The translations under genes and the position numbers were made by a program. Shown here piece by piece: positions 1 through 64,000 of a stretch of 64,000 bases of DNA. Numbering within the stretch: position 1 is the stretch's first letter; each line of letters starts with the position of its first letter. Where the stretch lies: NCBI GenBank assembly GCA_017438945.1, contig JAFRUI010000013.1, positions 29,611 to 93,610 of the forward strand. Direction: 5' to 3'. The notes under the pieces were generated by a model. The model did not search any database, was not told the origin of the DNA, and was given only the letters and a program-made list of their open reading frames with translations. Source of the stretch: Bacteroidales bacterium (GTDB lineage Bacteria; Bacteroidota; Bacteroidia; Bacteroidales; WCHB1-69).

Positions 1-617
1 CGGAATTTAAGCGGCAGGTTTTGGAGGTGATGCGTCAGCCGTTGGAGGAACGGCGCGTAACCATCTCACGGTCAAAGTATTCCGTGGAGTTCCCCGCCTC
101 GTTTATGTTCATCGCGGCGATGAACCCCTGTCCGTGCGGCAACTACAACCACCCGACGATTGCCTGCACCTGCAAACCCTTCGAAGTCCAGAACTATTTG
201 AGTAAGATCTCAGGACCTTTAATGGATCGCATCGACCTCCATGTTGAAGTCGTGCCAGTCAGCCATGAGGAGTTAGCGTCCGACAAGCCGTCGGAGCGGA
301 GTGCGGAGATCCGCAAGCGTGTGGTGGCAGCGCGGGAAATCCAAAAGCAGCGATTCGAGGGGTGTCAGGGAGTGTTCGCGAACGCGCAGATGAGCAGCAG
401 GATGGTGCGCGAATATTGCCGTATTGACGAGGCGGGGCAGCTGCTCCTGAAGCAGGCGATGGACCGCCTCGGCCTCTCGGCCCGCGCCTATGACCGCATC
501 CTCAAGGTGGCCCGCACCATCGCGGACCTCGACGGCAGCCCGAACATTGAGATCGGGCACCTGAGCGAGGCCATTAATTTTAGGAATTTGGATAGGGATA
601 ATTGGGGGAGGAGATGA
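1..617 (+). CDS. comM: YifB/ComM-family Mg-chelatase-like AAA+ protein, C-terminal ~200 aa only (gene starts upstream of the window)
   Basis: The frame is open from nt 3 (EFKRQVLEVMRQPLEERRVTISR). Family motifs are present: FMFIAAMNPCPCG, SGPLMDRIDLHVEV, LSARAYDRILKVARTIADL. Stop is TGA at 615-617. The track start at 21 is an internal TTG. Confidence 0.85.
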   Translation, partial: EFKRQVLEVMRQPLEERRVTISRSKYSVEFPASFMFIAAMNPCPCGNYNHPTIACTCKPFEVQNYLSKISGPLMDRIDLHVEVVPVSHEELASDKPSERSAEIRKRVVAAREIQKQRFEGCQGVFANAQMSSRMVREYCRIDEAGQLLLKQAMDRLGLSARAYDRILKVARTIADLDGSPNIEIGHLSEAINFRNLDRDNWGRR

Positions 618-685
618 TTAATTCATAATTCATAATGCATAATGCATAATCATAATGCATGATCATAATCATAATTCATAATTAA
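618..685. repeat. (CATAAT)-word array of about 9 degenerate 6-7 nt units; left arm of an inverted pair flanking the four-helix-bundle gene
   Basis: ttaattcataattcataatgcataatgcataatcataatgcatgatcataatcataattcataattaa. Begins 1 nt after the comM stop. Confidence 0.9.
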
Positions 686-695
686 ATGGTAGGAT

Positions 696-1058
696 ATGAA
701 AAGTAATAAAGATAATCTGATTGTGGTGAAGAGTACCGAATTTGCTGTGGATGTTGTTCGATTTTGTGATTGGTTGCGGAAAGAGAGAAAGGAATGGGTG
801 ATTTCTGAGCAATTGTTGAAGAGCGGCACCAGTATTGGCGCTAATATCCGAGAGGGAATAAGAGGGCAAAGCAGTTCTGATTTTTATTCTAAATTCAACA
901 TCTCTCTTAAAGAAGCAAGCGAAACAGATTATTGGCTAGAATTGTTACACAAAAGCGGTTATTTGGATAATGCCCTATATGAAGAGTTGAAAAACAAATG
1001 TGAAGAATTGATCCGCATATTAACATCAATCGTTAAACACAAAGACCATCGCAACTGA
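696..1058 (+). CDS. Four-helix-bundle protein (23S rRNA intervening-sequence protein / Avd-like family)
   Basis: 120 aa with ATG at 696. Family-typical motifs: LLKSGTSIGANIREG, FYSKFNISLKEASETDYWLELL. Confidence 0.8.
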   Translation: MKSNKDNLIVVKSTEFAVDVVRFCDWLRKERKEWVISEQLLKSGTSIGANIREGIRGQSSSDFYSKFNISLKEASETDYWLELLHKSGYLDNALYEELKNKCEELIRILTSIVKHKDHRN

Positions 1059-1090
1059 TTATGCATTATGAATTATGCATTATGAATTAA
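1059..1090. repeat. (ATTATG)-word array; right arm, reverse complement of the 618-685 array
   Basis: ttatgcattatgaattatgcattatgaattaa. Its reverse complement starts TTAATTCATAAT, identical to the first 12 nt of the left arm. It overlaps the last codons and stop of the minus-strand LytTR gene. Confidence 0.85.
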
Positions 1091-2144
1091 CATGGTAACC
1101 GCCGTGGCGCTTGCTGCCGACGTATTTGACGAGCTTGCGTTTGCGGAGCTCGGAAAGGCAACGCTCGACCGTGCTCAGCGAAATCTCGGTCTGGGCGACG
1201 ATATCTGTGGTGTTGCAGCCCGGATTCGCCTGAACGCAGGATTGAACCATGTCGAGTTTCTGCTGCGGGGGGACGACGGGCTTCCGCTTGGACTTCGACC
1301 GGGGCTTTCTCTTCGGAGCTTGTTCCCCTGCTGTTTCGGCCTTGCATCGCTGAAGACCCTCGGCGACCTGGTCGGCAATCAGGCCACTGTTTTTGGGATC
1401 CAACGTGAACGTGAGCGGCTTCTTCGTCCACGGCATCTTTTTCAGGAACACCTCGCTGCCGTTGCACGACCAGATGTACTTATACGGAACCAAAACGGTG
1501 GGCGAAATGCGGACAAAGTCTTCTTCCCCAAACAGTTGCACAAGATGTTTCATGGAGCCGAGCCGTGTAAACCAACGGTCATGCACCGTATAGATGCGGG
1601 TGAAGTTCCCGTCCTGAACACAATAGTAGATGTCGTCTTTGGGAATCATTAAGAGGTTACTCTCATTGTCTATTACATCCACCATCTGAGTGTCGCGATA
1701 GACCACATGCACCTCCGTGTCCAAGGCCTTTCGCAGTTCCTGCCGTTCGCGGAACATAAACGGGAAGAAGTTGAATGCCAAGGTACGGGCAGCCACAACT
1801 CTCCCATGATGGGTAAACATTCTGAAGGCGCCAAATTGCTCTATAACCTCCGCATTACAATATTTCATCCATTTCCAGGCGATAACCATCTCAATCAATC
1901 CTGCCACAAAGGAAACGAAAACCACTACCACCCAATAGACAACCGGATGCTTTTTATGAAGTAGGGGGTAAAACAGGAAATAGTTGGCATATATGGTGGC
2001 CAACAACAACAGCCCCGCAAGCACTTCATTGGTGACACTGCCCGCCCATGGACGAAGATAGGAGTTGTTGACAAAGAAGTAGAGCAGCACGGCGCAGAAC
2101 AAGACGTTCAGCAAAACGATAACGATGGTTCTTCGGTGTTTCAT
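1080..2144 (-). CDS. Membrane-anchored LytTR-domain protein with a K/P-rich linker and a C-terminal winged-helix module (paralog of 60004-61110)
   Basis: Hydrophobic N-terminal helices (TIVIVLLNVLFCAVLLYFFV, VLAGLLLLATIYANYFLFYPLL, VVYWVVVVFVSFVAGLIEMVIAW). LytTR-like core (IPKDDIYYCVQDGNFTRIYT...FVRISPTVLVPYKYI). C-terminus is NPGCNTTDIVAQTEISLSTVERCLSELRKRKLVKYVGSKRHGGYHV. Start moved to ATG 2144 because a -7 box lies at 2205-2212, inside the longer track ORF. Confidence 0.6.
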   Translation of the reverse strand: MKHRRTIVIVLLNVLFCAVLLYFFVNNSYLRPWAGSVTNEVLAGLLLLATIYANYFLFYPLLHKKHPVVYWVVVVFVSFVAGLIEMVIAWKWMKYCNAEVIEQFGAFRMFTHHGRVVAARTLAFNFFPFMFRERQELRKALDTEVHVVYRDTQMVDVIDNESNLLMIPKDDIYYCVQDGNFTRIYTVHDRWFTRLGSMKHLVQLFGEEDFVRISPTVLVPYKYIWSCNGSEVFLKKMPWTKKPLTFTLDPKNSGLIADQVAEGLQRCKAETAGEQAPKRKPRSKSKRKPVVPPQQKLDMVQSCVQANPGCNTTDIVAQTEISLSTVERCLSELRKRKLVKYVGSKRHGGYHVNS

Positions 2145-2204
2145 AATCGGACATCCATATTTGTTTATTATTATGCTTCTTGTTTTCGGGTCTGAAAGTC
2201 GCTG

Positions 2205-2212
2205 CAAAGATA
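2205..2212 (-). promoter_or_regulatory. Bacteroidota -7 promoter box (TATCTTTG on the minus strand) for the LytTR gene
   Basis: Plus strand reads caaagata, which matches TAnnTTTG on the minus strand. It lies 61 nt upstream of ATG 2144. Confidence 0.55.
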
Positions 2213-2334
2213 GTGAATTAATCCAAACAAAACCCCAGAAAACAGCCCCATTCCCTCACAGAAAAGCCCTCTAAAGCCCTCATAACAGCACAAAAATCAA
2301 ACATTTGCATAATGTATTGAAAATCAGATTTTTA

Positions 2335-2343
2335 CCCCCCCCC
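2335..2343. repeat. Homopolymeric C9 tract in the divergent control region
   Basis: tttttaCCCCCCCCCgaaat. The longest G/C homopolymer I noticed in the window. Confidence 0.95.
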
Positions 2344-2385
2344 GAAATATCCGTTCAAAAACCGTAATCCGGTCACATTTTTACA

Positions 2386-2414
2386 GTGAGGGAACATATT
2401 TTTTATGTGAGGGA
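2386..2414 (+). promoter_or_regulatory. Direct repeat GTGAGGGA x2 with 21-bp periodicity; candidate LytTR-type operator
   Basis: acaGTGAGGGAacatattttttatGTGAGGGAtataaa. Cores are at 2386-2393 and 2407-2414. The second core ends 23 bp upstream of the -7 box at 2438. Confidence 0.45.
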
Positions 2415-2437
2415 TATAAAAGTGTTGCGAAAGATAG

Positions 2438-2445
2438 TATTTTTG
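2438..2445 (+). promoter_or_regulatory. Bacteroidota -7 promoter box (TATTTTTG) for the giant T9SS cargo operon
   Basis: gtaTATTTTTGccg, 35 nt upstream of ATG 2480. The same ...gtatttttgcc context recurs upstream of murG, tRNA-Ser, hflX and mtgA. Confidence 0.65.
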
Positions 2446-2479
2446 CCGTCAGAAACTGATATAATTGAATGATTTCGTC

Positions 2480-5191
2480 ATGAAAAAGTTATTTATTATC
2501 CAATGGTTGATGTTGATTTCAATTCTAACTGTTGTGGCACAGGAGCCTGCTCTTCCCTACACGGCCACTTTTTCCACGTCGGAAGGATGGGTGCTGAACA
2601 ATGGTGATGCTCAGAATTACTGGATATTAGGTACCTCTGGCAGTAACAATGCACTCCTTGTGACCAACAACGGTGTCACCCCCACCTATTCCTACACCCG
2701 GAGTAATGTTGCTGCGGAAAAGACATTTGTGGTCGGGGATGCGGACAAGATTATTGTCTCTTTCGATCTGAAATGCGGCGGCAAGTACAACAAAGACTTT
2801 CTGAAGATGTTTTTGGCGCCTCCTTCCCAGATCTACGAGGGTGGAATCGCCTACTCGTGGGGTGTCAGTACGAATTCCCTCTATGCAGCCAACTTCAGCG
2901 ACCACTTCGACATGACCAACACGCCAAACTATCCTTACATTATCAATTTGACAGATGGCAAAACTATCCATTTGGATGTTCGGATGAACAATCCGATTGC
3001 CAATCCCGATACCAACTCAATTGCAAAACTGGTTTTTGGATGGGTTAATGACTACGGCAGCACTTACGATCACGGAATCCAGCCCGCACCAACAATCACC
3101 AATTTGCGTTTGAAAAGAGAGACCTGCACCCCTCTTACCGGATTGTCCGTCTCCAACATCCAGAGCCATTCAGTAGAGTTGTCGTGGAATATGCCTGAGG
3201 GTGGCACCTCTAATTATATTGTCCAATATGCTAAAGATGGCCAGAATTGGAACGATGCCTATATTACCACCGTGAACGTGCAGGACACGTCTGTGACGTT
3301 GACTGGATTGCAATCTATAACAAAATATTGGGTAAGGGTGGCACGCAATTGCGGTAGCGATACCAGTGTCTGGATCAAACAATCCTTCACTACACTTTGT
3401 GAATATATTGACACCCTTCCTTACATCTGCGACTTATCTCTTGTTTCAAGTACTATGCATCCGATTCCTGTTTGTTGGGAAAGAGGCCCAGGAAGCTGCT
3501 GCGACCCTGTTATTAGCTATGGTGCTATCAATCTTTGGATTCCCAACACCATCTCGATGCCGCATTTGAACAGACAGCTCATTGATATAAATACTGTGGA
3601 GGTTTCCTTTTCCGCCAGAAGTGAAACGAACAATGGCACCTTGATCATTGGTGTGATGACCGATGCCAGCGAAGACTCCACGTTTGTGGCTGTTGACACG
3701 CTAAGCCTGACTACATCATACGAGACTTATTTGGTTCCGATAAACGGTTACACTGGAGTTGGGGACAGAGTCTCTTTCAAATGTATCGACCACAGCGACA
3801 TATACGTGAAAGATGTGCTCCTTGACTATACGCTTTCGTGTCCAAGGCCATACGATTTGGAATCGTCCAGTCCTACGCATAACAGTATCAATTTGAGTTG
3901 GACGGGAACAGAATCATCCTGTAACCTATACTACCGAATCAAGGGGAACAATGCATTTACGGTTGTGCCGAACGTGTCGTTGAATAACAATGGCGTTTAC
4001 ACTTTGTCGGGACTGACCTCGGGTACAATTTACCAATGGTATGTGGCGGCACGATGCGATGACGGCACCGAAGCGGCAAGTCACGAACTCCACGATTTTT
4101 CTACTCTTTGCGATCCAATTGTTGAGCTTCCCGCGACTTGGGACTTTGAATATTATAACAATGAGACCATGTTGCCTGTATGTTGGAAAACATTATCCGC
4201 ATCTGCTACCATTAGGACGGACGAGTCTCACAGTGGTACACGGGTGCTGCGGCTGTACTACGTAGATAACGGGTCAAACATTGTCGTACTCCCCAAAGTG
4301 GAGGACAATCTCTATCCGATTGATAATTTGCAAATTAAGTTCTATGCCAAGAATATGGGAACTTATAGCGATTGGCATGTTCAGGTCATCGGTGGACTGA
4401 TTACGAATCCAGAGAACAGTTCCACCTTTATTCCTAACGACACAATTGATGTGATTGGTGCGGCAGGCGGAAGTTTCCAGGAATATACGCTTCGCGTGGC
4501 GGATTATCATTGGGCGGATGGCTATCCCGCCATAAGGTTTGTGAGAGTTAATGGCCCAATGTGGCTTCACATTGACGACCTGACATTGGAGGCCATCGAT
4601 TCCACATTACTCCCGGTGCGCCCCTCTGTGATGACTGTTGACGCAGACCCCATCGGACAGACAACCGCGACACTGAGCGCCACCATCAACAATCCGGACA
4701 ATCTGCTTGTCTCTGCAGCGGGTTTTGAGTGGCGTGATATTTCGGACAGCGCGTTTACGCAGGTCGATTGTTCCATCTCGAATAACGCTTTCATGACCGA
4801 ATTGACCAGCTTGACCGCAAACATGACTTACGCCTACAGGGCATTCATCACCTATTTTGGTATAACCGACTATAGTGAGGAAACGTTCTTTGCCACTTTG
4901 CCTAATAATAATGACTCGGTCCATGTTGACGACTATTTGCTCAGCTGCATCAAGCTATATCCGAATCCGGCAAATGAGTATATCGATGTACAATGTACAA
5001 TGAACGATGTACAATTGGAGGGCATTGAGGTGATAGATGTTTACGGCAAGGTAGTCCGTACCATTGTAGGTGCGAATAATCATTCGCCCCTACAGACCCG
5101 CATCAACATTTCAGGATTGGCCGGTGGCATCTATTTTGTGCGTTTGACCACCGATAAAGGCATTGTGATAAAGAAATTTGTGAAGAGATAA
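2480..5191 (+). CDS. T9SS-secreted surface protein (903 aa) with FN3 domains, beta-sandwich modules and a type A C-terminal sorting domain
   Basis: Signal peptide MKKLFIIQWLMLISILTVVAQ. FN3-like segments (CTPLTGLSVSNIQSHSVELSWN..., CPRPYDLESSSPTHNSINLSWT). GVMTD...STFVAVDT modules. C-terminus is YPNPANEYIDV...GIYFVRLTTDKGIVIKKFVKR. The track start at 2465 is a TTG. Confidence 0.85.
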   Translation: MKKLFIIQWLMLISILTVVAQEPALPYTATFSTSEGWVLNNGDAQNYWILGTSGSNNALLVTNNGVTPTYSYTRSNVAAEKTFVVGDADKIIVSFDLKCGGKYNKDFLKMFLAPPSQIYEGGIAYSWGVSTNSLYAANFSDHFDMTNTPNYPYIINLTDGKTIHLDVRMNNPIANPDTNSIAKLVFGWVNDYGSTYDHGIQPAPTITNLRLKRETCTPLTGLSVSNIQSHSVELSWNMPEGGTSNYIVQYAKDGQNWNDAYITTVNVQDTSVTLTGLQSITKYWVRVARNCGSDTSVWIKQSFTTLCEYIDTLPYICDLSLVSSTMHPIPVCWERGPGSCCDPVISYGAINLWIPNTISMPHLNRQLIDINTVEVSFSARSETNNGTLIIGVMTDASEDSTFVAVDTLSLTTSYETYLVPINGYTGVGDRVSFKCIDHSDIYVKDVLLDYTLSCPRPYDLESSSPTHNSINLSWTGTESSCNLYYRIKGNNAFTVVPNVSLNNNGVYTLSGLTSGTIYQWYVAARCDDGTEAASHELHDFSTLCDPIVELPATWDFEYYNNETMLPVCWKTLSASATIRTDESHSGTRVLRLYYVDNGSNIVVLPKVEDNLYPIDNLQIKFYAKNMGTYSDWHVQVIGGLITNPENSSTFIPNDTIDVIGAAGGSFQEYTLRVADYHWADGYPAIRFVRVNGPMWLHIDDLTLEAIDSTLLPVRPSVMTVDADPIGQTTATLSATINNPDNLLVSAAGFEWRDISDSAFTQVDCSISNNAFMTELTSLTANMTYAYRAFITYFGITDYSEETFFATLPNNNDSVHVDDYLLSCIKLYPNPANEYIDVQCTMNDVQLEGIEVIDVYGKVVRTIVGANNHSPLQTRINISGLAGGIYFVRLTTDKGIVIKKFVKR

Positions 5192-5220
5192 CTCTGTTTA
5201 TATACAAATAAAAATTCGCT

Positions 5221-8200
5221 ATGAAAAAGTCTTGTATAATATGGTGTTTGCTTTTAATGGCCACATTGTCTCTGCCGACAGAGAAGTTGGAGGCGGAAAC
5301 GAGTGGCACAGGTCTGCCATTTGCATTGTCGAATTCCCTCTCCGATTGCGATTCCCCGAACGCGTTACATGTGTCCTCTGTGGCTGGTTCATCGGCGATG
5401 GTCATCTGGTCACCGCCCACGGCTAATCTGCCCGACAGCTACATCGTGCGGTATAAGGCGGATGCACAACCTGTCTGGACGGAAGTTGTCGCTATTGACA
5501 CCTTTTTGATGTTGACAGGATTAGAGAGAGCTACTCGCTATTGTGTCAACTTGTTCTATGTCTGTGGATTTGACACCACATTGTCATCGTCGGTATGTTT
5601 TAGGACGCTTCATTATCTGGAATGCTTGGAAACAGATCCCAACCCTACTGTCATTTCGGGCTCTCCCCAATTGGAATCAGGAAGTTTTCCGATATCGGGA
5701 GCCCTCCACTCCTACCGTGAAGAGATTATCAGAGCCCACGAACTCAGTCCTGACGGTAGCCCTGTTTTGCTCACGGGTATCTCCTACCAGTACACATCCC
5801 CATATCCTTTAGATACCAAAAATCATGTGGAAATCTATTTGACACATCGTGAAGATAGTGTTTATAGTAATAGCTTTGACTTTACCCCTCTTACTGAAGC
5901 TTCTTTAGTTTATGTGGGGAATTTTTACTGTCAGTTAGGATGGAATTATTTTGAGTTTTCTACCCCGTTCTATTTTGATGGTATTCATAATCTGGTTGTC
6001 TTTGTGTTAGATAAAACAGTCGATACTGCAACCGGCAGCAAAGCATACCACAAGTTTAAATGCCACGCAATACCCAACAACTATGTTTCATTGGGTTGGG
6101 TGACCACTTCACCTTTGGATCCCAATGCACCATTTCTCCCCACAGCTGATTTCATCCGCAACAATATGCGTTTCACGGTTTGTTCGCATTCCGAAAGCGT
6201 TCCTTGCTCTCCACCTAATATTTATCATCACGAATGGTCGAACGACAGCGTAACAATATACTGGGCATCGGGGTTGAATGATTCTGTTTGGGTGTTGCGT
6301 TATAGGTTGTTGGGAGACAATGGTTGGACTTATGATTCCACGGCTACTTCGCCGTACAAGATCTATGCACCATCACCAGACAGCATATACGGCATCGAAC
6401 TCCAATCGAAATGCGGTGACAGTCTGTACAGTGTTTGGAAATCGCCATTCTCAACAACGGATTCCCCTTGTCGTCCGGTAAGCGACATCACCTTGTCGTC
6501 CGTGAGTGAGCATACCGCCGAAATCACCTGGGTCCCAGGCGGAAACGAAAGTTTTTGGACATACTATCCTGTTGCGGATTTCACCACACCCGCCCCACCG
6601 CCTGCTAATGAGGGCTGGATTGCCACGACAGACCCTCTTTTGTTAGACTCACTTGCTGAGGGACATTGTCATCATCTCTGGATTAGAGCAGGTTGCGGTG
6701 CGGGAAACCTCAGTTCAGCCCAACCCTTTGAATTTTGGACAAGTTGCCATGAAATAGACCACTTACCTTATACTGAAGATTTCAACAACCCTGAAGATAC
6801 GATATATCTTGGTGCGCAAAATTCGGGACCGCTACCGCATTGCTGGCAAAAACTGAGCCCTTATCTCAACTCAGGACCTTATTGCACCAGTGATAGCTGT
6901 CTCATGTTTTACAGCACCAACAATGAATACAAGGTGGCCATTCTGCCGCGCCTTTCCGACGACCTGCTGATTTCCCACCTCAAGATGAGCTTCTACTGCA
7001 AGAAACTGCAAAATTCCTATTCATCCTCTTTGATAGTAGGTGTGATGGACAACCCCACAGATCTTTCTTCGTTCACACCTGTGGATACAGTTTACACTCC
7101 AGATGTCAATTGGTGGAATTGGCATCAAAGGGAGGTTTTTTTCGAAAATTACACGGGGACGGGACATTACATCGCTTTGAAATATCAGAATTCTTCCTCA
7201 AATTATTTCAAGATGGACAACTTGACGATAGATACCGCGTTCACCTGCCATACGCCCACAAATCTGATGGCGACAGGCATTTCACCCTCATCCATTTACG
7301 TGACTTGGGAGGATGAGGACGGTGAGAATGAGTGGCAGGTGGCGTTAGTGCCCAGCTATCTCACAGATCCCGACAGTAATCATATTGTTACCGTGCATGA
7401 GAAACATTATCTGGCTACAAATTTGACAGATAGCAATTATGTGTTCTTTGTCCGGACACATTGTGCCAATGGGTGGGGGTACAGTGAATGGACCTCTATT
7501 CCCGTGACCTCTTTTGCTTATCAGCCCGCCACGGTTCCTTACTCCCATAATTTCGAAGCCGGAAACGAGAATGCCGCGTGGCGGATGGAAAGCATGAATC
7601 CTGTCAGTCGGTGGCAAATCGGTGTCCCTAATGGTTACAGTGATTCATTGCTCTTTGTTACCAACAACGGCACGGATGCCTCATACGGCAACTCGTTGGC
7701 TGAGGCATGGGCGTACCGGGACTTTCTGTTAAGCGATGCCACCGAATACGAGATTAGGTTCAGATGGCTTTGTAAGGGGCATTCTTCATGGGCATATATG
7801 CAGGCGTTGGTCGGGGAACCCGCACCGATACCCCCTATAACCAACTTTGCAGACATTGTCTATCCCGAGGGTTCTGTTCCGATAGGCAATTATGCACTTC
7901 AGAATAATTGGAAGACAACCCGTTACGTATTGGGAAGCGAAAACGACAATACGGTGCGGCGTCTCTACTTCCGGTGGCGTAACGCGTATAATTCTGTGTA
8001 TCCTCCGGGAGCGGTCATCGATAATGTGCAGATAGTCCCTTATCACTGTTCGCGCCCTGTGGATGTCACGTTTGAGGGAGCGACGGCACATGAAGCTTTC
8101 ATCTCCTTCTCTTCTGGGGGGATTGAGCAGGTCGCCTGGCAATATGTGATTGATGCCGGTGATTTTGACCCCGACACAGTTTCAAATGTGGTTACGGTAC

Positions 8201-10209
8201 AAGACCCTTATATTCAACTCGCTGGTTTGCAGGCGAATACATTCTACACCCTGTATGTAAGATCAGTTTGCGAAAACAACTATCCCTCCGCTTGGTCAGA
8301 GGAAGTGACCTTCCGAACATCGTGTGATCCGCTTTCCATCCCATACTATGAGGATTTCACACCGGAAGACAGTCATTCAGGCAAGCTCCCTGGCTGCTGG
8401 TCTGCCCTTGCCTCTGAAACTGGCATCCATAGTCCTTCCATATATGTACCACATGCTTCTTGGGAAATAGACAGCAATGCCGTTCTCCGTTTTGCGGGTA
8501 TCGACTCCACAGAAGCTTTGGCCATACTTCCCGAGGTGCCTTCCGATTATTCTCTCAATAGTCTGCGAATGTCATTTTTCATACGCACAAACACGAACAA
8601 CCTCCACTTGATTGTGGGGGTGATGTCTGACCCTGATGATTTCTCGACCTTTGTCCCAGTAGATACAGTTCAAACAGTCGAGCCATTTTATATTGTCCGT
8701 AAGGAGGTTTTCTTTGACCATTATCAGGGCGCGGGTACTTATATTGCCATTTTATCCGATTACGTAGGAGACAACACTTGCCACCTCGATGTGGATGATC
8801 TAGTGTTGGATGTGGCACCCTCTTGTCTTGCTCCGTCCGGATTACGGGCCACTAACGTATCCCAGCATTCGGCAACGCTATGGTGGACGCCAGCCAATGA
8901 TGAACAGGCCTGGGAGATAGCTTACGGCACAGAAGACTTCAATCCCGATTCAACAACAAATGTCTGTGCGGTAAATACAAATCCGTTCGAGTTAACGGGG
9001 CTGGAGGAAGGAACATTCTACGGTTTCTATGTGCGGGCAATATGCTCTCCTGGAGAATACAGCGAATGGAGTCCGCTCGGCTATGTAATCACCCGTTGCA
9101 ATCCGATTTCAGTGGTCAGTCAGCCTTACCAAGAATCTTTCGATAGTTATACCACGGGGATTTCCTCATCGGCTTATCCACCTTTAGCGTATCCCTATAT
9201 CTCGTACCCCGATTGCTGGTCGTTCCTTAATCTCCATGCCATTGTCGGTTTTCCAGACGGGACGCTTCCCGCTGCGTTTTTATACAACGGAAGTATGGTT
9301 GTTTGGGGTAACAGTCTGCAGCTTGTAAACAGCAAAGTTAAGCCGTTGTTCGCGGTTCTTCCTGAATTTGTCGAACACCTCCGTTTCCTGAAGCTGACTT
9401 TCTCCTACAATCATTCGACCCTTAAGTCAATCCTTTCTGTGGGATATATGACCGACCCATACGATGGGGACACCTATCACGATGTGCAATTCTGCCCGAG
9501 TCCGAACTACTTAAGCAATTATTTCACGACTCTGACCATCGACTACAGCACACTTGGGCTGGACACTGACAGCACCTACTACATAGCCATCCGGGCTTAT
9601 GACACCATTAGTAGCTGGTTAAACGCCTCTATCGAAAACGTGAAAGTAGAGCTTGTACCGAATGCTTTCCCTGCACCCACGCAGCTGAATGTCAGCGATA
9701 TCACCACGAATTCGGCTGTACTGGATTGGACCAACGGGAATGACGAAGACCATTGGGTGGTACAGTACAGAGTGGCCGATAAATCCGGATGGACGGACAG
9801 CATGGAAGTTCTTGAGCATCCCGTCCTCCTCGACAGTTTGGCAACCAACACGGAATACGAGGTTCGGGTAAAATCGGTTTATGGGAAGAACAACAATACC
9901 ATGTGCAGTGCCTACACCACCACGGCTTTCACCACCCTCGACGACACTTGGGTGCCCGAATACGGTGGTTTTAACCAGCACGTCACCATCCGACCCAATC
10001 CTGCCAAACAATATATCGACGTGGTTTTGGACGAGGCTTCGGGACCTTGCCAGATCGAGTTGTACGACAGCCAAAGCCGAAAGGTCAGAGAGATGTCTAT
10101 GGCGGGAAAGAGTGTGAGAATCCCTCTCGGGCATCTTGCCTCAGGCGTTTATTTCATCCAAATCAAGAGCGATGATATAAAGGTCACCAAGAAATTCATC
10201 AAAGAATAG
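5221..10209 (+). CDS. T9SS-secreted giant surface protein (1662 aa): FN3 domains, choice-of-anchor-J/MAM-like modules, type A sorting domain
   Basis: Signal peptide. Repeated FN3 segments (CDSPNALHVSSVAGSSAMVIWSP, CHTPTNLMATGISPSSIYVTWED, CLAPSGLRATNVSQHSATLWWTP). GVMDNP/GVMSDP...TF.PVDT modules. One WAYRD...PPGAVIDNVQI module. C-terminus is RPNPAKQYIDV...GVYFIQIKSDDIKVTKKFIKE. Only 29 nt from the upstream gene with no promoter box, so probably co-transcribed. Confidence 0.85.
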   Translation: MKKSCIIWCLLLMATLSLPTEKLEAETSGTGLPFALSNSLSDCDSPNALHVSSVAGSSAMVIWSPPTANLPDSYIVRYKADAQPVWTEVVAIDTFLMLTGLERATRYCVNLFYVCGFDTTLSSSVCFRTLHYLECLETDPNPTVISGSPQLESGSFPISGALHSYREEIIRAHELSPDGSPVLLTGISYQYTSPYPLDTKNHVEIYLTHREDSVYSNSFDFTPLTEASLVYVGNFYCQLGWNYFEFSTPFYFDGIHNLVVFVLDKTVDTATGSKAYHKFKCHAIPNNYVSLGWVTTSPLDPNAPFLPTADFIRNNMRFTVCSHSESVPCSPPNIYHHEWSNDSVTIYWASGLNDSVWVLRYRLLGDNGWTYDSTATSPYKIYAPSPDSIYGIELQSKCGDSLYSVWKSPFSTTDSPCRPVSDITLSSVSEHTAEITWVPGGNESFWTYYPVADFTTPAPPPANEGWIATTDPLLLDSLAEGHCHHLWIRAGCGAGNLSSAQPFEFWTSCHEIDHLPYTEDFNNPEDTIYLGAQNSGPLPHCWQKLSPYLNSGPYCTSDSCLMFYSTNNEYKVAILPRLSDDLLISHLKMSFYCKKLQNSYSSSLIVGVMDNPTDLSSFTPVDTVYTPDVNWWNWHQREVFFENYTGTGHYIALKYQNSSSNYFKMDNLTIDTAFTCHTPTNLMATGISPSSIYVTWEDEDGENEWQVALVPSYLTDPDSNHIVTVHEKHYLATNLTDSNYVFFVRTHCANGWGYSEWTSIPVTSFAYQPATVPYSHNFEAGNENAAWRMESMNPVSRWQIGVPNGYSDSLLFVTNNGTDASYGNSLAEAWAYRDFLLSDATEYEIRFRWLCKGHSSWAYMQALVGEPAPIPPITNFADIVYPEGSVPIGNYALQNNWKTTRYVLGSENDNTVRRLYFRWRNAYNSVYPPGAVIDNVQIVPYHCSRPVDVTFEGATAHEAFISFSSGGIEQVAWQYVIDAGDFDPDTVSNVVTVQDPYIQLAGLQANTFYTLYVRSVCENNYPSAWSEEVTFRTSCDPLSIPYYEDFTPEDSHSGKLPGCWSALASETGIHSPSIYVPHASWEIDSNAVLRFAGIDSTEALAILPEVPSDYSLNSLRMSFFIRTNTNNLHLIVGVMSDPDDFSTFVPVDTVQTVEPFYIVRKEVFFDHYQGAGTYIAILSDYVGDNTCHLDVDDLVLDVAPSCLAPSGLRATNVSQHSATLWWTPANDEQAWEIAYGTEDFNPDSTTNVCAVNTNPFELTGLEEGTFYGFYVRAICSPGEYSEWSPLGYVITRCNPISVVSQPYQESFDSYTTGISSSAYPPLAYPYISYPDCWSFLNLHAIVGFPDGTLPAAFLYNGSMVVWGNSLQLVNSKVKPLFAVLPEFVEHLRFLKLTFSYNHSTLKSILSVGYMTDPYDGDTYHDVQFCPSPNYLSNYFTTLTIDYSTLGLDTDSTYYIAIRAYDTISSWLNASIENVKVELVPNAFPAPTQLNVSDITTNSAVLDWTNGNDEDHWVVQYRVADKSGWTDSMEVLEHPVLLDSLATNTEYEVRVKSVYGKNNNTMCSAYTTTAFTTLDDTWVPEYGGFNQHVTIRPNPAKQYIDVVLDEASGPCQIELYDSQSRKVREMSMAGKSVRIPLGHLASGVYFIQIKSDDIKVTKKFIKE

Positions 10210-10217
10210 TATCTTTG
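10210..10217 (+). promoter_or_regulatory. -7 promoter box (TATCTTTG) immediately after the stop of the 1662-aa gene
   Basis: aaTAGTATCTTTGcac. The stop TAG is at 10207-10209, and the box lies 67 nt upstream of ATG 10284. Confidence 0.5.
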
Positions 10218-10283
10218 CACCCAAAACTTTGAACTTTGAACTTTGAAACTTGAATTCTGAAACTTAGAAAAAAACATATTATT

Positions 10284-13200
10284 ATGAAAAACCTCATTTC
10301 CTTATTCGTTATTTTAGCGACGCTGGTGGCAGGGCTGAACGCGCAAACCCTCACGGTGGCCAATGACCCGAATGGTGTTGCTATGCAGGATCGATACATC
10401 CCTGTATATGGTTATTACATGGATGCGGCACAACGGTCCCAAACCATTTACCCCAATACCATGTTGACGGCGATGACGGGAAAATACATCACCGAACTCA
10501 CCTATTATTTCGCCACCGCGCCTAACGGGACTTGGGGCGGTACCCAGACGGTAAAGATTGGGGTGACGGCGGCCTCGGATTTGGCGAACGGGTTTGTCGC
10601 ATCGCCTGCCACGCTGGTATGGACCGGCACACTGTCGGCCAATATCTCCAACAACCAGATGCACATCGTGTTGGACCAGCCATTCCTGTATAGTGGAGGC
10701 AATTTGCTGATTGAGATTGAAAATCCGACGGCGGCTACCTGGAAAGATTCCTATTTCGCCGGTCAGAGCCAGTCTGATCAGCTGTCGTACATGACTTGGT
10801 CGAACTATGGCACACCCCAGACCCATGCAGCGAACTTTCTGCCAAGACTGACGTTTGCGTATTCCTCCACCCCGGGATGTGCCACACCTAACAACTTAGT
10901 TTCCTCAGTCAATGGCGATTCCGCCCTGCTGACCTGGTCTCCATCTCCATACAGCACTGTCTCAAGTTACACCGTAGGATACAAGTCTTCATTAGACACT
11001 GCCTACACGGATGTGACGACAACGGACACCTTCCTCACCATCAGCAACTTGATACCCAACACAGACATCCAATGGCGGGTTCGCGCCAACTGCGGCGATT
11101 CCGAACAGAGTTCTTGGAAAGCGGCCTCTCTGCACGTGCCGCAAGTCATAGGTAATCTACCCTATCACTGCGGTTTCGAGGATTTGGTCGAAAACCAGCA
11201 GTGGATGCTGCAAAACGGAAGCTACCCAAACAAATGGTGCATCGGGGAAGCCACACACATCAGCGGCAGCCATGCCTTGTACATCTCCAACAACAATGGT
11301 GCCAGCAACCAGTACTCCACCGGCAATTCAAGTTCCACTTCGACGGTTTGGGCTTATCGGGACATTTATTTCGACACCACCTACAACGAATACGACATCT
11401 CGTTGGATGTCAAAGGGATGGGACAAATAGATGCCGGCTTTATGCGTATGTATCTCGGTTCTCCGGCAACCCCTTCGGGAATGTCGGTTCCCGGCAACGC
11501 CATCCAAATGAGGACATTTTATTTCATAGAAAACTGGCAGCATTTCCATTTCGTTGTAGATAGCACGCACCGGGGTTTGCAGCGGATCTATTTTGTGTGG
11601 AACAACGGCTCTACCGTTGGCGTCAACCCTCCTGCCGCCTTCGACAATCTTACAGTGACCGGCGTCAACATTCCAGCCCCTACAGGATTGACCGCCACAG
11701 ACATCACTACCTCGTCCGCGACGCTTTCCTGGAATGGCAGCGCCTCGTCTTCCTATACCCTCTCCTACCGTATTGCCTCTGACACCGTCAGCACAGAAGT
11801 GACGGTCAGCGACACCTTCTTCGTGGCCACAGGATTGGATGTGTCACAGACCTATTTGTGGAAGGTCAAGGTGAACACAGGTACAGGAAGCGCATGGAGC
11901 GGTGAAAGCAGTTTCAAAACCCTGGCGAACATAGCGCAAGTGCCCTACCAGTGCGATTTCGAGGACAATTTGGAGAACCAGCAATGGCAGCTCGTCAACG
12001 GCAACTACCCCAACCGCTGGTTCATTGGAAGTGCCGTGAACCATGGCGGCGAAAAAGCGCTGTTCGTCTCCGACAATAACGGGGTGTCATACAGTTACAA
12101 CACCAATGTTTCCTACATTTGGGCATACCGCGACATTGACTTTGACACCATTTACGCTGGCCACCGTCTCTCCTTCGACTGTAAAAACCACACCTTCTAC
12201 AGCAGCAGTTACCATGGCACTTTCCGAGTGTATATTGGCGACCCCGTTGTCCCGAACGGCGGATATATTCCGGCTGGAGCTGTGCAGTTAGGCAGTGACA
12301 TTTACAACCAGAACAACTGGACACGACCCACTTTCCTGTTAGATTCCACCTACAGAGGAGTGAAACGCCTCTATTTCTATTGGCACACGCCCGGCTCCTA
12401 TTCCCGTGTGAATCCTCCTGCCGCAGTGGACAATGTCACCATCGAGAGCTTCACCTGCGCGACACCCGAGGGGCTTGCCGCCCAACCCGACAGCACCTAC
12501 GCTGTCCTCACCTGGAACGCGCCTGTTTTCGGCACGGCTTCCTCCTATACGCTGGCTTACAAGACATTGTCTGACCTTGAATACACGGAAGTGACGGTAA
12601 CCGACACCTTCTATCTTCTAACAGGATTGACGGCCTCCACCGAATACGAATGGAAGGTTCGCGCCCACTGTTCCGCAAACGATGAGAGCGACTGGAGCGA
12701 GTCGGTTTCGTTCATCACCGCACCCTTGTTAGCGCAACTTCCCTACTTCTGCGGGTTTGAAGATGCGTTGGAGAACCAGCAGTGGCGTTTCGTGAGACTG
12801 GCGGACGAGGGCTGGTTTATCGGGACCGCCACAGCCCACACAGGAGAACATTCGCTGTACAATTCCAACGATGGAGGAACAAGCTATGCGGTGAACCAAG
12901 CGGACTACGGATCCAATGTACACGAATTCTGGGCCTACCGCGACGTTAACTTCACTCCCGGGTATGCCGACTACCAGATTTCTTTCGACTACAAAGGCAT
13001 AGAAAACGCGTGGAGCAATTTGGTGCTGTTTATTGGCAACACTGGGGTAAGTGAGCCGGCCACATACACTTACACACCGGCAGGGACCCTTTTCTCCCAA
13101 TATTTATCCGCCCAAGACACCGCTTGGCATCACTTCTCCCTTACAATTGACTCGACTTATCAGGGAGTGAAGCGGATTTATTTCCATTTCAGCAACTCGT

Positions 13201-16200
13201 ACGATCCGTGCGAAGCGCCTGCCGCCATTGACAATCTCACCATTACGGGAAACGCCTGTCAGAGCGTCCGCAACTTGCAGACTCTCAGCATTTCCGACAC
13301 ATTTGCGATACTCGCTTGGAATCCTGTTGAGGCCGAGAATTACACAGTGGCCTATAAAACAGCTGACGAAACGGGGTTTACGGAAGTGCAAACCAGTGAC
13401 ACGACCCTTCAGCTCAATGGTCTGCTCCCGTCCACAACCTATGAATGGAAGGTGCGGGCGCATTGTTCGGATTCAACGGAGAGTTACTGGAGCGAACCGC
13501 TTACCTTCACCACGATACAGCTGCTTTCACATCTGCCTTACTTCTGCGATTTTGAAAACGCTGACGAAAACGCCCATTGGGAAACAACCGTTATCAACGG
13601 CAACAACCAGTGGTTCATCGGCAACGCTGCCAACAACGGCGGAACATCGTCCATCTACATCTCGCAGGATAATGGTCTTACCAACACCTTTGACATCAAC
13701 AGCACCTCTCAGGCAGGCGCATACCGCGACATCTACTTCGACCCCGAATACAAGGAATACCTCCTTTCCTTTGACGTGCGTTGCCAAGGCGGAGCATTGT
13801 CCATGGCAGCGATTCTAATCGGGAGTTCCACTGACTTCGACAATGACGCGGTACAGCTTGGCGGCGAGATATACGGACTGCCCGAATGGACACACTACGA
13901 AGTAATCCTTGACTCCACCTTTGCCGGCAACCGTCGCCTCTACCTGAACTGGAACAATATCTATTGGAGCTCCTTCAATCCGGGGGAGAATCCGCCTGCC
14001 GCCTTCGATAACATCTCCATATCGGGGGTGAGCTGCAGCAAACCCGTTGCCTTAGCCATGTCTGACATTGGCCTGCACACTGCCACGGTTTCCTGGTCGA
14101 GCGGAAATGCGGGGACAGCCGCCTCTTACACCGTGTCTTACCGCAAAAACACAGACACTGCATACGCTGAGGTGACCGTTTCCGACACCACCCTGCAACT
14201 CACAGAGCTCCAATCCGGCAGTCATTATTTCTGGAAAGTGCGCGCAAACTGTCAAGAGGGGGAAACGGGCGACTGGAGTGCGGAAAAAGAGTTCTACACT
14301 TTTGCGGAACTACCCTATTCATGTGGATTTGAGACTGCGGAAGAAAGTGATTTATGGGTGTCGCATTACCAAGCCACGTATGATAACGTAGCTGTTTATG
14401 AGAACCGCTGGTCGGTGGGTGAAGCGACTCACAGCACGGGAACTTCCGCCATGTATATTTCCAGCGATAACGGATTGTCCAACACCTATTCCTTTGATTA
14501 CGGCTGTACAGCATGGACGACGTTAAGTCTGTATCTTGATCCCGCCTACCCCGAATACCAGATTTCGTTTGACTTCAAAGGGGTCGGCGAGCAGGGACAA
14601 GACTACATGCGTGTGTATTGCGGCGACCCGACCTACACTTCCGACCAATCTTCTTTCCCCAATAATGTGGAACAGATAGGAGGGGATTTCAACCTCACGG
14701 AAGATTGGACGACCTTCACTTTCACGCTCGACTCCACGCACACTGGTTACAAACAGCTGTATTTTAGCTGGACAAACAATTATTACGATGGGGTGAATCC
14801 GCCCGCAGCCGTTGATAACATCATCATCATCGGTAATTCATGCGGCATCCCGACCAATATGACCCAACAGATTGCGGATTCAACGGCCATGCTGAAATGG
14901 TCGGCCAATATCGGTGAGCCCGAATCCTACATTTTGGCTTACAAGAAAACTTCTGACAGTGTGTTCACAGAAATCAACACCACAGACACTTCCCTCCTGC
15001 TCACCGCTCTTTTGCCCGAGACCGACTATGTCTGGAAAGTGCGGGCTGTATGCGATGACGACTCACAAAGTTTCTGGAGCAACACATTAGGTTTCACCAC
15101 CACGCAGCCGCTAAATCACCTGCCGTATCTCTGTTCCTTCGATGATGCGGAAGAGAACGGACAATGGACGATGGTGAATGGCGATGCTGAGAACCAGTGG
15201 GTCATCGGCAATGCCACTGGTTACGGCGACAACAGCGCCCTCTACATCTCCAACGACAACGGCACGACCAACGCCTACGATGTTTACTCCGCCGCCTCGG
15301 TTTGGGCTTACCGCGATGTCTATTTTGACGAGAATTTCCAAGCATACCAGCTGTCCTTCGACTATAAGAGCATGGGACAGAACACTGCTGACTACATGCA
15401 GGTGTTCGTGGGCACTCCCGCCGCTCCTTCCGGCACGGCTATTCCGAGCGGAGCGGTACAACTCGGCGGACAGTTCTCCTACATCAACAATTGGGCTCAC
15501 TATTCTTTCCTTGTGGATTCCACACACGTCGGAGCGCAGCGCATCTATTTCCTGTGGGTCAACAACAACTCCACGGGAGTGCAGCCGCCCGCCGCAGTCG
15601 ATAATCTCGCCATCCTCGGACTGACTTGTGTCACCCCTTCTGAGCCAGTGGTAACGGACATGACGGACAACACCGTGACACTCAGCTGGTCACCGAATCC
15701 GGTCGGCACTGCCGCCTCCTACACGGTGAGCGTACGACAGGCGGAGAGCACCACAACCACCGAATACACGACCACGGACACTTTCTTGACCGTAAGCGGA
15801 CTCACTCCGTCCGCCGCCTACTTCTGCAAAGTGCGCGCCAACTGCTCCGCCAACGACCATAGTGGATGGACCAGCGACCTCAGCGTCCAGATGCCGGCGG
15901 TTTTGCCCTACGTCTGTGACTTTGAAGATGCCAACGAGCGCAATGCTTGGCAAACTGTAAATGGGAATTATATTAACCAATGGTATATTGGCAATGCCGT
16001 TAACAATGGCGGGGATTATTCTATATACATTTCCAATGACGGTGGCGTTTCTTACGCCTTTTCCCAAAGTTACTCTACTGCCAACTTCTCATACGTGTGG
16101 GCATATCGGGACATTTATTTCGACCCGTCCGACTCTGTATATACTCTCTCTTTCGACTTCCGTGGGGTAGGTGGGACAGACTGGCGATATTTATCTTATG

Positions 16201-19200
16201 CGAATGTTTACATAGGTACACCTACTATCCCCAACGGCTCAACAGTACCCGACGATCTCACCGCACTTGAAACCGGTCTTTGCGGAATGTCGGCGTGGAC
16301 AACCAAGACCTACACGTTGGACCACACCTATTCTGGTCTGCAGCGTCTCTATTTCTTCTGGAGCAACACGGGCTATTATGTCGCCAACCCGCCGGCCGCT
16401 ATCGACAACATCAACATTGAAGGCACCCCTTGCACTAACGTTCCTTCCGAACTGACCGCACAGGTGATGGATACGCTCGCCAATCTATTGTGGTCTATGC
16501 CCAACGGCAGTGCCGAATCCTACACTGTCGCTTACAAACTGCAATATGATACCGCCTTCACCTACATCACCGTACAGGACGAACATCTCACCATTGGCAA
16601 CCTCAGTCCGCTGACCACCTACGTTTGGAAAGTGCGGGCCAACTGTACTGCCACCGACCACAGCCAATGGTCTGCGGAATCCACCTTCCAGACCCCGGCG
16701 ATAACCGCCCGTCTTCCATACGTATGTGATTTCGAAGATGCGGATGAGAACAGCCGATGGACGTTCGTGAACGGGAGTTACGCCAACAAATGGCATATCG
16801 GAAACGCTGTGAACAACGGAGGTAACTCATCTTTGTATGTTTCCAATGACAATGGCGCCACCAACACCTACACGACCAACTATTCGATGATATGGGCTTA
16901 CCGCGATGTCTATCTGGATCCCAGCTATACCGATTATGTGATCTCATTCGACTGCAGAGCTTTCGGCGAGCTGTATAACAACAATCCTGTTGACTACGCG
17001 AAGGTATTCTTAGGACCTCCCACGACACCAACTGTCACACCCGTCAGCTCAAATATTATTGTCCCCGACGGTGCAACCCAGATGGGCGATGTCATCTATT
17101 TGGATTCCACCTGGCACAATGTCACCATCAATTTAGACACCGCCTTCACTGGTCTGCAGCGCATCTACATCCTGTGGCGCAGCGATGTGTCATGGGGTAC
17201 CAACCCGCCGGCAGCCTTCGACAACATCTCCATCACACCGGAGGGTTGCGGCATCCCACGCCATCTGACCGCCAACCAAGTGTCGGAGAACGATGCAGTG
17301 CTGTCGTGGACTGCGGTTTACCAAGCCAATTCCTACACGGTGGCTTACCGCCGACAATCCGACAACACCTATAGTTATGTGACCGCCAACAGCACTCAAG
17401 TCACACTGACCAACCTGCAACCCAAGACCAACTATATAGCCAAAGTCAGGACCAACTGCGACACTATGCAAGGCGTTTGGAGCAACGAGTTCCAGTTCAG
17501 CACGACCACACTGCCCTATTTCTGCGGCTTTGAGGAAGCGGATGAGAACGTTTGTTGGATTTTGGATGACGGCATGAACAACCACAAGTGGTACATCGGC
17601 CATGCGGTGCACTGTGATGGCGATTCCGCGTTGTATGTCTCCAACAACAATGGTGCTTCCAACACATTCTCCGACAACGTGAACGCCCAGACCTGGGCTT
17701 ATCGCGACATCTACTTCGATCCGCAATATTCCGAATATCTGATGGAATTCGACATCCGTTCATACGGTTATCCCGGAGCGTCTGTGGACTATGTGAGAGT
17801 GTTCCTCGGACCGCCGGCAACGCCTTCCGGCAGTTACACCCCCGCCAACGCAGAAGTCATCGGCGACTTCTATGGAATGACGAACTGGAACCATTACCGT
17901 TTCGTAATCGACGGATCCCATGCGGGCATGCAACGTCTATACTTCCTGTGGAGACAGCAGGTTGCAGGGACGAACAATCCACTTGCCGGTGCTGTGGATA
18001 ACATCTCCATCGTCGGTTCGCCATGCAGCATCCCGACGGAGCTCACCGTTTCCGACCTTGCCGATGTCACAGCAGTGGTTTCCTGGAGCCCCGGCGCATG
18101 CGGCATCACCAACGACTACACGGTCGGCTACCGGATGAGCAGCGATACAGGATGGTACGAGCTTTCCACCACCGACACGTTCCTCTTGCTGCAGAATTTG
18201 CAGTCCTCCACGCAATACACTTGGCGGGTGCGCAAAAGCTGCGTGCCGTCATTCGCCAGCCAGTGGAGCGATGTAAGCACTTTCTTCACGGAAGCCACCG
18301 AAGCGCAGCTGCCCTATTTCTGCGGCTTTGAAGAGAGTGACGAGAACCGCGACTGGCGTCTGCTGGGTGTGGGCGATAACCGCTGGTATATTGGGCAGGC
18401 CGCGCAACAAGCAGGCCAATACGCCCTTTATGTCTCCAACGATAACGGCGCGACCAACGCCTACGATGTCTATGGCTCAGCGAGCAACTCCTGGGCTTAT
18501 CGTGACATCTACTTCACCCCAGGATATGCTGAATACCAGATTGCCTTCGACTTCCGAGGGCTTGGGCAGAGCGGCGATGACCGCACCCGCATCTTCCTCG
18601 GACCTCCTGTCCCTGTGGAGCCCAATGCCACCTATTCCATCACTATCCCTTCCGAATTGGAGGAACTCGGCAACGGGCTTTACACAGATGCCGCATGGAC
18701 CAGCCATTCGTTCACGGTCGATTCCACGCACGCGGGACACCAGCGGCTCTACTTCCTCTGGAGCAACGGCTACTATGAAGGAACAAACCCGCCGGGCGCC
18801 GTCGATAACATCATGATTTACGGCGGTTCCTGCGCCGCACCTCACACGCTGACGGTGACCGCGACCTCCACGACCAGCATCAGCATCAGTTTCACCCCCG
18901 CCGACACCAGCGACCATAATTGGGAAGCCGTTATTGTGGAAGACGGGCAACCTATTGACACCACGCAGCTTATTGCGCTGACAAGTACCGCTTACACCTT
19001 CAACAATCTGCACAAAGACAGACTCTACACCATCTATGTGCGTACCGATTGCGGGAACAGCAAGAGCGCATGGTGCTCCACTTCCCAAAGGACGGACTGC
19101 GGCACCATCACCGATATTCCTTATGTGGAATCCTTTGACACCTACGGCACCGGTTCCAATCTGGATGGCTATTCCGCATTCCCGAGATGCTGGAGCCGCC

Positions 19201-21437
19201 TCTACTCCTCCTATATCGTCGCTCCTTATCCGTTTATTTTCCCCAATGGATATTACAGCTCACCGGGTTCGCTCTATTTCCAACCCAGCAACGGCCACAA
19301 CGTCGCCATCACGCCCGAATTTGACTCGTCTATCCCGATGAACACTTTGCAGGCATCGTTCAAGTTCAAAGCCAACACGACAGCCCCCAACTCCATTTTG
19401 GTGGTGGGTGTGATGACCGATCCTAACGACTTTGCCACGTTCACGCCTGTTGACACGGTCTTCCCGAATCCTTACGCACTGACATCTTGGATTGACAGGA
19501 CCGTTAGTTTGGCCTCCTATACCGGCAACGGTCACTACCTCGCCTTCATGCAGGAGAACTTCTCCAATCCACTCACACCGGTCAGTATGGACAATCTGAC
19601 GGTGGAATACCTCTCCGCTTGTCCGCTGCCCACGAATGTGACCGCTGAACCCATCACCCACGACAGCGTGTGGGTGGATTGGCAACCCGGCGGGTCGGAG
19701 ACCGCTTGGCGCGTGGTGGTCGTCCCCAACGGCAATACACCGGAGAGCGGTACACCTGTGCAGACGGGAACCCATCCGATCGTTATTGGCGGCTTGGCCG
19801 ACAACACGATGTACGATGTCTTCGTACAGTCCGATTGCGGCAGCTCGAGCAGCTCGTGGTGTACACCCACCACTTTCATGACGACTTGCGCCCCCGTGGT
19901 GGATCTGCCCTACTCGGAGAATTTCGACGACTACCCGTGGATGAGCACCTATATTGTGAGACCTGACTGTTGGATTTTCCCCGTCACCTACGCCGAATGT
20001 CCTAGAATTGACTGGAACACCTACGGTTATTACGGTATGGAGAGCAAAGCCCTGCTCTTCCATTCCGATACATCAATGGCTGCCACCGCCGTCACCCAGC
20101 CATTCGGGGTGGACATCCACTCGCTGCGCGCTCAGTTCCGATTGTCTGCTGACCACGAATATATCGCCGGCTGTATGGAAGTGGGTGTGATGAGCGACCC
20201 GTACGACCTTTCTACCTTCGAATCCGTACAGGTTATTTCCATCGCCCATTTTGATACCTGGCAGGATGTCACGGTGGATTTCCGCAACACGGCGATGACG
20301 GGCACCAACCGCCATATCGCCTTCCGACAGGTGGGATTACACTCCTCTAATATGGCTATGTGGCTTGACGATCTGATTGTCTATCAAGCAGATGAGTGCG
20401 ATGCGCCCTCCGCTTTGACTGCCCACGACCTCACCTCCACCTCGGCTACCATCTCGTTCGAGCCCTCGCAAAGTAGTGCTTCACAATGGGAATACGTGGC
20501 CTGCGCCCCGGGAGTTTCTCCCAGCACCCAAACACCAGTCTCCACTGCCAATACTTCGTTTATCGTGGACAACCTAAATCCTGGACAAACGTACCGCATT
20601 TACGTGCGGACCATCTGTGGCTCGAACAGCCATTCGGGATGGTCAGAGCCACTGGAGATCACCCCAGATTGTGGCATTATCAGCCAATTACCCTACACGG
20701 AAACGTTCGACACTTACGGAACAGACAGCGAGACGGCCTTCCCCGATTGTTGGCGGCGCATTCTGACCCCGGCATCCTACTCCTACTACCCCATCGTTTC
20801 GTCCGAAGTTTCCGCCAGCGGTGTCGGGTCGATGCTCTTCCTCGCCAACTCCTTCAGCGACGACTGGGCCATCACCTCGGCATTCGCCCCGAATCTCTCC
20901 TTCGACAGCATCCAACTGGATTTCAGCTACTTCCAGGAAGCTGGTGCGATTCCGGGTTGGGACACGATGTTCATCGGCGTGATGAGCAGTCCTTACAATG
21001 CCGCCTCCTTCGTGCCGGTCGATACCATCACCCTCCAGAGCTGGGGCGTGTGGGAACCGCATTCCGTGCTCCTTGACCGCTACAACGGCGACGGACGGTA
21101 TGTGGCGTTCCGCTACCACTGCCCCGCCTATTTAGGCAAGGTGTTCATCGACGACGTGGTGTTCTCCGTAAGACCTGATGTCGGGGTTTCCGAGCGTGAC
21201 ATCGACCAACTCTTGCACCTCTACCCCAACCCCACGACAGGCAAATGCATCGTCCGTAACGAGCAAAACCTCATCGAGCAGTTGGAGGTATATGACATGT
21301 ATGGAAAACGGTTAGAGCAGCATTTTGTGCGTGATTACCAAACCGATATCGACCTTTCCGCCCGTGCCTCCGGTGTCTATTTCGTGCGTGTGACCACCGA
21401 ACAGGGCACCGTCACCAAACGGGTGGTGAAACGGTAA
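10284..21437 (+). CDS. T9SS-secreted giant surface protein (3717 aa): N-terminal domain, 10 tandem FN3-plus-beta-sandwich modules, 3 divergent modules, type A sorting domain
   Basis: Signal peptide MKNLISLFVILATLVAGLNAQ. Ten units each carry LPY.CGFE/DFE, W.IG.A, WAYRD(I/V)YF, G.QR(I/L)YF.W and NPPAA.DN. Three later units carry GVM(T/S)DP...F.PVDT. C-terminus is YPNPTTGKCIV...GVYFVRVTTEQGTVTKRVVKR. Confidence 0.9.
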   Translation: MKNLISLFVILATLVAGLNAQTLTVANDPNGVAMQDRYIPVYGYYMDAAQRSQTIYPNTMLTAMTGKYITELTYYFATAPNGTWGGTQTVKIGVTAASDLANGFVASPATLVWTGTLSANISNNQMHIVLDQPFLYSGGNLLIEIENPTAATWKDSYFAGQSQSDQLSYMTWSNYGTPQTHAANFLPRLTFAYSSTPGCATPNNLVSSVNGDSALLTWSPSPYSTVSSYTVGYKSSLDTAYTDVTTTDTFLTISNLIPNTDIQWRVRANCGDSEQSSWKAASLHVPQVIGNLPYHCGFEDLVENQQWMLQNGSYPNKWCIGEATHISGSHALYISNNNGASNQYSTGNSSSTSTVWAYRDIYFDTTYNEYDISLDVKGMGQIDAGFMRMYLGSPATPSGMSVPGNAIQMRTFYFIENWQHFHFVVDSTHRGLQRIYFVWNNGSTVGVNPPAAFDNLTVTGVNIPAPTGLTATDITTSSATLSWNGSASSSYTLSYRIASDTVSTEVTVSDTFFVATGLDVSQTYLWKVKVNTGTGSAWSGESSFKTLANIAQVPYQCDFEDNLENQQWQLVNGNYPNRWFIGSAVNHGGEKALFVSDNNGVSYSYNTNVSYIWAYRDIDFDTIYAGHRLSFDCKNHTFYSSSYHGTFRVYIGDPVVPNGGYIPAGAVQLGSDIYNQNNWTRPTFLLDSTYRGVKRLYFYWHTPGSYSRVNPPAAVDNVTIESFTCATPEGLAAQPDSTYAVLTWNAPVFGTASSYTLAYKTLSDLEYTEVTVTDTFYLLTGLTASTEYEWKVRAHCSANDESDWSESVSFITAPLLAQLPYFCGFEDALENQQWRFVRLADEGWFIGTATAHTGEHSLYNSNDGGTSYAVNQADYGSNVHEFWAYRDVNFTPGYADYQISFDYKGIENAWSNLVLFIGNTGVSEPATYTYTPAGTLFSQYLSAQDTAWHHFSLTIDSTYQGVKRIYFHFSNSYDPCEAPAAIDNLTITGNACQSVRNLQTLSISDTFAILAWNPVEAENYTVAYKTADETGFTEVQTSDTTLQLNGLLPSTTYEWKVRAHCSDSTESYWSEPLTFTTIQLLSHLPYFCDFENADENAHWETTVINGNNQWFIGNAANNGGTSSIYISQDNGLTNTFDINSTSQAGAYRDIYFDPEYKEYLLSFDVRCQGGALSMAAILIGSSTDFDNDAVQLGGEIYGLPEWTHYEVILDSTFAGNRRLYLNWNNIYWSSFNPGENPPAAFDNISISGVSCSKPVALAMSDIGLHTATVSWSSGNAGTAASYTVSYRKNTDTAYAEVTVSDTTLQLTELQSGSHYFWKVRANCQEGETGDWSAEKEFYTFAELPYSCGFETAEESDLWVSHYQATYDNVAVYENRWSVGEATHSTGTSAMYISSDNGLSNTYSFDYGCTAWTTLSLYLDPAYPEYQISFDFKGVGEQGQDYMRVYCGDPTYTSDQSSFPNNVEQIGGDFNLTEDWTTFTFTLDSTHTGYKQLYFSWTNNYYDGVNPPAAVDNIIIIGNSCGIPTNMTQQIADSTAMLKWSANIGEPESYILAYKKTSDSVFTEINTTDTSLLLTALLPETDYVWKVRAVCDDDSQSFWSNTLGFTTTQPLNHLPYLCSFDDAEENGQWTMVNGDAENQWVIGNATGYGDNSALYISNDNGTTNAYDVYSAASVWAYRDVYFDENFQAYQLSFDYKSMGQNTADYMQVFVGTPAAPSGTAIPSGAVQLGGQFSYINNWAHYSFLVDSTHVGAQRIYFLWVNNNSTGVQPPAAVDNLAILGLTCVTPSEPVVTDMTDNTVTLSWSPNPVGTAASYTVSVRQAESTTTTEYTTTDTFLTVSGLTPSAAYFCKVRANCSANDHSGWTSDLSVQMPAVLPYVCDFEDANERNAWQTVNGNYINQWYIGNAVNNGGDYSIYISNDGGVSYAFSQSYSTANFSYVWAYRDIYFDPSDSVYTLSFDFRGVGGTDWRYLSYANVYIGTPTIPNGSTVPDDLTALETGLCGMSAWTTKTYTLDHTYSGLQRLYFFWSNTGYYVANPPAAIDNINIEGTPCTNVPSELTAQVMDTLANLLWSMPNGSAESYTVAYKLQYDTAFTYITVQDEHLTIGNLSPLTTYVWKVRANCTATDHSQWSAESTFQTPAITARLPYVCDFEDADENSRWTFVNGSYANKWHIGNAVNNGGNSSLYVSNDNGATNTYTTNYSMIWAYRDVYLDPSYTDYVISFDCRAFGELYNNNPVDYAKVFLGPPTTPTVTPVSSNIIVPDGATQMGDVIYLDSTWHNVTINLDTAFTGLQRIYILWRSDVSWGTNPPAAFDNISITPEGCGIPRHLTANQVSENDAVLSWTAVYQANSYTVAYRRQSDNTYSYVTANSTQVTLTNLQPKTNYIAKVRTNCDTMQGVWSNEFQFSTTTLPYFCGFEEADENVCWILDDGMNNHKWYIGHAVHCDGDSALYVSNNNGASNTFSDNVNAQTWAYRDIYFDPQYSEYLMEFDIRSYGYPGASVDYVRVFLGPPATPSGSYTPANAEVIGDFYGMTNWNHYRFVIDGSHAGMQRLYFLWRQQVAGTNNPLAGAVDNISIVGSPCSIPTELTVSDLADVTAVVSWSPGACGITNDYTVGYRMSSDTGWYELSTTDTFLLLQNLQSSTQYTWRVRKSCVPSFASQWSDVSTFFTEATEAQLPYFCGFEESDENRDWRLLGVGDNRWYIGQAAQQAGQYALYVSNDNGATNAYDVYGSASNSWAYRDIYFTPGYAEYQIAFDFRGLGQSGDDRTRIFLGPPVPVEPNATYSITIPSELEELGNGLYTDAAWTSHSFTVDSTHAGHQRLYFLWSNGYYEGTNPPGAVDNIMIYGGSCAAPHTLTVTATSTTSISISFTPADTSDHNWEAVIVEDGQPIDTTQLIALTSTAYTFNNLHKDRLYTIYVRTDCGNSKSAWCSTSQRTDCGTITDIPYVESFDTYGTGSNLDGYSAFPRCWSRLYSSYIVAPYPFIFPNGYYSSPGSLYFQPSNGHNVAITPEFDSSIPMNTLQASFKFKANTTAPNSILVVGVMTDPNDFATFTPVDTVFPNPYALTSWIDRTVSLASYTGNGHYLAFMQENFSNPLTPVSMDNLTVEYLSACPLPTNVTAEPITHDSVWVDWQPGGSETAWRVVVVPNGNTPESGTPVQTGTHPIVIGGLADNTMYDVFVQSDCGSSSSSWCTPTTFMTTCAPVVDLPYSENFDDYPWMSTYIVRPDCWIFPVTYAECPRIDWNTYGYYGMESKALLFHSDTSMAATAVTQPFGVDIHSLRAQFRLSADHEYIAGCMEVGVMSDPYDLSTFESVQVISIAHFDTWQDVTVDFRNTAMTGTNRHIAFRQVGLHSSNMAMWLDDLIVYQADECDAPSALTAHDLTSTSATISFEPSQSSASQWEYVACAPGVSPSTQTPVSTANTSFIVDNLNPGQTYRIYVRTICGSNSHSGWSEPLEITPDCGIISQLPYTETFDTYGTDSETAFPDCWRRILTPASYSYYPIVSSEVSASGVGSMLFLANSFSDDWAITSAFAPNLSFDSIQLDFSYFQEAGAIPGWDTMFIGVMSSPYNAASFVPVDTITLQSWGVWEPHSVLLDRYNGDGRYVAFRYHCPAYLGKVFIDDVVFSVRPDVGVSERDIDQLLHLYPNPTTGKCIVRNEQNLIEQLEVYDMYGKRLEQHFVRDYQTDIDLSARASGVYFVRVTTEQGTVTKRVVKR
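10878..18835 (+). repeat. Protein-level tandem array of ten ~265-290 aa modules (FN3 plus ~190-aa domain) inside the 3717-aa gene
   Basis: The module-closing motif occurs ten times: NPPAAFDNLTV, NPPAAVDNVTI, EAPAAIDNLTI, NPPAAFDNISI, NPPAAVDNIII, QPPAAVDNLAI, NPPAAIDNINI, NPPAAFDNISI, PLAGAVDNISI, NPPGAVDNIMI. The units are diverged, not near-identical at DNA level. Boundaries are approximate. Confidence 0.8.
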
Positions 21438-21470
21438 TAAGCTGATAAATTTGTAGGTTTCCCCATTTTG

Positions 21471-21504
21471 TAGGGACGCGATGAATCGCGCCCCTATATT
21501 TTTT
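21471..21504 (+). terminator. Intrinsic terminator hairpin plus T-run after the 3717-aa gene (GTAG-hairpin family)
   Basis: TAGGGACGCGATgaATCGCGCCCCTA forms a ~10-12 bp stem with 1 mismatch, followed by tattttttacg. It lies 34 nt after the stop. Confidence 0.75.
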
Positions 21505-21541
21505 ACGCACCTCCACCACAGATAACCATAATCATTCAACA

Positions 21542-21606
21542 GCTTCAATAACCCATAACCATTAACCCTCAATGTCAATGTCAATAACCTATAACCACTA
21601 ACCATT
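21542..21606 (+). repeat. GCTTCAATAACCCATAACC... heptamer-word element, copy E1, upstream of murG
   Basis: gcttcaataacccataaccattaaccctcaatgtcaatgtcaataacctataaccactaaccatt. The first 20 nt equal the reverse complement of 30318-30337. Confidence 0.9.
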
Positions 21607-21614
21607 AAAAAATG

Positions 21615-21622
21615 TATTTTTG
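21615..21622 (+). promoter_or_regulatory. -7 promoter box (TATTTTTG) for murG
   Basis: aaaaaatgTATTTTTGcggcg, 21 nt upstream of ATG 21643. Confidence 0.6.
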
Positions 21623-21642
21623 CGGCGCAAAACCAAACCGTT

Positions 21643-22749
21643 ATGGAAAAGAGATACATTATCAGCGGCGGCGGCACCGGCGGGCACATATTCCCCGCGT
21701 TAGCCATCGCCAACAAGATCAAAGCGGAGAATCCCGAAGCCAAAATCCTCTTCATCGGGGCGAGTGACAAAATGGAGATGCGACGAGTGCCAGAAGCTGG
21801 CTATCCCATTGAAGGACTGGAGATTTACGGCATCCACCGCGACATGTCTCTCAGCGGTGTGATGTGCAATCTGCGCCTGCCCGTGGTGATGATGAAGGCC
21901 ATGCGCAAGGCCAAGAAGATCATGCGAGAGTTCAAGCCCGACCTGGCCATCGGCGTCGGCGGGTTCGCCAGCGGTCCCGCTCTGAAGGCCGCCTCACAGC
22001 TCGGAATCCCCACGCTTTTGCAAGAACAGAACTCCTATCCCGGCGTCACCAACAAGATGCTGGCCAAAAACGCCAAGGCCATCTGTGTGGCCTACGACGG
22101 CCTCGACCGCTTCTTCCCGCCCGAGAAAATCATCAAAACAGGCAATCCCATCCGCAAGGAAATCTTGCAATTAGTGCGCAAATCACCAGCGGCGTATGAA
22201 TATTTCAACTTCTCACCCGACAAGAAAACCGTGCTGGTAGTGGGCGGTAGTCTAGGCGCACGCACCTTCAACCAAACCATGGCCGCCAATCTGGACGCTT
22301 TCCGAAAAGCCGACCTGCAACTGCTTTGGCAAACCGGTGAACAGTTCTACAAGAACATTGACCCCGAACTGCTGAAACAGCAGGACGAACACATCCATAT
22401 TGTGCCGTTCATCAAGAACATGAACGACGCCTACAGCATGGCTGATGTCATCATCTCCCGCGCCGGCGCGTTGGCATTGGCGGAACTGGCCATCGTGGGA
22501 GCTCCAACCATCCTCGTGCCGTTCCCCTACGCCGCCGAAGACCACCAGACTTTCAACGCCAAGGCCCTATCCACCAAAGACGCCGCGCTCTTCATCCCTG
22601 ACAGCGAAGCCAAAGAGAAGCTGATTCCCACACTGTTACAATTGGTCAACGACCCGCACCGGATGGAAACCCTCGGCACAAACATCAAAACTTTCGCCCT
22701 GCCGAACGCCATCGACTTGATTTACGACGAAATCCTGAAATTATCTTAA
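21643..22749 (+). CDS. murG: UDP-N-acetylglucosamine--N-acetylmuramyl-(pentapeptide) pyrophosphoryl-undecaprenol GlcNAc transferase
   Basis: 368 aa. N-terminal ISGGGTGGHIFPALAIA G-loop. C-terminal SRAGALALAELAIVGAPTILVPFPYAAEDHQTFNA motif. Confidence 0.9.
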   Translation: MEKRYIISGGGTGGHIFPALAIANKIKAENPEAKILFIGASDKMEMRRVPEAGYPIEGLEIYGIHRDMSLSGVMCNLRLPVVMMKAMRKAKKIMREFKPDLAIGVGGFASGPALKAASQLGIPTLLQEQNSYPGVTNKMLAKNAKAICVAYDGLDRFFPPEKIIKTGNPIRKEILQLVRKSPAAYEYFNFSPDKKTVLVVGGSLGARTFNQTMAANLDAFRKADLQLLWQTGEQFYKNIDPELLKQQDEHIHIVPFIKNMNDAYSMADVIISRAGALALAELAIVGAPTILVPFPYAAEDHQTFNAKALSTKDAALFIPDSEAKEKLIPTLLQLVNDPHRMETLGTNIKTFALPNAIDLIYDEILKLS

Positions 22750-22785
22750 CGTACAATTTGAACCTTGAACCATAAACCAACTATC

Positions 22786-23277
22786 ATGAACGGAGATCCA
22801 AGATTATACCAACTGTTGGACGAACTGCATATCCCCTACGAATATCTGGAGCATCCGCCCGCCCCGACCATCGAGATTGCCAAGCAATACTGGGCTGGGC
22901 ACGACGCCAAACACTGCAAGAACCTCTTCTTCCGCAACCACAAGGGCAACCAGCACTATCTGGTCTGCCTCGACTGCGACCAGGACATGAACATCCACGA
23001 CATCGAGAAACAGCTGCATCAGGGCAAGCTGAGCTTCGCCTCGGAACCGCGATTGATGAAATATTTGGGCGTGACTCCTGGCTCCGTGACCCCTTTCGGA
23101 CTCATCAACGACACGGAGCACCATGTGCATGTGTTCCTTGACCGTCAGCTGCAGCAGGCGGAGCGCGTGAGTTTCCACCCGTGCATCAACACCGCCTCGC
23201 TCATGGTGGCGCGCGCGGATTTTGAGCGTTTCCTGCAGTATATGGGGAATCCGTACGAGTGGATCGATTTATATTAG
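22786..23277 (+). CDS. YbaK/ProX-type aminoacyl-tRNA editing (prolyl-tRNA synthetase-associated) domain protein
   Basis: HCKNLFFRN.KG.QHYLV, LGVTPGSVTPFGLIND and VSFHPC.NTASL motifs. The track start at 22765 is a TTG; the first ATG is at 22786. Confidence 0.65.
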   Translation: MNGDPRLYQLLDELHIPYEYLEHPPAPTIEIAKQYWAGHDAKHCKNLFFRNHKGNQHYLVCLDCDQDMNIHDIEKQLHQGKLSFASEPRLMKYLGVTPGSVTPFGLINDTEHHVHVFLDRQLQQAERVSFHPCINTASLMVARADFERFLQYMGNPYEWIDLY

Positions 23278-23337
23278 CTTTTGGCTGTTGGCTGTTAGCT
23301 ATTGGCACTTCGCTAATTCTTTGATTGAAAAATTGTT

Positions 23338-24387
23338 ATGTTGAATTGTAGAGCATTAATATCCCAATTAGAGGAAACGCAAATTCTCAGCAAGGAGGAG
23401 TTTGCCTTTTTGATCGCGCAGCATTCCGAGGAGGACGCGCAGTTTCTGTTTGAGCGGGCACGGACGGTGCGGGAACGCGTTTTCGGAAAGTCCGTCTATT
23501 TGCGCGGGTTGATAGAAATCTCGAACTACTGCGCCAACGACTGCTACTATTGCGGTATCCGGCGGAGCAACGAAACGGCAGAACGCTACCGTCTTACCGA
23601 AGAAGACATCCTCGCTTGTTGTGACGAAGGTTATCAGCTGGGGTTCAGGACGTTCGTGATGCAGGGCGGCGAAGACGCGCATTTTACCGATGAAGTGTTG
23701 GTCCGGTTGATTGGCAACATCAAATCGCGTTATCCTGATTGTGCTGTCACCCTGTCGTTAGGCGAGCGTGCAAAGGAGCGTTACCAAAAGCTCTTTGACG
23801 CGGGTGCAGACCGCTATCTGCTTCGCCATGAGACAGCTAACGCGCAGCATTACGCGCAACTGCACCCCGCGTGGATGTCGCACGCGAGGAGAATCCAATG
23901 TCTGTGGGATTTGAAGGAGATCGGCTATCAGGTGGGAACGGGTTTCATGGTGGGCACTCCCTTCCAAACGCCCGAACTGTTAGCGGAGGACATGCTCTTC
24001 ATCAAGGAGTTGCAGCCGCAGATGGTGGGAATCGGGCCGTTTGTGCCGCACCACGCCACGCCGTTCGCCAACGAGCAAGGCGGCACTGTGGAGCAGACTC
24101 TCTTCATGCTCGGCCTTTTGCGACTGATGATGCCGCAATTGCTTCTGCCTTCCACCACCGCATTGGGCACTATCGACAAAACCGGTCGCGAGAAAGGGCT
24201 GTTGGCCGGTGCCAACGTGGTGATGCCGAATCTTTCGCCGGTATCCGTACGCAAAAAATACGACTTGTACGACAATAAAATCTGCACAGGGGACGAATCG
24301 GCGCAATGCGTCAACTGCCTGGGTGTCAGAATCGCTTCAACCGGCTACAAGATTGACGTGAACCGCGGCGATGCACCGGGGTGGTAA
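23338..24387 (+). CDS. hydE: Radical SAM protein of the HydE family ([FeFe]-hydrogenase maturase E-like)
   Basis: 349 aa. CANDCYYCGIRRSN is the CX3CX2C radical-SAM cluster motif. RYRLTEEDILACCDEGYQLGFRTFVMQGGED is family-typical. C-terminal CTGDESAQCVNC (C-X7-C-X2-C) is an auxiliary cluster motif as in HydE. Confidence 0.65.
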   Translation: MLNCRALISQLEETQILSKEEFAFLIAQHSEEDAQFLFERARTVRERVFGKSVYLRGLIEISNYCANDCYYCGIRRSNETAERYRLTEEDILACCDEGYQLGFRTFVMQGGEDAHFTDEVLVRLIGNIKSRYPDCAVTLSLGERAKERYQKLFDAGADRYLLRHETANAQHYAQLHPAWMSHARRIQCLWDLKEIGYQVGTGFMVGTPFQTPELLAEDMLFIKELQPQMVGIGPFVPHHATPFANEQGGTVEQTLFMLGLLRLMMPQLLLPSTTALGTIDKTGREKGLLAGANVVMPNLSPVSVRKKYDLYDNKICTGDESAQCVNCLGVRIASTGYKIDVNRGDAPGW

Positions 24388-24389
24388 TC

Positions 24390-25016
24390 TCAGAAACTTG
24401 CCACCGCTTTCCTTTTATTGCTTGGACGACTTTTCTTCGTCTTCATAACAGAAACAGCTGTGTTATGGCGATCATGCTGTAAGATCCTCACGTCTGTCCG
24501 TAAATTGGCAATGTCTTTTCGAAGTTCTTCTGTGTTCCGATCCAGCTTTTCAGAAAGGTTTTCTATTTTCCGGTCAAACTTCTTATCCATACTCTCAAAC
24601 CGATCATCCATTTTCTCGAACCGCTCGTCCATCTTCTGTTCTAATTTTTCAAACCGCTCGTCCACTTTCTCGAACCGCTCGTCCATCTTCTGTTCTAATT
24701 TTTCAAACCGCTCGTCCACTTTCTCGAACCGCTCGTCCATCTTCTGTTCTAATTTTTCAAACCGCTCGTCCACTTTCTCGAACCGCTTGTCCACTTTTCT
24801 GAATCCATCGCGCATATCAGCGGACAATTGGTCAATTCTTTTAAGAATCTCTTTATGGCCCTCTTCCAGATGTTTTTGGGAAAGGTCAAGCCGGGTCACT
24901 TTTCTTGCGAACCGAAAGAGAAGCCAAGCAGCTATCAAAAGAAGACTGAAAATAGTAGAAAACATACCAATTGGACTTTCTGCTAAAATTTGCAACACTT
25001 CAATTATCTTATTCAT
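24390..25016 (-). CDS. N-terminally membrane-anchored coiled-coil protein with DERFEK tandem repeats
   Basis: 208 aa. One TM helix (MFSTIFSLLLIAAWLLF). It is followed by a charged heptad-like region containing FEKVDERFEKLEQKMDER x3. Confidence 0.6.
   Translation of the reverse strand: MNKIIEVLQILAESPIGMFSTIFSLLLIAAWLLFRFARKVTRLDLSQKHLEEGHKEILKRIDQLSADMRDGFRKVDKRFEKVDERFEKLEQKMDERFEKVDERFEKLEQKMDERFEKVDERFEKLEQKMDERFEKMDDRFESMDKKFDRKIENLSEKLDRNTEELRKDIANLRTDVRILQHDRHNTAVSVMKTKKSRPSNKRKAVASF
24613..24796. repeat. Perfect 54-bp tandem repeat, 3 identical copies plus a partial fourth, inside the coiled-coil gene
   Basis: Unit ttctcgaaccgctcgtccatcttctgttctaatttttcaaaccgctcgtccact occupies 24613-24666, 24667-24720 and 24721-24774 with 0 mismatches. 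A partial copy follows with a C>T change. Confidence 0.95.
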
Positions 25017-25104
25017 ACTCTGCTTTTTATGATTATTTAATTTTTGAATATTTTGTTAATTTTATTAATTTTTTGTATATTGATATTTCAGAATTATTTA
25101 AGTG

Positions 25105-25112
25105 CAAATATA
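25105..25112 (-). promoter_or_regulatory. -7 promoter box (TATATTTG on the minus strand) for the coiled-coil gene
   Basis: Plus strand reads caaatata. It lies 89 nt upstream of ATG 25016. Confidence 0.4.
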
Positions 25113-25148
25113 ATTTTTTTTTTGATTACAACACCTTCATAAAAAAAT

Positions 25149-25156
25149 TATTTTTG
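25149..25156 (+). promoter_or_regulatory. -7 promoter box (TATTTTTG) for mtgA
   Basis: aaaaatTATTTTTGccgcc, 44 nt upstream of ATG 25200. Confidence 0.55.
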
Positions 25157-25199
25157 CCGCCTCAAAAAAAAGAGGCATCAGCGTAAGATAAGAGGTGTT

Positions 25200-26045
25200 A
25201 TGGCAAAGAAATCGAAAGGAAGAAAGTTTTGGAAAACATTCGGGAAGATCATTCTCATTCTGTTTATTCTCAGCATATTATTGCCGATTTTGTATCGTTG
25301 GGTCAATCCGCCCGTGACGACATTCCAGTGTGTGCAAGCCATTAGCAACGGCACCGGAATCCACAAGAAATGGGTGCCGATTGAGAAAATCTCCCCTTAC
25401 ATGTACCGGGCGGCCATCGCCTCGGAGGACAATTACTTTCTCGGGCATCGCGGTTTTGACGTGATCGCCCTCAACACGGTGATGGAGGAACGTAAAAGCG
25501 GTCGCCGGCATCGTGGCGGCAGCACCATCTCGCAGCAAACGGCAAAAAACGTGTTCTGCTGGCCGAAAAGTTCATGGGTGCGCAAAGGCGTGGAAACCTA
25601 CTTCACCTTCCTGATTGAGACTTTCTGGTCGAAAGAGCGCATCATGGAGGTCTATCTGAACGTAATTGAGATGGGGCCGGGCATCTATGGTGCGGAAAAG
25701 GCGGCGCAAACTTACTTCCACTGCCACGCTTCGCAACTCACTGCGCATCAGGCGGCCTTAATCACAGCTTGTTACCCCAGTCCCCAAAAGCGGAATCCTG
25801 CCAAGCCGACATCTTATCTGCTCGGTCGCGCCGCCAACATCGAAGGGAAAATGGCCAGATACGGAACTCCCAAATTCACAGACGAATATATCTCTCACGT
25901 GCGCGAGCGTTATCTGAAGTCTGTGGAAAAGATGGAGAAAAGAAAAGGGAAGAAGAAAGGCAAAAGCAAAAAAGGCGTTTGGGATTTCATAAAGCACGAG
26001 ACAAAAAAAACAGCGGTAGATGCTACCGCTGTCCAAAACCATTAA
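25200..26045 (+). CDS. mtgA: Monofunctional biosynthetic peptidoglycan transglycosylase (GT51) with a Lys-rich C-terminal tail
   Basis: N-terminal TM helix. GT51 motifs RAAIASEDNYFLGHRGFD, GGSTISQQTAKNVF and KERIMEVYLNVIEMG. The tail is EKRKGKKKGKSKKG. Confidence 0.85.
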   Translation: MAKKSKGRKFWKTFGKIILILFILSILLPILYRWVNPPVTTFQCVQAISNGTGIHKKWVPIEKISPYMYRAAIASEDNYFLGHRGFDVIALNTVMEERKSGRRHRGGSTISQQTAKNVFCWPKSSWVRKGVETYFTFLIETFWSKERIMEVYLNVIEMGPGIYGAEKAAQTYFHCHASQLTAHQAALITACYPSPQKRNPAKPTSYLLGRAANIEGKMARYGTPKFTDEYISHVRERYLKSVEKMEKRKGKKKGKSKKGVWDFIKHETKKTAVDATAVQNH

Positions 26046-26087
26046 CCTATGTAAGACAATGAAAATTAATTCATAATCATTTTACTC

Positions 26088-27017
26088 TTACGCAGGTTGT
26101 ATAAAAAAGTTACAACTTTCCATAATTTTTTTTGCAAAGGCCGTGTTAGCGAAGTGGCCAGGGCGGCTTGCGGTAATCTCCGCACACAACGGAACCCCCA
26201 GTAAATAAAGGTCTCCGATGAGGTCGAGCAGCTTGTGACGGGCCGGCTCATTGGGATGACGTAAATGCGTATTATTAAGAATATGATCCGGGGTCACGGT
26301 GATGTCTTTCATGTGGAAAAAGTCGCCGAGCTGGGTCAGCACCTTGCTGTCGGGCACTTTGTCAACGAATACGATGGCGTTGTCAAGGTCGCCGCCGCGC
26401 GCCAGGTTGTTCTGGATCAGGAACTGCAGCTCGTCAAGGAAGACAAAAGTGCGGCAGTTATAGACATCCGGAACGAAATTCTCCAAATTGTCAAGGACCG
26501 CCTCCTGCTCAGCCAAAACCTTCGTGCCGTAATCCACATGCACGGTCATTTTGAAGCGTTTCGCGGGCTTAATGGTGAGTTCTATCTGTTTCTCTGGGAT
26601 GGAGAACGTGATTTCCTCTTTCACAAATCCGATTTTTTTCGGGGAATCGAGCGTCACGATGCCGACCTCTTTGAGCATCTCCACATAAATGCGGGAGCTG
26701 CCGTCAAGAATGGGGGTTTCCGGACCGACGGTCTTCACAAGGACATTGTCGATGCCAAGTCCGGCGAGAGCGGCCATAAGATGCTCAATCGTGTGCACTT
26801 GCGCTTCGCCTTCTTTGATGGAAGTGCCACGGGAGGTGTCAAAAACCGAATTTGGGGTTGCCTTGACAATCGGGTTCCCAGGCAGGTCGGTGCGTTCAAA
26901 CTGGATTCCGAAATCGGCGGGTGCGGGCACAAAGGTGACCGTCACCTGTTGAGCCGTATGTAAACCTCTCCCCGATACGGAAACCGGAGAGGCGATGGTG
27001 GTTTGTAATGATGTCAT
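26088..27017 (-). CDS. lpxC: UDP-3-O-acyl-N-acetylglucosamine deacetylase, stand-alone (no FabZ domain)
   Basis: 309 aa. Motifs: GRGLHTAQQVTVTFVPAPADFGIQF, TIEHLMAALAGLGIDN, HKLLDLIGDLYLLG. It ends right after the LpxC fold (GHFANTAFAKKIM). Confidence 0.85.
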   Translation of the reverse strand: MTSLQTTIASPVSVSGRGLHTAQQVTVTFVPAPADFGIQFERTDLPGNPIVKATPNSVFDTSRGTSIKEGEAQVHTIEHLMAALAGLGIDNVLVKTVGPETPILDGSSRIYVEMLKEVGIVTLDSPKKIGFVKEEITFSIPEKQIELTIKPAKRFKMTVHVDYGTKVLAEQEAVLDNLENFVPDVYNCRTFVFLDELQFLIQNNLARGGDLDNAIVFVDKVPDSKVLTQLGDFFHMKDITVTPDHILNNTHLRHPNEPARHKLLDLIGDLYLLGVPLCAEITASRPGHFANTAFAKKIMESCNFFIQPA

Positions 27018-27022
27018 GAAGG

Positions 27023-28033
27023 TTATTGGTTCTTTTTGTTGTTTATATATTGTTGATACAGTTCAGGTAATTTGCGGCGCAGCACCATGAGTTTGCGCTC
27101 TTCTGAAGCGGGCAGTGCCGGACTTCCGAGGTAAACGCCCTGTTTAAGGGAGTGTGACACGCCGGACTGGGCTCCGATAACGGTGCCGTCGGCTATGGAA
27201 ATGTGGCCCGCGATGCCCGCCTGGCCTGCAATGATGCAGCGGCTTCCGAGTTTCGCGGAACCGGCCACGCCCGCCTGTGCGGCGAAAGCGGTGCCCTCCC
27301 CTACCGTGACGTTGTGCGCGATCTGCACGAGATTGTCGATCTTCACGTGATCGTGGATGCGGGTCGAACCCATCGTGGCGCGGTCGATGCAGGTGTTGGC
27401 ACCAATCTCCACATGGTTGCCGATCTCCACGTTGCCGACTTGCGGGATTTTCAGGTACTCGCCATCCTGCTGGGCAAAGCCGAAACCGTCAGCGCCAATG
27501 ACCGCCCCCGCGTGCAGGATGCAGTCGGTGCCGATGTGGCAGTCCTCATAGACCTTGACCCCTGCGTACAAAGTCGTGCGGGCGCCGATCTTCACGCGGT
27601 CGCCGACAACGGTCTGCGGGTATATGCTCGCGCCGTCGCCGATTTCCGCACCGTCACCGATGCTCACGAACTCGCCGATATAGACGTTTTGCCCGATTTT
27701 TGCGGTTGGGGCGATGCAGGCCTTGTCGGAAACGCCCGTCTTGCGCGGTTTGTTCTGCTGGTAGAAGTTCAGGAGCTGCGCGAAGGCGAGGTAGGAGTTG
27801 GCCACCTTGATGAGCGTGCAGGGGACTTCATGTTCGGGCACAAAGTCCTTGTTGACGATGGCCGCCGTAGCTTTGGTGGTATATAAATATTGTGTGTATT
27901 TCGGATTGGAAAGGAAAGTCAGGCCGCCGGGCACGCCCTCCTCAATTTTGCATATCGTGGTGATCTCAGCATTGGGATTGCCCACCACTTCGGCAGAAAT
28001 CAATTCTGCGATCTGTGCAACGGAGTACTTCAT
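27023..28033 (-). CDS. lpxD: UDP-3-O-(3-hydroxyacyl)glucosamine N-acyltransferase
   Basis: Starts [21 protein letters not shown] long hexapeptide left-handed beta-helix region follows ([26 protein letters not shown]...). Start trimmed to ATG 28033, downstream of the -7 box at 28055. Confidence 0.9.
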
Positions 28034-28054
28034 TGTTTGACAATTTTGAGGGTG

Positions 28055-28062
28055 CAAAGGTA
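28055..28062 (-). promoter_or_regulatory. -7 promoter box (TACCTTTG on the minus strand) for lpxD-lpxC
   Basis: Plus strand reads caaaggta. It lies 22 nt upstream of ATG 28033. Confidence 0.55.
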
Positions 28063-28084
28063 CACTTTTTTTGGTAATGACTAA

Positions 28085-28112
28085 GTAGAGGCGAATAATC
28101 ATTCGCCCCTAC
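28085..28112. terminator. GTAG-family hairpin (GTAGAGGCGAAT-aatc-ATTCGCCCCTAC)
   Basis: 12-bp stem with 1 mismatch, lying between the tRNA-Ser promoter and the lpxD promoter. On the minus strand it could insulate lpxD from upstream transcription. Confidence 0.5.
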
Positions 28113-28174
28113 GAACAATCACTTCTCGGAAAAAAGATTTTTTTCACAAGATGTCGTCGTATCAAAAAAAAGTG

Positions 28175-28182
28175 TATTTTTG
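28175..28182 (+). promoter_or_regulatory. -7 promoter box (TATTTTTG) for tRNA-Ser
   Basis: aaaagtgTATTTTTGccgcc, 26 nt upstream of the tRNA 5' end. Confidence 0.6.
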
Positions 28183-28207
28183 CCGCCGATTTCAGAAATG
28201 AAACCAC

Positions 28208-28294
28208 GGAGAGGTGGGTGAGTGGCTGAAACCACCAGTTTGCTAAACTGACGAAGGGGTAACTCTTCCGCGAGTTCGAATCTCGCTCTCTCCG
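28208..28294 (+). tRNA. tRNA-Ser (anticodon GCU)
   Basis: GGAGAGG acceptor stem paired with TCTCTCC. D arm is GGTG...CACC. Anticodon loop is TTGCTAA. A long variable arm (cgaaggggtaactcttccg) is typical of class II tRNAs. T arm is GCGAGTTCGAATCTCGC. Folded by hand; CCA is not encoded. Confidence 0.85.
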
Positions 28295-28303
28295 CAAAAC
28301 CCT

Positions 28304-28338
28304 GTAGAGACGTTTCATGAAACGTCTCTACGTGTTTT
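28304..28338 (+). terminator. Perfect palindromic hairpin plus T-run after tRNA-Ser (GTAG-family, GTAGAGACG type)
   Basis: GTAGAGACGTTTCATGAAACGTCTCTAC is a 28-nt perfect palindrome at 28304-28331, followed by gtgtttt. Being palindromic, it could also terminate the convergent ABC-F transcript. Confidence 0.75.
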
Positions 28339-28370
28339 AAATTCTAAAAAAAAACTGGTTGTTGATTTTT

Positions 28371-30296
28371 TTATTCGCTCAGTTCCAGCCATTCCATCTC
28401 TTTCGCTTCGATGTCGGCCTTGATTGATTCGTAAGCTTGGTACAGCTCGCCAGAGGCGATGGCTTCCGCGTTGCCTTCTGGATTGGCCAACCGCTCCTCG
28501 GTGTCAGCCAACAGACGCTGCAACAACTCCAACTCATCCTCCAGCTTGCGCAAACGGTTCTTCTTCTTCCTATCGTCGGCCTCCCGCTGCTTTTTCTGTT
28601 CCCACAACTCTTTGTTGCTGGACACCTTCTCGCCGGAAGCACTGGATGTGGTAACGTTCCGGTTTTGTAATTCGTTGAGCGTCTCCATCTTACGCTGCGC
28701 CAAGAAATCATAGACATCGCCGACGAAAGCATGCATCTGATGGTTCTTGAACTCATAGACCTTGGAAGTCAACCCTTGCAGGAAGTCACGGTCGTGGGAG
28801 ACGAGAATCAGACTGCCTTCGTACTGCAACAGGGCGTTTTTGAGCACATCCTTGGAAGGCATGTCTAGATGATTAGTCGGCTCGTCGAGAATAAGCAGAT
28901 TGAAGGGGGACAGCAACAGTTTCGCCAACGCGAGCCGCGCCTTTTCGCCTCCGGAAAGCACTTTCACTTTTTTTTCGGTATCTTCCGTGTCGAAAAGGAA
29001 ACTGCCGAGGATGGTGCGGATTTTGGGTCTTATATCGCCAACCGCCACATCGTCAATGGTCTCGAAAACCGTCTTTTCGGGGTTGAGCAGCTGCGCCTGG
29101 TTCTGTGCATAGTAACCTACAACCACTTGATAACCAAGCTGCAATTCACCGCTCTCGGAGGGCAGTGCACCTACGATGGCTTTCACCATAGTCGATTTGC
29201 CCTCTCCATTTCGACCCACGAATGCCACCCGTTCACCACGTTCCAAACGGAAATCCACCCCTTTGAGCACACCCGGTTTTGTATTATAACCCAAGCTGAG
29301 ATTCTTGCTCTCCACCACCACCAGTCCGGAATGCGGCGCAGGTGGGAATTTGAACGAAATGGAACTTTTGTCGTATTCGTCCACCTCCACACGATCCATC
29401 TTCTCCAACATCTTGATCCGGCTCTGCACCTGACGCGCTTTGGTGGCCTTATAGCGGAAGCGTTCGATAAACCGCTCGATCTGCGCGATTTCTTTTTGCT
29501 GGTTTTCATACGCGGACTGCTGGCTCTCAATGCGTTCAAGACGCTGTTCCACATATTTGGAGTAGCTGCACTTGTAATCCTGAATATTCCCCAACGTGAT
29601 CTCAATGGTACGGTTGGTCACACGGTCAAGGAAAGCGCGGTCGTGGGAGACCAGAATGACACATCCGTCATAATTGGCCAAGTAATCCTCCAGCCACTGG
29701 ATGGATTCGATGTCAAGATGGTTGGTGGGCTCGTCCAAAAGGATGATTTCGGGTTTTTGGAGGAGGATTTTGGCAAGACAGACACGCATCTGCCAGCCAT
29801 TGCTGAAAGAGGACATCGGTTGGTGGAACTCCTCACGCAAGAAACCCATACCAGCCAACACCTTCTCCGTTTCGGCCTCTATCATATTGCCACCAAGGTG
29901 GTTATATCTGTCGTTCAAGTCGGAAAGTTGCTGGGTCAGCTGGGCATACCCTTCAGATTCGTAATCCGTGCGTTCGGCCAGCTCGTTGGATATCTGCTGC
30001 ATTTTGCGCTCCATGATGCGAATTTCCTCAAACGCGGAGACCGTCTCGTCCCAAACGGAAAGTGTGGATGTTCCGGCGAGTTCCTGCGGCAAATACCCTA
30101 CCCTATGTCCAGAGGTGATGACCATCGTTCCCGACGCCGGCTCTATGTCCCGATGGATAATCTTCAACAACGTCGATTTCCCCGCACCATTATGCCCCAC
30201 AAGCCCGATACGGTCCTTGTCACCCGCCACAAACGAGATATCCTTGAACAGGAAATCTCCCGTGAAATTGACTGACAGTTTGTTGATTTGAATCAT
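28371..30296 (-). CDS. ABC-F family ATPase with two ABC domains and a C-terminal coiled-coil
   Basis: 641 aa. Two Walker A sites (GHNGAGKSTLLK, GRNGEGKSTMVK). Two signature motifs (FSNGWQMRV, LSGGEKARLALA). No TM segments. The C-terminus is K/E-rich. Confidence 0.9.
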   Translation of the reverse strand: MIQINKLSVNFTGDFLFKDISFVAGDKDRIGLVGHNGAGKSTLLKIIHRDIEPASGTMVITSGHRVGYLPQELAGTSTLSVWDETVSAFEEIRIMERKMQQISNELAERTDYESEGYAQLTQQLSDLNDRYNHLGGNMIEAETEKVLAGMGFLREEFHQPMSSFSNGWQMRVCLAKILLQKPEIILLDEPTNHLDIESIQWLEDYLANYDGCVILVSHDRAFLDRVTNRTIEITLGNIQDYKCSYSKYVEQRLERIESQQSAYENQQKEIAQIERFIERFRYKATKARQVQSRIKMLEKMDRVEVDEYDKSSISFKFPPAPHSGLVVVESKNLSLGYNTKPGVLKGVDFRLERGERVAFVGRNGEGKSTMVKAIVGALPSESGELQLGYQVVVGYYAQNQAQLLNPEKTVFETIDDVAVGDIRPKIRTILGSFLFDTEDTEKKVKVLSGGEKARLALAKLLLSPFNLLILDEPTNHLDMPSKDVLKNALLQYEGSLILVSHDRDFLQGLTSKVYEFKNHQMHAFVGDVYDFLAQRKMETLNELQNRNVTTSSASGEKVSSNKELWEQKKQREADDRKKKNRLRKLEDELELLQRLLADTEERLANPEGNAEAIASGELYQAYESIKADIEAKEMEWLELSE

Positions 30297-30301
30297 TAAG
30301 T

Positions 30302-30337
30302 AATGGTTATGGGTTATTGGTTATGGGTTATTGAAGC
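30302..30337 (-). repeat. GGTTATG-word element, copy E2, 5 nt upstream of the ABC-F start
   Basis: aatggttatgggttattggttatgggttattgaagc. It has 36 nt with 1 mismatch to 34929-34964 in direct orientation. Its reverse complement starts with the same 20 nt as 21542-21561. Confidence 0.9.
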
Positions 30338-30350
30338 TTGGTGTATCGCA

Positions 30351-31514
30351 TCACCGTCTCAGCATCTCAAACGGATCCTCTTTCTGATTTTCAAGATAGG
30401 AGATTTTGCCGATGTTGAGCAGCATACCCATGGCACAGCCGGAGACAAACAGGGAGGCACCACCACTGCTGATGAACGGCAGGGTTTGTCCTGTGGTGGG
30501 CAACAGCTCGCAGTTCACCCCGATATGCACCAGTGCCTGACAGGTGAACCAGAATCCTATGCCGAAGGCCAGGATCCTCCCGAATGTGCCTGTCGCCTCT
30601 TTGGCGATTTTCCGCGCTCGATAAAAGATGATCAGATAGGACAGGAGCACCAACACGCCGACCACGATGCCGGTTTCTTCAAACAATGACGCAAAAGCAT
30701 AGTCTGTTTCTTTCTCGGGCAGACGGTTTTTGATAACCCCCTTTCCTGGACCGGCAGGGTTGAAGCCAGAGCGTGCTATGGCAGACCTTGCCAGAATCAT
30801 CTGGTCTCCATATCCGTCACTGTTGTCTTTGGTGATGTAATATTCCCACCTGTTGATAAATGTCGCCATACGGCCTATTTTCGCCTTCTTGTCATCACTC
30901 AGGTTGGCCACTATGATCACAGCCACCAGAAGGATCGCGGACACGATTCCGATCATGCCGGCAATATCCTTCAGCTTGAAGCCTCCCACAAAGAAAATAA
31001 CCATTCCTGTTATGAATAGAATAATGGCAGTGGACATGTTCATGGTGGCGATGCCGACACAGAAGCCACCCAACAAGAGGAAGAGGAACCGGACATTGGC
31101 GCTGGTCAGTTCCCCATGGTTATGATACTGCCGTGCAATATAGTTGGATATGTAGAAGATTATCAGGAAGCCGATAAAGTAGAACGTCTGCACATCTCGC
31201 CCGAAAATGGTGACACCGCGCACCGCCTGTGACAACATGGTGAGGATCAACAGCCCAGCGGCAACAAAGAGGAAAACGGGGGCGAAAACGCCCAGTTTGC
31301 GATAATCGAACTGATACACAACAAACATCCCGACATATCCGAACAACAGATGCTTCAGGTGCTGGAGCACAATGTTGCCACGCATACTATAAACCATGAC
31401 AATGGATATAGCCGTCAGAAATATCACCACTATGGGGATGATATTGTCCGTTTTCAGCTTAATTCTGTGCAACAGAGGCACTCTAGGGGCGTCAATGTTA
31501 GTCTCCATGACCAT
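30351..31514 (-). CDS. ftsW: FtsW/RodA/SpoVE-family (SEDS) cell-division protein
   Basis: 387 aa, polytopic. C-terminal SEDS motifs (DYAFASLFEETG, TGQTLPFISSGGASL). Occupies the dcw-cluster position. Confidence 0.85.
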   Translation of the reverse strand: MVMETNIDAPRVPLLHRIKLKTDNIIPIVVIFLTAISIVMVYSMRGNIVLQHLKHLLFGYVGMFVVYQFDYRKLGVFAPVFLFVAAGLLILTMLSQAVRGVTIFGRDVQTFYFIGFLIIFYISNYIARQYHNHGELTSANVRFLFLLLGGFCVGIATMNMSTAIILFITGMVIFFVGGFKLKDIAGMIGIVSAILLVAVIIVANLSDDKKAKIGRMATFINRWEYYITKDNSDGYGDQMILARSAIARSGFNPAGPGKGVIKNRLPEKETDYAFASLFEETGIVVGVLVLLSYLIIFYRARKIAKEATGTFGRILAFGIGFWFTCQALVHIGVNCELLPTTGQTLPFISSGGASLFVSGCAMGMLLNIGKISYLENQKEDPFEMLRR

Positions 31515-31520
31515 GACGGT

Positions 31521-32078
31521 TTATAGTTGTGCGACAGCCGCCTTGAATTTGTCCCCACGCTCACGGTATGTAAGCTGGCCATTTCCATGAATTCCAGGAG
31601 CATACAACACCAAATCACCCTTTTGACAAGCATAAAAAGCGTGATTGACGGCATCTTCCATGCTCATGGTCATCATTACGGGGACACCCATCTCGGACAG
31701 CCTTTGGTAAACGTCAATATTATACACTCCTTGCAAAACGACCTCCTTCACCTTTGATTTCACCTCTGACAAGACATCCTCCGTAAGGGCGTCAAGAGAG
31801 TCGATATTGGTGATCCAAACGGTGGGCTTGGTCATGGACTGCAGCGAATACCACACCGCATTGGCCGTCGTGGAACGCGCGTCATCCACAAAGTCAACGC
31901 CCGAGAAGCTTTTGACATGTTCCAGCTTATGGGCATTTCCCTCGAAATCAGCAAGAGATTCGGCAATGTTCCGTTGACGTAATTTGATAAGTTGTTCAGA
32001 AAGTGTGCCAACACGTGGATTGGCGGTCTCGCGCGCTTGCTCAAACAAGCGGAAGCTGTTGGTTTTTTTAGTCGGCAT
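31521..32078 (-). CDS. MurD C-terminal-domain-only protein (185 aa), a remnant or stand-alone Mur-ligase C-domain
   Basis: Aligns by eye only to the last ~170 aa of MurD: LADFEGNAHKLEHV matches F.GL.HR.E.V, and GVDFVDDARSTTANA matches G..NDSKATN. It ends ERGDKFKAAVAQL. No Rossmann N-domain and no GxxGKT/S P-loop. Only 93 nt separate it from the mraY stop. Confidence 0.6.
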   Translation of the reverse strand: MPTKKTNSFRLFEQARETANPRVGTLSEQLIKLRQRNIAESLADFEGNAHKLEHVKSFSGVDFVDDARSTTANAVWYSLQSMTKPTVWITNIDSLDALTEDVLSEVKSKVKEVVLQGVYNIDVYQRLSEMGVPVMMTMSMEDAVNHAFYACQKGDLVLYAPGIHGNGQLTYRERGDKFKAAVAQL

Positions 32079-32171
32079 AATGGTTTTGGTTTATTATTCT
32101 ACTTACTTTTATTTATCCAATTATCATATTATCTAATCATCGTTTCATCGTTTCATCGTCTCATCCTCCAA
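32079..32171. repeat. AT-rich spacer ending in a TCATCGT-word array, at the place where the murD 5' two-thirds should be
   Basis: ...aatcatcgtttcatcgtttcatcgtctcatcctcc (32136-32170). The same word family occurs at 39446-39486. Confidence 0.8.
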
Positions 32172-33434
32172 CTACCTGACTTTCAAAGTCACTATAGCCA
32201 AGACTGCGAGAATCATGCTGACCACTATGAATCGTTGTACAATTTTCGATTCATGAAGGCCTTTTTTCTGGAAATGGTGGTGCAGTGGTGCCATCAAGAA
32301 GATCCGGCGCCCTTCGCCATACCGTTTCTTAGTGTATTTGAAATAGGACACCTGCATGATTACCGATATGGACTGGGCCAAATAGACACCGCAAAGAATA
32401 GGGATGAGGAGTTCTTTGCGGATGATGATGCATGACACCGCCACAATGCCGCCTAAGGTAAGGCTTCCGGTGTCACCCATGAATACCTGAGCGGGATAAC
32501 AGTTCCACCAATAAAACCCGATACAGGCGCCAATCACGGCAGAAATGAAAATCACCAACTCCCCTATATTCGGGATATACATGATATTCAAATAGTTGGC
32601 AAATATCACGTTACCCGAGACATACGCCAGGATAGCTATACCGACCGCGATGGAGGCGGTCGTCCCTGTCGCTAACCCATCCAGTCCGTCAGTGAGGTTC
32701 GCCCCGTTGGAGACGGCGGCTATGATGAACACAATGATCGGGATGAAAAGCAGAAATGACCATCTTCCACTCTTGTCTCCCATCCAGCGGGTGAGTGCTG
32801 AATAGTCCAACTCGTGATTCTTCACAAAAGGAATCGTGGTCTTAGAGGAGTGATGGGGTTCATCAAACAGTTTGGGCGTGTTGGCTTTCTCCTGATTCTC
32901 CACCTGCAACAGCTCGTTGGGGCTCACCTGTGTCAACGATTGTTTCTGCACTTTCTTCTCGCTAATCATCGCATCGGGATGGAAATACATGGTTGCACCC
33001 ACTAATAGGCCAAGGATAATCTGCCCGATCAGTTTTTTTCTCGGGGAGAGCCCATCTTTGTTCTTCTTGAACACCTTGATATAGTCGTCGGCAAAACCTA
33101 ATATTCCTAACCATATCGTGGTGAAAATCATCAGGATAATGTAAATATTGGTGAGATTACAAAGCAGCAGCACAGGAATGAGGATAGCCGCGATGATGAT
33201 CAGTCCACCCATGGTCGGGGTTCCCGCTTTCTCGCTTTGGCCCGCAAGCCCCAAATCGCGCACGCTTTCACCTATCTGTTTCTTTTTCAAAAATTGAATG
33301 AAGTATTTTCCTATGAAAACAGATATGAACAATGCCAACACAAAAGCCATTGCGGAACGGAACGAGATGTACTGGAAAATCCGAGTCCCGTGATAGCCGC
33401 TTTCATGAAGCCAAGAAAACAGATGATACAACAT
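32172..33434 (-). CDS. mraY: Phospho-N-acetylmuramoyl-pentapeptide transferase
   Basis: 420 aa, polytopic. Motifs: [31 protein letters not shown]. Confidence 0.9.
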
Positions 33435-33445
33435 AATCTACTGAC

Positions 33446-34918
33446 TTATTTGATGTTGAAAAAATTCTTTATTTCCTCCGTGTCGTCAAAATGATGTTTG
33501 ACGTGGTTGATTTCCTGATAGTTCTCATGACCTTTCCCCGCAACCAACAGAACGCCGTCGGATGGCAGCATCATGCAAGCCGTCTTGATGGCTTCATGAC
33601 GGTTTTCGATGACCAGCACATGCTTCGCTTTGCTTGCAGGAACCCCTTTCTGCATATCATCCAGGATAGCCATGGGGTCTTCGGTGCGCGGGTTGTCGGA
33701 GGTCAGCAGCACCTTGGAACTGTACTTGCAGGCAATCTCCGCCATTTCGGGCCGCTTCAGCGCGTCACGGTCACCGCCACAGCCCACCACCGTAATCACC
33801 TCGGCCTCCTTGCCCACAATGTCGCGGATGGTTTTCAGCACGTTCTCGAGCGCATCCGGCGTGTGTGCGTAATCGACAATGGCAGTGCCTCCATTTTCAG
33901 AATGCAGCATCTGAAAACGCCCTGCCGCACTCTCCAACATACTCATCCGCGCGAGCGCGTCATACTCGTCCATCCCCAACAACACAGCGGCTCCATAAAT
34001 GGCCAATAAGTTGTATGCATTGAATTTCCCGCACAAGCGGAAAAAGACTTCGCGATTGTTGATGCGCATGTGCAAACCCGAAAAGGCATTCTCCATCACG
34101 ACCCCCTTGAAATCGGCTGCGGTGCGCAAACTGTAAGTATGAATGGCTGCTTTCGTGTTCTGCACCATCACACGCCCGTTCTTGTCATCCACGTTGGTGA
34201 GTGCAAAAGCGGATTTCGAGAGTTTGTCGAAAAAGGACTTTTTCGCGGCAATATAATTGGCAAACGTCTTGTGGAAGTCCAAATGGTCATGGGTGATGTT
34301 GCTGAAGATAGCTCCGGCAAAGCGCAGTCCGGACACACGATGTTGGCAAAGTGCGTGCGAACTCACCTCCATAAAGCAGTATTCGCAATGACGGTCCACC
34401 ATTTGCGCGAGCAACTGGTTGAGTTCCACAGCGTCGGGAGTGGTGTGCGTGGACGGGATCTCCTCATCCCCGACTTTATTCACTATCGTGGAGAGCAGAC
34501 CTGTCTGGTGACCGGCAGACATGAACAAACGGTGCAAAAGCGTCACTGTCGTGGTCTTGCCGTTGGTACCGGTAATGCCGACCAGTTTCAGCTTGCGGCT
34601 CGGATGGTCGTAATACGCATCCGCCAATTGCCCCAACGCCACAGAGCTGTCCGCCACCTTGATGTAGCAAACCTCCTTGTCCAAAGTCTCCGGCAGTGTT
34701 TCACAAACCACCGCACGACACCCTTGAGCAATCGCCGCAGCAATGTACTTGTGCCCATCGGTTTGTGTACCACGTTGTGCCACATAAAGTTGCGAACATC
34801 CTTTCGGCTGTGTCGCCACGCGCCGCGAATCAAACAGGATCTCCGTGATTTCAATCCCCGGATTTCCCGTCAGCTCACAGCTACGCAGCGCTTTCAACAA
34901 TATATCTAATGGTTTCAT
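33446..34918 (-). CDS. murE: UDP-N-acetylmuramoyl-L-alanyl-D-glutamate--2,6-diaminopimelate ligase
   Basis: 490 aa. GITGTNGKTT P-loop. DYAHTPDALENVL. The C-terminal DNPR motif (LTSDNPRTEDP) indicates DAP specificity. Confidence 0.9.
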   Translation of the reverse strand: MKPLDILLKALRSCELTGNPGIEITEILFDSRRVATQPKGCSQLYVAQRGTQTDGHKYIAAAIAQGCRAVVCETLPETLDKEVCYIKVADSSVALGQLADAYYDHPSRKLKLVGITGTNGKTTTVTLLHRLFMSAGHQTGLLSTIVNKVGDEEIPSTHTTPDAVELNQLLAQMVDRHCEYCFMEVSSHALCQHRVSGLRFAGAIFSNITHDHLDFHKTFANYIAAKKSFFDKLSKSAFALTNVDDKNGRVMVQNTKAAIHTYSLRTAADFKGVVMENAFSGLHMRINNREVFFRLCGKFNAYNLLAIYGAAVLLGMDEYDALARMSMLESAAGRFQMLHSENGGTAIVDYAHTPDALENVLKTIRDIVGKEAEVITVVGCGGDRDALKRPEMAEIACKYSSKVLLTSDNPRTEDPMAILDDMQKGVPASKAKHVLVIENRHEAIKTACMMLPSDGVLLVAGKGHENYQEINHVKHHFDDTEEIKNFFNIK

Positions 34919-34928
34919 TGTCTTTTTT

Positions 34929-35022
34929 AATGGTTATGGGTTATAGGTTATGGGTTATTGAAGCGGGGTTATAGGTTAAGAGGTTATAGAGGTTAGGAGG
35001 TTAGAAGGTTATGGTTTATTCC
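34929..35022 (-). repeat. GGTTATG/GGTTAKR-word element, copy E3 plus extension, 10 nt upstream of the murE start
   Basis: aatggttatgggttataggttatgggttattgaagc, followed by ggggttataggttaagaggttatagaggttaggaggttagaaggttatggtttatt. Confidence 0.9.
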
Positions 35023-35050
35023 TTGACATCCCGGCAGGGATGAAAGCTCG

Positions 35051-35076
35051 GTAGAGGCGTATCGCATACGCCCGAC
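35051..35076 (-). terminator. GTAG-family hairpin directly after the ftsI stop (possible attenuator or processing site inside the dcw operon)
   Basis: GTAGAGGCGTATcgcATACGCCCGAC forms a 7-bp GGCGTAT/ATACGCC core plus imperfect outer pairs. A second small hairpin, CATCCCggcaGGGATG, lies at 35026-35041. Confidence 0.45.
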
Positions 35077-35078
35077 AT

Positions 35079-37340
35079 TCACGGGTCCAGGTACAATTTC
35101 ACCGTATGCGTTTTGTCATCGTAAACCTGTGTTTTGACGCGGCCTTTACCGATGATTCGTGGGTTATAGCCAGCCCGAATCAACTCCGTGACGGCATCCG
35201 CCGCCATCATGCCACGCACATCCGGCATTTTCTGATAGGTATTTGCCTGTAAAGCCGTCACCGTCACATGTTTGTTCGTATCAGCGGCATCCACTCTCAG
35301 ATAAGGGGCGGCAGTCTCGTAGCTGACCGTGTCGTAACCCAACCCTTTCAACAAAGTGTTGAAATACTTTTTGCGGATGGGTGCGGTACGCGCCAACGGG
35401 GTGAATGGATAATCCTCCACTCTGCGTGTCGCGCTGTAATTGGAGCTGTTCATAATGCTGCGCGCGATACGTGCGAATGCATCCGCCGCCACGGTACTAT
35501 GTTGCGGGACCCCGTAGATATAGACGATGACGGTGTATTGCGGCTTGTCCATCGGGAAATAGCCGCAGAAAGAGACCGCGTTTATGTCTTTCCGGTAATT
35601 ACCGATGCTCTCGTCCCAGATGTCACGGGTTCCCGTCTTGCCGGCGAACATGCAGTTCTCATCGCGGAACCGGTAGGCCGTGCCGTGCTCGCCCCACACC
35701 ACCTGTTCCAAATATTTCCGGGCTTTCATTATCGTGGTATCAGAGGCGATTTTTTCAATAAGAACCTGAGGTTCAAAACGTTGTATAGTATCGTACGTAT
35801 CAGTGACGTACCGCACGAACAGCGGAGCCATCATCTTTCCGCCATTGGCAACAGCGTTATAATACACCAGCGTGCGGATAATCGGGATATTGAATCCCGC
35901 ACCGAAACAAGTGGCGTAATAGGTGTTGAAATCGTTGGTGCCATCCTTGATTCGGGCGGGCATGATGTCCCCCAGCTGGCTGTGGATGGTATCCAGCAAT
36001 CCGAATTTCTTCAGCTGCTCAAGATATTTCGGGAACCCTCTTCTCCCGTAGGTCGTGAAAATCATCTCGGCGATACCGACGTTGGAAGAACGCTTGAAAA
36101 CCTCAATGGGAGGAACGTCAATAGGGTTATACTTGTGATCGCACTTGTAATACCGCTTAATCTGTCCCGACTTTGTGGGAAATTCGAATGTATGGTTGTA
36201 AATGGGATACACTTTGCTGGTGTCATCGTCATTTTTCTCCAGATAAGCCAGCAAAGAGGCCAATTTGAAGGTGGAGCCGGGTTCAACCTTGGCATCGAGG
36301 GCATATTCCATACTTTCCGTATAGTAAGAGGCGTCAGCGGCGGCGCGACGAAGATTGGATATGGCCTTGATCTCACCCGTCTTGGTCTCCATCACGATGG
36401 CGCATCCCCATTCGGCATTCAGTTCCGAAAGCTTCCGCGAGAGTTCATTATGCACCGCGTGTTGGATCTCCAACTTGATGGTTGTGTGTATGTTGTGACC
36501 ATCCTCCGGATCCATACGCTCGCGCAGCGGCACTTTGGCGTGGTTCAGCTCAAGGTATTTTTTACTCCCGTCCACACCGGCCAAAATGTCGTTCATGGCA
36601 TGTTCCAGCCCGAACTGCCGGTCCGGCATCTCCACCCCCAACGTCCGCTTCGCCATCTCACCATAAGGGTTGATGCGCACACTGGCGGGCACATAGTTGA
36701 AATGGGTGTTGACAATCCTTCTCCGAATGGAATCCCCCTCGCTGTTGACGACAGTTCTATATAAATATGGACGGTTCTTGATGAATGCCGTGTCCACACC
36801 CATCACCCACATCTTCTCATCCCATTCTTTCACAGGGAAAAGCGTGGCATATTTCTTCTTTTGGATATTTTTCGTGAAAAAGTCGTAATAGTAGTCCGCA
36901 CTGTATCTCGGGAAACGGTCTTTGAACTGGTAGTAGAAATCATCGGACAACTTGCGGAAAATCTCATCAAAAGCTTTCGGGTTCTTCTGCAGGGTGTCGG
37001 CGTATTCGCGTGCAAAGCCCTTGCCGTCGAACGCCACCTCGAAAACAGTGAAGTTGGCCACCAGCACACGGCCATGGTCATCGTATATCTCCCCGCGGAC
37101 AGGCCGTAGCATATTCTCGCGGACAAAGCAGTAGGTGTCATCCGTGACCTTATCCTCCCATCCTGGTACGGTGGTGTCCACGCATTTGTCAGACGTGCCC
37201 GACGCCACGGCGCGCTCCACGATGGAAAGGTACAGGATTTTGGCCAGGCAAGCCACACCCACCAACACCATCAGCAGGTATACGACAGTCATCCTTCTCA
37301 AAGTGGAAGGGGAAGGCTCCTGTTTGCTACTTGTTCTCAT
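35079..37340 (-). CDS. ftsI: Class B penicillin-binding protein (FtsI/PBP3-type transpeptidase) with a C-terminal PASTA domain
   Basis: 753 aa. N-terminal TM anchor. STFK active-site motif (EPGSTFKLASLLAYL). SSN (KRSSNVG). KTGT (AGKTGTRD). PASTA-like C-terminus (MPDVRGMMAADAVTELIRAGYNPRIIGKGRV). Confidence 0.85.
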   Translation of the reverse strand: MRTSSKQEPSPSTLRRMTVVYLLMVLVGVACLAKILYLSIVERAVASGTSDKCVDTTVPGWEDKVTDDTYCFVRENMLRPVRGEIYDDHGRVLVANFTVFEVAFDGKGFAREYADTLQKNPKAFDEIFRKLSDDFYYQFKDRFPRYSADYYYDFFTKNIQKKKYATLFPVKEWDEKMWVMGVDTAFIKNRPYLYRTVVNSEGDSIRRRIVNTHFNYVPASVRINPYGEMAKRTLGVEMPDRQFGLEHAMNDILAGVDGSKKYLELNHAKVPLRERMDPEDGHNIHTTIKLEIQHAVHNELSRKLSELNAEWGCAIVMETKTGEIKAISNLRRAAADASYYTESMEYALDAKVEPGSTFKLASLLAYLEKNDDDTSKVYPIYNHTFEFPTKSGQIKRYYKCDHKYNPIDVPPIEVFKRSSNVGIAEMIFTTYGRRGFPKYLEQLKKFGLLDTIHSQLGDIMPARIKDGTNDFNTYYATCFGAGFNIPIIRTLVYYNAVANGGKMMAPLFVRYVTDTYDTIQRFEPQVLIEKIASDTTIMKARKYLEQVVWGEHGTAYRFRDENCMFAGKTGTRDIWDESIGNYRKDINAVSFCGYFPMDKPQYTVIVYIYGVPQHSTVAADAFARIARSIMNSSNYSATRRVEDYPFTPLARTAPIRKKYFNTLLKGLGYDTVSYETAAPYLRVDAADTNKHVTVTALQANTYQKMPDVRGMMAADAVTELIRAGYNPRIIGKGRVKTQVYDDKTHTVKLYLDP

Positions 37341-37746
37341 GTTTCCGCTCCTTTCTCTTGAACCAACGGCGTTTCTCCACCGGTTTCGGGGTCGCTTTCA
37401 CCGTAAAGCACTGTTTTTCATCGGTGATATATCCTTTTTCCTGCATCTTTTGGATAAGGATTTTGTTTTTCTCGTATGGAATGAACTGGTTGTTCGCTTT
37501 CAGTCGGCTGATTTCAGCCTTGTAGGTGTTTTCCAGTTCCATGATTTTTTTCTCTTTGATATGGATGCGCTGCTCGCTGACAACCAGCACGGTGACCAGA
37601 ACAAGCAAAAAGAAAACATAGAAATACCACGGCCTCATCTTCTTTTTCACCAATATTTCACCACCGAAAATATTGGAGAAGAACTCGCCAAAACGGGTCT
37701 TTTCCGGCTTTTGATTGGGGTTGATATTTCTAGAGGTGGTTTCCAT
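37327..37746 (-). CDS. ftsL: FtsL-like small bitopic division protein
   Basis: 139 aa. Single TM helix (WYFYVFFLLVLVTVLVV) followed by a short coiled-coil. Located between rsmH and ftsI, overlapping both. Confidence 0.65.
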   Translation of the reverse strand: METTSRNINPNQKPEKTRFGEFFSNIFGGEILVKKKMRPWYFYVFFLLVLVTVLVVSEQRIHIKEKKIMELENTYKAEISRLKANNQFIPYEKNKILIQKMQEKGYITDEKQCFTVKATPKPVEKRRWFKRKERKHENK

Positions 37747-38653
37747 GATTGACAGGTTTTATTTTCTCGGCAACACGCAACTTGGCGCTACGGGCGCGAG
37801 GGTTAGAGTTAATTTCTTCATCATCAGGCTGTATCGCCTTTCTTGTCAGCAGTTTGAACGGGGTCAGCGGATTGCCGAAAAAATCCTTCTCCACCTCTCC
37901 GTCCAGTTTCCCGGCGCGCATGAAATTCTTCACCATGCGATCTTCCAAAGAATGGTAGGAGATGACCACGAGACGACCTCCGACCTTCAGGGCATCAACC
38001 GTTTGTTCCAAAAAGGATTCCAGCACCGACATCTCTTGGTTCACCTCGATGCGGACCGCTTGGAAAATCTTGGACAGCGTCTTGTTCTCCTTGCCGCGCA
38101 GCAAAGAGGGTTTCAGAGCCGCAACCAACTGGTGGGTGGTGGTGATGGGCTGTTCCTCGCGAGCCTTGACGATACGGTGGGCCAAAGCTCGTCCGTCGGG
38201 GAGCTCCCCGTAACGGTAGAAAATGTCACTCAGAGCTTTCTCATCATATTGATTGACAACATCTTGTGCTGATTTCCCCGATTGGGTGTTCATCCGCATG
38301 TCCAAAATTCCATCCTCGCGGTAGGAGAAGCCGCGCTCCGGCGTGTCGAACTGATGGGAAGAGACCCCAAGGTCGGCCAAAATACCGTCCACGGGATAAG
38401 CCTTATGGTACTGCAAAAAACGGGTGAGGTTTTTGAAATTCGATGCCACAAAGGAAAACCGTTCATCATCAACAAGTTGCGATTGGGCGTCGACATCTTG
38501 GTCAAAAGCGACGAGACGTCCGGCAGTCAGTTTCTCTAGAATAGCACGGGAATGCCCGCCGCCACCGTAGGTGACATCGACATAAATCCCATCAGGATTT
38601 GTAACCAGATAATTGACAGAAAGTTGAAGGAGAACAGGGTTATGATATTCCAT
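37730..38653 (-). CDS. rsmH: 16S rRNA (cytosine1402-N4)-methyltransferase
   Basis: 307 aa. Motifs: HNPVLL, DVTYGGGGHS, DLGVSSHQFD, SYHSLEDRMVKNF. Confidence 0.9.
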   Translation of the reverse strand: MEYHNPVLLQLSVNYLVTNPDGIYVDVTYGGGGHSRAILEKLTAGRLVAFDQDVDAQSQLVDDERFSFVASNFKNLTRFLQYHKAYPVDGILADLGVSSHQFDTPERGFSYREDGILDMRMNTQSGKSAQDVVNQYDEKALSDIFYRYGELPDGRALAHRIVKAREEQPITTTHQLVAALKPSLLRGKENKTLSKIFQAVRIEVNQEMSVLESFLEQTVDALKVGGRLVVISYHSLEDRMVKNFMRAGKLDGEVEKDFFGNPLTPFKLLTRKAIQPDDEEINSNPRARSAKLRVAEKIKPVNHGNHL

Positions 38654-39122
38654 TGGGTCCCTCCTTCTCCGGCAAATAGTGACCGAGGTGCATCTCCTCG
38701 TTGAGTTTTTCCAAATCCTCAGGACTCATATCAAACTTCTCGTGATACTTCCGGCTATTCCACATCTCGATCTGACCGTTATCCAGCACCATCACCAGCT
38801 CCTTGTCAATGGCATACATCTCCATCAGCGGTTTCGGGATGACGATGCGGTGCTGCGCGTCACATTCCAACATGGCCGTGTTACGCAGGAAAGCATTCCG
38901 ATACAATTTCACACGGGTAAGGTTCCGATCCAGAGAGTTCATATAGTCCATCTGCTTGCGATAAGCCTTTTCCGACCACAGCATGATATACTCGCCGAAG
39001 CCGTGCGTAACATAGAACGTGCTGCGTTCATCCTCTGACAACGCACGAAGAAGAGCCGTGGGCAGCTTCAGCCGTCCGCTCTTCTCTATTGAGACTTCCC
39101 AATATCCGTATTCCGTTGTCAT
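38640..39122 (-). CDS. mraZ: Transcriptional regulator MraZ
   Basis: Two SpoVT/AbrB-like halves (GRLKLPTALLRAL and HRIVIPKPLMEMYAI). First gene of the dcw run. Start trimmed to ATG 39122, downstream of the -7 box at 39151. Confidence 0.85.
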   Translation of the reverse strand: MTTEYGYWEVSIEKSGRLKLPTALLRALSEDERSTFYVTHGFGEYIMLWSEKAYRKQMDYMNSLDRNLTRVKLYRNAFLRNTAMLECDAQHRIVIPKPLMEMYAIDKELVMVLDNGQIEMWNSRKYHEKFDMSPEDLEKLNEEMHLGHYLPEKEGPNGIS

Positions 39123-39150
39123 AACTTTTTCTATGTTAATTTTCGAGCGA

Positions 39151-39158
39151 CAAAAATA
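39151..39158 (-). promoter_or_regulatory. -7 promoter box (TATTTTTG on the minus strand) for the mraZ/dcw operon
   Basis: Plus strand reads caaaaata. It lies 29 nt upstream of ATG 39122. Confidence 0.55.
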
Positions 39159-39415
39159 TAATTTTTCCATAACATATTTCCATAAATCGCATCTTATTTA
39201 ACTCATGTTGTTAAAAAAACACCTTATCTTACTGATTTTCAATATGGAAAATATTGGAAAAAAGTTATCAACAGAAATCAACAGCAATATCAAAGAATTG
39301 ATACACAGTAATTTAAATCAATCTGTTAAGAAAACTGTTATCTTGTTTATTATCAGCTAGATAAAAATCTAATTGGAATTTTTAGGAATTTACATCTTGC
39401 GAACGGAAGAAATAT

Positions 39416-39440
39416 TGGAAAAAAATGGAACAATTTGGAA
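39416..39440 (+). promoter_or_regulatory. Three TGGAA direct repeats at exact 10-bp spacing (candidate MraZ-type boxes)
   Basis: atTGGAAaaaaaTGGAAcaattTGGAAtcc, with cores at 39416, 39426 and 39436. Further 10-bp-spaced pairs occur at 39245/39255 and at 39374/39384 (the latter AGGAA). Confidence 0.35.
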
Positions 39441-39493
39441 TCCTCTCATCGTGTCATCGTGCCATCGTATCATCGTGCCGTCCTCAAATTTTG

Positions 39494-39501
39494 TATTTTT
39501 G
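39494..39501 (+). promoter_or_regulatory. -7 promoter box (TATTTTTG) for hflX
   Basis: aaattttgTATTTTTGccgctc, 36 nt upstream of ATG 39537. Confidence 0.6.
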
Positions 39502-39536
39502 CCGCTCAAAACCTTTACCGAACCAACAAGAGCATC

Positions 39537-40727
39537 ATGGCGACAGAACACCCTGACAACTACCGCGAAACGGCTGTATTGATTGCCGTCTCCACCCCCG
39601 ATGTGGCAGAAGAAAAAACGATGGAATACCTTGACGAGCTGGCTTTCCTGGTGGAGACCGCCGGTGGCGAATGCGTGAGGAAATTCATCCAGAACCTCGC
39701 CCACCCCGACACGCGAACCTACTTCGGCTCCGGCAAAATCCGCGAAGTGGCCGACTACGTGCACGAGAACGACATCGACATGGTGGTGGTGGACGACGAG
39801 CTTCCGCCGTCACAACAGCGTAACATCGAGGAACTTACGCGGTGTAAGGTGATGGACCGCACGCACCTCATCCTCGACATCTTCGCCAAGCACGCGCAGA
39901 CCGCCCACGCCAAAACGCAGGTGGAACTGGCGCAGTACAAATACCTGCTTCCGCGCCTCACCGGCATGTGGACGCACTTGGAAAAACAGCGCGGCGGTAT
40001 CGGCATGAGAGGCCCCGGCGAAAAGGAAATCGAGACCGACCGCCGTATCATCCGTGACCGTATCTCCTTGTTGGAAAAGCGGTTGAAAGAAATCGACAAG
40101 CAAAAAAAGACCCAACGCGGTCACCGCGAGCAGTTCGTCCGCGTCGCACTCGTGGGCTACACCAACGTCGGGAAATCCACCATCATGAACCTCCTCAGCA
40201 ACTCCGACGTGCTCACCGAAAACAAGCTTTTCGCCACCCTCGACACCACCGTCCGGAAAGTCGTCTTTCAGAACCTCCCGTTCTTACTTTCTGACACGGT
40301 GGGATTTATCCGAAAACTACCGCACGGCCTAGTGGAATCGTTCAAATCGACGTTGGATGAGATCCGCGAGACACACCTGCTGCTGCACGTTGTCGACATC
40401 AGCCACCCCGATTTCGAGGAGCAGATCCAGACCGTGCAGCGGACGTTAGACGAAATCGACTGCGGCGGGAAACCCACCGTCATCATTTTCAACAAGATAG
40501 ACCAATACTCATGGGTGGAGAAGGCGGAAGACGACCTCACTCCGAAGACCAAGGAGAACGTCACCCTAGAAGAGCTCAAGGCCACCTGGATGGCGAAACT
40601 CGGCCCGAAAACGCTCTTCATCTCCGCCAAGACAAAGGAGAATGTCAACGAAATGAAAGACTTCCTCTATGAGGAAATCAAGAAGCTTCACATCCAAATA
40701 TATCCGTACAACAACTTCCTGTACTAG
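39537..40727 (+). CDS. hflX: GTPase HflX
   Basis: HflX N-domain (LDELAFLVETAGG, SGKIREVADYV, LPPSQQRNIEE, DRTHLILDIFAKHA). GTPase motifs GYTNVGKST, DTVGF and NKID. Start trimmed from the track start (39435) to the first ATG after the promoter. Confidence 0.9.
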   Translation: MATEHPDNYRETAVLIAVSTPDVAEEKTMEYLDELAFLVETAGGECVRKFIQNLAHPDTRTYFGSGKIREVADYVHENDIDMVVVDDELPPSQQRNIEELTRCKVMDRTHLILDIFAKHAQTAHAKTQVELAQYKYLLPRLTGMWTHLEKQRGGIGMRGPGEKEIETDRRIIRDRISLLEKRLKEIDKQKKTQRGHREQFVRVALVGYTNVGKSTIMNLLSNSDVLTENKLFATLDTTVRKVVFQNLPFLLSDTVGFIRKLPHGLVESFKSTLDEIRETHLLLHVVDISHPDFEEQIQTVQRTLDEIDCGGKPTVIIFNKIDQYSWVEKAEDDLTPKTKENVTLEELKATWMAKLGPKTLFISAKTKENVNEMKDFLYEEIKKLHIQIYPYNNFLY

Positions 40728-40766
40728 TCTTCAGCTATTAACCAGCCAAAAGCCAACAGCCAAAAG

Positions 40767-41459
40767 CTATTTCCCTTTCTTCGCGGCAATCGACAGGAAG
40801 AGTCCGAGGATGACGCTGCAGAAGGCGGCGAAGAGGACTTGGAGATCCTGAGGCAGACAGAAGGTGAGGGTGTGCGCGGGAATCCAGAACAACGGGATGG
40901 TCTTCTTGAAGACAAAGCCCCACTGCACGCCCCAGTCCATCTCGCAAATATGGCGTTTGACGGCCACCGGCTTGAACAAGGCCGAAAAGGCGCCGCCGTG
41001 CTCGTTGATGTGCATGTCGGAAATTTTGTGGACGGTCATGAAGACGGGGGCGAAAGCGGTGTTCATCATCACGCTGACGCAGAAAGCACCGAGGAGTTTC
41101 AACCACGACATCGGCTCCGCCATTGCCGCCGAGACACCGCTGAAGGCGGCATAACGCTCCATGAAGGCCGGCACGCCGAGGCGGAAAACGTTCATCGCCA
41201 AGGCTATCCACATTCCGAGAAGCCCCCAGACCACGAATTTCGGGGCAAGGCCGAAGCCCTTATGGTAATACTGCCCGGTTTTCACGCGACTGCCAAGCAT
41301 CTCCCCGAAGGTGGCCAAAATACCGAATTTCAGGAAAGCCATCCATAACGGGAAACGCTGGTTTGCCGCACAATAGGCATCATAAACGCTGTCAAACAAG
41401 AAAAATGGAAGCAGGCACAACACGATGACCGCTATTACGATAATGTCTGATTTTTTCAT
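40767..41459 (-). CDS. Integral membrane protein of unknown function (about 6 predicted TM helices)
   Basis: 230 aa, hydrophobic throughout. I recognise no family motif. It has its own -7 box at 41490. Confidence 0.55.
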   Translation of the reverse strand: MKKSDIIVIAVIVLCLLPFFLFDSVYDAYCAANQRFPLWMAFLKFGILATFGEMLGSRVKTGQYYHKGFGLAPKFVVWGLLGMWIALAMNVFRLGVPAFMERYAAFSGVSAAMAEPMSWLKLLGAFCVSVMMNTAFAPVFMTVHKISDMHINEHGGAFSALFKPVAVKRHICEMDWGVQWGFVFKKTIPLFWIPAHTLTFCLPQDLQVLFAAFCSVILGLFLSIAAKKGK

Positions 41460-41489
41460 ACCTCGATGATGTTTTTATTAAACAAACGG

Positions 41490-41497
41490 CAAAGGTA
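41490..41497 (-). promoter_or_regulatory. -7 promoter box (TACCTTTG on the minus strand) for the membrane protein gene
   Basis: Plus strand reads caaaggta. It lies 31 nt upstream of ATG 41459. Confidence 0.55.
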
Positions 41498-41601
41498 CAC
41501 TTTTTTCACGCTGACACCGCCTTCCTATTTTTTTATTCATTATTCTAAAAAAGCATGTAACATCTGGCAATTTTTTTCGTTAGTATGGAAAATGTTTTAT
41601 T

Positions 41602-43860
41602 ATGAAAAAAGTATTCGCTTTCACCATTTGTGTTTTGACATTTCTTACTGGCGCGGCTCAATACGCGCCCTGGGACCCGTCACAAGGGCCGCTGAACTTC
41701 ATGACCCTTGATGTGCCGAACCACCCGTACATAAGACTCACCTATAATGAAAGCGGGAGTTACGACAATTACGAGGCCATCACCGTCAACACAAATGCCA
41801 ACAACAACACTGGCGACATCACCCATCACAAACTGATCACCACAAATGGATCAGACCCTTGTAGATGCTATCAGGTGGGAAACCAATATCCGCACGAAAA
41901 CTTCCTTCCGGACTCCTCCCTCCTCGGAGAGGCCATAGACACCGTTATCCGACTGGGGTGCAACGGAAGCAGCAATGCGTGTCTGAGCAATTCCCAAATC
42001 GAATACTGGTTTTATCCGCAAGAAGACGAGAGCACCCTGCTGGTGGTATTCACCTTCGCTGAAGAGGACGTTACCCACCACAATGCCACGGAGAACCCTC
42101 GTTTTTATATTGAGGTGTTGGACGGCCAGACGAACCAACTCATCGCCGGAGGCTATTATCCCACCGAGGCCAGCAACGGGACCGCCAATGAAATACCCAA
42201 CACCCAGTGGCCATACAACCGTTTCCTGGCCGTGCCGAGCGGCAACCAGTCCTCATTAGACCATCACACTTCACCCAACGACATGGGTATCAGCACTTAC
42301 TATTGGGCATTCACACAGGCCACGCCAACCACTTTCCCCTTCCGTAAATGTCCTGACGCGCAAAACGGTTCAAGCACCACCTATGAGGTCGGTTGGTTCG
42401 AATACAAGCCCATTGCCTTCGACTTGAGTTCTTACGCCGAACAGGGGAAATCCGTGAAGTTGCGTATTCGTTCGAGAGCCTGCCAATATTTCGCTCACTG
42501 GAACTACGCCATGTTTTACGCAAAAATGATTCCCGGCTTCATCAAAGTGGATGCCTGCGGTGCAGAGCCCATCCACCTTTCCGTGCCCCGGGGCTTTTTG
42601 GAGCAGACCTACACCTGGCGATACGGATACAACGCCGCGGACGCGCTCACACGTTCCCCCTTTGAGGTGGATGACCCGCCTACCGGCATCACCGTGCTGG
42701 GCAGCTATGACATTTTCATTGACAGAGATGTGCTGCTTGCACAACCCGGAGGACAATTGTGGCCCTACTACCGCTGTGAGATGAAATCCTACACCGGCGT
42801 CCCCTTCATATATGAGGCGCACATCAAATCTTATTTCCTGGAGCCCGATTTCAATTTCCAACAATTGTTCAACAATTGTGACCTGAGTGTCAAACTCAAC
42901 GATAGCAGCCTCATCTACACCGTGACCCCGCCTACTCAGACGGGAGGCACCAATGACACCACCTACCAGCAGACCCAGCTCATCCAGTGGTTCGTCAAAA
43001 ATCGGCTAACCAACAACTTCGACCCCATCCCCTACTCCGATAACAGCACCAATGTGACCTATACCTTTAATTCTACCACCATAGACACCCTCACAGGGGA
43101 GGCCACCATCAAGATCATCATCCAAGACGAGGAACAAAAGTGTATCAAAGACACCATGAAAACCATCTTCTTGGATCTGTCGGCCATCCGGGACACCCTG
43201 ACAAATGACACGATATACACCTGCGAGGAGAAGCTTCCTTACGTTTACGACGAAGCTTATTTCGGTGACACCCAAACATGGTCCACGGAAGGCACGCGCC
43301 GCGTCAAATATGAAAGTCTGTCTTGGAACGGGTGCGACAGCCTCGTGGATGTCACCCTCATCGTCCGCAAACCCAAAGTGGAAATCTCTTTCGATCTGGA
43401 CTACTGCGACGCCTTCTCCACCACACTTACCGCCGACTGTAACAACAATGTTGCGGAATACAAATGGAGTACGGGGGAGAACACTCCTTCCATCACCATC
43501 AATGCGCCCGGCACATATTCGGTTGACATAGTCAACGACGAAGGCTGTGCCGCTTCCAACAGCATCACCATCCCGGCTTGCAAGCCTTTCCTGAATCTGC
43601 CCAACTCCATTACCCCGAGTAATGTCGATGGTGTTAACGACTATTTCCAGATTCCGCAAAGAAGTCTTATCAAAGAGCTGGAGTTCACCGTTTTCAACCG
43701 CCACGGCGAAATTATCTATCACACCACCAACAAGGATTTTGAGTGGAATGGCACCGAAAACGGCAAGCTGTTTGTGGGGGCCACCTACAACTACATCCTT
43801 CGTATTGTCGATTACGAGGGGGTTGCGTCAAATCACAAAGGTTCGATCACGATACTGTAG
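41602..43860 (+). CDS. T9SS type B (gliding-motility-associated, CHU_C-like) C-terminal-domain cargo protein, 752 aa
   Basis: Signal peptide. The C-terminus (LPNSITPSNVDGVNDYFQIP...FTVFNRHGEIIYHTTNKDFEWNGTENGK...YNYILRIVDYEG...GSITIL) matches the type B sorting-domain pattern. Confidence 0.8.
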   Translation: MKKVFAFTICVLTFLTGAAQYAPWDPSQGPLNFMTLDVPNHPYIRLTYNESGSYDNYEAITVNTNANNNTGDITHHKLITTNGSDPCRCYQVGNQYPHENFLPDSSLLGEAIDTVIRLGCNGSSNACLSNSQIEYWFYPQEDESTLLVVFTFAEEDVTHHNATENPRFYIEVLDGQTNQLIAGGYYPTEASNGTANEIPNTQWPYNRFLAVPSGNQSSLDHHTSPNDMGISTYYWAFTQATPTTFPFRKCPDAQNGSSTTYEVGWFEYKPIAFDLSSYAEQGKSVKLRIRSRACQYFAHWNYAMFYAKMIPGFIKVDACGAEPIHLSVPRGFLEQTYTWRYGYNAADALTRSPFEVDDPPTGITVLGSYDIFIDRDVLLAQPGGQLWPYYRCEMKSYTGVPFIYEAHIKSYFLEPDFNFQQLFNNCDLSVKLNDSSLIYTVTPPTQTGGTNDTTYQQTQLIQWFVKNRLTNNFDPIPYSDNSTNVTYTFNSTTIDTLTGEATIKIIIQDEEQKCIKDTMKTIFLDLSAIRDTLTNDTIYTCEEKLPYVYDEAYFGDTQTWSTEGTRRVKYESLSWNGCDSLVDVTLIVRKPKVEISFDLDYCDAFSTTLTADCNNNVAEYKWSTGENTPSITINAPGTYSVDIVNDEGCAASNSITIPACKPFLNLPNSITPSNVDGVNDYFQIPQRSLIKELEFTVFNRHGEIIYHTTNKDFEWNGTENGKLFVGATYNYILRIVDYEGVASNHKGSITIL

Positions 43861-43899
43861 GGGTTCAAGATTTAAGGTTCAAAGTTGAAATTTGAAGAT

Positions 43900-44877
43900 A
43901 TGAAAAAGATATTGACATCTGTTGTTGTTTCCTTGCTGTTTTTGTGCACGATGCAGGCGCAAAACAACATTCTGAACAGTGATTTCGAGTTATGGTCTTA
44001 CGGGAAACCGGTGGGCTGGACTGTCGGTCTGCACGGAACCATCACCTCGTTTGTGAATCTTCCCGTGGAGGTTAATTTCGGCACCCAGAGCAGCGAAGCG
44101 CATGGGGGCAGTTCGGCCGTCAAATTGATGTCCGCAGACTTCACCATACCTTACGTAGGATATTCCCTGAATTTGCCCGGCATTCTGCAAGTCGGGGAAT
44201 CGGAAGGCTTTACCATCCCGTTGGAAGACATCATGAACATCGCCAACATGTTTCAGGACACGACCGGTTTCGGCGGACTGGATTCCACAGACATGTCCTC
44301 GCTTTCCTCCCTGACACGTCTGCTCTCCAATGGAGTCCCCTGCACTCAGGTTCCCGCATCCGTTACCGCGTGGGTGAAATACCAACCTCAGGAAAACGAC
44401 CAACTTATAATGTTAGCCGTGGCGAAAAAAGAGGGCATGCCTATCAGTTACAACTATGGCAGTTTCCAAACAGATGACCCTAACGCCTACCAAAAAATCG
44501 GAATCGACCTTGACATGCCCAATGCGGAATGCGACTCCATTATGATTGTCATCCTCTCTTCTTTGCAGCTCGGCAGCAGCTCTGTGTTGTATGTGGATGA
44601 CGTCTCGTTGGAATACAGTGGCGTAGGGATTTCTGACATGGAAAGCTATACAGGAAAGATCTATCCTAATCCCGCCGGCGACCGCCTCTTCATACAACCT
44701 GAAAATGAAGAGGTTTACGAATGGACATTGACGGATCTGAAGGGCAAGCTGTTACAAAGCGGCAAAGCCTCCGGTGGAGTTTCCATTGACACAAAAACTT
44801 GTGTTCCAGGCATGTATTTAATTCAAATCCGTGAGCAAGGCGAGACCAGCACCCACAAGGTAATGATTACACGATGA
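43900..44877 (+). CDS. T9SS type A cargo protein with a PCMD-like (putative carbohydrate metabolism) domain
   Basis: Signal peptide MKKILTSVVVSLLFLCTMQAQ. NSDFELW...GWT opening, which I tentatively recall as PCMD-like. C-terminus is YPNPAGDRLFI...GMYLIQIREQGETSTHKVMITR. The track start at 43885 is a TTG. Confidence 0.6.
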   Translation: MKKILTSVVVSLLFLCTMQAQNNILNSDFELWSYGKPVGWTVGLHGTITSFVNLPVEVNFGTQSSEAHGGSSAVKLMSADFTIPYVGYSLNLPGILQVGESEGFTIPLEDIMNIANMFQDTTGFGGLDSTDMSSLSSLTRLLSNGVPCTQVPASVTAWVKYQPQENDQLIMLAVAKKEGMPISYNYGSFQTDDPNAYQKIGIDLDMPNAECDSIMIVILSSLQLGSSSVLYVDDVSLEYSGVGISDMESYTGKIYPNPAGDRLFIQPENEEVYEWTLTDLKGKLLQSGKASGGVSIDTKTCVPGMYLIQIREQGETSTHKVMITR

Positions 44878-45791
44878 AACCTCAGATTTGGCTGGCTCCC
44901 TTGCATGGGATCACCTCCCACACGTTCCGAAACACCCTATGCCGTCACTTTGGCGGCATAGATTTTTTTATGGCCCCTTTCCTGCCGGCACAACCCGCCG
45001 GCAAATTCCGCCCGAAAGTGTGGCAGGACATCGCACCCGAAAACAACACCGCCCTCCCACTCGTTCCGCAACTGATGGGCAACCGTCCGGAACATTTTGT
45101 GGACACAACACGTATGCTGAACGAACATTTTGGATATGAGCGGTTTAATATCAATATCGGATGTCCATCCTCGCCCGTAGTGCGCCATAGGCGGGGCTGC
45201 GGATTGATGCCGCATCCCGACTCGGTGGAAGAAATCGTGGCTGAAGTAACGAAAGCGACACCCTTTCATCTATCACTGAAGATGCGACTTGGTCTGCACA
45301 GTGCCGACGAAGGACGCCAACTGCTCACTCGCCTTAACGACTATCCACTGGATTTTCTGGTCATCCATCCCCGTTTGGGCGTCGATTTGTATGAAGGGAC
45401 TCCCGATTTGGACACCTTCGAGGAGTTTTGCCAGATAACACGGCACAAAATCGTCTATAGCGGTGATGTTTTCACGACGGAGGATTACGAGCGATTGTCG
45501 GAACGATTCCCGCAAGTGGCGGCTTGGATGCTGGGGCGCGGGATGTTACGAAATCCTTTTTTGGCGGAGGAGATCAAAGGGCAAGACACTGGCGACAAAA
45601 ACGGACGGTTCAACGCATTCTATCATGACCTCATAGATAAGCTGCTGCCAATTCGCGGAGAATCGGGCACCTTGGCGAACCTGAAGGAGTTGTGGCACTA
45701 TTTCGCCCATTTCACGCATACTTCCGACGAAAAGCTGCAACAATTGCTGCGGATTTGCGATTTACAGGAATTCGTGAAAGTGAGTAGTTAG
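44874..45791 (+). CDS. tRNA-dihydrouridine synthase family protein
   Basis: 305 aa. LAPLHGITSHTFR. NINIGCPS carries the catalytic Cys context. A TIM-barrel pattern ends in MLGRGMLRNPFL. The start shares a 4-nt ATGA overlap with the upstream gene. Confidence 0.75.
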   Translation: MKPQIWLAPLHGITSHTFRNTLCRHFGGIDFFMAPFLPAQPAGKFRPKVWQDIAPENNTALPLVPQLMGNRPEHFVDTTRMLNEHFGYERFNINIGCPSSPVVRHRRGCGLMPHPDSVEEIVAEVTKATPFHLSLKMRLGLHSADEGRQLLTRLNDYPLDFLVIHPRLGVDLYEGTPDLDTFEEFCQITRHKIVYSGDVFTTEDYERLSERFPQVAAWMLGRGMLRNPFLAEEIKGQDTGDKNGRFNAFYHDLIDKLLPIRGESGTLANLKELWHYFAHFTHTSDEKLQQLLRICDLQEFVKVSS

Positions 45792-45838
45792 CTATTAGAA
45801 CCCTTTAAGTCCTCAGTCTTAAGTCCAAAAATAAATGT

Positions 45839-45846
45839 ATCTTTGC
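45839..45846 (+). promoter_or_regulatory. -7 promoter box (TATCTTTG) for the 1303-aa T9SS gene
   Basis: aaatgTATCTTTGccg, 67 nt upstream of ATG 45913. Confidence 0.55.
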
Positions 45847-45912
45847 CGTTGAAAAATCATCTCTGGTGATTATTCTATCAAACTGGAATTCAAATAATTA
45901 AAAATAAAAAAT

Positions 45913-48900
45913 ATGAAAAAAAATTCTACCATTTTGAGTAAGGCGGCATTGCTGTTATGCTGCCTGATGAGTTTGGTTGGTTTGACTTTTGCACAAACCA
46001 CATATTCATTCAGCAATTATCCTGCAGGAGAACAATATGCTGAGAATGAGGTACATGTATTGGACGACGATATGACTCTCGTCACCAACCAATGCCATTT
46101 TACCACGCAGCTGCGCGTCTATTCCAGCTCTTCCCACGATGGTTATTTTTATTCCTACGCATTGCCGCTCTACATTGACAGCATAGCCTTCAATATGGGT
46201 TACAAAGTTGACAATGTAAACATTTACGGCAGTGTGGACGGCGACAACTGGAATTTGGTCGGCACCATTGCCGTCACCTCGACCAGCTATAGCGATTATG
46301 GATTGTCCTTCGGAAGCAGCAATTACAACTTTTTCAAATTTGACGTTGCCGGTTCACAGCAGATCCGTTTGGCTTCCATGACGATGTATTACAAATCCAC
46401 AGGCCCGTCTGGCCAGACCGCCCAGATTCCGACCTTCTCACCTGCGGCCGGACTTTACACCAGCCCCATATCGGTAACCATCGCCACAGAAACGGCCAAC
46501 GCCTCCATCTATTACACCACCGATGGCAGCACTCCTACCACCAGCTCCACGTTATATACAGCTCCCTTCCCCATCAACCAGACCACCACGGTGAAAGCTA
46601 TCGCCACGGCAGACGGTTATGCCAACAGCTCTGTGGCCACCGCCACCTACTCTTTCCCGGAAGTTCTGGCCAACCTCGCTGCTTTCAAGACTTTACCCAA
46701 CAGCAACCAACCCTACATCATCGGGAACGATGTGACTTTCGTGTTTGGCAATGGCGCTTACACTTATGTGAAAGATGCCTCTGCGGGCTTGCTGCTCTAC
46801 GGCAACAACGGCATTGTGAATGATTTTTCAGAAGGGGACCAGATCGCGAACTTGATGGGCACAAAAACCACTTATCAGAACCAAGTGGAGATGACGGTTT
46901 CCGCTTACGAAAGCTCTTCCGCTGCCAATGTGGGGACAAACACCCCCATCACTCTTACCATAAGCGAATTGAAGAATAATTACAGCACATACGATGCCCA
47001 ATTGGTGAAGATTGAGAATGTCACCTTCCCGGATGGGTTTACCGGAGGGAACAGCACCATCATCACGCAAGGAGATGATTCGCTCACTATGTACAAGCGC
47101 TTCAGCATCGACACCACGATAGCCGCCGGAAGCACGCTCAACATCACGGGTTTCGCAGCCATCTATGGATCCACCATCCAATTGTATCCTCGTAATAATC
47201 AAGACTTCACAATACAACTTCCCACTGTGGAAACCCCTGTATTCACTCCTGTTGCCGGCAGCTACGCCGACAGCGTGACCTTCAGCATCACCTGTGCAAC
47301 GGAGGGTGCGGAAATCCGCTACACCACCGACAGCACAGAGCCAACGGAGAACTCCGCACTCTACAGCGCCCCGGTCACTTTGACTTCCTCCGCCACCGTA
47401 ATGGCCAAGGCATTCAAGACGAACTGGTTACCCAGCGAAACATCCACAGCCGTCTATACCGTTGTCTATGAGCCGGTTCTGAGTGTCAACCCGTCCGTAT
47501 TGAGTTTCAACAGCACCCAACTGACCCAAACCTTCACCGTGAGCGGCGCTTATCTTACCGATCCTGTCACGTTGACCAGCAGCGACTCGCACTTCACCGT
47601 GAGCCCGTCCTCCATCAGCAATCCGAACTCCACCACGGAGGTCACCGTCACCTTTGACGGTACGGAGCCGGCAACGGGAACAGTCGCCGTTGTTTCGGGC
47701 TCCTTGAGCGAACAAGTCGCCCTGAACGCTACAGCCCGTTTATCCGCTCCCACCCTCACCCCCGTCACTGAAACCAGTGATGACGCCATCACGGTGACGA
47801 TGAGCTGCACCGTTGCCGATGCCACCATCCATTACACCACCGACGGCACCGAGCCCACCGAGAATTCCGCTGTCTATAGTCAGCCCATCGTTTTCAGCAC
47901 GCCCGGCACCTACACGGTGAAGGCACTTGCCACGAAAGCAGGTTGGGAAGCGAGCGAGGTCTCTACCGGCAACTATACCATCAACCAACCCGCATCCAAC
48001 GACACGGTGATCTATTCCGTCGGATTTGAAGACGAGGAGGGATTCACCGCCAGCAACGTCTATAACAACACCACAGTTGAATTTACCGGTGCGGAAGGGG
48101 CACAATGGGGCACTTTCTATGGCACACCGTCCACCAACAACCATATTGCCGGCGCTCAGTCCATGCAGATGCGCTGGTACACCTCCGCCACAGAGAATAT
48201 CGGTTACACTTACACGAATTTCGACCTGCACAACGTGACCCACGTCACTTTCGCTGCAGCAAGCACCAACGGCTTGAATGTCAAGGTTTCCCACTCCATT
48301 GATGGCGGAAACACCTACTCGGCCGGACAAGTGTTCACGCTGGGCAGTACCGCACAAGTTTTCAACTATGTGGTGGATGAGGAAGGCAGCTACAACTTTG
48401 TACGTCTGAAATTCGCCATTGAGCTGCCCGAGACTGACCCCACCTCCACCTCCCGTGTAGTTATTGACAGTTTGGTGGCCTTCGGTATTCCAGGAGTGGT
48501 TCCCTCCACGGTGGCAACTCCGGTTATCAGCCCGAACAACGGTTTCTACTACGAGCCCCAGACCGTCAGCATCACCTGTTCTGACGCTGACGCGGTGATC
48601 CGTTACACCACCGACGGCACCGAGCCCACGGAGAACTCCACCCTCTATAGCCAGCCGTTCACCGTAAGCGCCACCACGACCATCTCGGCCAAAGCGTGGA
48701 AAGCCAATATGACCCCGAGCTTTACGGCTACGTCCACTATCTCATTCCCCGCTCAGGTCGCCAACATCGCCGCTTTCAAGGCCGCCGCTTCCAATGATCC
48801 GCAACAGATCATGAGCGATGTGACCTTCGTGTTCCGCAGCGGTCGTTACATGTTCGTGGAGGACAACACCGCCGCCATGCTCATCTACGACAATTCAACT

Positions 48901-49824
48901 CCCGTGATCACCACCACCTACAACGAAGGCGACGTGATTGAAGCCGGAATCTTCGGCAGATATACCACGTACCAAGGAATGGTGGAAATGGTGCCCACCC
49001 ACAATGCCAATGAAGCCACCGGAACGCCCGTCACCGTCACACCTGCGAATGCCACCATCACCGATATTAAGGCACAATATACGGATGTTTATGAGTCCAA
49101 ATTGGTACACTTAAGCGATGTGGAATTCATCAGCGCCACCCAATTTGTGCAGAACGGCGACACAATGGCCATCTACAACCGCTTCAACACCGTCACCACG
49201 GAGATTTCCGCCGGCGACATGGCTGATGTGACCGGCTTTGTCAGCTACTCCACCAACTACGGTTACCAGATTTATCCTCGTGGCGATGAGGATATTGACA
49301 TCCACCCCGTAGTGATTATGGACACCGTTGCCACGCCCGAATTTGACCTGTTCAAGGATGGCGAGTTCTATAGAGTGAATATCACCTGCGCCACAGAAGG
49401 TGCCAGCATTTACTACACTATCGATGGCACCGACCCTGACGAATCCTCCAACTTGTTTGACGGCATTTTCCCGTTGAACATGCAACCTCGCATCCTGAAG
49501 GCCATCGCTATGAAAGAGGGTATGGTGAACAGCGCCATTGCCGTTTACGATTACAATCCGAGCGGCATCAACAGCTATGAGTTGCGCGATAACCTCAGCG
49601 TTTACCCCAATCCCGCCATCAACAATGTGGCCATCAGTGTGAAGAATGACAATGTCACGATCGAGAAAGTGGAACTTTACAACATTTATGGTCAACTGCT
49701 GAATACGATGTATGTGAACGGAAACACGACAGAAGTTTCTGTCCAAGCATTCGCCACGGGCACCTATCTCGCCAAGGTTTACACCGACAAGGGCGTTGTT
49801 ACGATGCCGGTAATCAAGAAATAA
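45913..49824 (+). CDS. T9SS type A cargo protein (1303 aa) with repeated chitobiase/hexosaminidase-C-like (Fn3-associated) domains
   Basis: Signal peptide. At least five copies of the P.F.P..G.Y......V.I......A.I(Y/R)YTTDG(S/T)(T/E)PT..S..Y..P motif. C-terminus is YPNPAINNVAI...GTYLAKVYTDKGVVTMPVIKK. Confidence 0.8.
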   Translation: MKKNSTILSKAALLLCCLMSLVGLTFAQTTYSFSNYPAGEQYAENEVHVLDDDMTLVTNQCHFTTQLRVYSSSSHDGYFYSYALPLYIDSIAFNMGYKVDNVNIYGSVDGDNWNLVGTIAVTSTSYSDYGLSFGSSNYNFFKFDVAGSQQIRLASMTMYYKSTGPSGQTAQIPTFSPAAGLYTSPISVTIATETANASIYYTTDGSTPTTSSTLYTAPFPINQTTTVKAIATADGYANSSVATATYSFPEVLANLAAFKTLPNSNQPYIIGNDVTFVFGNGAYTYVKDASAGLLLYGNNGIVNDFSEGDQIANLMGTKTTYQNQVEMTVSAYESSSAANVGTNTPITLTISELKNNYSTYDAQLVKIENVTFPDGFTGGNSTIITQGDDSLTMYKRFSIDTTIAAGSTLNITGFAAIYGSTIQLYPRNNQDFTIQLPTVETPVFTPVAGSYADSVTFSITCATEGAEIRYTTDSTEPTENSALYSAPVTLTSSATVMAKAFKTNWLPSETSTAVYTVVYEPVLSVNPSVLSFNSTQLTQTFTVSGAYLTDPVTLTSSDSHFTVSPSSISNPNSTTEVTVTFDGTEPATGTVAVVSGSLSEQVALNATARLSAPTLTPVTETSDDAITVTMSCTVADATIHYTTDGTEPTENSAVYSQPIVFSTPGTYTVKALATKAGWEASEVSTGNYTINQPASNDTVIYSVGFEDEEGFTASNVYNNTTVEFTGAEGAQWGTFYGTPSTNNHIAGAQSMQMRWYTSATENIGYTYTNFDLHNVTHVTFAAASTNGLNVKVSHSIDGGNTYSAGQVFTLGSTAQVFNYVVDEEGSYNFVRLKFAIELPETDPTSTSRVVIDSLVAFGIPGVVPSTVATPVISPNNGFYYEPQTVSITCSDADAVIRYTTDGTEPTENSTLYSQPFTVSATTTISAKAWKANMTPSFTATSTISFPAQVANIAAFKAAASNDPQQIMSDVTFVFRSGRYMFVEDNTAAMLIYDNSTPVITTTYNEGDVIEAGIFGRYTTYQGMVEMVPTHNANEATGTPVTVTPANATITDIKAQYTDVYESKLVHLSDVEFISATQFVQNGDTMAIYNRFNTVTTEISAGDMADVTGFVSYSTNYGYQIYPRGDEDIDIHPVVIMDTVATPEFDLFKDGEFYRVNITCATEGASIYYTIDGTDPDESSNLFDGIFPLNMQPRILKAIAMKEGMVNSAIAVYDYNPSGINSYELRDNLSVYPNPAINNVAISVKNDNVTIEKVELYNIYGQLLNTMYVNGNTTEVSVQAFATGTYLAKVYTDKGVVTMPVIKK

Positions 49825-49844
49825 CAAGAAATAATTTGTCCCTT

Positions 49845-49874
49845 TGTAGAGACGCGCCATGGCGCGTCTCTACA
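49845..49874. terminator. Perfect 30-nt palindrome between convergent genes; bidirectional terminator candidate (GTAG-family)
   Basis: TGTAGAGACGCGCCATGGCGCGTCTCTACA. The stop codon of the minus-strand 1770-aa gene (49870-49872) lies inside the right arm. Confidence 0.7.
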
Positions 49875-52800
49875 GTACCGTCACGCTGCCCGTGACGCGG
49901 TACGGTTTGCCGCCGGCGAGCGTGTATCGGATGATGTACGTATAGACCGTGTTGACGAACGTCTTCCCCTTGAAGGATCCGTCCCATTGGAAGTTCTTGT
50001 CCGTCGAGTAGAACACCTGCTCGCCCCAACGGTTGAAGATGCTGATCTCGAAGTCGGCAATCATGCTCTGAACCCTTTGCGGCAAGCTGAACACATCGTT
50101 CAAACCGTCGCTCTTGGAGGGTGTGATGGCATTGGGAAGCCACAACTGGAAATCGCAGCCCTCCACCGTGTATCTCGCTGTGGCGCGGCAGCCGCCCTGC
50201 ATGGCCGTGACGCTGTACACCCCGGGCTGCGTCACCGTGATGTTCGGCATCTCCTCGCCCGTGCTCCACTCGTAGTCCGTCATCGACGTCACCACCGACA
50301 GCTCCGCCGACATCCCCTCGCAGAAATCCTCCGTCAGGGAGATGATCTCCAACGCCGTGTCGATGACCGTCAGGTGGAGGGTGACCGTGCTGTCACAGCC
50401 CACCATGCTGGTAAACGACCGCGTATAGTCGCCCGATTCCGTGTACGTCTCCCCGTTCCACACATATTCCTCGCATGCCGCCTCCGCGATTTCCGCGACT
50501 TCCGCGGGATAGACTGTCAGATGCAGCGTCACCACACTGTCGCAGCCCGCCATGTTCGTAAGCGTCCGCGTGTAGTCGCCCGATTCGGTGTAGGTCGCCC
50601 CGCCCCACGGGAACGTGTCGCACGCCGTCTCGTACAGCTCCGTGGAATCCAGCCCCAGCACGGCAAGCTGCATCGTCACCACGCTGTCGCAGCCCGACAC
50701 CGTCTGCAGGGTGACCGTCTGCGTGTCCGGACCAATGAAGGCAACCCCGTTCCACAAGTACGGGAGCTCGTCCGCGCAGACACTCCGCGACTGCATCTGC
50801 TGGTAGGTGCTGGAAACGGACAGCGTCATCGTGACCGTGGAGTCACAGCCGCTGACGGTCTGATACGTGACACTCTGCGTGCCCGGACCGCTGAACGTCA
50901 CCCCGTTCCACACGTATGGTAGCTCGTCCTGGCAGACCGTCCGCCCTTCGGACAGCTGGTAGGTGCTGTTGACGTGGAGCGTCATCGTGACGGTCGAGTC
51001 GCAGCCGCTGACGGTCTGATGCGTGACACTCTGCGTGCCCGCACTGCTGAACGTTACCCCGTTCCACAAAAGCGGGAGCGCGCCGGCGCAGACGGAGGAG
51101 TCCAGCTGGACCGCGGCATTCTGAGCTATCGCGAGATGCAGCGTCACCACGCTGTCGCAGCCCGACGCGTTGGTGAATGTACGCGTGTAATCTCCCGATC
51201 CGGTGTAGGTCTCCCCCTCCCAGACATATTCCTCGCAGGACGTCTCCGTCATCTCCGCGGTTTCCGAGTGGTGCAGCGTCAGGTGCAGCGTCACCACTGA
51301 GTCGCAACCCGCAGCGTTGGTGTACGTCCGGGTATAGTCACCCGATCCGGTGTAGGTCTCCCCTTCCCAGGCATACTCGTCGCAGGACGTCTCCGCGATT
51401 TCCGTTGTGTCCGCGTGGTGCAGCGTCAGGTGCAGCGTCACCAAACTGTCGCAGCCCGCCGCATTGGTGTACGTCCGTGTGTAATTTCCCGATTCGGTGT
51501 AGGTCTCCCCTTCCCAGACATATTCCTCGCAGGATGTCTCCGCGATTTCCGTAGTGTCCGCGTGGTTCAGTGTAAGATGCAGCGTCACCACTGAGTCGCA
51601 GCCCGACACGTTGGTGTACGTCCGTGTATAGTCGCCCGGCTCGCTGTAAGTTTCCCCGTCCCAGACATACTCCTCGCAGGATGTCTCCGCAAATTCCGCA
51701 GTGTCCGCGTGGTTCAGCGTAAGGTGCAGCGTCACCACGCTGTCGCAGCCCGCCACGTTGGTGTACGTCCGCGTGTAGTCGCCCGGTTCAGTATAGGTCT
51801 CACCTTCCCAGACATATTCGTCGCAGGACGTTTCCGCAAATTCCGAAGTGTCCGCGTGGTTCAGCGTAAGGTGCAGCGTCACCACGCTGTCGCAGCCCGC
51901 CACGTTGGTGTACGTCCGCGTGTAGTCGCCCGGCTCGCTGTAGGTCTCCCCGTCCCAGAGATACTCGTCGCAGGACATCTCCGAAATCTCCACGGTTTCC
52001 GCGTGGCTCAGCGTCAGATGCAGCGTCACCGTACTGTCGCAGCCCGACGCGGTGGTGTATGTCCGCGTGTAGTCGCCCGATTCGGTGTAGGTCTCCCCCT
52101 CCCAGACGAAACTGTCGCAGGACGTCTCCGTGACCTCCTCCGTCTCCGAATAATGGACCGTCAGATGCAAGGTCACCACCGAATCGCAGCCCTCCGCATT
52201 GGTGAGCGTCTGTGTATAGTCGCCGGACCCGGTGTAGGTCACCCCGTTCCAGACATAACTGTCGCACGATGTCGCCGAAACTTCCGCCGCCTCCGCATGG
52301 TTAACCGTCAGGTGCACCGTCACCACGCTGTCGCAGCCGTGGATGTTGGAGAACACCTTCGTGATGTCGCCGCCCTCCTCGTATTCGTCGCCAGCCCATT
52401 CGAAGACATCGCAGGCGGTCACCGACTGCTCCACCGTGTCGGGTTCAACCGTGCGCAACCGATACTCCGCCGTGCTGTCGCAGCCCATGGCGGAGACGCC
52501 CGTGAAATACAGCGTGTCGGCGTGACCGAAAAGGTATCCGCGCCACTCCACGGGAAGGTCGCCGGCGCAGACCACCGTGTCGAAGACCGTCAACGGTGGC
52601 GCAACCACCGTGACATGTGCCAAGACCATGCTGTCGCAGCCCGAGGCGCCCGGCAACTGCTTCATGTACACCCCGCTCTGCGTATAGATACTACCCTCCC
52701 ACTCGAACACACCGCACACCGTGGTGTCGAACGTGGTGTAGGACACCTCGGTCACCTCCAACGTCATCACCACCACGCTGTCGCAGCCGTAACGGTTCTG

Positions 52801-55182
52801 GAGAATCTGCGACTGGGTGCCGGCAGCGAGGAACACCAGACCGTTCCAGCTCAGCGGAAGCTCGTTCTGGCAGCAGACGCTGTCAACATGCACCGTGTCC
52901 GAATAGTTCACCGTCAGCTCTATCCGGCGAGTGTACGGGCAGCCGTCGGAGTTGTTGATGACGCGCTCGTGAATCCCCGATTCCGTATAGACCGTGTCGA
53001 ACCACGCATAGCGGTTGCAGACCGTAATCTCGGAGACCACCGCGGAGGTGTCCGACACGTCCACGTGGACCGTGGTGGTGCTATCGCACCCGTGGATGTT
53101 GGGGACGGTGACGCTCTGCGTGCCCGCCTCTGTGAATGTGAAACCCCGCACGGTCACCGGCAGGCTCTGAGGGCAGACCAGCGTGTCGAGCTGCACCGTG
53201 TCCGCGTAGTGGACCGTCACGTACGCCGTCACAATGCTGTCGCAGCCGTAACGGTTCTCCAGCGTCTGCGCATACACTCCGCTCTCAGGGTATACTTCCC
53301 CGTTCCAGACGAACGCCCCGCACACGACGGTGTCGAAAGCGGCGACGCTAGACGGGTTTACTGTCAGGGTCAAAGTGACAACGGAGTCGCAACCGAAACG
53401 GTTGGTGAAAGCTTTCGTATAAACACCTGATTGCGTGTAAGTTTCACCAGCCCAAGAGTAAAAATCGCATGCCGTCTGGGCGATATTGACAGAATCTGAA
53501 ACATTCACTATGAGATGGACGGTAACAATACTATCGCAACCGAACTGATTCGCAAATGTTCTTGTATAAATTCCTGATTGTGTATATGTTATTCCTTCCC
53601 AAATTAAAGAATCGCATACCGTCTGGGAAACGCTGGTCGTCGAAACGGGGTTGATATGGAGAGTCATCACCACTACACTGTCATATCCCTGGTAAGATGG
53701 GATGGTCACGTCATGTGTTCCGGCCTCTGCAAACATAATCCCATTCCAAACGAGGGGCAGGGCATTTTCGCAAACCGTGCTGTCCACTCTAACCGTGTCC
53801 AAATGCAAAATGGTGATATTTAATTGGATAACACTATCGCAACCGTACTGGTTCTGGTATTCAAACGTATAAGTCCCTGATTCTGTGAAAAGAGTATCGT
53901 CCCAAACCAAACCGTCGTAGGCACTGGTATCTATGGTGAAATATTGTGAGTAATGAATCGTGATGTCCAAAAACACGACACTGTCGCAGCCGTTGCCGTT
54001 GGTGAGATGTTGTGTATAAGTTCCTGAATAGTTGTATGTTGTACCATTCAGCGTATAGGAATCGCAGGAGGATTCGGTCAGATAGGCAGTGTCGGGTTCA
54101 TGGAGGGTGAGATGGAGGATCACCGTGCTGTCACAACCATTGGAAGAGAGGAAATGTTGCTCGTAATCGCCTTCTTCATAGAGGGTTATACCATTCCAAA
54201 GGTAAGTCTGGCAGGCCTCTTCGTAAATCTCGTTGGTGATAGAAGGCAGGACGGTCAGGTAGAGGGTCACGACAGCGGAGCAACCGTCGGCGGTGACGGT
54301 GCGCGTGCGGGTGATGGTGCCCGGCGTGGCGGTTTCCTCCGCGCTGACAGTGAACCCGTTGGCCTCGTACGGCTCACCCTGACAAACCTCATCGTAAATC
54401 TCCTGCGGCATGTTCTCGGCCACGAAGATGGTCCGTTCGGCTGTCGCACTGCATCCGCTTTCGTTGGTGGCGGTCACGGTGTAGGTGGTGGTCTGCGGCG
54501 GCGACGGGTTGATGTACGGCTCTGTACTGCCCGTGCTCCACTGGTAGGTCAGAGAAGTGTCATACTCAACCGGAGGAATTACGAAACTGCGAATGGCTCG
54601 TACTTTATGGTAGGTTCCACGATTGTATTGTGCGGGAATGAAAAATGACACAGCCCAAGCTTCGGTATTACTTACAAGACTACTGCTCCAATAATCACCT
54701 TCAGGGAGAGTGCCTCCCGCATTCGTCATTTTCTCATCAATAAAGGGAAAACTTGCCGTTAGCCGGAGCAACTGTCCGATCGCAGGAAGATACCATCCAT
54801 TGTCAAAATCCACCTCGGTGGCGGCGACAGGAACTGGATATGCCAGCGTTGCTTGGAAATTCCGGATAAGTTGAGTGTTGGAATAGCCAGCGGTATCATC
54901 TGTCATAAGTTTGTATAGCTCCATATTCCGTACATAATCATTTGGATTTGGATACGAAAAATACGGAAGCCCTGTGAACACAGGACCGTTTTGAGACCAT
55001 CTGATACTTTCCGACGCATCATCCAAAGCCACCACCCAACCCCCGCTTCCATCAGGGTGAAGATAAAAAATGATTCCCTGACTCCCGTCCGGTGCAGTAT
55101 ATAGGTCTCCTATCTGGTAGCTTTGTCCGAACAAATCTGCTACAAGAAAGAAAAGTGCCATATATACCACAATTTTCTTCAT
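49870..55182 (-). CDS. T9SS type B cargo protein (1770 aa): N-terminal DUF1566-like domain, ~30 two-Cys ~49-aa repeats, type B sorting domain
   Basis: Signal peptide MKKIVVYMALFFLVADLFGQ. DFDNGWYLPAIGQLLRL resembles the DUF1566 W.LP...EL core. Repeats follow C..Y.W.G.TYT.SG.YT.T.TN..GCDS.VTLHLT. C-terminus is LPNAITPSKSDGLNDVFSLP...ISIFNRWGEQVFYSTDKNFQWDG...GSVTVL. Confidence 0.85.
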   Translation of the reverse strand: MKKIVVYMALFFLVADLFGQSYQIGDLYTAPDGSQGIIFYLHPDGSGGWVVALDDASESIRWSQNGPVFTGLPYFSYPNPNDYVRNMELYKLMTDDTAGYSNTQLIRNFQATLAYPVPVAATEVDFDNGWYLPAIGQLLRLTASFPFIDEKMTNAGGTLPEGDYWSSSLVSNTEAWAVSFFIPAQYNRGTYHKVRAIRSFVIPPVEYDTSLTYQWSTGSTEPYINPSPPQTTTYTVTATNESGCSATAERTIFVAENMPQEIYDEVCQGEPYEANGFTVSAEETATPGTITRTRTVTADGCSAVVTLYLTVLPSITNEIYEEACQTYLWNGITLYEEGDYEQHFLSSNGCDSTVILHLTLHEPDTAYLTESSCDSYTLNGTTYNYSGTYTQHLTNGNGCDSVVFLDITIHYSQYFTIDTSAYDGLVWDDTLFTESGTYTFEYQNQYGCDSVIQLNITILHLDTVRVDSTVCENALPLVWNGIMFAEAGTHDVTIPSYQGYDSVVVMTLHINPVSTTSVSQTVCDSLIWEGITYTQSGIYTRTFANQFGCDSIVTVHLIVNVSDSVNIAQTACDFYSWAGETYTQSGVYTKAFTNRFGCDSVVTLTLTVNPSSVAAFDTVVCGAFVWNGEVYPESGVYAQTLENRYGCDSIVTAYVTVHYADTVQLDTLVCPQSLPVTVRGFTFTEAGTQSVTVPNIHGCDSTTTVHVDVSDTSAVVSEITVCNRYAWFDTVYTESGIHERVINNSDGCPYTRRIELTVNYSDTVHVDSVCCQNELPLSWNGLVFLAAGTQSQILQNRYGCDSVVVMTLEVTEVSYTTFDTTVCGVFEWEGSIYTQSGVYMKQLPGASGCDSMVLAHVTVVAPPLTVFDTVVCAGDLPVEWRGYLFGHADTLYFTGVSAMGCDSTAEYRLRTVEPDTVEQSVTACDVFEWAGDEYEEGGDITKVFSNIHGCDSVVTVHLTVNHAEAAEVSATSCDSYVWNGVTYTGSGDYTQTLTNAEGCDSVVTLHLTVHYSETEEVTETSCDSFVWEGETYTESGDYTRTYTTASGCDSTVTLHLTLSHAETVEISEMSCDEYLWDGETYSEPGDYTRTYTNVAGCDSVVTLHLTLNHADTSEFAETSCDEYVWEGETYTEPGDYTRTYTNVAGCDSVVTLHLTLNHADTAEFAETSCEEYVWDGETYSEPGDYTRTYTNVSGCDSVVTLHLTLNHADTTEIAETSCEEYVWEGETYTESGNYTRTYTNAAGCDSLVTLHLTLHHADTTEIAETSCDEYAWEGETYTGSGDYTRTYTNAAGCDSVVTLHLTLHHSETAEMTETSCEEYVWEGETYTGSGDYTRTFTNASGCDSVVTLHLAIAQNAAVQLDSSVCAGALPLLWNGVTFSSAGTQSVTHQTVSGCDSTVTMTLHVNSTYQLSEGRTVCQDELPYVWNGVTFSGPGTQSVTYQTVSGCDSTVTMTLSVSSTYQQMQSRSVCADELPYLWNGVAFIGPDTQTVTLQTVSGCDSVVTMQLAVLGLDSTELYETACDTFPWGGATYTESGDYTRTLTNMAGCDSVVTLHLTVYPAEVAEIAEAACEEYVWNGETYTESGDYTRSFTSMVGCDSTVTLHLTVIDTALEIISLTEDFCEGMSAELSVVTSMTDYEWSTGEEMPNITVTQPGVYSVTAMQGGCRATARYTVEGCDFQLWLPNAITPSKSDGLNDVFSLPQRVQSMIADFEISIFNRWGEQVFYSTDKNFQWDGSFKGKTFVNTVYTYIIRYTLAGGKPYRVTGSVTVL
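51115..52465 (-). repeat. Tandem 147-bp (49-aa) coding repeat, at least 9 consecutive units, several nearly identical
   Basis: The landmark gcagcgtcacca(c) recurs at 51138, 51285, 51432, 51579, 51726, 51873 and 52020, with variants at 52167 and 52314. Spacing is exactly 147 nt. Outer boundaries are approximate. Confidence 0.9.
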
Positions 55183-55194
55183 TTCTTGAGAATA

Positions 55195-57558
55195 CTAAAA
55201 ATCGATAATACTGCGAACTTTCCTTGCGTCCCCCGGTACTCCTGACATTAGCGTTAGACTGAAAAAATCAACAAAATAGGGACCTGCAGAGTTATCTCCT
55301 GGTAATGGATTGTTTGGCATCGAAAAAGAAGCGGGAGTGATTGACCAATAGCAGTTACTCATATAATCATCCAACATATCAAAAGTCGACGAAGAGGAGA
55401 AAGGGGGTAGGAAAGGGCTTCCATTGACAAGCGACAAGGACTCATTAACAGCCGACAATTCATAAAACAGAAAAATCAGTTGCCCAACGGCTGGCAAATA
55501 CCAACCATTGTCAAAGTCAACGGCCCACACGGCAGGGAAGTCGGTGGCACTGCCGTATAGTCTTAACTTCTGTGTGTTGATTTTTCCATCCAGAAAATAT
55601 TGTGGTTCTAAAACATAACCTCCTGTAATGCCGCTGCTTGCCGGCAAATAGGCCGTGCCCCAAGGAAAGCTGCCTTGGTCTTGGAGATGTACCGCCCAGC
55701 CGTGCTGCCCGGTGGAATCCACAAAATAGACAACGGCTTTGGCTGTCTTGCCCGGCACCGGCCATTCAGCAGGCTTCACGATGGTGTTGTCGGTGCATAG
55801 AATGTCACCCGGGACCACTTGCTGCGGATTGTGGGGTACTATCGCCCCGTGATCCCCAACGGCAAGGACGATTGTACTCTCACCGGCGCAAAGATCCTCC
55901 GGTTGTGCCAGTGTGGTGAGCGTCGGTGTTGGATTCACCACCAACCGCACCATCACATCGCTATCACAGCCGTTCACCGTGGTACCGTTATAGGAAAGAT
56001 AATAAAGCCCTGGATTGTCCAGAAGTGGGGTCTGGATACCATGGCTGTTGTACGACACCCCCACACAAACCGTGTCCTCATAAATGATATGATAGGCCGG
56101 GGTATGATAGACCGTCTTGGTCAGCGTATAGCTTCCGCAGGCGTTCGTCCCCGTCACTGAGATGACGGCAGGGTTGGGCGAATTCTCAGTGAAGTATAAA
56201 TGCACCGACTGCCCAGGAGTATTGCTATAGTTTGTCACCCCTTCCGGAACATCCCATTGGTAAAGGAATATTGGCCCGAGGCAATTCAGCATATAGGTGT
56301 TGACCGTCATATCACAGACTGCCGTGTCCCCGAACAACTCGCCGGAGTCTTCCAAATGAGGATTCACCGTCAGATGGAGGTATTTGTAAGCGGGAAAACA
56401 TCCGTTTTCGGTCGTTAGCGGAAGACTGTCTGTGAATATTCCGGCCTGCAAGTTGGTGTAATGGAACCCGTATTGGTCGTAATCCGTCCCTTCACAGACC
56501 GTGGCGTAGTAATGTTCATTCCGCTGAATCACAGTAAGATGCAGTTTGTAAATATTTCCTGAAAGACAGTTGCCAGGGTCCAGAACAGTCCTTGAAAAGG
56601 TGAACTCGCCGGAAGACTCTTGCGGAGGCAGGTCGAAACCGTGTCCGGAATAACTTTCCCCTTCGCAGATAGTATCATACCATGTTTCGTTTGTAATCAG
56701 CGACATTCCCTCTATGGAGTTCAAATCGAAGTAGAAGTCGCAATCAATGCCAGGGTCGGAAGAGACGTGACAGAGGACATCCAAGTTATCTTGCAACGGA
56801 TAGGTGCTGGTGACGCTGGTAGAACCGTTATTCCAATCATAATGGGCATATCCTTCCGGCGCCGCCAGGGTGACTTGTTCCCCGTCACAGCCCACCACGG
56901 TGAGACGGTCGCTCATACACGAGGCGGTGAAGTATGCGTACCCGAATGACGCATTGTTGAATTTGCTGTCATAGGTGATGAACCTTGCCCTGACCTGCTG
57001 TCCTGCATGTTGCGACAGATCTATGCTGATGGTTGTCCAAGGCCGCCAAATCACCGAACCAGCCACCTGAAAGTTTCCGAAAAACGGGTAAGGAAAATAA
57101 TAATGCCCGCAAGGATATATGGAACCGTAAGCATAACTGTCACCACTTTGCTGTCCTAATAGGTAAATGCAAAACATTGGGCACCCAGAGGACATTTCTC
57201 CGAAATTCTGCAGCACAAAGGCAAATTTGACGGTCAGAATCGGATTGTCGGGATCCACCACGAAATCATAGTCAATGCATTCAGACTGTTTGCCGCCGAG
57301 GTCGTTGCCGAGTTTCACCACCGCAGTCTCGCCGGGCGGCAAAATGGGCAGCTGGAAACCCGTATGAGGGTCCATTCCCTGCTGGGTGACCACCGTATGC
57401 CGCCCTTCCACAATACCTGTGTTCATCGTCGGATTTTCGTACGGCCCATACCTACAGAACACCCCCGGGCCACTCAGATCCGTGAAATCCGGACACTGCG
57501 CCCGCCCGGCTGCCAGAACCGCCAAAATAGACACAGCCAACAACAGAATCCGTTTCAT
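55195..57558 (-). CDS. Secreted protein (787 aa) with a Cys-containing N-terminal domain, two-Cys repeats and a C-terminal DUF1566-like domain; no recognisable T9SS sorting domain
   Basis: Signal peptide MKRILLLAVSILAVLAAGRAQ. The C-terminal region (AVVYFVDSTGQHGWAVHLQD...AVDFDNGWYLPAVGQLIFL...KVRSIIDF) is homologous to the N-terminus of the downstream 1770-aa protein. A 12-nt gap separates it from that gene. Confidence 0.75.
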   Translation of the reverse strand: MKRILLLAVSILAVLAAGRAQCPDFTDLSGPGVFCRYGPYENPTMNTGIVEGRHTVVTQQGMDPHTGFQLPILPPGETAVVKLGNDLGGKQSECIDYDFVVDPDNPILTVKFAFVLQNFGEMSSGCPMFCIYLLGQQSGDSYAYGSIYPCGHYYFPYPFFGNFQVAGSVIWRPWTTISIDLSQHAGQQVRARFITYDSKFNNASFGYAYFTASCMSDRLTVVGCDGEQVTLAAPEGYAHYDWNNGSTSVTSTYPLQDNLDVLCHVSSDPGIDCDFYFDLNSIEGMSLITNETWYDTICEGESYSGHGFDLPPQESSGEFTFSRTVLDPGNCLSGNIYKLHLTVIQRNEHYYATVCEGTDYDQYGFHYTNLQAGIFTDSLPLTTENGCFPAYKYLHLTVNPHLEDSGELFGDTAVCDMTVNTYMLNCLGPIFLYQWDVPEGVTNYSNTPGQSVHLYFTENSPNPAVISVTGTNACGSYTLTKTVYHTPAYHIIYEDTVCVGVSYNSHGIQTPLLDNPGLYYLSYNGTTVNGCDSDVMVRLVVNPTPTLTTLAQPEDLCAGESTIVLAVGDHGAIVPHNPQQVVPGDILCTDNTIVKPAEWPVPGKTAKAVVYFVDSTGQHGWAVHLQDQGSFPWGTAYLPASSGITGGYVLEPQYFLDGKINTQKLRLYGSATDFPAVWAVDFDNGWYLPAVGQLIFLFYELSAVNESLSLVNGSPFLPPFSSSSTFDMLDDYMSNCYWSITPASFSMPNNPLPGDNSAGPYFVDFFSLTLMSGVPGDARKVRSIIDF

Positions 57559-57580
57559 TGCAGATTGAACTTTTTTTCGG

Positions 57581-57588
57581 CAAAATTA
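57581..57588 (-). promoter_or_regulatory. -7 promoter box (TAATTTTG on the minus strand) for the 787-aa/1770-aa operon
   Basis: Plus strand reads caaaatta. It lies 23 nt upstream of ATG 57558. Confidence 0.55.
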
Positions 57589-57629
57589 CATTTTTTTGTG
57601 AATTGTGAATTGTGATTGGTGAATTGGGG

Positions 57630-57657
57630 GTAGGGGCGAATAATTATTCGCCCCTAC
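57630..57657 (-). terminator. Perfect 28-nt palindromic hairpin after the LRR gene (GTAG-family, GGGGCGAATAAT type)
   Basis: GTAGGGGCGAATAATTATTCGCCCCTAC, 17 nt downstream of the stop at 57674. Confidence 0.7.
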
Positions 57658-57673
57658 AACATCCCGCAATCCG

Positions 57674-59272
57674 TTATTTCCTGACGATTTTCTGACGGTA
57701 TTCCTTCCCGTCACCGTTCGTCACGCGCAACACGTACACGCCCGCGGGAAGATTGGAGACATTGACGCGAATCGGGTTGCCCGTCACATTCTCCGTGTGG
57801 ACCAATTTACCGTAAATATCGAGAACCTCAACGGTCTCAACCTCAATTTGTACATTGTTCATTGTACATTGTACATTGACGTAATCGCTCGCCGGATTGG
57901 GATACACCTTGAAATCCGCCGGCGCGTATTCCTCCAAACCGACACACTCCTCATAGACGAGATTGCTGTAGTTGCTCCAACCAGGAGCGGACTGATACTC
58001 CGCTGTTTTCCCGCACGGCACTCGAACGTAAATAGTGCCCTGCTTGCTGAAAGTTGGATAACCGTCTCCTCCATTAATGGCGGGAGGTGTTTCACAGTAA
58101 ATATCCAACACCCTTAACCCTTCTCCAGCACTTGTAAAGAATGCTTTTTTGCCGATAGAAGTTACGGAAGCGGGAATGGCTATTTGCGTCAGCATAGGTG
58201 TGGCAGAAAAAGCATAGTTGTCAATGACGGCCAGCTGTTGAGGCAGTACGACATAATTCAAATTGGGACATCCTTCAAAACAGTATTCCGGAATAGTGTC
58301 AACCTGTGGCGGTATGACGACTGAAGAAATTGCTGTTTTTTCAAAGCAATAATGACCTAACCGCACAATATTGTCCGAAAGGATGAGTGTCTCCAAATGA
58401 TTGAGACCCATGAAGCAGAAGTCTGCCAATTCCAAAGGATTAGCTCCGGCCTGGAATTCTATGTAACGACAAGAATAGTCTTCATTTTCATACGAAAACC
58501 CGTCTCCCAGTGCAATTTTCTGCAAACTTCTCGGGAAAACCAAAGTATCAATGTATCTCGCCGAAAACGCTAACTGTTCTATTTCTTGTAACCCCTCATG
58601 AAAAGTAATCTTGGTCAGCGGACATCCCTGGAAGGCTCCGTAGGGTAACACGGTAACACCTGCTGGAATCTCCACTTCGCTGAGAGAAGAGTACGAAAAA
58701 GCAAAGTCCCCGATATAAGTCAAGACCGTGGGCAAATCAATGGATTCCAGCGGGGTGGACGAAAATGCGCCATAATTGATTCGGGTTACATTGGGCGACA
58801 TCATAATCTGATGCAGTGTGGAACCGTAAAAAGCACCAGTGTCAATGGTCTCCACCGAAGCAGGCAACACCACGGTGTGCATGCCCTTCTGATAGTAGAA
58901 AGCCTCTTTATCAATGGATTTCACCGAATAGGTCTGCCCTTGATAGGTCACCGAGGAGGGTATTGTTATCAGCGAGTCGTAATCATACACGGGATAAAGG
59001 AACCCGGGCTGCCCTATTTCAACAGAGCTTTGGGGTAGCGGAAGGGTGTGAAAGACCGAGTCATGACAACGGGTCACGGCCACGGTATAAGGCGCGGTGG
59101 CCGAAGTGATACGGTAATAAAGGGTGTCGCCATCTGCATTGGCGATCATGAAATCGTAGTCGGGATAAGGGTTCTGGGCGGAGAGGCTGCCCGTGAACAG
59201 GGAAAGCAGCAGAGCCAATGCGGTACCGAAATATCCGCGGATTCTCTTTCTTTGTGTTATTTTCTTTTTCAT
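57674..59272 (-). CDS. BspA-type leucine-rich-repeat protein with a T9SS type A sorting domain
   Basis: 532 aa with a signal peptide. Repeated I...AF..C..L..I.(I/L)P.SV..I...AF units. C-terminus is YPNPASDYVNVQCTMNNVQ...GVYVLRVTNGDGKEYRQKIVRK. Confidence 0.85.
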   Translation of the reverse strand: MKKKITQRKRIRGYFGTALALLLSLFTGSLSAQNPYPDYDFMIANADGDTLYYRITSATAPYTVAVTRCHDSVFHTLPLPQSSVEIGQPGFLYPVYDYDSLITIPSSVTYQGQTYSVKSIDKEAFYYQKGMHTVVLPASVETIDTGAFYGSTLHQIMMSPNVTRINYGAFSSTPLESIDLPTVLTYIGDFAFSYSSLSEVEIPAGVTVLPYGAFQGCPLTKITFHEGLQEIEQLAFSARYIDTLVFPRSLQKIALGDGFSYENEDYSCRYIEFQAGANPLELADFCFMGLNHLETLILSDNIVRLGHYCFEKTAISSVVIPPQVDTIPEYCFEGCPNLNYVVLPQQLAVIDNYAFSATPMLTQIAIPASVTSIGKKAFFTSAGEGLRVLDIYCETPPAINGGDGYPTFSKQGTIYVRVPCGKTAEYQSAPGWSNYSNLVYEECVGLEEYAPADFKVYPNPASDYVNVQCTMNNVQIEVETVEVLDIYGKLVHTENVTGNPIRVNVSNLPAGVYVLRVTNGDGKEYRQKIVRK

Positions 59273-59306
59273 TGTTGTGGAATTTAAGGGTTATAAATTT
59301 ATTTGG

Positions 59307-59314
59307 CAAAATTA
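59307..59314 (-). promoter_or_regulatory. -7 promoter box (TAATTTTG on the minus strand) for the LRR gene
   Basis: Plus strand reads caaaatta. It lies 35 nt upstream of ATG 59272. The context aaaaaaatgtaattttgcc is nearly identical to the box at 57581. Confidence 0.55.
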
Positions 59315-59333
59315 CATTTTTTTACGGTTTGCG

Positions 59334-59367
59334 GTTGTGGGGGCGAATAATTATTCGCCCCCACAAC
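59334..59367 (-). terminator. Perfect 34-nt palindromic hairpin (GTTGTGGGGGCGAATAATTATTCGCCCCCACAAC)
   Basis: Same element as 57630-57657 but with a compensatory A>G / T>C pair in the stem. Confidence 0.65.
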
Positions 59368-59380
59368 ATCCCGCAATCCG

Positions 59381-59670
59381 TTATTTCCTGACGATTTTCT
59401 GACGGTATTCCTTCCCGTCCCCGTCCGTCACGCGCAACACGTACACGCCCGCCGGAACGTGCCGCACGTTAATGGTGGCGGTGCCGACTTGTTGGGGCGT
59501 ATTGAATACGCCCCATAAAATACCAAGACAGGTCCGCTTTCCTTGCTACCCGTATTTGACAGAAAGACTCTGTTTCCCCATGCCTGAGTTTTTTCATCCT
59601 TTTGACATCCACTTGCTGTGAATAACATTATCCAAACGGAGAATGACAGCCATAGTAATTTTTTTCTCAT
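59381..59670 (-). pseudogene. Decayed T9SS cargo gene: a lipoprotein-type signal peptide joined out of frame to a ~50-codon sorting-domain tail
   Basis: The ORF 59670->59428 begins MRKKLLWLSFSVWIMLFTASGCQ. A different frame, open over 59545->59384, ends ...INVRHVPAGVYVLRVTDGDGKEYRQKIVRK with stop at 59381-59383. That matches the tail of the neighbouring LRR protein. No body domain lies in between. Confidence 0.6.
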
Positions 59671-59714
59671 AATTTTTACTTTTTTTGAATTTGTTATATA
59701 TGATATTGCGTCAA

Positions 59715-59722
59715 CAAAAATA
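59715..59722 (-). promoter_or_regulatory. -7 promoter box (TATTTTTG on the minus strand) for the decayed cargo gene
   Basis: Plus strand reads caaaaata. It lies 45 nt upstream of ATG 59670. Confidence 0.45.
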
Positions 59723-59802
59723 CAAATTGTTCGGCTCGTTTCCTCTTTTTTCTGTTTACTTTATCCTTCAAAGGGGCTTTTCATGACGAAATTGCCATAA
59801 TT

Positions 59803-59837
59803 TGATAGAATAACGATAAAATAAATGATAGAATAAA
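59803..59837 (+). promoter_or_regulatory. Direct repeat TGATAGAATAA x2 (23-bp period) in the divergent control region next to the second LytTR paralog
   Basis: ttTGATAGAATAAcgataaaataaaTGATAGAATAAac, with cores at 59803-59813 and 59826-59836. Confidence 0.35.
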
Positions 59838-59976
59838 CATTGACGAATGATATATATAACAAATTGGAAAACAACAATATACAAACCTTGTCTCCTGTTT
59901 TGCGGAATCTTATTTGCAAATAATCAAAATTTCGTCATATTCTTTCTTCAATCATGCCATTGAAACCTTAAAATCG

Positions 59977-59984
59977 TATTTTTG
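59977..59984 (+). promoter_or_regulatory. -7 promoter box (TATTTTTG) for the second LytTR paralog
   Basis: aaaatcgTATTTTTGcgctc, 20 nt upstream of ATG 60004. It lies inside the longer track ORF that starts at 59914. Confidence 0.55.
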
Positions 59985-60003
59985 CGCTCCTAAATTTCGC
60001 AAT

Positions 60004-61110
60004 ATGAGCAATAAATTGTCAACTTTCGGAAAAATCTGCATCCATGTCGGATTCTGTGTTATCATTGTCTTCTTCTTTGGTAGGAACACTGTCCTGCGTT
60101 TACCCTCCTGTGGCGCGATGTATAAAGAATACGTAACAGGACTATTGCCTTTGGTCTTGTTCTACGGCAATATGTTTCTCCTTTTCCCGCTTTTGTTTCT
60201 GAAAGAAAGACTGTTTGCGTACATTGGTTCTGTCACCCTATGCCTACTTGCCGCCACCTGTGCGGAACTCGCATGGGTTTATCCACAAATCGCGCCTTCT
60301 TTGGTAAGCTTATTTGGAGCGGAATCCAGTAAGTATCTTATTGTCTATTACTTCCCTCTGGTTTTCTTACGAAATACAGGTTTCACCCTGTTCTCCTTCG
60401 CTTTTTGTGACATTCGCCATCAAACTACTCTAAAGGAGAAATATGAATCCCGACTGAAAGAAATCGCGGGCGAGGTGGACATCCAAAAGACAGACAATAC
60501 ACCAGTCTTTGCCAATATAAATGACATTCTCTATTGCCAACAGGGTAAAAATTTCTCTTGGGTATTTATGGCTGGAGGTAAATTCTATATCCGATACGGT
60601 TCCCTGAAGACATTGAAAAAACTGCTTGGGGAGAATCTTTTGATTGATGTGTCGAAAGGGTTGTTTGTTATGCTGGATAAAATCCACTCCTACGATGAGG
60701 CATCCATCACCATAAGGGATTCAGTTCAAGACAAACTGCACTCGTTTGAATGGGGGACTGGCTATTATGAAAATGCACGACGGAAGTTGTCTGTCAGCCC
60801 TTCACAAGAAGCTAGGGAAACCTTTTTGAAAAACTCCTCGGAAAAGGCAACAAACGCGCCCCTGACCCTTGAAAGCAAAAAACATCTGAACGCCGTTTTC
60901 AGATTGCATCCGAATTTCCGCCCTGTCTATTCTTACATTCGGCAGCATCCAGGTTGTAAGGCAAACGACATCTCCTCAAAACACACAATCCCTACAGGCA
61001 GCCTCAACCGCATCCTCAAACAACTCAAAAACGAGGGTCTCATCGAGTACACCGGCAGCAAGAAGACCGGCGGGTACCGCGTGCGACAACAGCCATCATC
61101 GGAAAGCTAA
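60004..61110 (+). CDS. Membrane-anchored LytTR-domain protein with a C-terminal winged-helix module (paralog of 1080-2144)
   Basis: Same architecture as the first copy: TM helices (ICIHVGFCVIIVFFF, LLPLVLFYGNMFLLFPLLF, IGSVTLCLLAATCAELAWV), a LytTR-like core (ININDILYCQQGKNFSWVFM...), and the C-terminus HPGCKANDISSKHTIPTGSLNRILKQLKNEGLIEYTGSKKTGGYRV. Confidence 0.6.
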   Translation: MSNKLSTFGKICIHVGFCVIIVFFFGRNTVLRLPSCGAMYKEYVTGLLPLVLFYGNMFLLFPLLFLKERLFAYIGSVTLCLLAATCAELAWVYPQIAPSLVSLFGAESSKYLIVYYFPLVFLRNTGFTLFSFAFCDIRHQTTLKEKYESRLKEIAGEVDIQKTDNTPVFANINDILYCQQGKNFSWVFMAGGKFYIRYGSLKTLKKLLGENLLIDVSKGLFVMLDKIHSYDEASITIRDSVQDKLHSFEWGTGYYENARRKLSVSPSQEARETFLKNSSEKATNAPLTLESKKHLNAVFRLHPNFRPVYSYIRQHPGCKANDISSKHTIPTGSLNRILKQLKNEGLIEYTGSKKTGGYRVRQQPSSES

Positions 61111-61126
61111 CAGCCAAAAAAAATAC

Positions 61127-61134
61127 TATCTTTG
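61127..61134 (+). promoter_or_regulatory. -7 promoter box (TATCTTTG) for the hemerythrin/LuxR pair
   Basis: aaaatacTATCTTTGccg, 18 nt upstream of ATG 61152. Confidence 0.5.
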
Positions 61135-61151
61135 CCGAAAAATATTTGACA

Positions 61152-61871
61152 ATGAGTACTATCATCTCCAATCTTCCGCAACTGTCGCCGAAAATGAAAA
61201 TGGCCGATGCTATCAACCAGTACCACAGCCTGTTGACTGTTCTGCCGCGACTCGGCATCCCCCTCGGCTTCGGGGAGAAAAGTATCGAACAGCTCTGCTC
61301 CGAACACCACGTCTCGCTCCCCCTGTTCACCCTTATCGGCCGCATATATTGCCAAGAAGACTATTACCCCACCGCCAACGAGCTGCAACAATGCCCCATG
61401 ACCGACATCCTGCAATATCTTGTCTCCTCGCACAAGGACTACCTGGAGAACAAACTGCCCCATATTGAGCAACATCTCCACACTCAGTTGGCTTCCATGG
61501 ACAAGAAATACATCACTCTCATCTCCAACTTCTACGCCGAATTCCGCAAAGAGATGGAAAAACATTTCCGTTACGAGGAGGAGGTGATTTTCCCCTACCT
61601 GCGGCAGATTCTCTCCGAACAGGAGGCCACCGAGTCCGCCACCTACCAGAAGAACACCTTCCACCAACAGCACGATGACATCGAGGACACCCTCAACGAC
61701 CTCTCCAACCTGCTGCTCAAGTACATCCCCGCTGAAATCTCCCCCGTGGAGCGCGTCGATATGCTGTTAGACGTTTATGCCCTCTCCAACGACATCGCCA
61801 GACATGCCATGATGGAAAACCGCATCTTAGTTCCTTATATCCAACTGTTAGAATCCAAACGCCATGACTAA
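61152..61871 (+). CDS. Hemerythrin-like (HHE cation-binding) domain protein, RIC/ScdA-like architecture
   Basis: H...E motifs in a helical C-terminal half (HKDYLENKLPHIEQHL, HFRYEEEVIFPYL, QQHDDIEDTL, ARHAMMENRILVPY). The N-terminal ~65 aa resemble ScdA_N/DUF1858 but lack Cys. The track start at 61146 is a TTG. Confidence 0.5.
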   Translation: MSTIISNLPQLSPKMKMADAINQYHSLLTVLPRLGIPLGFGEKSIEQLCSEHHVSLPLFTLIGRIYCQEDYYPTANELQQCPMTDILQYLVSSHKDYLENKLPHIEQHLHTQLASMDKKYITLISNFYAEFRKEMEKHFRYEEEVIFPYLRQILSEQEATESATYQKNTFHQQHDDIEDTLNDLSNLLLKYIPAEISPVERVDMLLDVYALSNDIARHAMMENRILVPYIQLLESKRHD

Positions 61872-62454
61872 GATCGCCATCGCCGAACCCTCCATCCTGC
61901 TGCGCACAGGACTGGAACAGTTGCTGCACGAGCTGCCGGACGCGGAAATCATCTTCTCCACCGACAACCTGAGCTCCCTCTATGCGAGAATCAACGCCCT
62001 GCACCCTGACATTCTGATTGTCAACCCGTTGCTGTACGACTACGCCAAACGCGCCACCATCCGCGCCGAGTTTGACAACTTGCCGAACCTGCGTCTCATC
62101 GGATTGGTCACCTCCTACGTCGAATCGCAGCACCAGCGGCAGTTCGCCGGCGTCATCGAACTCAACGACGACTTCCAACGCATCAAATCGACCCTCAACC
62201 AGGTGACCAACTCCCTCCAATCCGACGGCGACGAACCCGACACCGACCCCCTCTCCGACCGCGAGAAAGAGGTGCTCGTCTGCCTCTCCAAAGGACTGAA
62301 AAACAACGAAATCGCCGACACCCTCAACATCTCCGTCCACACCGTCATTACCCACCGCAAGAACATCGTCCGCAAAACCGGCATCAAATCCGTCGCAGCC
62401 CTCACCGTCTATGCCATCCTGAACAACCTCATCGAAGAAAAAGACATTATCTAA
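61864..62454 (+). CDS. LuxR/GerE-family HTH regulator with an atypical receiver-like N-domain
   Basis: C-terminal LSDREKEVLVCLSKGLKNNEIADTLNISVHTVITHRKNIVRKTGIKS. The N-domain lacks the acidic pair (AEPS), and Asn replaces the expected phospho-acceptor Asp (PDILIVNPLL). It overlaps the upstream gene by 8 nt. Confidence 0.7.
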   Translation: MTKIAIAEPSILLRTGLEQLLHELPDAEIIFSTDNLSSLYARINALHPDILIVNPLLYDYAKRATIRAEFDNLPNLRLIGLVTSYVESQHQRQFAGVIELNDDFQRIKSTLNQVTNSLQSDGDEPDTDPLSDREKEVLVCLSKGLKNNEIADTLNISVHTVITHRKNIVRKTGIKSVAALTVYAILNNLIEEKDII

Positions 62455-62567
62455 TTCAGAATTAAGAATGCAGAATTAAGAATTTTTTCATGGACATTAG
62501 CCATTGACATAAATACATTCCTGATTCTTATTCATCATTCTTAATTCTTAATTTTTAATTCTTAATT
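62455..62567. repeat. Inverted AGAATTA / TAATTCT heptamer-word arrays flanking a 38-nt core
   Basis: Left arm is ttcagaattaagaatgcagaattaagaatt (62455-62484). Right arm is gattcttattcatcattcttaattcttaatttttaattcttaatt (62523-62567). Confidence 0.85.
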
Positions 62568-64000
62568 ATGAATTTAAGAACCCTACTATCAACCCTGCTG
62601 CTGTGCCTCGGCATGGCAGCCACCGCGCAGGAGAGCAATCCCTACGCCGGCTACGACCGCGTGACCCTCTACGACAGCATGACCGTGCGCATGGAGGAGA
62701 ACGGGCTCAGCCACTACGTCAACCACCAGCGCTACCGCATCTTGAGCGATGCCGGCGGGCGCGACTACAACACCGTCATCGTCGATTACGACCCACTGTC
62801 GGCCTACTGCGAGATCCGTGACGTGGTCGTCTATCGCCACGACGGCACCGAGGAGCACCCCGACTTCATGGTTTGCGACTACCCCGCCCCGGCCCACATG
62901 ATCTACTGGGGCGCGCGGCAGAAGATGGTCGCCCTCGGCCGACTTGAACCCGGCGACGAGGTGGAGTTCCTCACCTACAAGAAGGGATTCACCTACGCCC
63001 TGCTGCAAGGCGACGACCCCGACGCGAAGTACATCCCGCCCATGCGCGGCCACTTCTACGACATCGTCCCCTTCTGGAACAACCAACCGGTGAAAGAGAA
63101 AGTATATCAAGTCAGCGTGTTGTCGAGCAAGAACTTGCAGTACAAAATCTACAATGGTAATCTCAGCGTGAAAACGAAGAAGGACGGTGACCGCACTATC
63201 TTCACTTTCGAGAACAAGGACTACTTCCCACTGAAGACCCCGCGCTACACGGTGGCAAACAACGACATCGAGCCGAAGCTCATCGTGACCACCGCGAAAG
63301 ACTGGGAGGCCAAGTCGATGTGGTTCTACGGCGTGAACGAGGACTTCGGCAGTTTCGAGGCCACACCGGAGATCCAAGCAAAGGTCGATGAGCTGCTGAA
63401 GCCGGCCAAGACCGAGAACGACAGCTTGGACATCCTCACGCACTGGGTGGCCGACAACGTGCGCTACTCCGGCATTTCGATGGGTGAGGGCGAGGGGTTC
63501 ACGCTCCACAAGTGCGAGATGACCTTCCGCGACCGCTGCGGCGTCTGCAAGGACAAGGCCGGGATGCTCATCGGCATGTTGCGGGCGGCGGGCTTCAAGG
63601 CCTACGCCGCGATGACGATGGCCGGCGAGCGCATCGAAGACATTCCCGCCGACCAGTTCAACCACTGCATCACGGTGGTACAGCGGCGCAACGGCAACTA
63701 CCAACTCCTGGATCCCACGTGGGTGCCGGGCGTGCGCGGCGAACTGTGGTCCAGCGCGGAGCAGCAGCAAAACTACCTGATGGGGCTTCCCAACGGCGCG
63801 AAGTTGGGACTCACGCCCGTCTCCGATCCGAAAAACCACTACGTGCGCATGACCGCTAACACGCAGGTCACGAAAAATGGCTCGCTGAAGGGCACCGTCA
63901 CCATCACCGCCGACCGACAGAGCGACCGCACCGTGCGCGGGGTCTTCCACGGCTTCCGCACAGAGTGGCGGCGCAGCGTGGAGGAGATGTTCTACCTAGA
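62568..64000 (+). CDS. DUF3857-like plus transglutaminase-like cysteine-protease-fold protein, N-terminal 477 aa (runs off the window; absent from the ORF track because no stop is reached)
   Basis: Hand translation from ATG 62568 gives MNLRTLLSTLLLCLGMAATAQESNPYAGYDRVTLYD... The frame is open to nt 64000. A transglutaminase core is present: RDRCGVCKDKAGMLIGMLRAAGFKAY...FNHCITVV...LLDPTW (Cys-His-Asp). Confidence 0.75.
   Translation, partial: MNLRTLLSTLLLCLGMAATAQESNPYAGYDRVTLYDSMTVRMEENGLSHYVNHQRYRILSDAGGRDYNTVIVDYDPLSAYCEIRDVVVYRHDGTEEHPDFMVCDYPAPAHMIYWGARQKMVALGRLEPGDEVEFLTYKKGFTYALLQGDDPDAKYIPPMRGHFYDIVPFWNNQPVKEKVYQVSVLSSKNLQYKIYNGNLSVKTKKDGDRTIFTFENKDYFPLKTPRYTVANNDIEPKLIVTTAKDWEAKSMWFYGVNEDFGSFEATPEIQAKVDELLKPAKTENDSLDILTHWVADNVRYSGISMGEGEGFTLHKCEMTFRDRCGVCKDKAGMLIGMLRAAGFKAYAAMTMAGERIEDIPADQFNHCITVVQRRNGNYQLLDPTWVPGVRGELWSSAEQQQNYLMGLPNGAKLGLTPVSDPKNHYVRMTANTQVTKNGSLKGTVTITADRQSDRTVRGVFHGFRTEWRRSVEEMFYL

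Follow-up and report, generated by a model that had tools for sequence, protein, structure and literature searches.

Heptanucleotide repeat arrays in the intergenic spacers of a rumen Bacteroidales genome, and inverted heptamer arms around a PF05635 gene

The intergenic spacers of this Bacteroidales contig carry short arrays of degenerate heptamer words, raising the question of whether they belong to a known class of repeats and whether they all have the same origin. The window (the whole stretch of 64,000 nucleotides that was analysed) was searched with TRF and a lag-self-match scan, and the 26 spacers (3746 nt with 12-nt pads) were compared with 200 dinucleotide shuffles. The spacers contained 14 period-7 arrays; the shuffles averaged 0.29 and never exceeded 2. 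The first-pass annotation, which had proposed this comparison, reported arrays in nearly every spacer; the excess is real, but only 12 of the 26 spacers, about half, hold a period-7 array. Periods 4–6 and 9–12 were at or near chance in the same spacers and period 8 was weakly enriched, strong enrichment being confined to period 7. Over the whole window, 7/8 strong period-7 arrays (lag scan) lay within the non-coding 5%. The arrays were unchanged in four independent assemblies (L001–L004), and assembly artefacts were therefore rejected.

TRF and the lag scan placed the period-7 sites at 619–683, 1058–1089, 10225–10270, 21584–21608, 23277–23306, 30305–30331, 34932–35019, 40744–40767, 57596–57626, 62453–62484 and 62524–62574, and the period-8 sites at 32137–32165 and 39446–39479. 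Two further positions initially read as arrays (26068–26085 and 61111–61120) hold just one or two words, and three others (22757–22785, 43863–43897 and 45806–45829) consist of 2–3 units with a threshold score. The earlier impression that distant spacers share word families was borne out, with 8 site pairs matching at ≥6/7 positions versus 2.9 expected (P ~0.02). The individual arrays, apart from those with paired inverted arms, were as follows.

10225–10270, + strand: AACTTTG (TTTGAAC) array in the 5′ leader of a 3717-aa gene, with a promoter box (10210–10220) upstream (TRF, lag scan).
21520–21608, + strand: degenerate ATAACC[N] array with embedded TCAATG x3, this hexamer run (21569–21585) adjoining the period-7 stretch 21584–21608; 7 nt separate the array end from the TAnnTTTG box of murG (lag scan).
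23277–23306, + strand: TTGGCTG x4 array immediately 3′ of the stop codon of a YbaK-like gene, with hydE 37 nt further on (TRF, lag scan).
30305–30331, − strand: G-free CATAACC x4 array (gene sense) ending 8 nt short of the ABC-F start codon; also in L005 and L008, and missing from other close relatives (TRF).
32137–32165, − strand: period-8 array, TCATCGTT on the + strand and AACGATGA in gene sense, directly 3′ of the mraY stop codon (TRF, lag scan).
34932–35019, − strand: G-free CATAACC/TATAACC/CTCCTAA arrays (gene sense) filling the ftsI–murE spacer, with the murE ATG 13 nt beyond the array end (TRF).
39446–39479, + strand: TCATCGTG x4 array, period 8, 15 nt upstream of the TAnnTTTG promoter box of hflX at 39494 (TRF).
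40744–40767, no strand assigned: AGCCAAA x3.4 array (TTGGCTG family, reverse-complemented), located where hflX and a 230-aa ORF converge (TRF).
57596–57626, − strand: AATTCAC x4 array (gene sense), a solo arm with a word of the type found beside the four-helix-bundle (4HB) gene described below, 8 nt upstream of the promoter box 57581–57588; the paralogous spacer 59273–59400 has GCGGTTT x2 at the matching position (TRF).
4986–5015, + strand: in-frame coding array, TGTACAA x4, in a T9SS C-terminal sorting domain (TRF).
57848–57878, − strand: paralogous in-frame coding array of TGTACAA (gene sense) in a second T9SS C-terminal domain (TRF).

A location of the array at 39446–39486 inside hflX was rejected, since the array precedes both the promoter box and the true ATG at 39537.

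The first-pass annotation could not assign the arrays to a known repeat class. They are heptanucleotide intergenic SSRs of the STRR/LSSR class (PMC4679880, PMC4692102): a 7-nt unit is repeated head to tail in at least three copies (TRF, lag scan), arrays are in excess over composition-matched sequence and over other periods (shuffles, clade and outgroup densities), and the intergenic bias is strong in the window (7/8) and in the clade (53/64). The one or few dominant genome-specific words of this class were not found in the 64 kb of genome examined, in which about seven families were seen. Earlier descriptions of intergenic heptamer SSRs cover the GGGAATC arrays of Xanthomonas and the GGGGA(C/T)T arrays of Nostoc (PMC4692102), the TAACTGA arrays of Beggiatoaceae, cyanobacteria and five Bacteroidetes (PMC4679880), the cyanobacterial STRR1–3 (Mazel 1990, as cited in PMC4692102) and the LSSR class (Mrazek 2007). 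The arrays share with STRR/LSSR repeats the tandem 7-nt units, a strong intergenic bias and a lineage-specific distribution; like TAACTGA arrays they often lie a few nucleotides from a start codon, like the Xanthomonas arrays some occur as inverted pairs, and, as with known heptamer SSRs, related species have arrays in corresponding spacers, with varying length and sequence. They differ from STRR, TAACTGA and GGGAATC repeats in that none of the at least seven word families in 64 kb dominates, and from earlier reports in their AT-rich, not G4-forming words, their short (3–10 units) and degenerate arrays, the sense-strand avoidance of G beside start codons shown here, and their occurrence in an uncultured rumen Bacteroidales lineage not previously reported. 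Phase-variable contingency SSRs (Haemophilus, PMC12721329) are also short tandem repeats in the 5′ regions of genes, but here copy number is constant among four near-identical strains (L001–L004), the units are degenerate, and the arrays precede murE, murG and abcF, which have housekeeping functions and are not surface or restriction-modification loci.

High heptamer-array density is a property of one rumen Bacteroidales clade. The density of period-7 arrays was 18.8 per 100 kb for the window; relatives with 83–90% MurE identity had 10.8, those with 66–74% MurE identity 5.4 and other Bacteroidota 2.2, and densities for other periods were flat; 53 of the 64 arrays of the clade lay within the 7% of non-coding sequence. 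The comparison of orthologous spacers proposed in the first-pass annotation gave a divided answer: both the words and their copy numbers change from species to species, orthologous spacers holding unrelated words or none and spacer length following the array, but no array changes among strains that are 99.98% identical (L001–L004), the one repeat to differ being a 54-bp coding repeat, by 108 nt in L001. The orthologues of the 32137–32165 spacer in relatives contain TAAACC, TTGACCA/TAACTGC, AGATTAG, AACCTTT or nothing. The ftsI–murE spacer, correctly singled out at the outset as an ordinary junction, is a conserved operon junction, with AACC-type arrays in 7/9 relatives at 83–90% MurE identity (same criterion) and 2–3 units in some relatives at 70–74%.

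Sense-strand G was less frequent than C in 31/36 arrays and more frequent in five, and the median leader MFE was −0.5 versus −5.0 kcal/mol, array leaders being the less structured; the G-free and low-structure statistics include many orthologous, non-independent spacers. Nearly all start-proximal arrays lacked G in the mRNA sense. Arrays of the AACC family change strand when the gene direction changes, even though cumulative GC skew declines almost steadily along the window. These values support the unstructured, G-poor leaders suggested in the first-pass annotation for start-proximal arrays, and folding predictions suggest that arrays abutting start codons give structure-free leaders, but the bias and the low structure may reflect just a general constraint on leaders. 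The array contexts are mixed (promoter-upstream, leader, operon-internal and convergent 3′ ends), and a leader role is impossible for arrays located upstream of promoters or at convergent 3′ ends.

We favour, with a probability of about 0.55, an explanation in two layers, comprising heptamer SSRs of the clade subject to a context filter and AAT[T/G]C[A/G]N arms of a cassette around a PF05635 gene. In the first layer, 7-nt tandem duplications would arise at a high rate in this rumen Bacteroidales clade, probably by slipped-strand replication, and arrays would appear, change word and vanish between species while remaining stable among near-identical strains. Next to start codons, an array would persist only if it lacked G in the mRNA sense, leaving nearly structure-free initiation regions that may suit the Shine-Dalgarno-independent initiation of Bacteroidota. 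However, the recurrence of words at non-orthologous sites and in other genomes (CATAATG in L011, TCATCGT in L171) is not predicted by simple local slippage.

The rapid gain and loss of arrays and the replacement of words at orthologous spacers are also consistent with all arrays, cassette arms included, being neutral by-products of heptamer-biased slippage or template switching, tolerated where nothing is encoded. The heterogeneous positions point the same way, as do in-frame arrays even inside genes (the T9SS C-terminal domains, and murG/murC in L065) and the heptamer excess of many bacteria, for which polymerase slippage has been held responsible (Mrazek 2007, as cited in PMC4679880 and PMC4692102). 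Nevertheless, the strand bias follows the direction of transcription and the AACC-type leader before murE is kept in most close relatives; together with the properties of the cassette arms, this makes a wholly neutral origin unlikely.

The second layer of the preferred explanation concerns the following features.

618–685, + strand: upstream arm and array, AATTCAT/AATGCAT (= CATAAT[G/T]), ~9.7 copies, the inverted-repeat arm proper being 618–652 (TRF).
696–1058, + strand: gene for a 120-aa 4HB protein (PF05635 23S_rRNA_IVP; TIGR02436), just 3′ of yifB (profile searches).
1056–1090, + strand: downstream arm, ATTATGC/ATTATGA, beginning within the 4HB stop codon and overlapping the end codons and stop of the convergent LytTR gene 1080–2207 (−) (inverted-repeat search).
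62452–62574, no strand assigned: ORF-less inverted pair, AATTCAG/AATTAAG/AATGCAG versus complements (inverted-repeat search).

The 4HB gene matched Pfam PF05635 (E = 1.6e-27) and TIGR02436 (8e-31), and also PDB entries 2rld and 2gsc, each deposited with five chains. Its cassette, flanked by yifB and the LytTR gene, is bounded by an inverted repeat of 35 nt with 94% complementarity, and the predicted RNA MFE and centroid structures pair the downstream arm with 618–655 as a closing stem. The units at 618–685 fit the family-wide unit AAT[T/G]C[A/G]N. The post-yifB position is orthologous in L085–L088, and in the 4HB orthologues found there CATAAT is replaced with CACAAT in both arms.

Among 71 homologous loci from diverse metagenomes, a heptamer array was found upstream of the 4HB gene in 63, downstream in 60 and on both sides in 54, the downstream word being the reverse complement of the upstream word of its own locus. 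Inverted flank matches scoring at least 14 occurred in 56/71 loci, versus 0/71 after shuffling and 14/71 in a mismatched-locus control (Fisher p = 1e-12). The arms of the homologues, built of the same AAT[T/G]C[A/G]N unit, are 31–32 nt long (interquartile range 27–33) and the orientation of the unit is fixed (114 forward versus 10 reverse upstream; 12 versus 84 downstream). The cassette was present in 13/17 viral-contig homologues and in many unrelated gene neighbourhoods; in L172, a contig whose 4HB protein is named Ruminococcaceae/Oscillospiraceae by NCBI, it lies between parE-like and parC-like genes. The tight arm length, the fixed orientation and the survival of inverted arms even where every word has been replaced, in varied genomic contexts, at different GC contents and in at least one lineage named as Firmicutes, argue against neutral by-products. 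Intrastrand template switching could also homogenise the arms without selection. Arm mismatches showed no G·U excess (36 G·U versus 53 A·C), so an RNA stem is not told apart from a DNA-level or protein-recognised inverted repeat. In addition, an AACC-type array lies beside the 4HB gene in L189, and the free SSRs and the cassette arms may therefore not be separate layers.

The cassette resembles the S23p intervening sequences of 23S rRNA (Coxiella, Leptospira and others; PMC4990558), in which a PF05635 ORF of ~120 aa lies within terminal inverted repeats (stem of ~28–35 bp) and the element resides in a host transcription unit without disrupting it. In Coxiella, RNase III cleaves the 28-bp terminal stem of the IVS, and tandem GACAGAT heptamers lie upstream of S23p (PMC4990558), matching the tandem heptamers directly upstream of the ORF here (TRF; 63/71 homologue loci). 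Unlike these elements, the cassette is found in mRNA spacers (after yifB, between the parE-like and parC-like genes of L172, and in many others) and its arms are themselves made of AAT[T/G]C[A/G]N heptamers; no 23S rRNA insertion site was found in the window, which has no rRNA and for which Rfam yields tRNA-Ser only. According to the two-layer explanation, words of this type (618–685 with 1056–1090, and the 62452–62574 pair) would not be free SSRs, and the solo arm 57596–57626 probably belongs with them. About 4.5 inverted units (32 nt) would form each arm of a conserved cassette with the architecture of an S23p-encoding intervening sequence but located in mRNA spacers, its arms being predicted to pair as a ~32-bp stem closing off the ORF. 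The stem would most likely serve for RNase III-type processing or for insulation, letting the cassette sit within host operons. We found no prior description in the literature of a heptamer-armed PF05635 cassette in mRNA spacers.

The arrays could instead be binding sites of a heptamer-reading protein, most attractively the pentameric 4HB protein itself, with the cassette arms as autoregulatory or recognition sites and the dispersed arrays as a regulon or footprint; other candidate readers would be cold-shock or S1-type single-strand binders, CspB being reported as a heptamer-repeat binder (as cited in PMC4679880). Heptamer arrays almost always flank 4HB genes, whatever the word, the arms are oriented with respect to the gene and lack an RNA-wobble signature, and a ~32-nt arm gives five AAT cores, as many as the chains in 2rld and 2gsc. 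Sequence located >300 nt from 4HB genes still has 15.9 arrays per 100 kb. However, the five-to-five match may be a coincidence, unrelated words replace one another at a single orthologous spacer, and one 4HB gene faces ~14 arrays of ~7 word families in 64 kb, so a single protein is unlikely to read them all. We regard recognition by a heptamer-reading protein as quite unlikely. Very doubtful, too, is the stronger proposal that PF05635 4HB (S23p/Avd-like) pentamers and heptamer repeats constitute one system in which the protein recognises about five heptamer cores; if true, the heptamer excess of cyanobacteria (STRR), Xanthomonas (GGGAATC), Beggiatoaceae (TAACTGA) and these Bacteroidales would trace back to the PF05635 family and its IVS-like cassette, as their scattered footprint or regulon.

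The first-pass annotation also considered decayed MITE or transposon termini and recombination or filler scars. The 62452–62574 pair does look like a MITE or REP-type repeat: a short, intergenic 123-bp element at a convergent junction, with 32-nt arms that are 88% complementary and 53 nt apart, and hairpin potential (z = −4.1). A second ORF-less pair occurs in L016, and 4HB cassettes are found in diverse, unrelated neighbourhoods. However, the 62452–62574 pair is the only site in the window with terminal inverted repeats around a short non-coding core, and no second copy was found in the 64 kb or in related loci. The orthologous site in L171 holds a different array (TCATCGT family) without a 4HB gene. 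Whereas MITEs and REP elements have unique terminal inverted repeats, the arms of this pair consist of tandem heptamers, and neither multicopy identical elements nor a transposase or RAYT partner was seen in the window. MITE-like termini describe the AAT[T/G]C-type words, as inverted cassette arms and as the ORF-less pair, but not most arrays, which are single direct arrays without a partner. The yifB–4HB position is stably inherited. Nothing supports scars, and the claimed link of arrays to every rearrangement junction is likewise unsupported: a 185-aa gene takes the place of murD, with mraY and ftsW on either side, in every relative down to 66% MurE identity, so this junction is ancient, and yet the arrays there vary in word or are absent. 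The supposed rearrangement junctions are thus ancestral to the clade. Decayed MITE or transposon termini and recombination or rearrangement scars are highly improbable as the explanation of the arrays.

The two coding arrays, 4986–5015 and 57848–57878, encode VQCTMN(D/N)VQ and were absent from the list of the first-pass annotation.

Most of the sites at which the first-pass annotation had seen short tandem words by eye were recovered as period-7 arrays by TRF, and the feature is real. On a greedy gene model of 35 genes, by which 95% of the window is coding, the non-coding 5% holds seven of the eight strongest period-7 arrays in a lag-self-match scan of the whole window. The annotation had proposed a period-restricted scan with shuffled controls, and this bore out an excess in spacers: 26 spacers (3746 nt) contained 14 period-7 arrays, against a mean of 0.29 and a maximum of 2 in 200 dinucleotide-preserving shuffles. 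With the same control, periods 4-6 and 9-12 were at or near chance, and period 8 gave two arrays. The extent had been overstated, as arrays occupy 12 of the 26 spacers rather than nearly every one; 26068-85 and 61111-20 contain only one or two words each, and 22757-85, 43863-97 and 45806-29 are borderline. The sharing of words between distant sites was real but modest (8 site pairs matching at 6/7 or better, 2.9 expected, P ~0.02). Words also recur at non-orthologous sites in other genomes, with CATAATG x7 after an sbcC-like gene in locus L011 and the TCATCGT family in locus L171.

The exact window MurE protein was found on contigs of four independent assemblies (L001-L004, near-identical strains), at 99.98% identity to the window. 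All four carry the same arrays, and an assembly artefact was therefore rejected as their source. No array polymorphism was found among these strains, so a reading of the arrays as contingency loci was also rejected. The only length difference among them concerns a coding repeat, in which L001 is shorter by 108 nt, or 2 units:

24595-24801, minus strand: 54-bp tandem repeat, 3.8 copies, 96% identity, inside a 208-aa coiled-coil ORF

In a genome scan, the window grouped with uncultured rumen Bacteroidales MAGs, with MurE identities from 90% down to 66%, other Bacteroidota being at 52-58%. The density of period-7 arrays declines with relatedness, and that of other periods is flat. The excess is specific to period 7 and to this clade, in which 53 of 64 arrays lie in the non-coding 7% and the longest has 22 copies.

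Period-7 arrays per 100 kb
Window: 18.8
Relatives at 83-90% MurE identity: 10.8
Relatives at 66-74% MurE identity: 5.4
Other Bacteroidota: 2.2

Among long SSRs in bacteria the heptanucleotide is the commonest unit, and knowledge of such repeats (STRR) goes back to 1990; to our knowledge, they have no accepted function or mechanism. Intergenic heptamer SSRs include STRR in cyanobacteria, GGGAATC in Xanthomonas, GGGGA(C/T)T in Nostoc and TAACTGA in Beggiatoaceae and some Bacteroidetes, for which polymerase slippage is most often proposed (PMC4679880, PMC4692102). The window arrays had been considered to fall in no known repeat class; the bulk of them belong to this known one, of which the lineage is a new example with several word families, and they probably arise by slippage. 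An Rfam gathering search of the window returned tRNA-Ser only, so the arrays match no known RNA family.

The comparison of orthologous spacers suggested in the first-pass annotation revealed array gain, loss and word change between species; the arrays turn over between species and are stable between strains. The ftsI-murE spacer carries G-free AACC-type heptamers (sense strand) in most close relatives, seven of nine passing the array criterion and all nine having a motif discernible by eye, and the word drifts among CATAACC, TATAAAC, TTTAACC and CTAAACC. In some relatives at 70-74% identity the spacer is 30-50 nt long and contains just 2-3 units. In the spacer between mraY and X185, a 185-aa gene in the usual place of murD, the word is replaced outright. 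Across relatives, spacer length follows array length.

Words in the mraY-X185 spacer
Window: TCATCGTT
L009, L010: TAAACC
L033: TTGACCA and TAACTGC
L013, L014: AGATTAG
L016: AACCTTT
Most other relatives: no array

X185 lies between mraY and ftsW in every relative, so the "murD deletion" is ancestral and did not leave the arrays as a scar. The proposal that arrays are rearrangement scars was rejected, these junctions being ancestral to the clade. The dcw cluster (window 21643-22749 and 30351-39170) reads mraZ-rsmH-ftsL-ftsI-murE-mraY-X185-ftsW, with an ABC-F gene next in line; murD is missing from its usual place, the X185 protein found there has no Pfam match and is conserved in every relative as far as 66% MurE identity, and murG is located ~9 kb away on the opposite strand.

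Arrays avoid G on the sense strand. Among 38 co-directional intergenic arrays, many of them in orthologous spacers, G was below C in gene sense in 31 and above it in 5 (p = 1e-5). Nearly all of those that end no more than 17 nt from a start codon lack G, and G-rich arrays adjoin the upstream stop codon. The AACC family switches strand with gene direction despite a cumulative GC skew that falls almost steadily across the window, so the bias tracks transcription rather than replication. For 22 genes with a start-proximal array, the leader was predicted to be far less structured than for 253 other genes preceded by 40 nt or more of non-coding sequence (p = 1.5e-7 for MFE).

Leaders of genes with and without a start-proximal array
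Median MFE, -40 to +15: with array, -0.5 kcal/mol; without array, -5.0 kcal/mol
G fraction, -40 to -1: with array, 4.7%; without array, 15.5%

G-free arrays may bring the benefit of a structure-free leader, and they offer natural leaders of this kind for Bacteroidales expression design. No single positional role fits all arrays. Those at 21520-21608, 39446-79 and 57596-626 precede promoter -7 boxes by 7-15 nt (for 39446-79, 15 nt upstream of a Bacteroidota TAnnTTTG box; this array is not inside hflX, whose real ATG is at 39537), the array at 10225-70 is in a 5' UTR, and some further arrays are found at convergent gene ends.

The inverted CATAAT-type arrays are explained as the arms of a cassette resembling the intervening sequence (IVS) of 23S rRNA. 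The gene at 696-1058 encodes a four-helix-bundle (4HB) protein (PF05635/TIGR02436), whose closest solved relatives are 2rld and 2gsc, with five chains deposited in each, and it is flanked by a 35-nt inverted repeat (618-652 and 1056-1090; 94% complementary) that makes up the closing stem in both the MFE and centroid predicted RNA folds. Homologs at 79%, 63% and 58% identity occupy the same post-yifB place with the same design, and both arms changed in a compensatory manner, from CATAAT[G/T]/ATTATG[C/A] to CACAAT[G/T]/ATTGTG[C/A]. PADLOC gave no defence-system match for the window 4HB protein. Two paralogous proteins with a membrane region and LytTR and winged-HTH domains are encoded at 1080-2207 (-) and 59914-61110 (+); the former gene ends within the downstream arm, which supplies its last three codons and stop. 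Two other sites in the window fit the arm consensus:

62452-62574: ORF-less inverted pair, 32-nt arms, 88% complementary, hairpin z = -4.1
57596-626: solo array, AATTCAC in gene sense

On the question whether the first replaces a 4HB gene of relatives, L171, a relative at 69%, carries at that place a hairpin and a TCATCGT-type array unrelated to the pair; in the 79% relative L170, synteny is lost.

We know of no role assigned to the 23S-IVS protein family (S23p/PF05635) since the early 1990s. In Coxiella, the 23S IVS codes for an S23p protein, which belongs to the family of the window 4HB protein; this IVS has a 28-bp terminal stem cleaved by RNase III and carries 2-4 strain-variable tandem GACAGAT heptamers upstream of the ORF (PMC4990558). 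The window cassette misses one defining feature, since it is not in rRNA; it is IVS-like in its predicted working, yet not a 23S IVS, and its arms would form an RNase III-type stem. A literature search for arm sequences or a PF05635/S23p-heptamer link retrieved the Coxiella IVS paper only, and no paper generalising that pattern or printing arm sequences; the generality of the cassette appears to be undescribed so far.

A metagenome scan with the family alignment yielded 80 4HB loci, with GC contents from 32% to 61% and varied neighbour genes, 71 of which had at least 100 nt on each flank. A period-7 array was present upstream in 63 of these 71, downstream in 60 and on both sides in 54. The best inverted flank-to-flank match reached at least 14 in 56 loci, against 0 in the shuffled control and 14 in the mismatched-locus control (Fisher p = 1e-12). 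Median arm lengths were 31 and 32 nt (interquartile range 27-33), with a unit consensus of A-A-T-[T/G]-C-[A/G]-N; ~18 nt separate the upstream arm from the ATG, and ~5 nt the stop codon from the downstream arm. Orientation is fixed (upstream, 114 forward and 10 reverse units; downstream, 12 and 84). A wobble test on 58 arm pairs (36 G.U and 53 A.C mismatches) gave an RNA stem no advantage over a repeat acting at the DNA level or recognised by a protein. In one contig, whose 4HB protein bears the NCBI name Ruminococcaceae/Oscillospiraceae, the same cassette occupies both spacers between parE-like and parC-like genes. Of 17 viral-contig homologs, 13 have flanking arrays, in one case ATAACCT x9, of the same family as the window CATAACC arrays. 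The 81 dcw loci contained a further 4HB gene in L047 only, likewise with an upstream array (GGAATGT). L090, L106, L155 and L161 have an extra direct arm copy in the downstream flank, and L109 and L112 have arm-type arrays 400-700 nt upstream, one gene further out, which hints at tandem or two-gene cassettes. Many homologs lie on contigs of just 0.5-1.5 kb, suggesting that the arms break short-read assemblies.

Two old puzzles, heptanucleotide repeats and the S23p/PF05635 family, meet here. Nearly every PF05635-family gene in the sample stands between inverted heptamer arms whose length and orientation are fixed. The pattern extends over diverse genomic contexts, to a Firmicutes-named contig and to viral contigs, and this near-constancy offers a concrete, testable handle on both puzzles. 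The 4HB protein is a candidate reader of heptamer arrays, in which case free arrays (those other than cassette arms) and arms would be one system. An arm of ~32 nt corresponds to five cores, and five is also the chain number of the solved homologs; array density more than 300 nt from 4HB genes is still high (15.9 per 100 kb), and an AACC-type array flanks the 4HB gene in L189; even so, we consider this reading improbable.

Two arrays absent from the first-pass annotation lie in coding sequence, and both encode VQCTMN(D/N)VQ; since three heptamer units make 21 nt, or 7 residues, the reading frame survives.

4986-5015, plus strand: TGTACAA x4, in frame, Por_Secre_tail (T9SS C-terminal) domain
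57848-57878, minus strand: TGTACAA x4, in frame, paralogous Por_Secre_tail (T9SS C-terminal) domain

In L065, a low-GC Bacteroidota MAG, AATTTCG/TTTAGAA arrays (16282-16305 and 16851-16883) are in frame inside murG (..SLEFRISNFQIRE..) and apparently murC (..ISNFEFRISN..), so arrays can arise within essential coding genes.

Several other repeats were observed. GC-rich palindromic hairpins of the form GTAGRGRCG-loop-CGYCYCTAC, such as GTAGGGGCGAATAATTATTCGCCCCTAC, sit after stop codons and resemble REP elements or terminators; the copy at 28085 overlaps the predicted lpxD start codon.

21470-21499, 28085-28112, 28304-28331, 35051-35075: GC-rich hairpins
49846-49873, 57630-57657, 59337-59364, 59495-59515: GC-rich hairpins
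5066-5093: coding copy inside a T9SS C-terminal domain, translated VGANNHSPLQ

Spacers 57559-57700 and 59273-59410 are paralogous, with a common promoter box, hairpin and 3' end of the upstream T9SS domain, and differ exactly at the array (GTGAATT x4 and GCGGTTT x2, respectively); the latter is followed, at 59400-59700, by ~330 nt of apparently decayed coding sequence. Inside a 1770-aa ORF at 49870-55182(-), tandem repeats of 147 and 156 bp (50711-52338; 8.2 and 2.5 copies, ~80% identity) occupy a region that is GC-rich (0.62) relative to the window mean.

Follow-up and report, generated by a model that had tools for sequence, protein, structure and literature searches.

Two paralogous regulators and their domains

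The window, the whole stretch of 64,000 nucleotides analyzed here, contains two genes coding for regulators of the same build, A and B. Their coordinates, and those of their control regions and facing genes, are given in Table 1. Open reading frames were called, and the sorting-domain HMM was built, ad hoc for the present analysis.

Table 1. Coordinates in the window of regulators A and B, their control regions and the genes they face.
Feature	Position	Strand	Description
Regulator A	1080..2144	-	354 aa; ORF call, LytTR profile, AlphaFold model
A, winged helix	about 1089-1268	-
A, linker between LytTR and winged helix		-	disordered, K/R/P-rich
A, LytTR	about 1401-1688	-
A, TM helices and connector	about 1689-2144	-
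Candidate -7 element of A	2205..2212	-	Bacteroidetes type, TATCTTTG
Regulator-side box pair pointing at A	2250..2290	-	two cores, 24 bp apart
Regulator-side cores of A	2253-2259; 2277-2283	-	GTGAGGG; ATGAGGG
Central element of A region	2314..2343	-	G9 tract, then AT-rich, partly palindromic TAAAAATCTGATTTTCAATA
G9 tract	2335-2343		within central element, read on regulator strand
Target-side box pair pointing at cargo operon	2374..2414	+	CACATTTTTACAGTGAGGGA and CATATTTTTTATGTGAGGGA; kept in orthologues
Target-side cores of A region	2386-2392; 2407-2413	+	21 bp apart
Candidate -7 element of cargo operon	2438..2445	+	TATTTTTG
T9SS cargo operon facing A	2465..21437	+	three genes; Pfam, sorting-domain HMM
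First cargo gene	2465/2480-5191	+	fn3, Por_Secre_tail (Pfam)
Second cargo gene	5221-10209	+	fn3, Por_Secre_tail (Pfam)
Third cargo gene	10284-21437	+	3717 aa; C-terminal sorting domain (purpose-built HMM)
LRR T9SS cargo gene behind B-side remnant	57674..59272	-	BspA-type LRR_5, Por_Secre_tail (Pfam)
-7 element of LRR gene	near 59316		reverse complement of GGCAAAATTAC
Decayed target gene of B	59382..59670	-	lipoprotein start fused out of frame to cargo end
Candidate -7 element of decayed target	59715..59722	-	TATTTTTG on minus strand
Degenerate target-side boxes, B region	59740..59769	-	TTCCTCT, ATCCTTC (reverse complement), about 23 bp apart; weak match, tentative
B-type box pair pointing at B	59803..59836	+	TGATAGAATAA twice, 23 bp apart
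Candidate -7 element just before ATG of B	59977..59984	+	TATTTTTG; tentative
Regulator B	60004..61110	+	368 aa; ORF call, LytTR profile, AlphaFold model
B, TM helices and connector	about 60004-60471	+
B, LytTR	about 60472-60750	+
B, linker		+	disordered
B, winged helix	about 60916-61083	+
Recombination junction in B winged-helix codons	61004..61110	+	DNA identity jump against L082, L083, L085

The original prediction described A and B as paralogues sharing a membrane anchor, a LytTR domain, a linker and a second, winged-helix domain. Both open reading frames are present, and the proteins align end to end (24% identity, E 3e-27): they are full-length paralogues. Profiles and Foldseek searches agree with the common build, as do the AlphaFold models (pLDDT 84 for A and 82 for B), in which four N-terminal helices lead into a long connector helix, followed by a LytTR beta-fold, then by a disordered basic linker (residues 273-288) and finally by a three-helix-plus-wing domain. 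Transmembrane helices had been counted as three to five; there are four of them, with very short periplasmic loops and with K/R-rich ends and loops on the cytoplasmic side.

The LytTR assignment was to be checked with profile PF04397, which gives 24.3 and 24.7 bits for A and B, above the Pfam gathering score of 22.6, and detects the domain in 114/114 family members (best E 8.6e-10). Its Foldseek matches are AgrA, ComE and 3d6w (E 5e-5 to 1e-3, TM 0.75-0.80). In B, the FVRIS motif is without its nearly invariant arginine. The winged helix fares less well with profiles: in A and B themselves it stays below the Pfam threshold (HTH_24 E 2e-4, MarR/TrmB about 1e-3), but 87 of the 114 homologues have it at E<=1e-3 (7.9e-8 for the best), and the modelled domain matches the winged helices of MarR, SmtB, Z-alpha and DIP2311 (E about 1e-2).

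Paired boxes in the control regions

Phased direct repeats had been predicted in both control regions. They are indeed found, with spacings of 21 and 24 bp at A and 23 bp at B, and within the window such paired boxes are present only in these two regions. The B-type boxes (59803-59813 and 59826-59836) were obtained in 0/100 shuffles and are kept in the B orthologues L079 and L081. For comparison, the canonical LytTR site consists of two direct repeats of 9 bp, separated by 10-13 bp and as a rule located immediately upstream of the -35 element, and is associated with auto-regulation (PMC6193735, PMC11347149).

The same layout extends across the family. On the target side, a box pair with 21 bp spacing lies 24 nt from the -7 element of the target; on the regulator side, the spacing is 22-24 bp and the distance to the regulator's own -7 element is 37-42 nt. 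In 17 non-redundant control regions, 7-mers repeated at 21, 22 and 23 bp form 38, 26 and 21 pairs, against about 1-5 for any other spacing, which is far beyond chance. Control intergenic regions have a flat spacing profile, save for 7-bp tandem repeats. Conservation of k-mers is positional in family control regions; the standard pair geometry is not seen in those of the P0314 type. In most paralogues, the -7 element found in A precedes the ATG by about 32 nt. The candidate element of B does not fit the family geometry: its distance to the box pair is 140 nt, and its sequence in L081 is TATTTTCG.

Boxes are bipartite. One half is constant, GATAAAT on the regulator side and WCAYATTT on the target side, while the other half varies with the regulator branch: the cores are GTGAGGG, GAGACGG, CGAGGYG, GATAGAA or ACACAAT. 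This covariation suggests that each paralogue would be dedicated to its own neighbouring cassette. Poly-G tracts of 8 or more, variable in length, are found in 18/76 control regions of the family, compared with 3/243 regions of the control set. The AT-rich, palindrome-like central element is moderately enriched (12/76 against 4/243, allowing up to one mismatch).

We have not detected a TTTG -33 element at the promoter of the cargo operon, where the proximal box extends from about -43 to -36. Since this promoter has no -33 element, activation is the likely effect of binding. The regulator might instead be a repressor, occluding the -33 region of the adjacent surface-protein operon until freed by a signal, as in CoxC. 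The position of the proximal box, ending 24 nt from the -7 element, would allow this, and the CoxC operator which overlaps the -35 box goes with repression (PMC11347149). Nevertheless, target promoters with no recognizable TTTG resemble activator-dependent promoters, and activation, from direct repeats located immediately upstream of -35, is the usual mode of LytTR proteins (PMC6193735, PMC11347149), so we consider repression unlikely.

Perhaps the winged helix recognizes the constant half of the boxes, shared by the whole family, or else the AT-rich element in the centre: an invariant reader would suit the constant half, the central element is enriched as described, and the nearest folds are DNA-binding winged helices. 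It is also quite possible, at somewhat under an even chance, that it is a module for protein interaction or oligomerization, or a generic domain acquired from SLFN_AlbA_2/HATPase_c_4 proteins, with LytTR alone reading a box of about 14 bp. In fact, these proteins (DIP2311-like, PDB 3lmm, a Foldseek match) have at their C-terminus the same small module ending in GSKKTGGY-x-V (31% identity, E 1e-8), and proteins with 8-9 tandem copies of it exist. There it follows AlbA_2 and an ATPase-like domain in soluble proteins, and fusion to LytTR is not described. The module is a bare three-helix-plus-wing unit, which does not have the dimerization helices of MarR. Its recognition helix, STVERCLxELRKQG, is nearly invariant in A-type paralogues whose boxes differ, so the winged helix sets no paralogue specificity.

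Family, neighbouring genes and cassette swapping

On the sequence evidence, A and B are members of a previously undescribed family of membrane-anchored proteins with two DNA-binding-type domains, found in uncultured gut and rumen Bacteroidales. Clustered at 50% identity, the family has 141 or more clusters. Its 78 genome loci are all in uncultured Bacteroidales, where a genome has several copies; many of these loci are orthologous and therefore not independent. The control device had been considered uncharacterised, which is only partly correct. Bacteroides multi-TM LytTR regulators with 22-bp-period repeats had been noted in silico (Zou et al. 2018, PMC6193735), and CoxC (PMC11347149) is a membrane-bound LytTR regulator already characterised: what is new is limited to the added winged helix and to the cis architecture.

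Divergent pairing with genes for secreted proteins is the rule, as proposed: the gene upstream of the regulator is divergent in 64/72 cases, and Pfam confirms T9SS cargo among the neighbours. A faces its three-gene cargo operon, whose sorting domains are recognized by Pfam or by our HMM. B had been placed in front of a decayed cargo gene and the LRR cargo gene. The decay is real, but the remnant starts as a lipoprotein gene and the LRR gene has its own -7 element. Positions 59514-59670 are the 5' end (52 codons) of a small lipoprotein gene, and positions 59382-59513 are what is left of an M4-peptidase T9SS cargo gene, its 3' end with the sorting domain; this gene is intact in locus L082. The target of B itself is thus a deletion remnant.

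Comparison of gene neighbourhoods across genomes had been suggested as a check. T9SS cargo is enriched upstream of the regulators (33/164 genes, against 13/429 at other positions, p 1e-10), also when counted by cluster (12/22 against 4/22, p 0.027), but not exclusively. The partner met most often directly next to the regulator is a Cys-rich lipoprotein (about 166 aa, uncharacterised), and Fib_succ_major lipoproteins are also found, so the association is with exported surface proteins rather than with T9SS alone. The proposal of a dedicated control device for T9SS cargo thus keeps its first half, a dedicated local regulator, with box pairs in the window only beside A and B and cores that track the branches, and loses T9SS specificity. 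No conserved downstream partner gene is found among family loci.

The B locus has undergone exchange of entire cassettes, regulator plus target, and a breakpoint falls within the winged-helix codons. At this junction, DNA identity to L082, L083 and L085 changes from about 40% to 95-100%, and the high level extends over the genes for hemerythrin and GerE. At one chromosomal site, the regulator has been replaced along with its control region and its target: they are co-inherited.

Adjacency to T9SS genes could be incidental, if these were general envelope or stress regulators located in variable, surface-protein-rich regions and the repeats served another factor. Cargo is present at position -1 or -2 in only 12/22 regulator clusters, the window as such has many cargo genes, and the single word GTGAGGG is not over-represented there. 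We regard this as very unlikely: cargo enrichment is limited to the upstream side, distances from box to promoter are fixed on both sides, the cores follow the regulator branches, and at one locus regulator, boxes and target were replaced jointly.

Proposed mode of action and related systems

The overall best explanation, which we hold to be rather probable, is that A and B are self-contained, membrane-anchored one-component regulators, dedicated to adjacent surface-protein cassettes. Four transmembrane helices, with the N-terminus and the DNA-binding part in the cytoplasm, would be followed by the connector helix, LytTR, the basic linker and the winged helix. LytTR most likely binds in tandem to the paired boxes with their 21-24 bp period, by analogy with other LytTR regulators. 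The target-side pair would abut the -33 position of the adjacent operon, probably activating it, and the regulator-side pair, from its location upstream of the regulator's own -7 element, would mediate auto-regulation. The pattern fits local, auto-regulated LytTR switches, presumably controlling cassettes for exported proteins, both T9SS cargo and lipoproteins. The signal would enter through the membrane domain, with the conserved periplasmic loop RNxFLRPYAGS as a candidate input site.

The membrane domain might be only a tether, with regulated proteolysis freeing the LytTR-winged-helix part, or the winged helix alone after a cut in the linker, and no allosteric sensing. Very short periplasmic loops, a long connector and the disordered linker are compatible with this, and several membrane-bound transcription regulators are known to be controlled by proteolysis (PMC10269533). 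It is nonetheless quite improbable: no protease or partner gene is conserved nearby in family loci, and CoxC binds DNA while membrane-bound. Moreover, R31, P32, G35, E40, Y52 and N54, in loop 1 and the transmembrane helices, are invariant across the family, which suggests that this domain is more than an anchor.

The Bacteroides 'LRS-like' regulators Btheta7330_RS19915 and Bovatus_RS21375 (PMC6193735), compared by layout, are also from Bacteroidia and have several transmembrane segments before LytTR. Like A and B, they have predicted direct repeats (11 bp, 11 bp apart, a 22-bp period) upstream of a TAnnTTTG-type promoter and are presumed to be auto-regulated. They are co-transcribed with an upstream NfeD-like/DUF2154 membrane protein, whose gene is absent from our family, and are described without the C-terminal winged helix, the divergent surface-protein partner and the second box pair found here. 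CoxC of Afipia carboxidovorans, an MHYT-LytTR protein (PMC11347149), also combines an integral-membrane N-terminus, a disordered linker and LytTR. Its binding to direct repeats at a neighbouring promoter would have a counterpart in A and B. On the other hand, its MHYT gas-sensor domain has six transmembrane helices, against four in A and B, which have no Pfam MHYT match. CoxC also differs in having three repeats, in being a repressor with metabolic gene targets, in the lack of a winged helix and in its origin, Alphaproteobacteria.

Response regulators of the AgrA/ComE type share the LytTR fold (TM 0.75-0.80 to AgrA), and at the divergent agr P2/P3 promoters paired direct repeats of about 21-bp period serve the own and the target promoter, a layout resembling that proposed here. 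A and B have neither receiver domain nor histidine kinase; they have a membrane anchor, a winged helix and Bacteroidetes-type -7/-33 promoters. In HdrRM and BrsRM of Streptococcus mutans (PMC6193735), LytTR is under membrane control, as proposed for A and B, with auto-regulatory 9-bp direct repeats 11-13 bp apart, but the regulator is soluble and is held by a membrane inhibitor which is a separate protein, whereas in A and B the membrane part belongs to the regulator itself and conserved partner genes are not seen. Finally, ToxR/CadC-type proteins (surveyed in PMC10269533) also join membrane anchor and DNA-binding domain in a single polypeptide, and a similar regulation from the membrane would be expected. 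They have an N-terminal OmpR-type winged helix, a single transmembrane helix and a periplasmic sensor domain; in A and B the order is reversed, the four transmembrane helices leave hardly any periplasmic mass, and LytTR would be the principal DNA-binding domain.

Domain structure of the two regulators

Both ORFs of the original prediction, which we call A and B, are present at the positions proposed for them in the window. They are paralogues, as had been claimed: their full-length alignment shows 24% identity (E 3e-27). A LytTR domain had been proposed for both, and the PF04397 profile scores 24.3 bits in A and 24.7 bits in B, with a curated cut-off of 22.6. When the family is searched with Pfam, this profile matches 114 of 114 homologues, with a best E of 8.6e-10. 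A second DNA-binding module, a C-terminal winged helix, had also been proposed. This claim holds for the fold, as seen in structural models and Foldseek searches, but the Pfam winged-helix families remain below threshold in A and B: HTH_24 is found at the C-terminus with E 2e-4, and MarR_2, TrmB and IclR with E around 1e-3. In the family, HTH_24 matches 87 of the 114 members at E<=1e-3 (best 7.9e-8). No NCBIfam model covers A or B. Neither Pfam nor NCBIfam finds a receiver (Response_reg), receiver-PglZ, histidine kinase or ECF sigma domain in these proteins, and MHYT is absent from their Pfam matches at E<=1.

AlphaFold models of A and B, built from family alignments, have pLDDT values of 84 and 82 and share the same layout. 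Hydropathy indicates three strong N-terminal hydrophobic helices and a weaker one; combined with the models, this narrows the three to five transmembrane (TM) helices originally proposed to four predicted ones. The beta-rich domain which follows has a pLDDT above 85 across the LytTR region. Foldseek matches it in the PDB to the LytTR domains of B. cereus 3d6w, AgrA (4xqj, 3bs1, 4g4k) and ComE (4cbv), with E 5e-5 to 1e-3, TM 0.74–0.80 and rmsd 2.2–3.3 Å, and its predicted structure is the ten-stranded elongated beta-fold of AgrA and ComE. A PDB sequence profile search gives weak winged-helix matches without LytTR, which is recognised through the fold search. The C-terminal domain is modelled as an HTH_24-like winged helix-turn-helix, a three-helix bundle with a beta-hairpin wing; its Foldseek matches are the winged helices of MarR, SmtB, Z-alpha and DIP2311 (E about 1e-2, TM up to 0.85 for Z-alpha).

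Basic or charged residues are found at the N-terminus (MKHRR), between helices 2 and 3 (KK) and past helix 4 (RERQ). We infer an in-out-in-out-in topology with a cytoplasmic DNA-binding part, which fits this charge distribution. With a transcription factor domain and TM segments predicted in one polypeptide, A and B would belong to the transmembrane transcription regulators in the broad sense. The membrane domain has almost no periplasmic mass. Some of its residues are invariant, R31, P32, G35 and E40 in loop 1 and the start of helix 2, Y52 and N54 in helix 2, which suggests that it is more than an anchor.

Coordinates of the regulators, their predicted domains, control elements and neighbouring genes (window positions unless residues or another locus are indicated)
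Feature	Position	Strand	Remarks
Regulator A, ORF	1080-2144	minus	354 aa from ATG
Regulator B, ORF	60004-61110	plus	368 aa
A, TM helices (residues)	2-26, 37-63, 67-96, 106-135		AlphaFold; last one runs on as connector to 151
A, beta-rich domain (residues)	154-247		AlphaFold; then helix 250-271
A, disordered linker (residues)	273-288		AlphaFold; K/R/P-rich
A, winged helix (residues)	294-352		AlphaFold; three-helix bundle and beta-hairpin wing
A, winged-helix elements (residues)	H294-306, H312-319, H323-335, E339-342, E349-352		AlphaFold
A, candidate -7 element of regulator	2205-2212
A, regulator-side box cores	2253-2259, 2277-2283
A, G tract	2335-2343		C9 on plus strand, G9 on regulator strand
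A, target-side box cores	2386-2392, 2407-2413
A, candidate -7 element of target	2438-2445
Cargo genes facing A	2465-5191, 5221-10209		fn3 and Por_Secre_tail
Cargo gene	10284-21437		C-terminal sorting domain by HMM
Cargo gene	49870-55182		CHU_C
Cargo gene behind B remnant	57674-59272		BspA-type LRR_5 and Por_Secre_tail
Hemerythrin-domain gene	61146-61871		starts 36 nt past B
GerE/LuxR-type regulator gene	61864-62454		overlaps hemerythrin gene
Recurrent lipoprotein gene	L061 7198-7698; L058 2673-3248; L081 5166-5666; L082 5242-5739
G tract at the same position in other loci	L001-L006, L012, L013, L029, L034, L036, L042, L043, L048, L060-L064, L068

The family and its control regions

At least 350 relatives of A are found in a large protein collection, nearly all of them unnamed metagenome proteins; one NCBI relative is titled 'winged helix-turn-helix transcriptional regulator [Bacteroidales bacterium]'. 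When 1.84 billion representatives are searched exhaustively with a profile, the matches form 141 clusters (50% identity) at E<=1e-30 and 294 at E<=1e-10. Since most of them are 340–410 aa long and span the entire profile, the architecture is conserved. The short members (118–284 aa) do not form a subfamily lacking the winged helix: They are mostly split or frameshifted genes. The B-type subfamily has 60 members, with the Pfam pattern of the A-type. Scanning one genome per species with two peptide patterns, which miss B-type genes, we have found 78 loci, many of them orthologous to one another. Every one of these loci is from a MAG of uncultured Bacteroidales (rumen, horse, deer, reindeer or human gut). 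Leaving aside the missed B-type copies, RUG083 has four, RUG312 five and ruminal_MAG_164 five. A tblastn search of plasmids and phages with A gives no match.

The control regions provide our strongest evidence. The phased direct repeats previously noticed in those of A and B are present, and are shared by the whole family with a spacing of 21–24 bp. Upstream of the regulators, exact 7-mer repeats form 119, 98, 33 and 43 pairs at spacings of 21, 22, 23 and 24 bp, against about 0–10 pairs at any other spacing from 8 to 60. Among 17 representatives less than 60% identical there are 38, 26 and 21 pairs at spacings of 21, 22 and 23, and 1–5 elsewhere. The control, 53 kb of other intergenic DNA of the same loci, is flat except for 7-bp tandem repeats. 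Repeats with this 7-bp period are frequent in the other intergenic DNA of these MAGs, with peaks at 7, 14, 21, 28 and onward. In two A orthologues, heptanucleotide tandem repeats of the GTTCAAG/GTTTCAA type are found upstream of the cargo gene (about 7630-7720 in L003, 7660-7730 in L005) and replace the sequence between cargo start and promoter.

We have derived a common layout from 17 aligned upstream regions and an assumption-free count of positionally conserved 7-mers; candidate -7 elements are assigned from consensus alone. The order is as follows: start of the divergent gene; its Bacteroidetes -7 element TATTTTTG, which reads GCAAAAATAC on the regulator strand; a box pair directed at this gene; in many cases a poly-G tract, and then an AT-rich, partly palindromic TAnTATATTGATAWTCAATATATTA; a second box pair, directed at the regulator; the regulator's own -7 element, TATCTTTG or TATTTTTG; and about 25–30 nt to the ATG (about 54 nt in A). 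On the target side, boxes 21 bp apart with 24 nt from core to -7 element are found in 14 of 21 scored cases. On the regulator side, 37 of 40 scored loci have boxes 22–24 bp apart and 37–42 nt to the -7 element.

The control-region elements of A are kept in its orthologues. The control region of B is also kept in orthologues but fits the family geometry less well: the only TAnnTTTG before B lies 140 nt from the box pair, off this geometry, and is not conserved in L081. Within the window, paired boxes are found only beside A and B. Single GTGAGGG sequences occur nine times, with 8.8 expected, three of them inside the control region of A. An Rfam scan of the window detects a tRNA-Ser only, and no known RNA element in the control regions. 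A small uORF (MDVRL) overlapping the start codon of A is not conserved in orthologues and has been dismissed.

The boxes are bipartite: their 5' half varies with the regulator branch, while the 3' half is common (GATAAAT on the regulator side, WCAYATTT on the target side). The variable half is GTGAGGG for A and many others, GAGACGG in L017-L026, CGAGGYG in L042 and L068, GATAGAA for B, L079 and L081, GATGGAA in L070-L072, and ACACAAT for P0295, a family member discussed below. Since this half-box tracks the regulator branch, each paralogue would be dedicated to its own neighbour.

The binding site of LytTR proteins consists of two direct repeats of 9 bp, 10–13 bp apart; it is usually found just upstream of -35, where the protein activates, and auto-activation through repeats of this kind in the system's own promoter is typical (PMC6193735, PMC11347149). 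The putative sites of 21–24 bp period found throughout our family would be a Bacteroidetes-promoter form of this scheme, duplicated in a divergent region much as in agr P2/P3. The target-side proximal box spans roughly -43 to -36, and a TTTG -33 element is absent. For this reason, we favour activation of the target by the regulator through the putative boxes. Repression of the target, by analogy with CoxC, is a less likely alternative.

In the winged helix, helix 3 (STVERCLxELRKQG in the A-type, STVNRILKQLK in the B-type) and the wing (GSKKTGGY) are nearly invariant across paralogues whose boxes differ, so the specificity of a paralogue cannot come from this domain. The domain might recognise the constant half-box or the AT-rich element in the centre, or might be a module which does not bind DNA. 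A homologous winged helix forms the C-terminus of SLFN_AlbA_2/HATPase_c_4 proteins (31% identity, E 1e-8), which are common in the same genomes, and 3lmm is among the Foldseek matches of the domain. The central 13-mer ATTGATAWTCAAT is found in 12 of 76 family control regions and 4 of 243 other intergenic regions with at most one mismatch (37 of 76 and 24 of 243 with at most two), and is not among the most shared 7-mers of the control regions. Since this enrichment is only moderate, binding of the winged helix to the central palindrome is an idea rather than a finding.

The homopolymeric G tract occupies the centre of the control region. Its strand is the same in all cases, and TAnTATATTGATAWTCA always follows it. 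Tracts of at least eight G are present in 18 of 76 family control regions and in 3 of 243 other intergenic regions. Tract length differs among near-identical loci: 7, 11, 10, 10 and 10 in L060-L064, 8 and 9 in L001 and L002. Such differences may correspond to phase variation or to assembly noise, as homopolymer lengths in MAG assemblies can be erroneous.

Neighbouring genes and exchange of cassettes

The T9SS cargo genes described next to A and B are borne out: two of those facing A and the LRR gene near B carry Por_Secre_tail, and the third facing A is recognised by a sorting-domain HMM. This ad hoc HMM was trained on verified examples from the window and applied to the 78 loci and the window with simple ad hoc ORF calling. 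Of 72 genes upstream of a regulator, 64 are divergent from it; on the downstream side, 48 of 64 genes are convergent, and no family recurs there. No conserved kinase gene is found near the regulator loci.

Sorting-domain genes are found in 16 of 85 cases at position -1 and in 17 of 79 at position -2; their share is 1–6% at -4, -3 and +1 to +4. Pooled, this gives 33 of 164 against 13 of 429 (Fisher p 1e-10). Counted by regulator cluster (n=22), 12 have upstream cargo and 4 downstream cargo (p 0.027). Directly facing the regulator, the commonest partner (24 loci) is a lipoprotein of about 166 aa, rich in Cys and without Pfam match, often with a cargo gene next to it; other upstream partners are Fib_succ_major proteins and a 350-aa lipoprotein. 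In B-type relatives, for which independent gene calls and precomputed Pfam matches are available, the regulator faces a 158–166-aa protein, and beyond it are Peptidase_M4, Peptidase_S8 or LRR_5 proteins with Por_Secre_tail. The proposed link to T9SS cargo is thus found across genomes as an enrichment upstream, but it is not exclusive: since lipoproteins and other partners are common there, the regulators associate with exported surface proteins in general.

Some details of these exported proteins may be added. The recurrent lipoprotein (about 160–190 aa, Cys-rich motif CKGCVMMDGHRIHINCMGAGDEC) usually precedes the T9SS cargo gene. Two Fib_succ_major proteins (L017 4357-7617, L020 5535-7613) have a Por_Secre_tail-like domain near the N-terminus, not the C-terminus (residues about 88–157; E 1e-4, below threshold). 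The window contains further T9SS substrates, with type-B (CHU_C-like) tails at 41602-43860 and 49870-55182 and type-A tails at 43885-44877 and 45913-49824; none of the four has an adjacent family regulator or paired boxes.

At the locus of B, one chromosomal site is occupied by three family members only 29–32% identical to each other: B, P0295 (L082-L084) and P0314 (L085-L086). The same set of genes (hemerythrin, GerE and DUF3857) follows downstream of all three. Their C-termini have identical residues, GSKKTGGYRVRQQPSSES. When the window is compared with L082, L083 and L085, DNA identity is about 40% along the regulator gene and rises to 95–100% at 61004, within helix 3 of the winged helix, remaining high downstream; on the left, identity resumes at about 59328-59336. 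It follows that regulator body, control region and target genes have been exchanged as one unit, which is independent genetic evidence that the three work together.

In the window, positions 59514-59670 are the 5' end of a 166-aa lipoprotein gene (81% identity to L081) and 59382-59513 the 3' sorting-domain end of an M4-peptidase cargo gene (98% identity to L082). Since its halves match these two genes, the 80-codon ORF facing B is a deletion fusion, with the target lost in the window. The LRR gene behind this remnant has its own candidate -7 element and accompanies every regulator allele. B is probably an orphan, or reads through to the LRR gene. A 121-bp repeat is present at 59337-59457 and 57630-57750, at the 3' sorting-domain ends, and slightly downstream, of two cargo genes; it could be a substrate for deletion or recombination at this locus.

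A perfect 17+17 nt palindrome (GTTGTGGGGGCGAATAA/TTATTCGCCCCCACAAC) at 59334-59367 coincides exactly with the left boundary of the swapped cassette. Its place in L082 is just 3' of the M4-peptidase cargo gene, ahead of the LRR gene. We have rejected it as an intrinsic terminator, as no U-run adjoins the hairpin in either direction. On the other side of B, the hemerythrin and GerE genes accompany every regulator allele (L079, L082-L086) and may be transcribed together with it.

A wider reading, which we consider unlikely as a whole, is that these loci are self-contained, exchangeable surface-protein cassettes, with a two-headed membrane regulator acting in cis and a hypermutable poly-G ON/OFF switch. 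The LytTR domain would read the cassette-specific half-box, and the winged helix the family-constant half or the AT-rich centre. Tethered to the membrane, the regulator would act in cis on the adjoining exported-protein genes, while the poly-G tract between the box pairs would set their helical phase and turn the cassette ON or OFF. Recombination would allow strains to swap whole cassettes, one crossover falling within the conserved codons of the winged helix. If true, gut and rumen Bacteroidales would possess a new means of varying their surface proteome, unlike the invertible promoters known in Bacteroides.

Comparison with known systems and related proteins

Membrane-anchored LytTR proteins are a known architecture, and transmembrane regulators are enriched in Bacteroidota according to a survey (PMC10269533). 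Multi-TM LytTR regulators of B. thetaiotaomicron and B. ovatus have 11-bp repeats separated by 11 bp and are paired with an NfeD/DUF2154 membrane protein (Zou et al., PMC6193735). CoxC, an MHYT-LytTR protein, has been characterised (PMC11347149); it has an MHYT domain and six TM helices, whereas A and B have no MHYT match and four TM helices. The response regulators AlgR, AgrA and LytR have a receiver and a cognate kinase, while A and B have four N-terminal TM helices instead and no receiver. In the LRS systems (HdrRM, BrsRM) a soluble LytTR regulator is controlled by a separate membrane inhibitor, whereas our regulators are themselves predicted to be membrane-integral; they share auto-regulatory direct repeats at their own promoter, in our family as sequence features (37 of 40 scored loci). 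A and B do not belong to the MarR family: MarR and MarR_2 score 18.6–19.6 bits, with cut-offs of 24.6–27, and the domain of about 60 aa lacks flanking dimerisation helices, so that only the winged-helix fold is shared. PorX/PorY and SigP are unrelated families, whose domains are absent from A and B.

We have found no description of this LytTR-winged-helix family in literature searches on LytTR in T9SS, Bacteroidetes, Prevotella or Porphyromonas and on Bacteroidales poly-G phase variation. This applies to the fused C-terminal winged helix, the lack of a partner protein, the strict pairing with divergent genes for exported proteins, a control region with two pairs of boxes that differ between branches, the poly-G tract and the cassette exchange. 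We have likewise found no study of LytTR fused to a second DNA-binding-type domain, and no gene-local regulator of T9SS cargo. The described regulation of T9SS centres on PorXY/SigP in Porphyromonas.

The family is well supported by comparative sequence evidence. It would provide locus-dedicated regulators with predictable putative operators for giant adhesins, BspA-type LRR proteins, M4/S8 peptidases and lipoproteins, in rumen and gut Bacteroidales which are abundant but uncultured. Cassette swapping and the variable length of the poly-G tract suggest that surface proteins vary between strains, which bears on attachment to host and fibre. The strict geometry and branch-specific boxes might also supply orthogonal promoter-regulator pairs for Bacteroidales engineering.

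We should also mention two related proteins, P0168 (581 aa) and P0231 (788 aa), which consist of 8–9 tandem copies of the same small winged helix as in the family (…ELKKEGKVEREGG…GYYRV) with charged linkers between them. The N-terminus of P0168 has a hydrophobic stretch which looks like a signal peptide.

Follow-up and report, generated by a model that had tools for sequence, protein, structure and literature searches.

Introduction

LytTR-type regulators recognize operators in which direct repeats of 8-9 bp occur two or three times at intervals of approximately two helical turns, and the activators among them usually bind just upstream of the -35 element (PMC11347149). CoxC, an MHYT-LytTR protein of Afipia carboxidovorans, is a membrane-anchored one-component regulator whose operator contains 8-bp direct repeats at intervals of 18-21 bp next to or overlapping the -35 element, and the sites of both RcoM and CoxC (TTNNNGCN) deviate from the classical LytTR consensus (PMC11347149). 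HigX of Caulobacter crescentus consists of four transmembrane (TM) helices without a periplasmic domain, a low-complexity linker and a LytTR domain, and regulates envelope-related genes (PMC13384398). In the LRS systems HdrRM and BrsRM of Streptococcus mutans, a LytTR activator that binds direct repeats is combined with a 3-4-TM module that also lacks a periplasmic domain (PMC13384398). The promoters of Bacteroides contain TAnnTTTG at about -7 and TTTG at about -33, the latter being a weak motif in the phylum (PMC7366714).

Here, we analyze a 64-kb stretch of Bacteroidales DNA (the window, which denotes the whole stretch) in which a gene for a LytTR-domain protein diverges from genes for very large secreted proteins. 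On comparative sequence evidence, we propose with a probability of about 0.72 that a promoter module in the spacer between them is the cognate operator of a membrane-anchored LytTR/wHTH regulator, which would use it for class-II-type activation of T9SS cargo genes and for autoregulation.

Results

A phased direct repeat in the divergent spacer

The spacer between the regulator gene and the first cargo gene contains two copies of GTGAGGGA on the forward strand with a start-to-start distance of 21 bp, and 23 nt (2415-2437) separate the end of the proximal copy from TATTTTTG (Table 1). An earlier sequence-only reading of this DNA had recorded both distances correctly, and the LytTR site geometry that it gave agrees with the published 9-bp direct repeats at a spacing of 10-13 bp (PMC11347149). 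The pair conforms to this geometry with at least two repeats of about 8-9 bp, a 13-bp spacer and a 21-bp period that corresponds to about two helical turns, and related loci have two or three copies. The similarity extends beyond the 8-mer, given that the 20-nt units CAcATTTTTacaGTGAGGGA (2374-2393) and CAtATTTTTtatGTGAGGGA (2395-2414) are 80% identical. A third exact copy of GTGAGGGA is inverted and oriented toward the LytTR gene, upstream of TATCTTTG. All three copies in the window are located inside 163 bp of this one spacer, with 2.08 copies expected in 64 kb on both strands. The poly-C tract in the spacer has 8-10 C in orthologs or is interrupted.

LytTR sites classically follow a consensus of the type (A/T)(A/C)(C/A)GTTN(A/G)(T/G), which Nikolskaya and Galperin reportedly described in 2002 with a GTT core. 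Neither GTGAGGGA nor the family core GnGAnGGn contains the GTT core of this consensus.

The GTGAGGGA pair by itself is only mildly unusual and is weak evidence when taken alone, because about 0.94 exact 8-mer pairs at an offset of 21 are expected per 64 kb (P = 0.004 within the 335-nt spacer). The window has ten further 8-mer pairs at this offset, which stem from coding repeats or from heptamers repeated in tandem. The full module pattern, which combines two CA.ATT elements and TA..TTTG at fixed spacing, matches once in the 64-kb window and in none of 20 shuffled windows. An Rfam scan of 2000-2700 on both strands returned no RNA family, and a sigma-70 promoter and terminator scan of 1900-2700, whose model is not relevant to Bacteroidota, gave background-level matches only.

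Table 1. Genes and control elements, with window coordinates
Feature	Position	Strand	Basis or remark
Regulator gene, 354 aa	1080..2144	-	Pfam LytTR and HTH_24; AF2 (AlphaFold2) model; Foldseek
Putative sigma-A-type -7 box of the regulator promoter, TATCTTTG	2205..2212	-	Exact TAnnTTTG match
Regulator-side GTGAGGGA	2252..2259	-	Candidate site of autoregulation, 39 nt before the regulator -7 box
Degenerate second regulator-side box, ATGAGGGC	2276..2283	-	24 bp from the first
Poly-C tract, 9 C	2335..2343		Between the two box sets
Distal CACATTT element	2374..2380	+	CAyATTT of high information content in 30 representatives
Distal GTGAGGGA box	2386..2393	+	Sequence
Proximal CATATTT element	2395..2401	+	Sequence and family consensus
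Proximal GTGAGGGA box	2407..2414	+	In ~70 loci, ends 23 nt (less often 22 nt) before the -7 box
Conserved A/T-rich tail, TATAAAAG	2415..2422	+	Family consensus TTAAAT or ATAAAT; fills the -33 TTTG slot
Putative cargo-promoter -7 box, TATTTTTG	2438..2445	+	34 nt before the ATG; conserved in ~70 loci
Cargo gene 1, 903 aa	2480..5191	+	Signal peptide, fn3, Por_Secre_tail (Pfam), TIGR04183 (NCBIfam)
Cargo gene 2, 1662 aa	5221..10209	+	T9SS cargo; 29-nt gap after gene 1
Cargo gene 3, 3717 aa	10284..21437	+	T9SS cargo

A LytTR protein with a membrane domain and a winged helix

That the divergent neighbor is a LytTR-domain protein, as the sequence-only reading had stated, was borne out by both sequence and structure comparison. 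Pfam LytTR (PF04397) matches residues 163-228 at 24.3 bits with a cut-off of 22.6 bits, and a precomputed PF04397 match exists in most homologs. An AlphaFold2 model that was built from 31 homologs (pLDDT 80) consists of four N-terminal TM helices (residues 2-26, 37-63, 67-96 and 106-151), an all-beta domain at residues 154-247 (LytTR domain of approximately 152-250) and, after a disordered linker of basic character, a winged helix at the C-terminus (approximately residues 294-352) with a Pfam match to HTH_24. In Foldseek searches, the beta domain superimposed on the LytTR domain of AgrA (3bs1 and 4g4k) and on 3d6w with TM-scores (TMt) of 0.74-0.76 and an rmsd of about 3 Å, and ComE was also retrieved; the model and these matches together agree with the ten-stranded beta-fold of AgrA. 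The C-terminus matched wHTH domains of the SmtB/MarR type. When the family alignment was compared as a profile with PDB sequences, all matches were weak ones to wHTH domains (Z-alpha, E = 0.013), with none to a LytTR domain, and a fold search was therefore needed to detect the LytTR fold.

As modeled, the regulator is a membrane-tethered LytTR one-component protein. It does not belong to the AgrA-type response regulators, since Response_reg gives no match that would indicate a receiver (REC) domain and no kinase gene is located near it. It has no Pfam MHYT match, and its four TM helices differ from a 7-TM arrangement. Judged from the description of HigX, its succession of multiple TM helices without a periplasmic domain, a linker and a cytoplasmic LytTR domain is HigX-like. 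No membrane-inhibitor gene of the LRS kind immediately follows the LytTR gene; the genes downstream of it are an oppositely oriented gene for a 23S-rRNA-IVS protein and a Mg-chelatase-like gene. The family is small, accounting at E <= 1e-3 for 229 of 1.84 billion representative clusters, and none of the NCBIfam families names this protein. Of the 350 relatives retrieved in a protein search, 120 were listed, and the sole descriptively named one among these was annotated Bacteroidales.

Conservation of the module across related loci

A degenerate-pattern scan with one genome per species identified 79 loci in rumen and gut Bacteroidales MAGs, 78 of which were usable, with several regulator paralogs per genome; upstream regions were turned to the window orientation before comparison. 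In approximately 70 of the 78 loci, the module occupies the same divergent position next to a relative of the regulator (42-97% identity), with 0-1 mismatches in its 16 specified bases. The module consists of CAyATTT, N5-6, an 8-mer, 1 nt, CAyATTT, N5, a second 8-mer, 22-23 nt and TAnnTTTG, and thus has a period of 21-22 bp and a gap of 22-23 nt between the proximal box and the -7 box. The 1-nt linker between the distal box and the next CAyATTT is found in all subfamilies. From the -7 box to the ATG, the distance varies from 8 to 160 nt (commonly 25-65 nt), and the gene that follows encodes a secreted protein or a lipoprotein. Information content, computed on 30 representatives with <80% identity to each other, peaks at the CAyATTT elements, the box core GnGAnGGn, the A/T tail that follows the proximal box, and the -7 box. 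The distal CACATTT possibly represents the constant half of a third unit that has no box, and a full third box is present at its position in some paralogs (L037 and L041).

In the JGI metagenome collection, the exact pattern GTGAGGGA-W-CAYATT-N6-GTGAGGGA occurs in 11 stretches, and all 11 are complete modules with a -7 box. A regulator homolog adjoins six of them. Four are on contigs of 2.4-3.7 kb in which no homolog was detected and which are too short for adjacency to be judged, and one (L085) is a second module on a 128-kb contig that also has a regulator. Extra modules with the box variant of the locus are located 2-4 kb away at L018, L019, L022, L026 and others, as would be expected of small regulons.

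The expectation of about one exact 8-mer pair at offset 21 per 64 kb would be compatible with a pair that arose by chance or through a recent local duplication without function. However, the comparative data refute this explanation: about 70 loci, with regulator identities as low as 42%, have the module at fixed spacing, shuffled sequence contains no match to it, and the metagenome matches are full modules in 11 of 11 cases.

Promoter geometry and the sign of regulation

TATTTTTG is a perfect match to TAnnTTTG, the -7 element of the Bacteroidota primary sigma factor. The -33 and -7 elements of Bacteroides promoters are separated by a spacer of about 19 nt. Together with a 4-nt -33 element, this spacer makes up the 23-nt gap, so that the -33 slot would start directly at the end of the proximal box. 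The sequence-only reading had placed the repeat at the -33 position itself, whereas by this geometry the proximal box abuts the slot and does not occupy it. In the slot, a conserved TATA or TTAA takes the place of TTTG, and no TTG is found in the interval 15-24 nt 5' of the -7 box (2438), in agreement with the missing -33 element noted earlier. That the promoter depends on an activator, as was concluded from this at the time, does not follow from it: the missing element is uninformative because a TTG at a spacing of 17-23 nt is absent from all of the approximately 17 TAnnTTTG promoters of the window, and the motif is weak in the phylum (PMC7366714). The module promoter also lacks an A-tract immediately 5' of the TA, whereas most other promoters of the window have one. 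From the TAnnTTTG box and the Bacteroides geometry, we infer a cargo transcription start site (TSS) near 2450, which would place the boxes at about -43 to -36 and -64 to -57. The sequence CAyATTTTTG was considered as a source of extra tandem -7 boxes and rejected, given that its leading T and final TTTG are unconserved in the clade with CACATTTC.

Is the regulator an activator or a repressor at these sites? A repressor would occlude the -33 region of a strong promoter and be released on a membrane signal. Such a mode of action is consistent with a -7 box of perfect consensus in a window whose promoters generally do without a -33 TTG, and with the overlap of the proximal unit, its conserved A/T tail (2415-2422) included, with the -33 slot. 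It also has a precedent in CoxC, a membrane-bound LytTR protein that represses via three direct repeats overlapping the -35 element (PMC11347149). However, the 22-23-nt gap is kept in about 70 diverged loci, which suggests a fixed RNA polymerase geometry that occlusion would not need, most characterized LytTR proteins that bind just upstream of -35 are activators (PMC11347149), and the absence of an A-tract 5' of the TA hints at a weaker basal promoter. A fixed polymerase contact, and with it activation, is favored because of the strict gap and the missing A-tract, and repression through the same sites is less likely.

The regulator side of the spacer

A -7 box equivalent to that of the regulator promoter is present in 30 of 30 representative loci. 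Most of these loci have regulator-side boxes of the same orientation approximately 38-40 and 61-63 nt upstream of this TAnnTTTG element, and the 23-24-bp spacing of the two boxes recurs across subfamilies. At the position of the degenerate second box of the window, orthologs contain GCCCTCAC, TCCCTCAC or CCCCTCAC. Compared with the target-side boxes, the regulator-side boxes have an additional distance of about 15-16 bp to their own -7 box. This offset corresponds to a different helical face, and one mechanism may therefore not fit both promoters.

The opposite orientation of the GTGAGGGA copies at 2252-2259 and 2386-2414 could also identify them as the arms of an inverton. Inverted arms of 14-15 nt with 87-93% complementarity surround a segment of 114-135 nt, and phase-variable promoters are common in Bacteroidales. 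However, both -7 boxes are outside the flanked segment, so that inversion would not switch the promoters, all 18 orthologous loci share one orientation, the surroundings contain no recombinase gene, and tandem phasing and paralog-specific co-variation are atypical of recombinase sites. The inverton was rejected on the position of the -7 boxes, the single orientation and the absence of a recombinase gene, and we regard it as highly improbable.

Box variants co-vary with the adjacent regulator

GTGAGGGA is the 8-mer of the window orthologs and of some paralogs. Other subfamilies use GAGACGGA or ATGACGGA, GTGATGCG or GTGATGTG, CGAGGCGA, GAGAGGTT, ATGAAGGA or GAGATGGA. The regulator-side boxes match the 8-mer variant of their own locus, often as exact 10-mers (TGAGACGGAA, TTCGAGGCGA and TGAGATGGAA). 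In the 30 representatives, matching between the target side and the regulator side of the same locus exceeded all random re-pairings (20000 of 20000 permutations), although the loci are phylogenetically linked and this statistic, like the mutual information below, overstates their independence. Paralogs with differing boxes coexist in one genome, as in MAG_164 (L013, L018, L023 and L041) and RUG083 (L006, L020, L031 and L032). In sequence terms, this co-variation is the signature expected of pairs of transcription factor and operator that have diverged after duplication.

These observations bear on whether the boxes could be read by another factor, such as an ECF sigma factor that uses them as a -35-like element or a global regulator, with the proximity of the LytTR gene being incidental. 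The proximal box is located approximately where an upstream promoter element would be, as such a factor would allow. However, the boxes occur as two or three phased tandem copies and as inverted copies at another distance from a second promoter, the downstream element is a primary-sigma -7 box, no sigma-factor gene is adjacent, and each locus has its own box variant, which co-varies with the neighboring paralog of the regulator even inside one genome. A shared global factor is ruled out because paralogs with different boxes coexist in single genomes, and reading of the boxes by any factor other than the divergent regulator is very improbable.

Which domain of the regulator would read the 8-mer? 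The LytTR domain may not be the reader, given that the protein contains a second putative DNA-binding domain, the winged helix. Mutual information between the box and the regulator residues is highest at R183, D178, W191, E231 and T247 of the LytTR domain, but its use for domain assignment was rejected, since the signal amounts to approximately one deep clade split, with R183 accompanying ...GGAA-CAT versus D/E/N/S/T183 accompanying ...GGGTT-CAC. Among 61 non-identical members, the recognition helix of the wHTH domain (S-TVERC-L / TVERC) is near-invariant, with a mean entropy of 0.71 bits, and the LytTR domain has variable positions, with a mean entropy of 1.23 bits. Because it is invariant, the wHTH recognition helix cannot set the paralog-specific choice of the box. 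A possible, still tentative arrangement is that the two DNA-binding domains read a bipartite 21-bp unit, the wHTH domain binding CAyATTT and the LytTR domain binding the paralog-specific 8-mer. In the same tentative scheme, a genome would contain a naturally programmable set of at least 4-5 orthogonal regulator/operator pairs, each privately controlling a swappable cassette for secreted proteins (T9SS cargo, lipoproteins or RiPP-like clusters).

Cargo genes downstream of the module

Genes 1-3 encode fn3-rich proteins with T9SS C-terminal sorting domains. The 29-nt gap between genes 1 and 2 contains no -7 box. For the "giant operon" of the sequence-only reading, gene 3 is a caveat, because AACTTTG heptamer repeats and a possible separate -7 box (10210-10217) are located upstream of it. 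In loci with orthologs of the window regulator, the module precedes the ortholog of gene 1 (L004, L006, L008, L011-14, L016 and L065), is directly followed by the ortholog of gene 2 (L001 and L002) or is directly followed by the ortholog of gene 3 (L003, 98% identity). The target is a Fib_succ_major protein in L007 and a 483-aa protein in L010 and L015. Homology between orthologous loci with different downstream genes stops just past the -7 box or at the start codon. This break marks the module as a putative functional promoter unit, which appears tied to all three cargo genes of the window. Among nine targets of paralogous loci, Pfam placed Fib_succ_major (L007) above the cut-off and Por_Secre_tail and an OMP beta-barrel below it, and otherwise found no family.

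Discussion

The proposal of the sequence-only reading that the repeat is a LytTR-type operator of the divergent protein thus receives in silico support from a module found in about 70 loci, its fixed spacing and the co-variation of box and regulator paralog. We propose that the divergent regulator has a bidirectional control region, of which 2374-2445 forms the half that serves the target promoter. The two head-to-tail units, each composed of CAyATTT, N5 and GTGAGGGA, are the predicted sites of the regulator, and their 21-bp period of two turns would place both on the same face of the DNA. Two regulator molecules that are bound head to tail would recruit or position the sigma-A RNA polymerase by a class-II-type mechanism, as for AgrA, ComE and PlnC. 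Cargo gene 1 would thereby be switched on, and genes 2 and 3 would follow by read-through. On the other side, the 8-mers approximately 39 and 63 nt upstream of the regulator -7 box would mediate autoregulation. The 4-TM domain presumably senses a signal in or at the membrane.

This proposed system resembles AgrA (at agr P2/P3), ComE, BlpR and PlnC/D in its two 8-9-bp repeats with a period of about 21 bp, its LytTR fold and its secreted targets, as well as in the sites at the regulator's own promoter, where autoregulation is putative here. Unlike these Firmicutes regulators, the protein has four TM helices and a winged helix in place of a receiver and a histidine kinase. The operator also differs from theirs in its bipartite unit of a constant CAyATTT and a variable 8-mer, in its Bacteroidota -7 promoter context and in a box, GTGAGGGA, that departs from the classical consensus.

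Closer likenesses are found among membrane-associated LytTR systems. CoxC, which we compare together with RcoM1, is likewise a membrane-anchored one-component LytTR regulator that uses direct repeats at a two-turn spacing. However, CoxC has a 7-TM MHYT gas-sensing domain, three repeats, a repressor function and no wHTH domain, is unrelated in sequence and belongs to the Alphaproteobacteria. HigX, on the basis of its described architecture, shares the four N-terminal TM helices without a periplasmic domain, the linker and the LytTR domain, but differs in its 8-bp inverted repeat without a spacer and in having no wHTH domain, and the paper on it describes no multi-paralog family with co-varying operators (PMC13384398). 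As in the LRS, a LytTR domain is coupled to a TM module that lacks a periplasmic domain; the LRS use a separate downstream membrane inhibitor, whereas the present protein carries its TM module as an N-terminal fusion and has no partner gene next to it.

The operator architecture is canonical for LytTR proteins. What is new is the family of regulators, together with the operators that co-vary with it. Relative to HigX and CoxC, the novelty consists of the extra winged helix, the multi-paralog expansion, the co-varying operators and the Bacteroidota promoter context. The full-text literature that we searched contained no report of a 4-TM/LytTR/wHTH regulator and none of a LytTR operator in Bacteroidales or at T9SS cargo genes. 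The finding extends the known theme of LytTR proteins that act on phased direct repeats near promoters of secreted products, and overturns nothing.

On the comparative evidence, the module is most likely where the regulator docks, and the regulator would thereby control a group of secreted proteins at the surface of uncultured rumen Bacteroidales. For these bacteria, the analysis provides a candidate regulatory code that consists of a 70-bp promoter module, its probable cognate factor and approximately ten natural specificity variants, which could serve as a source of orthogonal regulator/promoter pairs for Bacteroidota genetics. If true, this code would account for the switching-on of the giant secreted fn3 proteins and of other surface and secreted cassettes.

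Promoter form and tandem repeats

Across the window, TTG is absent 17-23 nt upstream of TAnnTTTG at all 17 sites inspected (for example, 21615, 28175, 39494, 57581, 59307 and 61127). Most of these sites carry an A-tract plus TG ('aaaaaatg') directly 5' of the TA and 'CCG' after the box, and this combination may represent the local housekeeping promoter form. The promoter of the LytTR module, in which two phased box units precede the -7 box, lacks the A-tract, unlike most of the 17 sites.

Short heptamer tandem repeats occupy many intergenic spacers and 5' leaders in the window, with TAATTCA, ATTATGA, AACTTTG, GGTTATG, TTGTGAA, TTGTACA and ATTCTTA as units. The excess of 8-mer pairs at an offset of 21 in the window is mostly due to these repeats. 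Longer in-frame tandem repeats are also found (see the table).

Features in the window and in related loci
Feature	Location	Strand	Details
Heptamer tandem repeats	window 619-683, 1058-1089, 10225-10270, 30305-30331, 34932-35019, 57596-57626, 57848-57878, 62453-62574
In-frame tandem repeat	window 24595-24801		54-nt period, 3.8 copies
In-frame tandem repeats	window 50711-52338	minus (gene)	147/156-nt periods, up to 8 copies; within 1770-aa gene
TATCTTTG, possible -7 box ahead of gene 3	within window 10205-10283		starts one base past gene 2 stop codon
Run of 9 C	window 2335-2343		between regulator-side and target-side boxes
Gene trio behind module	L062 1146-3699	minus	166-aa Cys-motif lipoprotein, 83-aa Cys-rich peptide, 439-aa radical-SAM enzyme
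12-mer TGAGAAGATAAA, three copies	L079 3725-3876		two direct (118 bp apart), one inverted; upstream of regulator gene

Apparent reshuffling of cargo genes

Is cargo gene 3 served only by the module ahead of gene 1? The possible -7 box TATCTTTG is followed by a heptamer-repeat leader, and in the related loci L003, L005 and L083 the same leader, ahead of gene 3 orthologs and built of the same kind of repeat, lies directly behind the LytTR module. This shared arrangement of box and leader suggests that gene 3 may have a promoter of its own and that the cargo array was apparently reshuffled at the -7 box. In related MAGs, cassettes made of an orthologous regulator and its module stand ahead of different first genes (L001-L016 and L065, in the region upstream of position 4001). 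The first gene encodes a Fib_succ_major protein in L007 and a secreted protein of 483 aa in L010 and L015; in further loci it is the ortholog of gene 1, gene 2 or gene 3 of the window.

Regulator and its relatives

The C-terminal winged helix of the regulator (residues about 294-352, window 1080-1260) weakly matched the Z-DNA-binding Z-alpha domains of PKZ in a profile search against the PDB (E = 0.013), a resemblance that probably reflects generic wHTH similarity. The 5' leader of the regulator gene (window 2145-2204) spans 60 nt in the window and the closest orthologs and 22-33 nt in most paralogs. The C run between the two box sets contains 8, 9 or 10 C or is interrupted in close orthologs, and a change in its length would shift the helical phase of the regulator-side boxes relative to the target-side boxes.

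Among paralogs, the commonest target is the 166-aa lipoprotein. The L062 trio, which the module would drive, is a RiPP-like cluster and recalls the bacteriocin loci under LytTR control in Firmicutes. The standard module is absent from L079, a distant family member with 28% identity, and the TGAGAAGATAAA copies at this locus indicate that self-matched boxes reach past the module-bearing clade.
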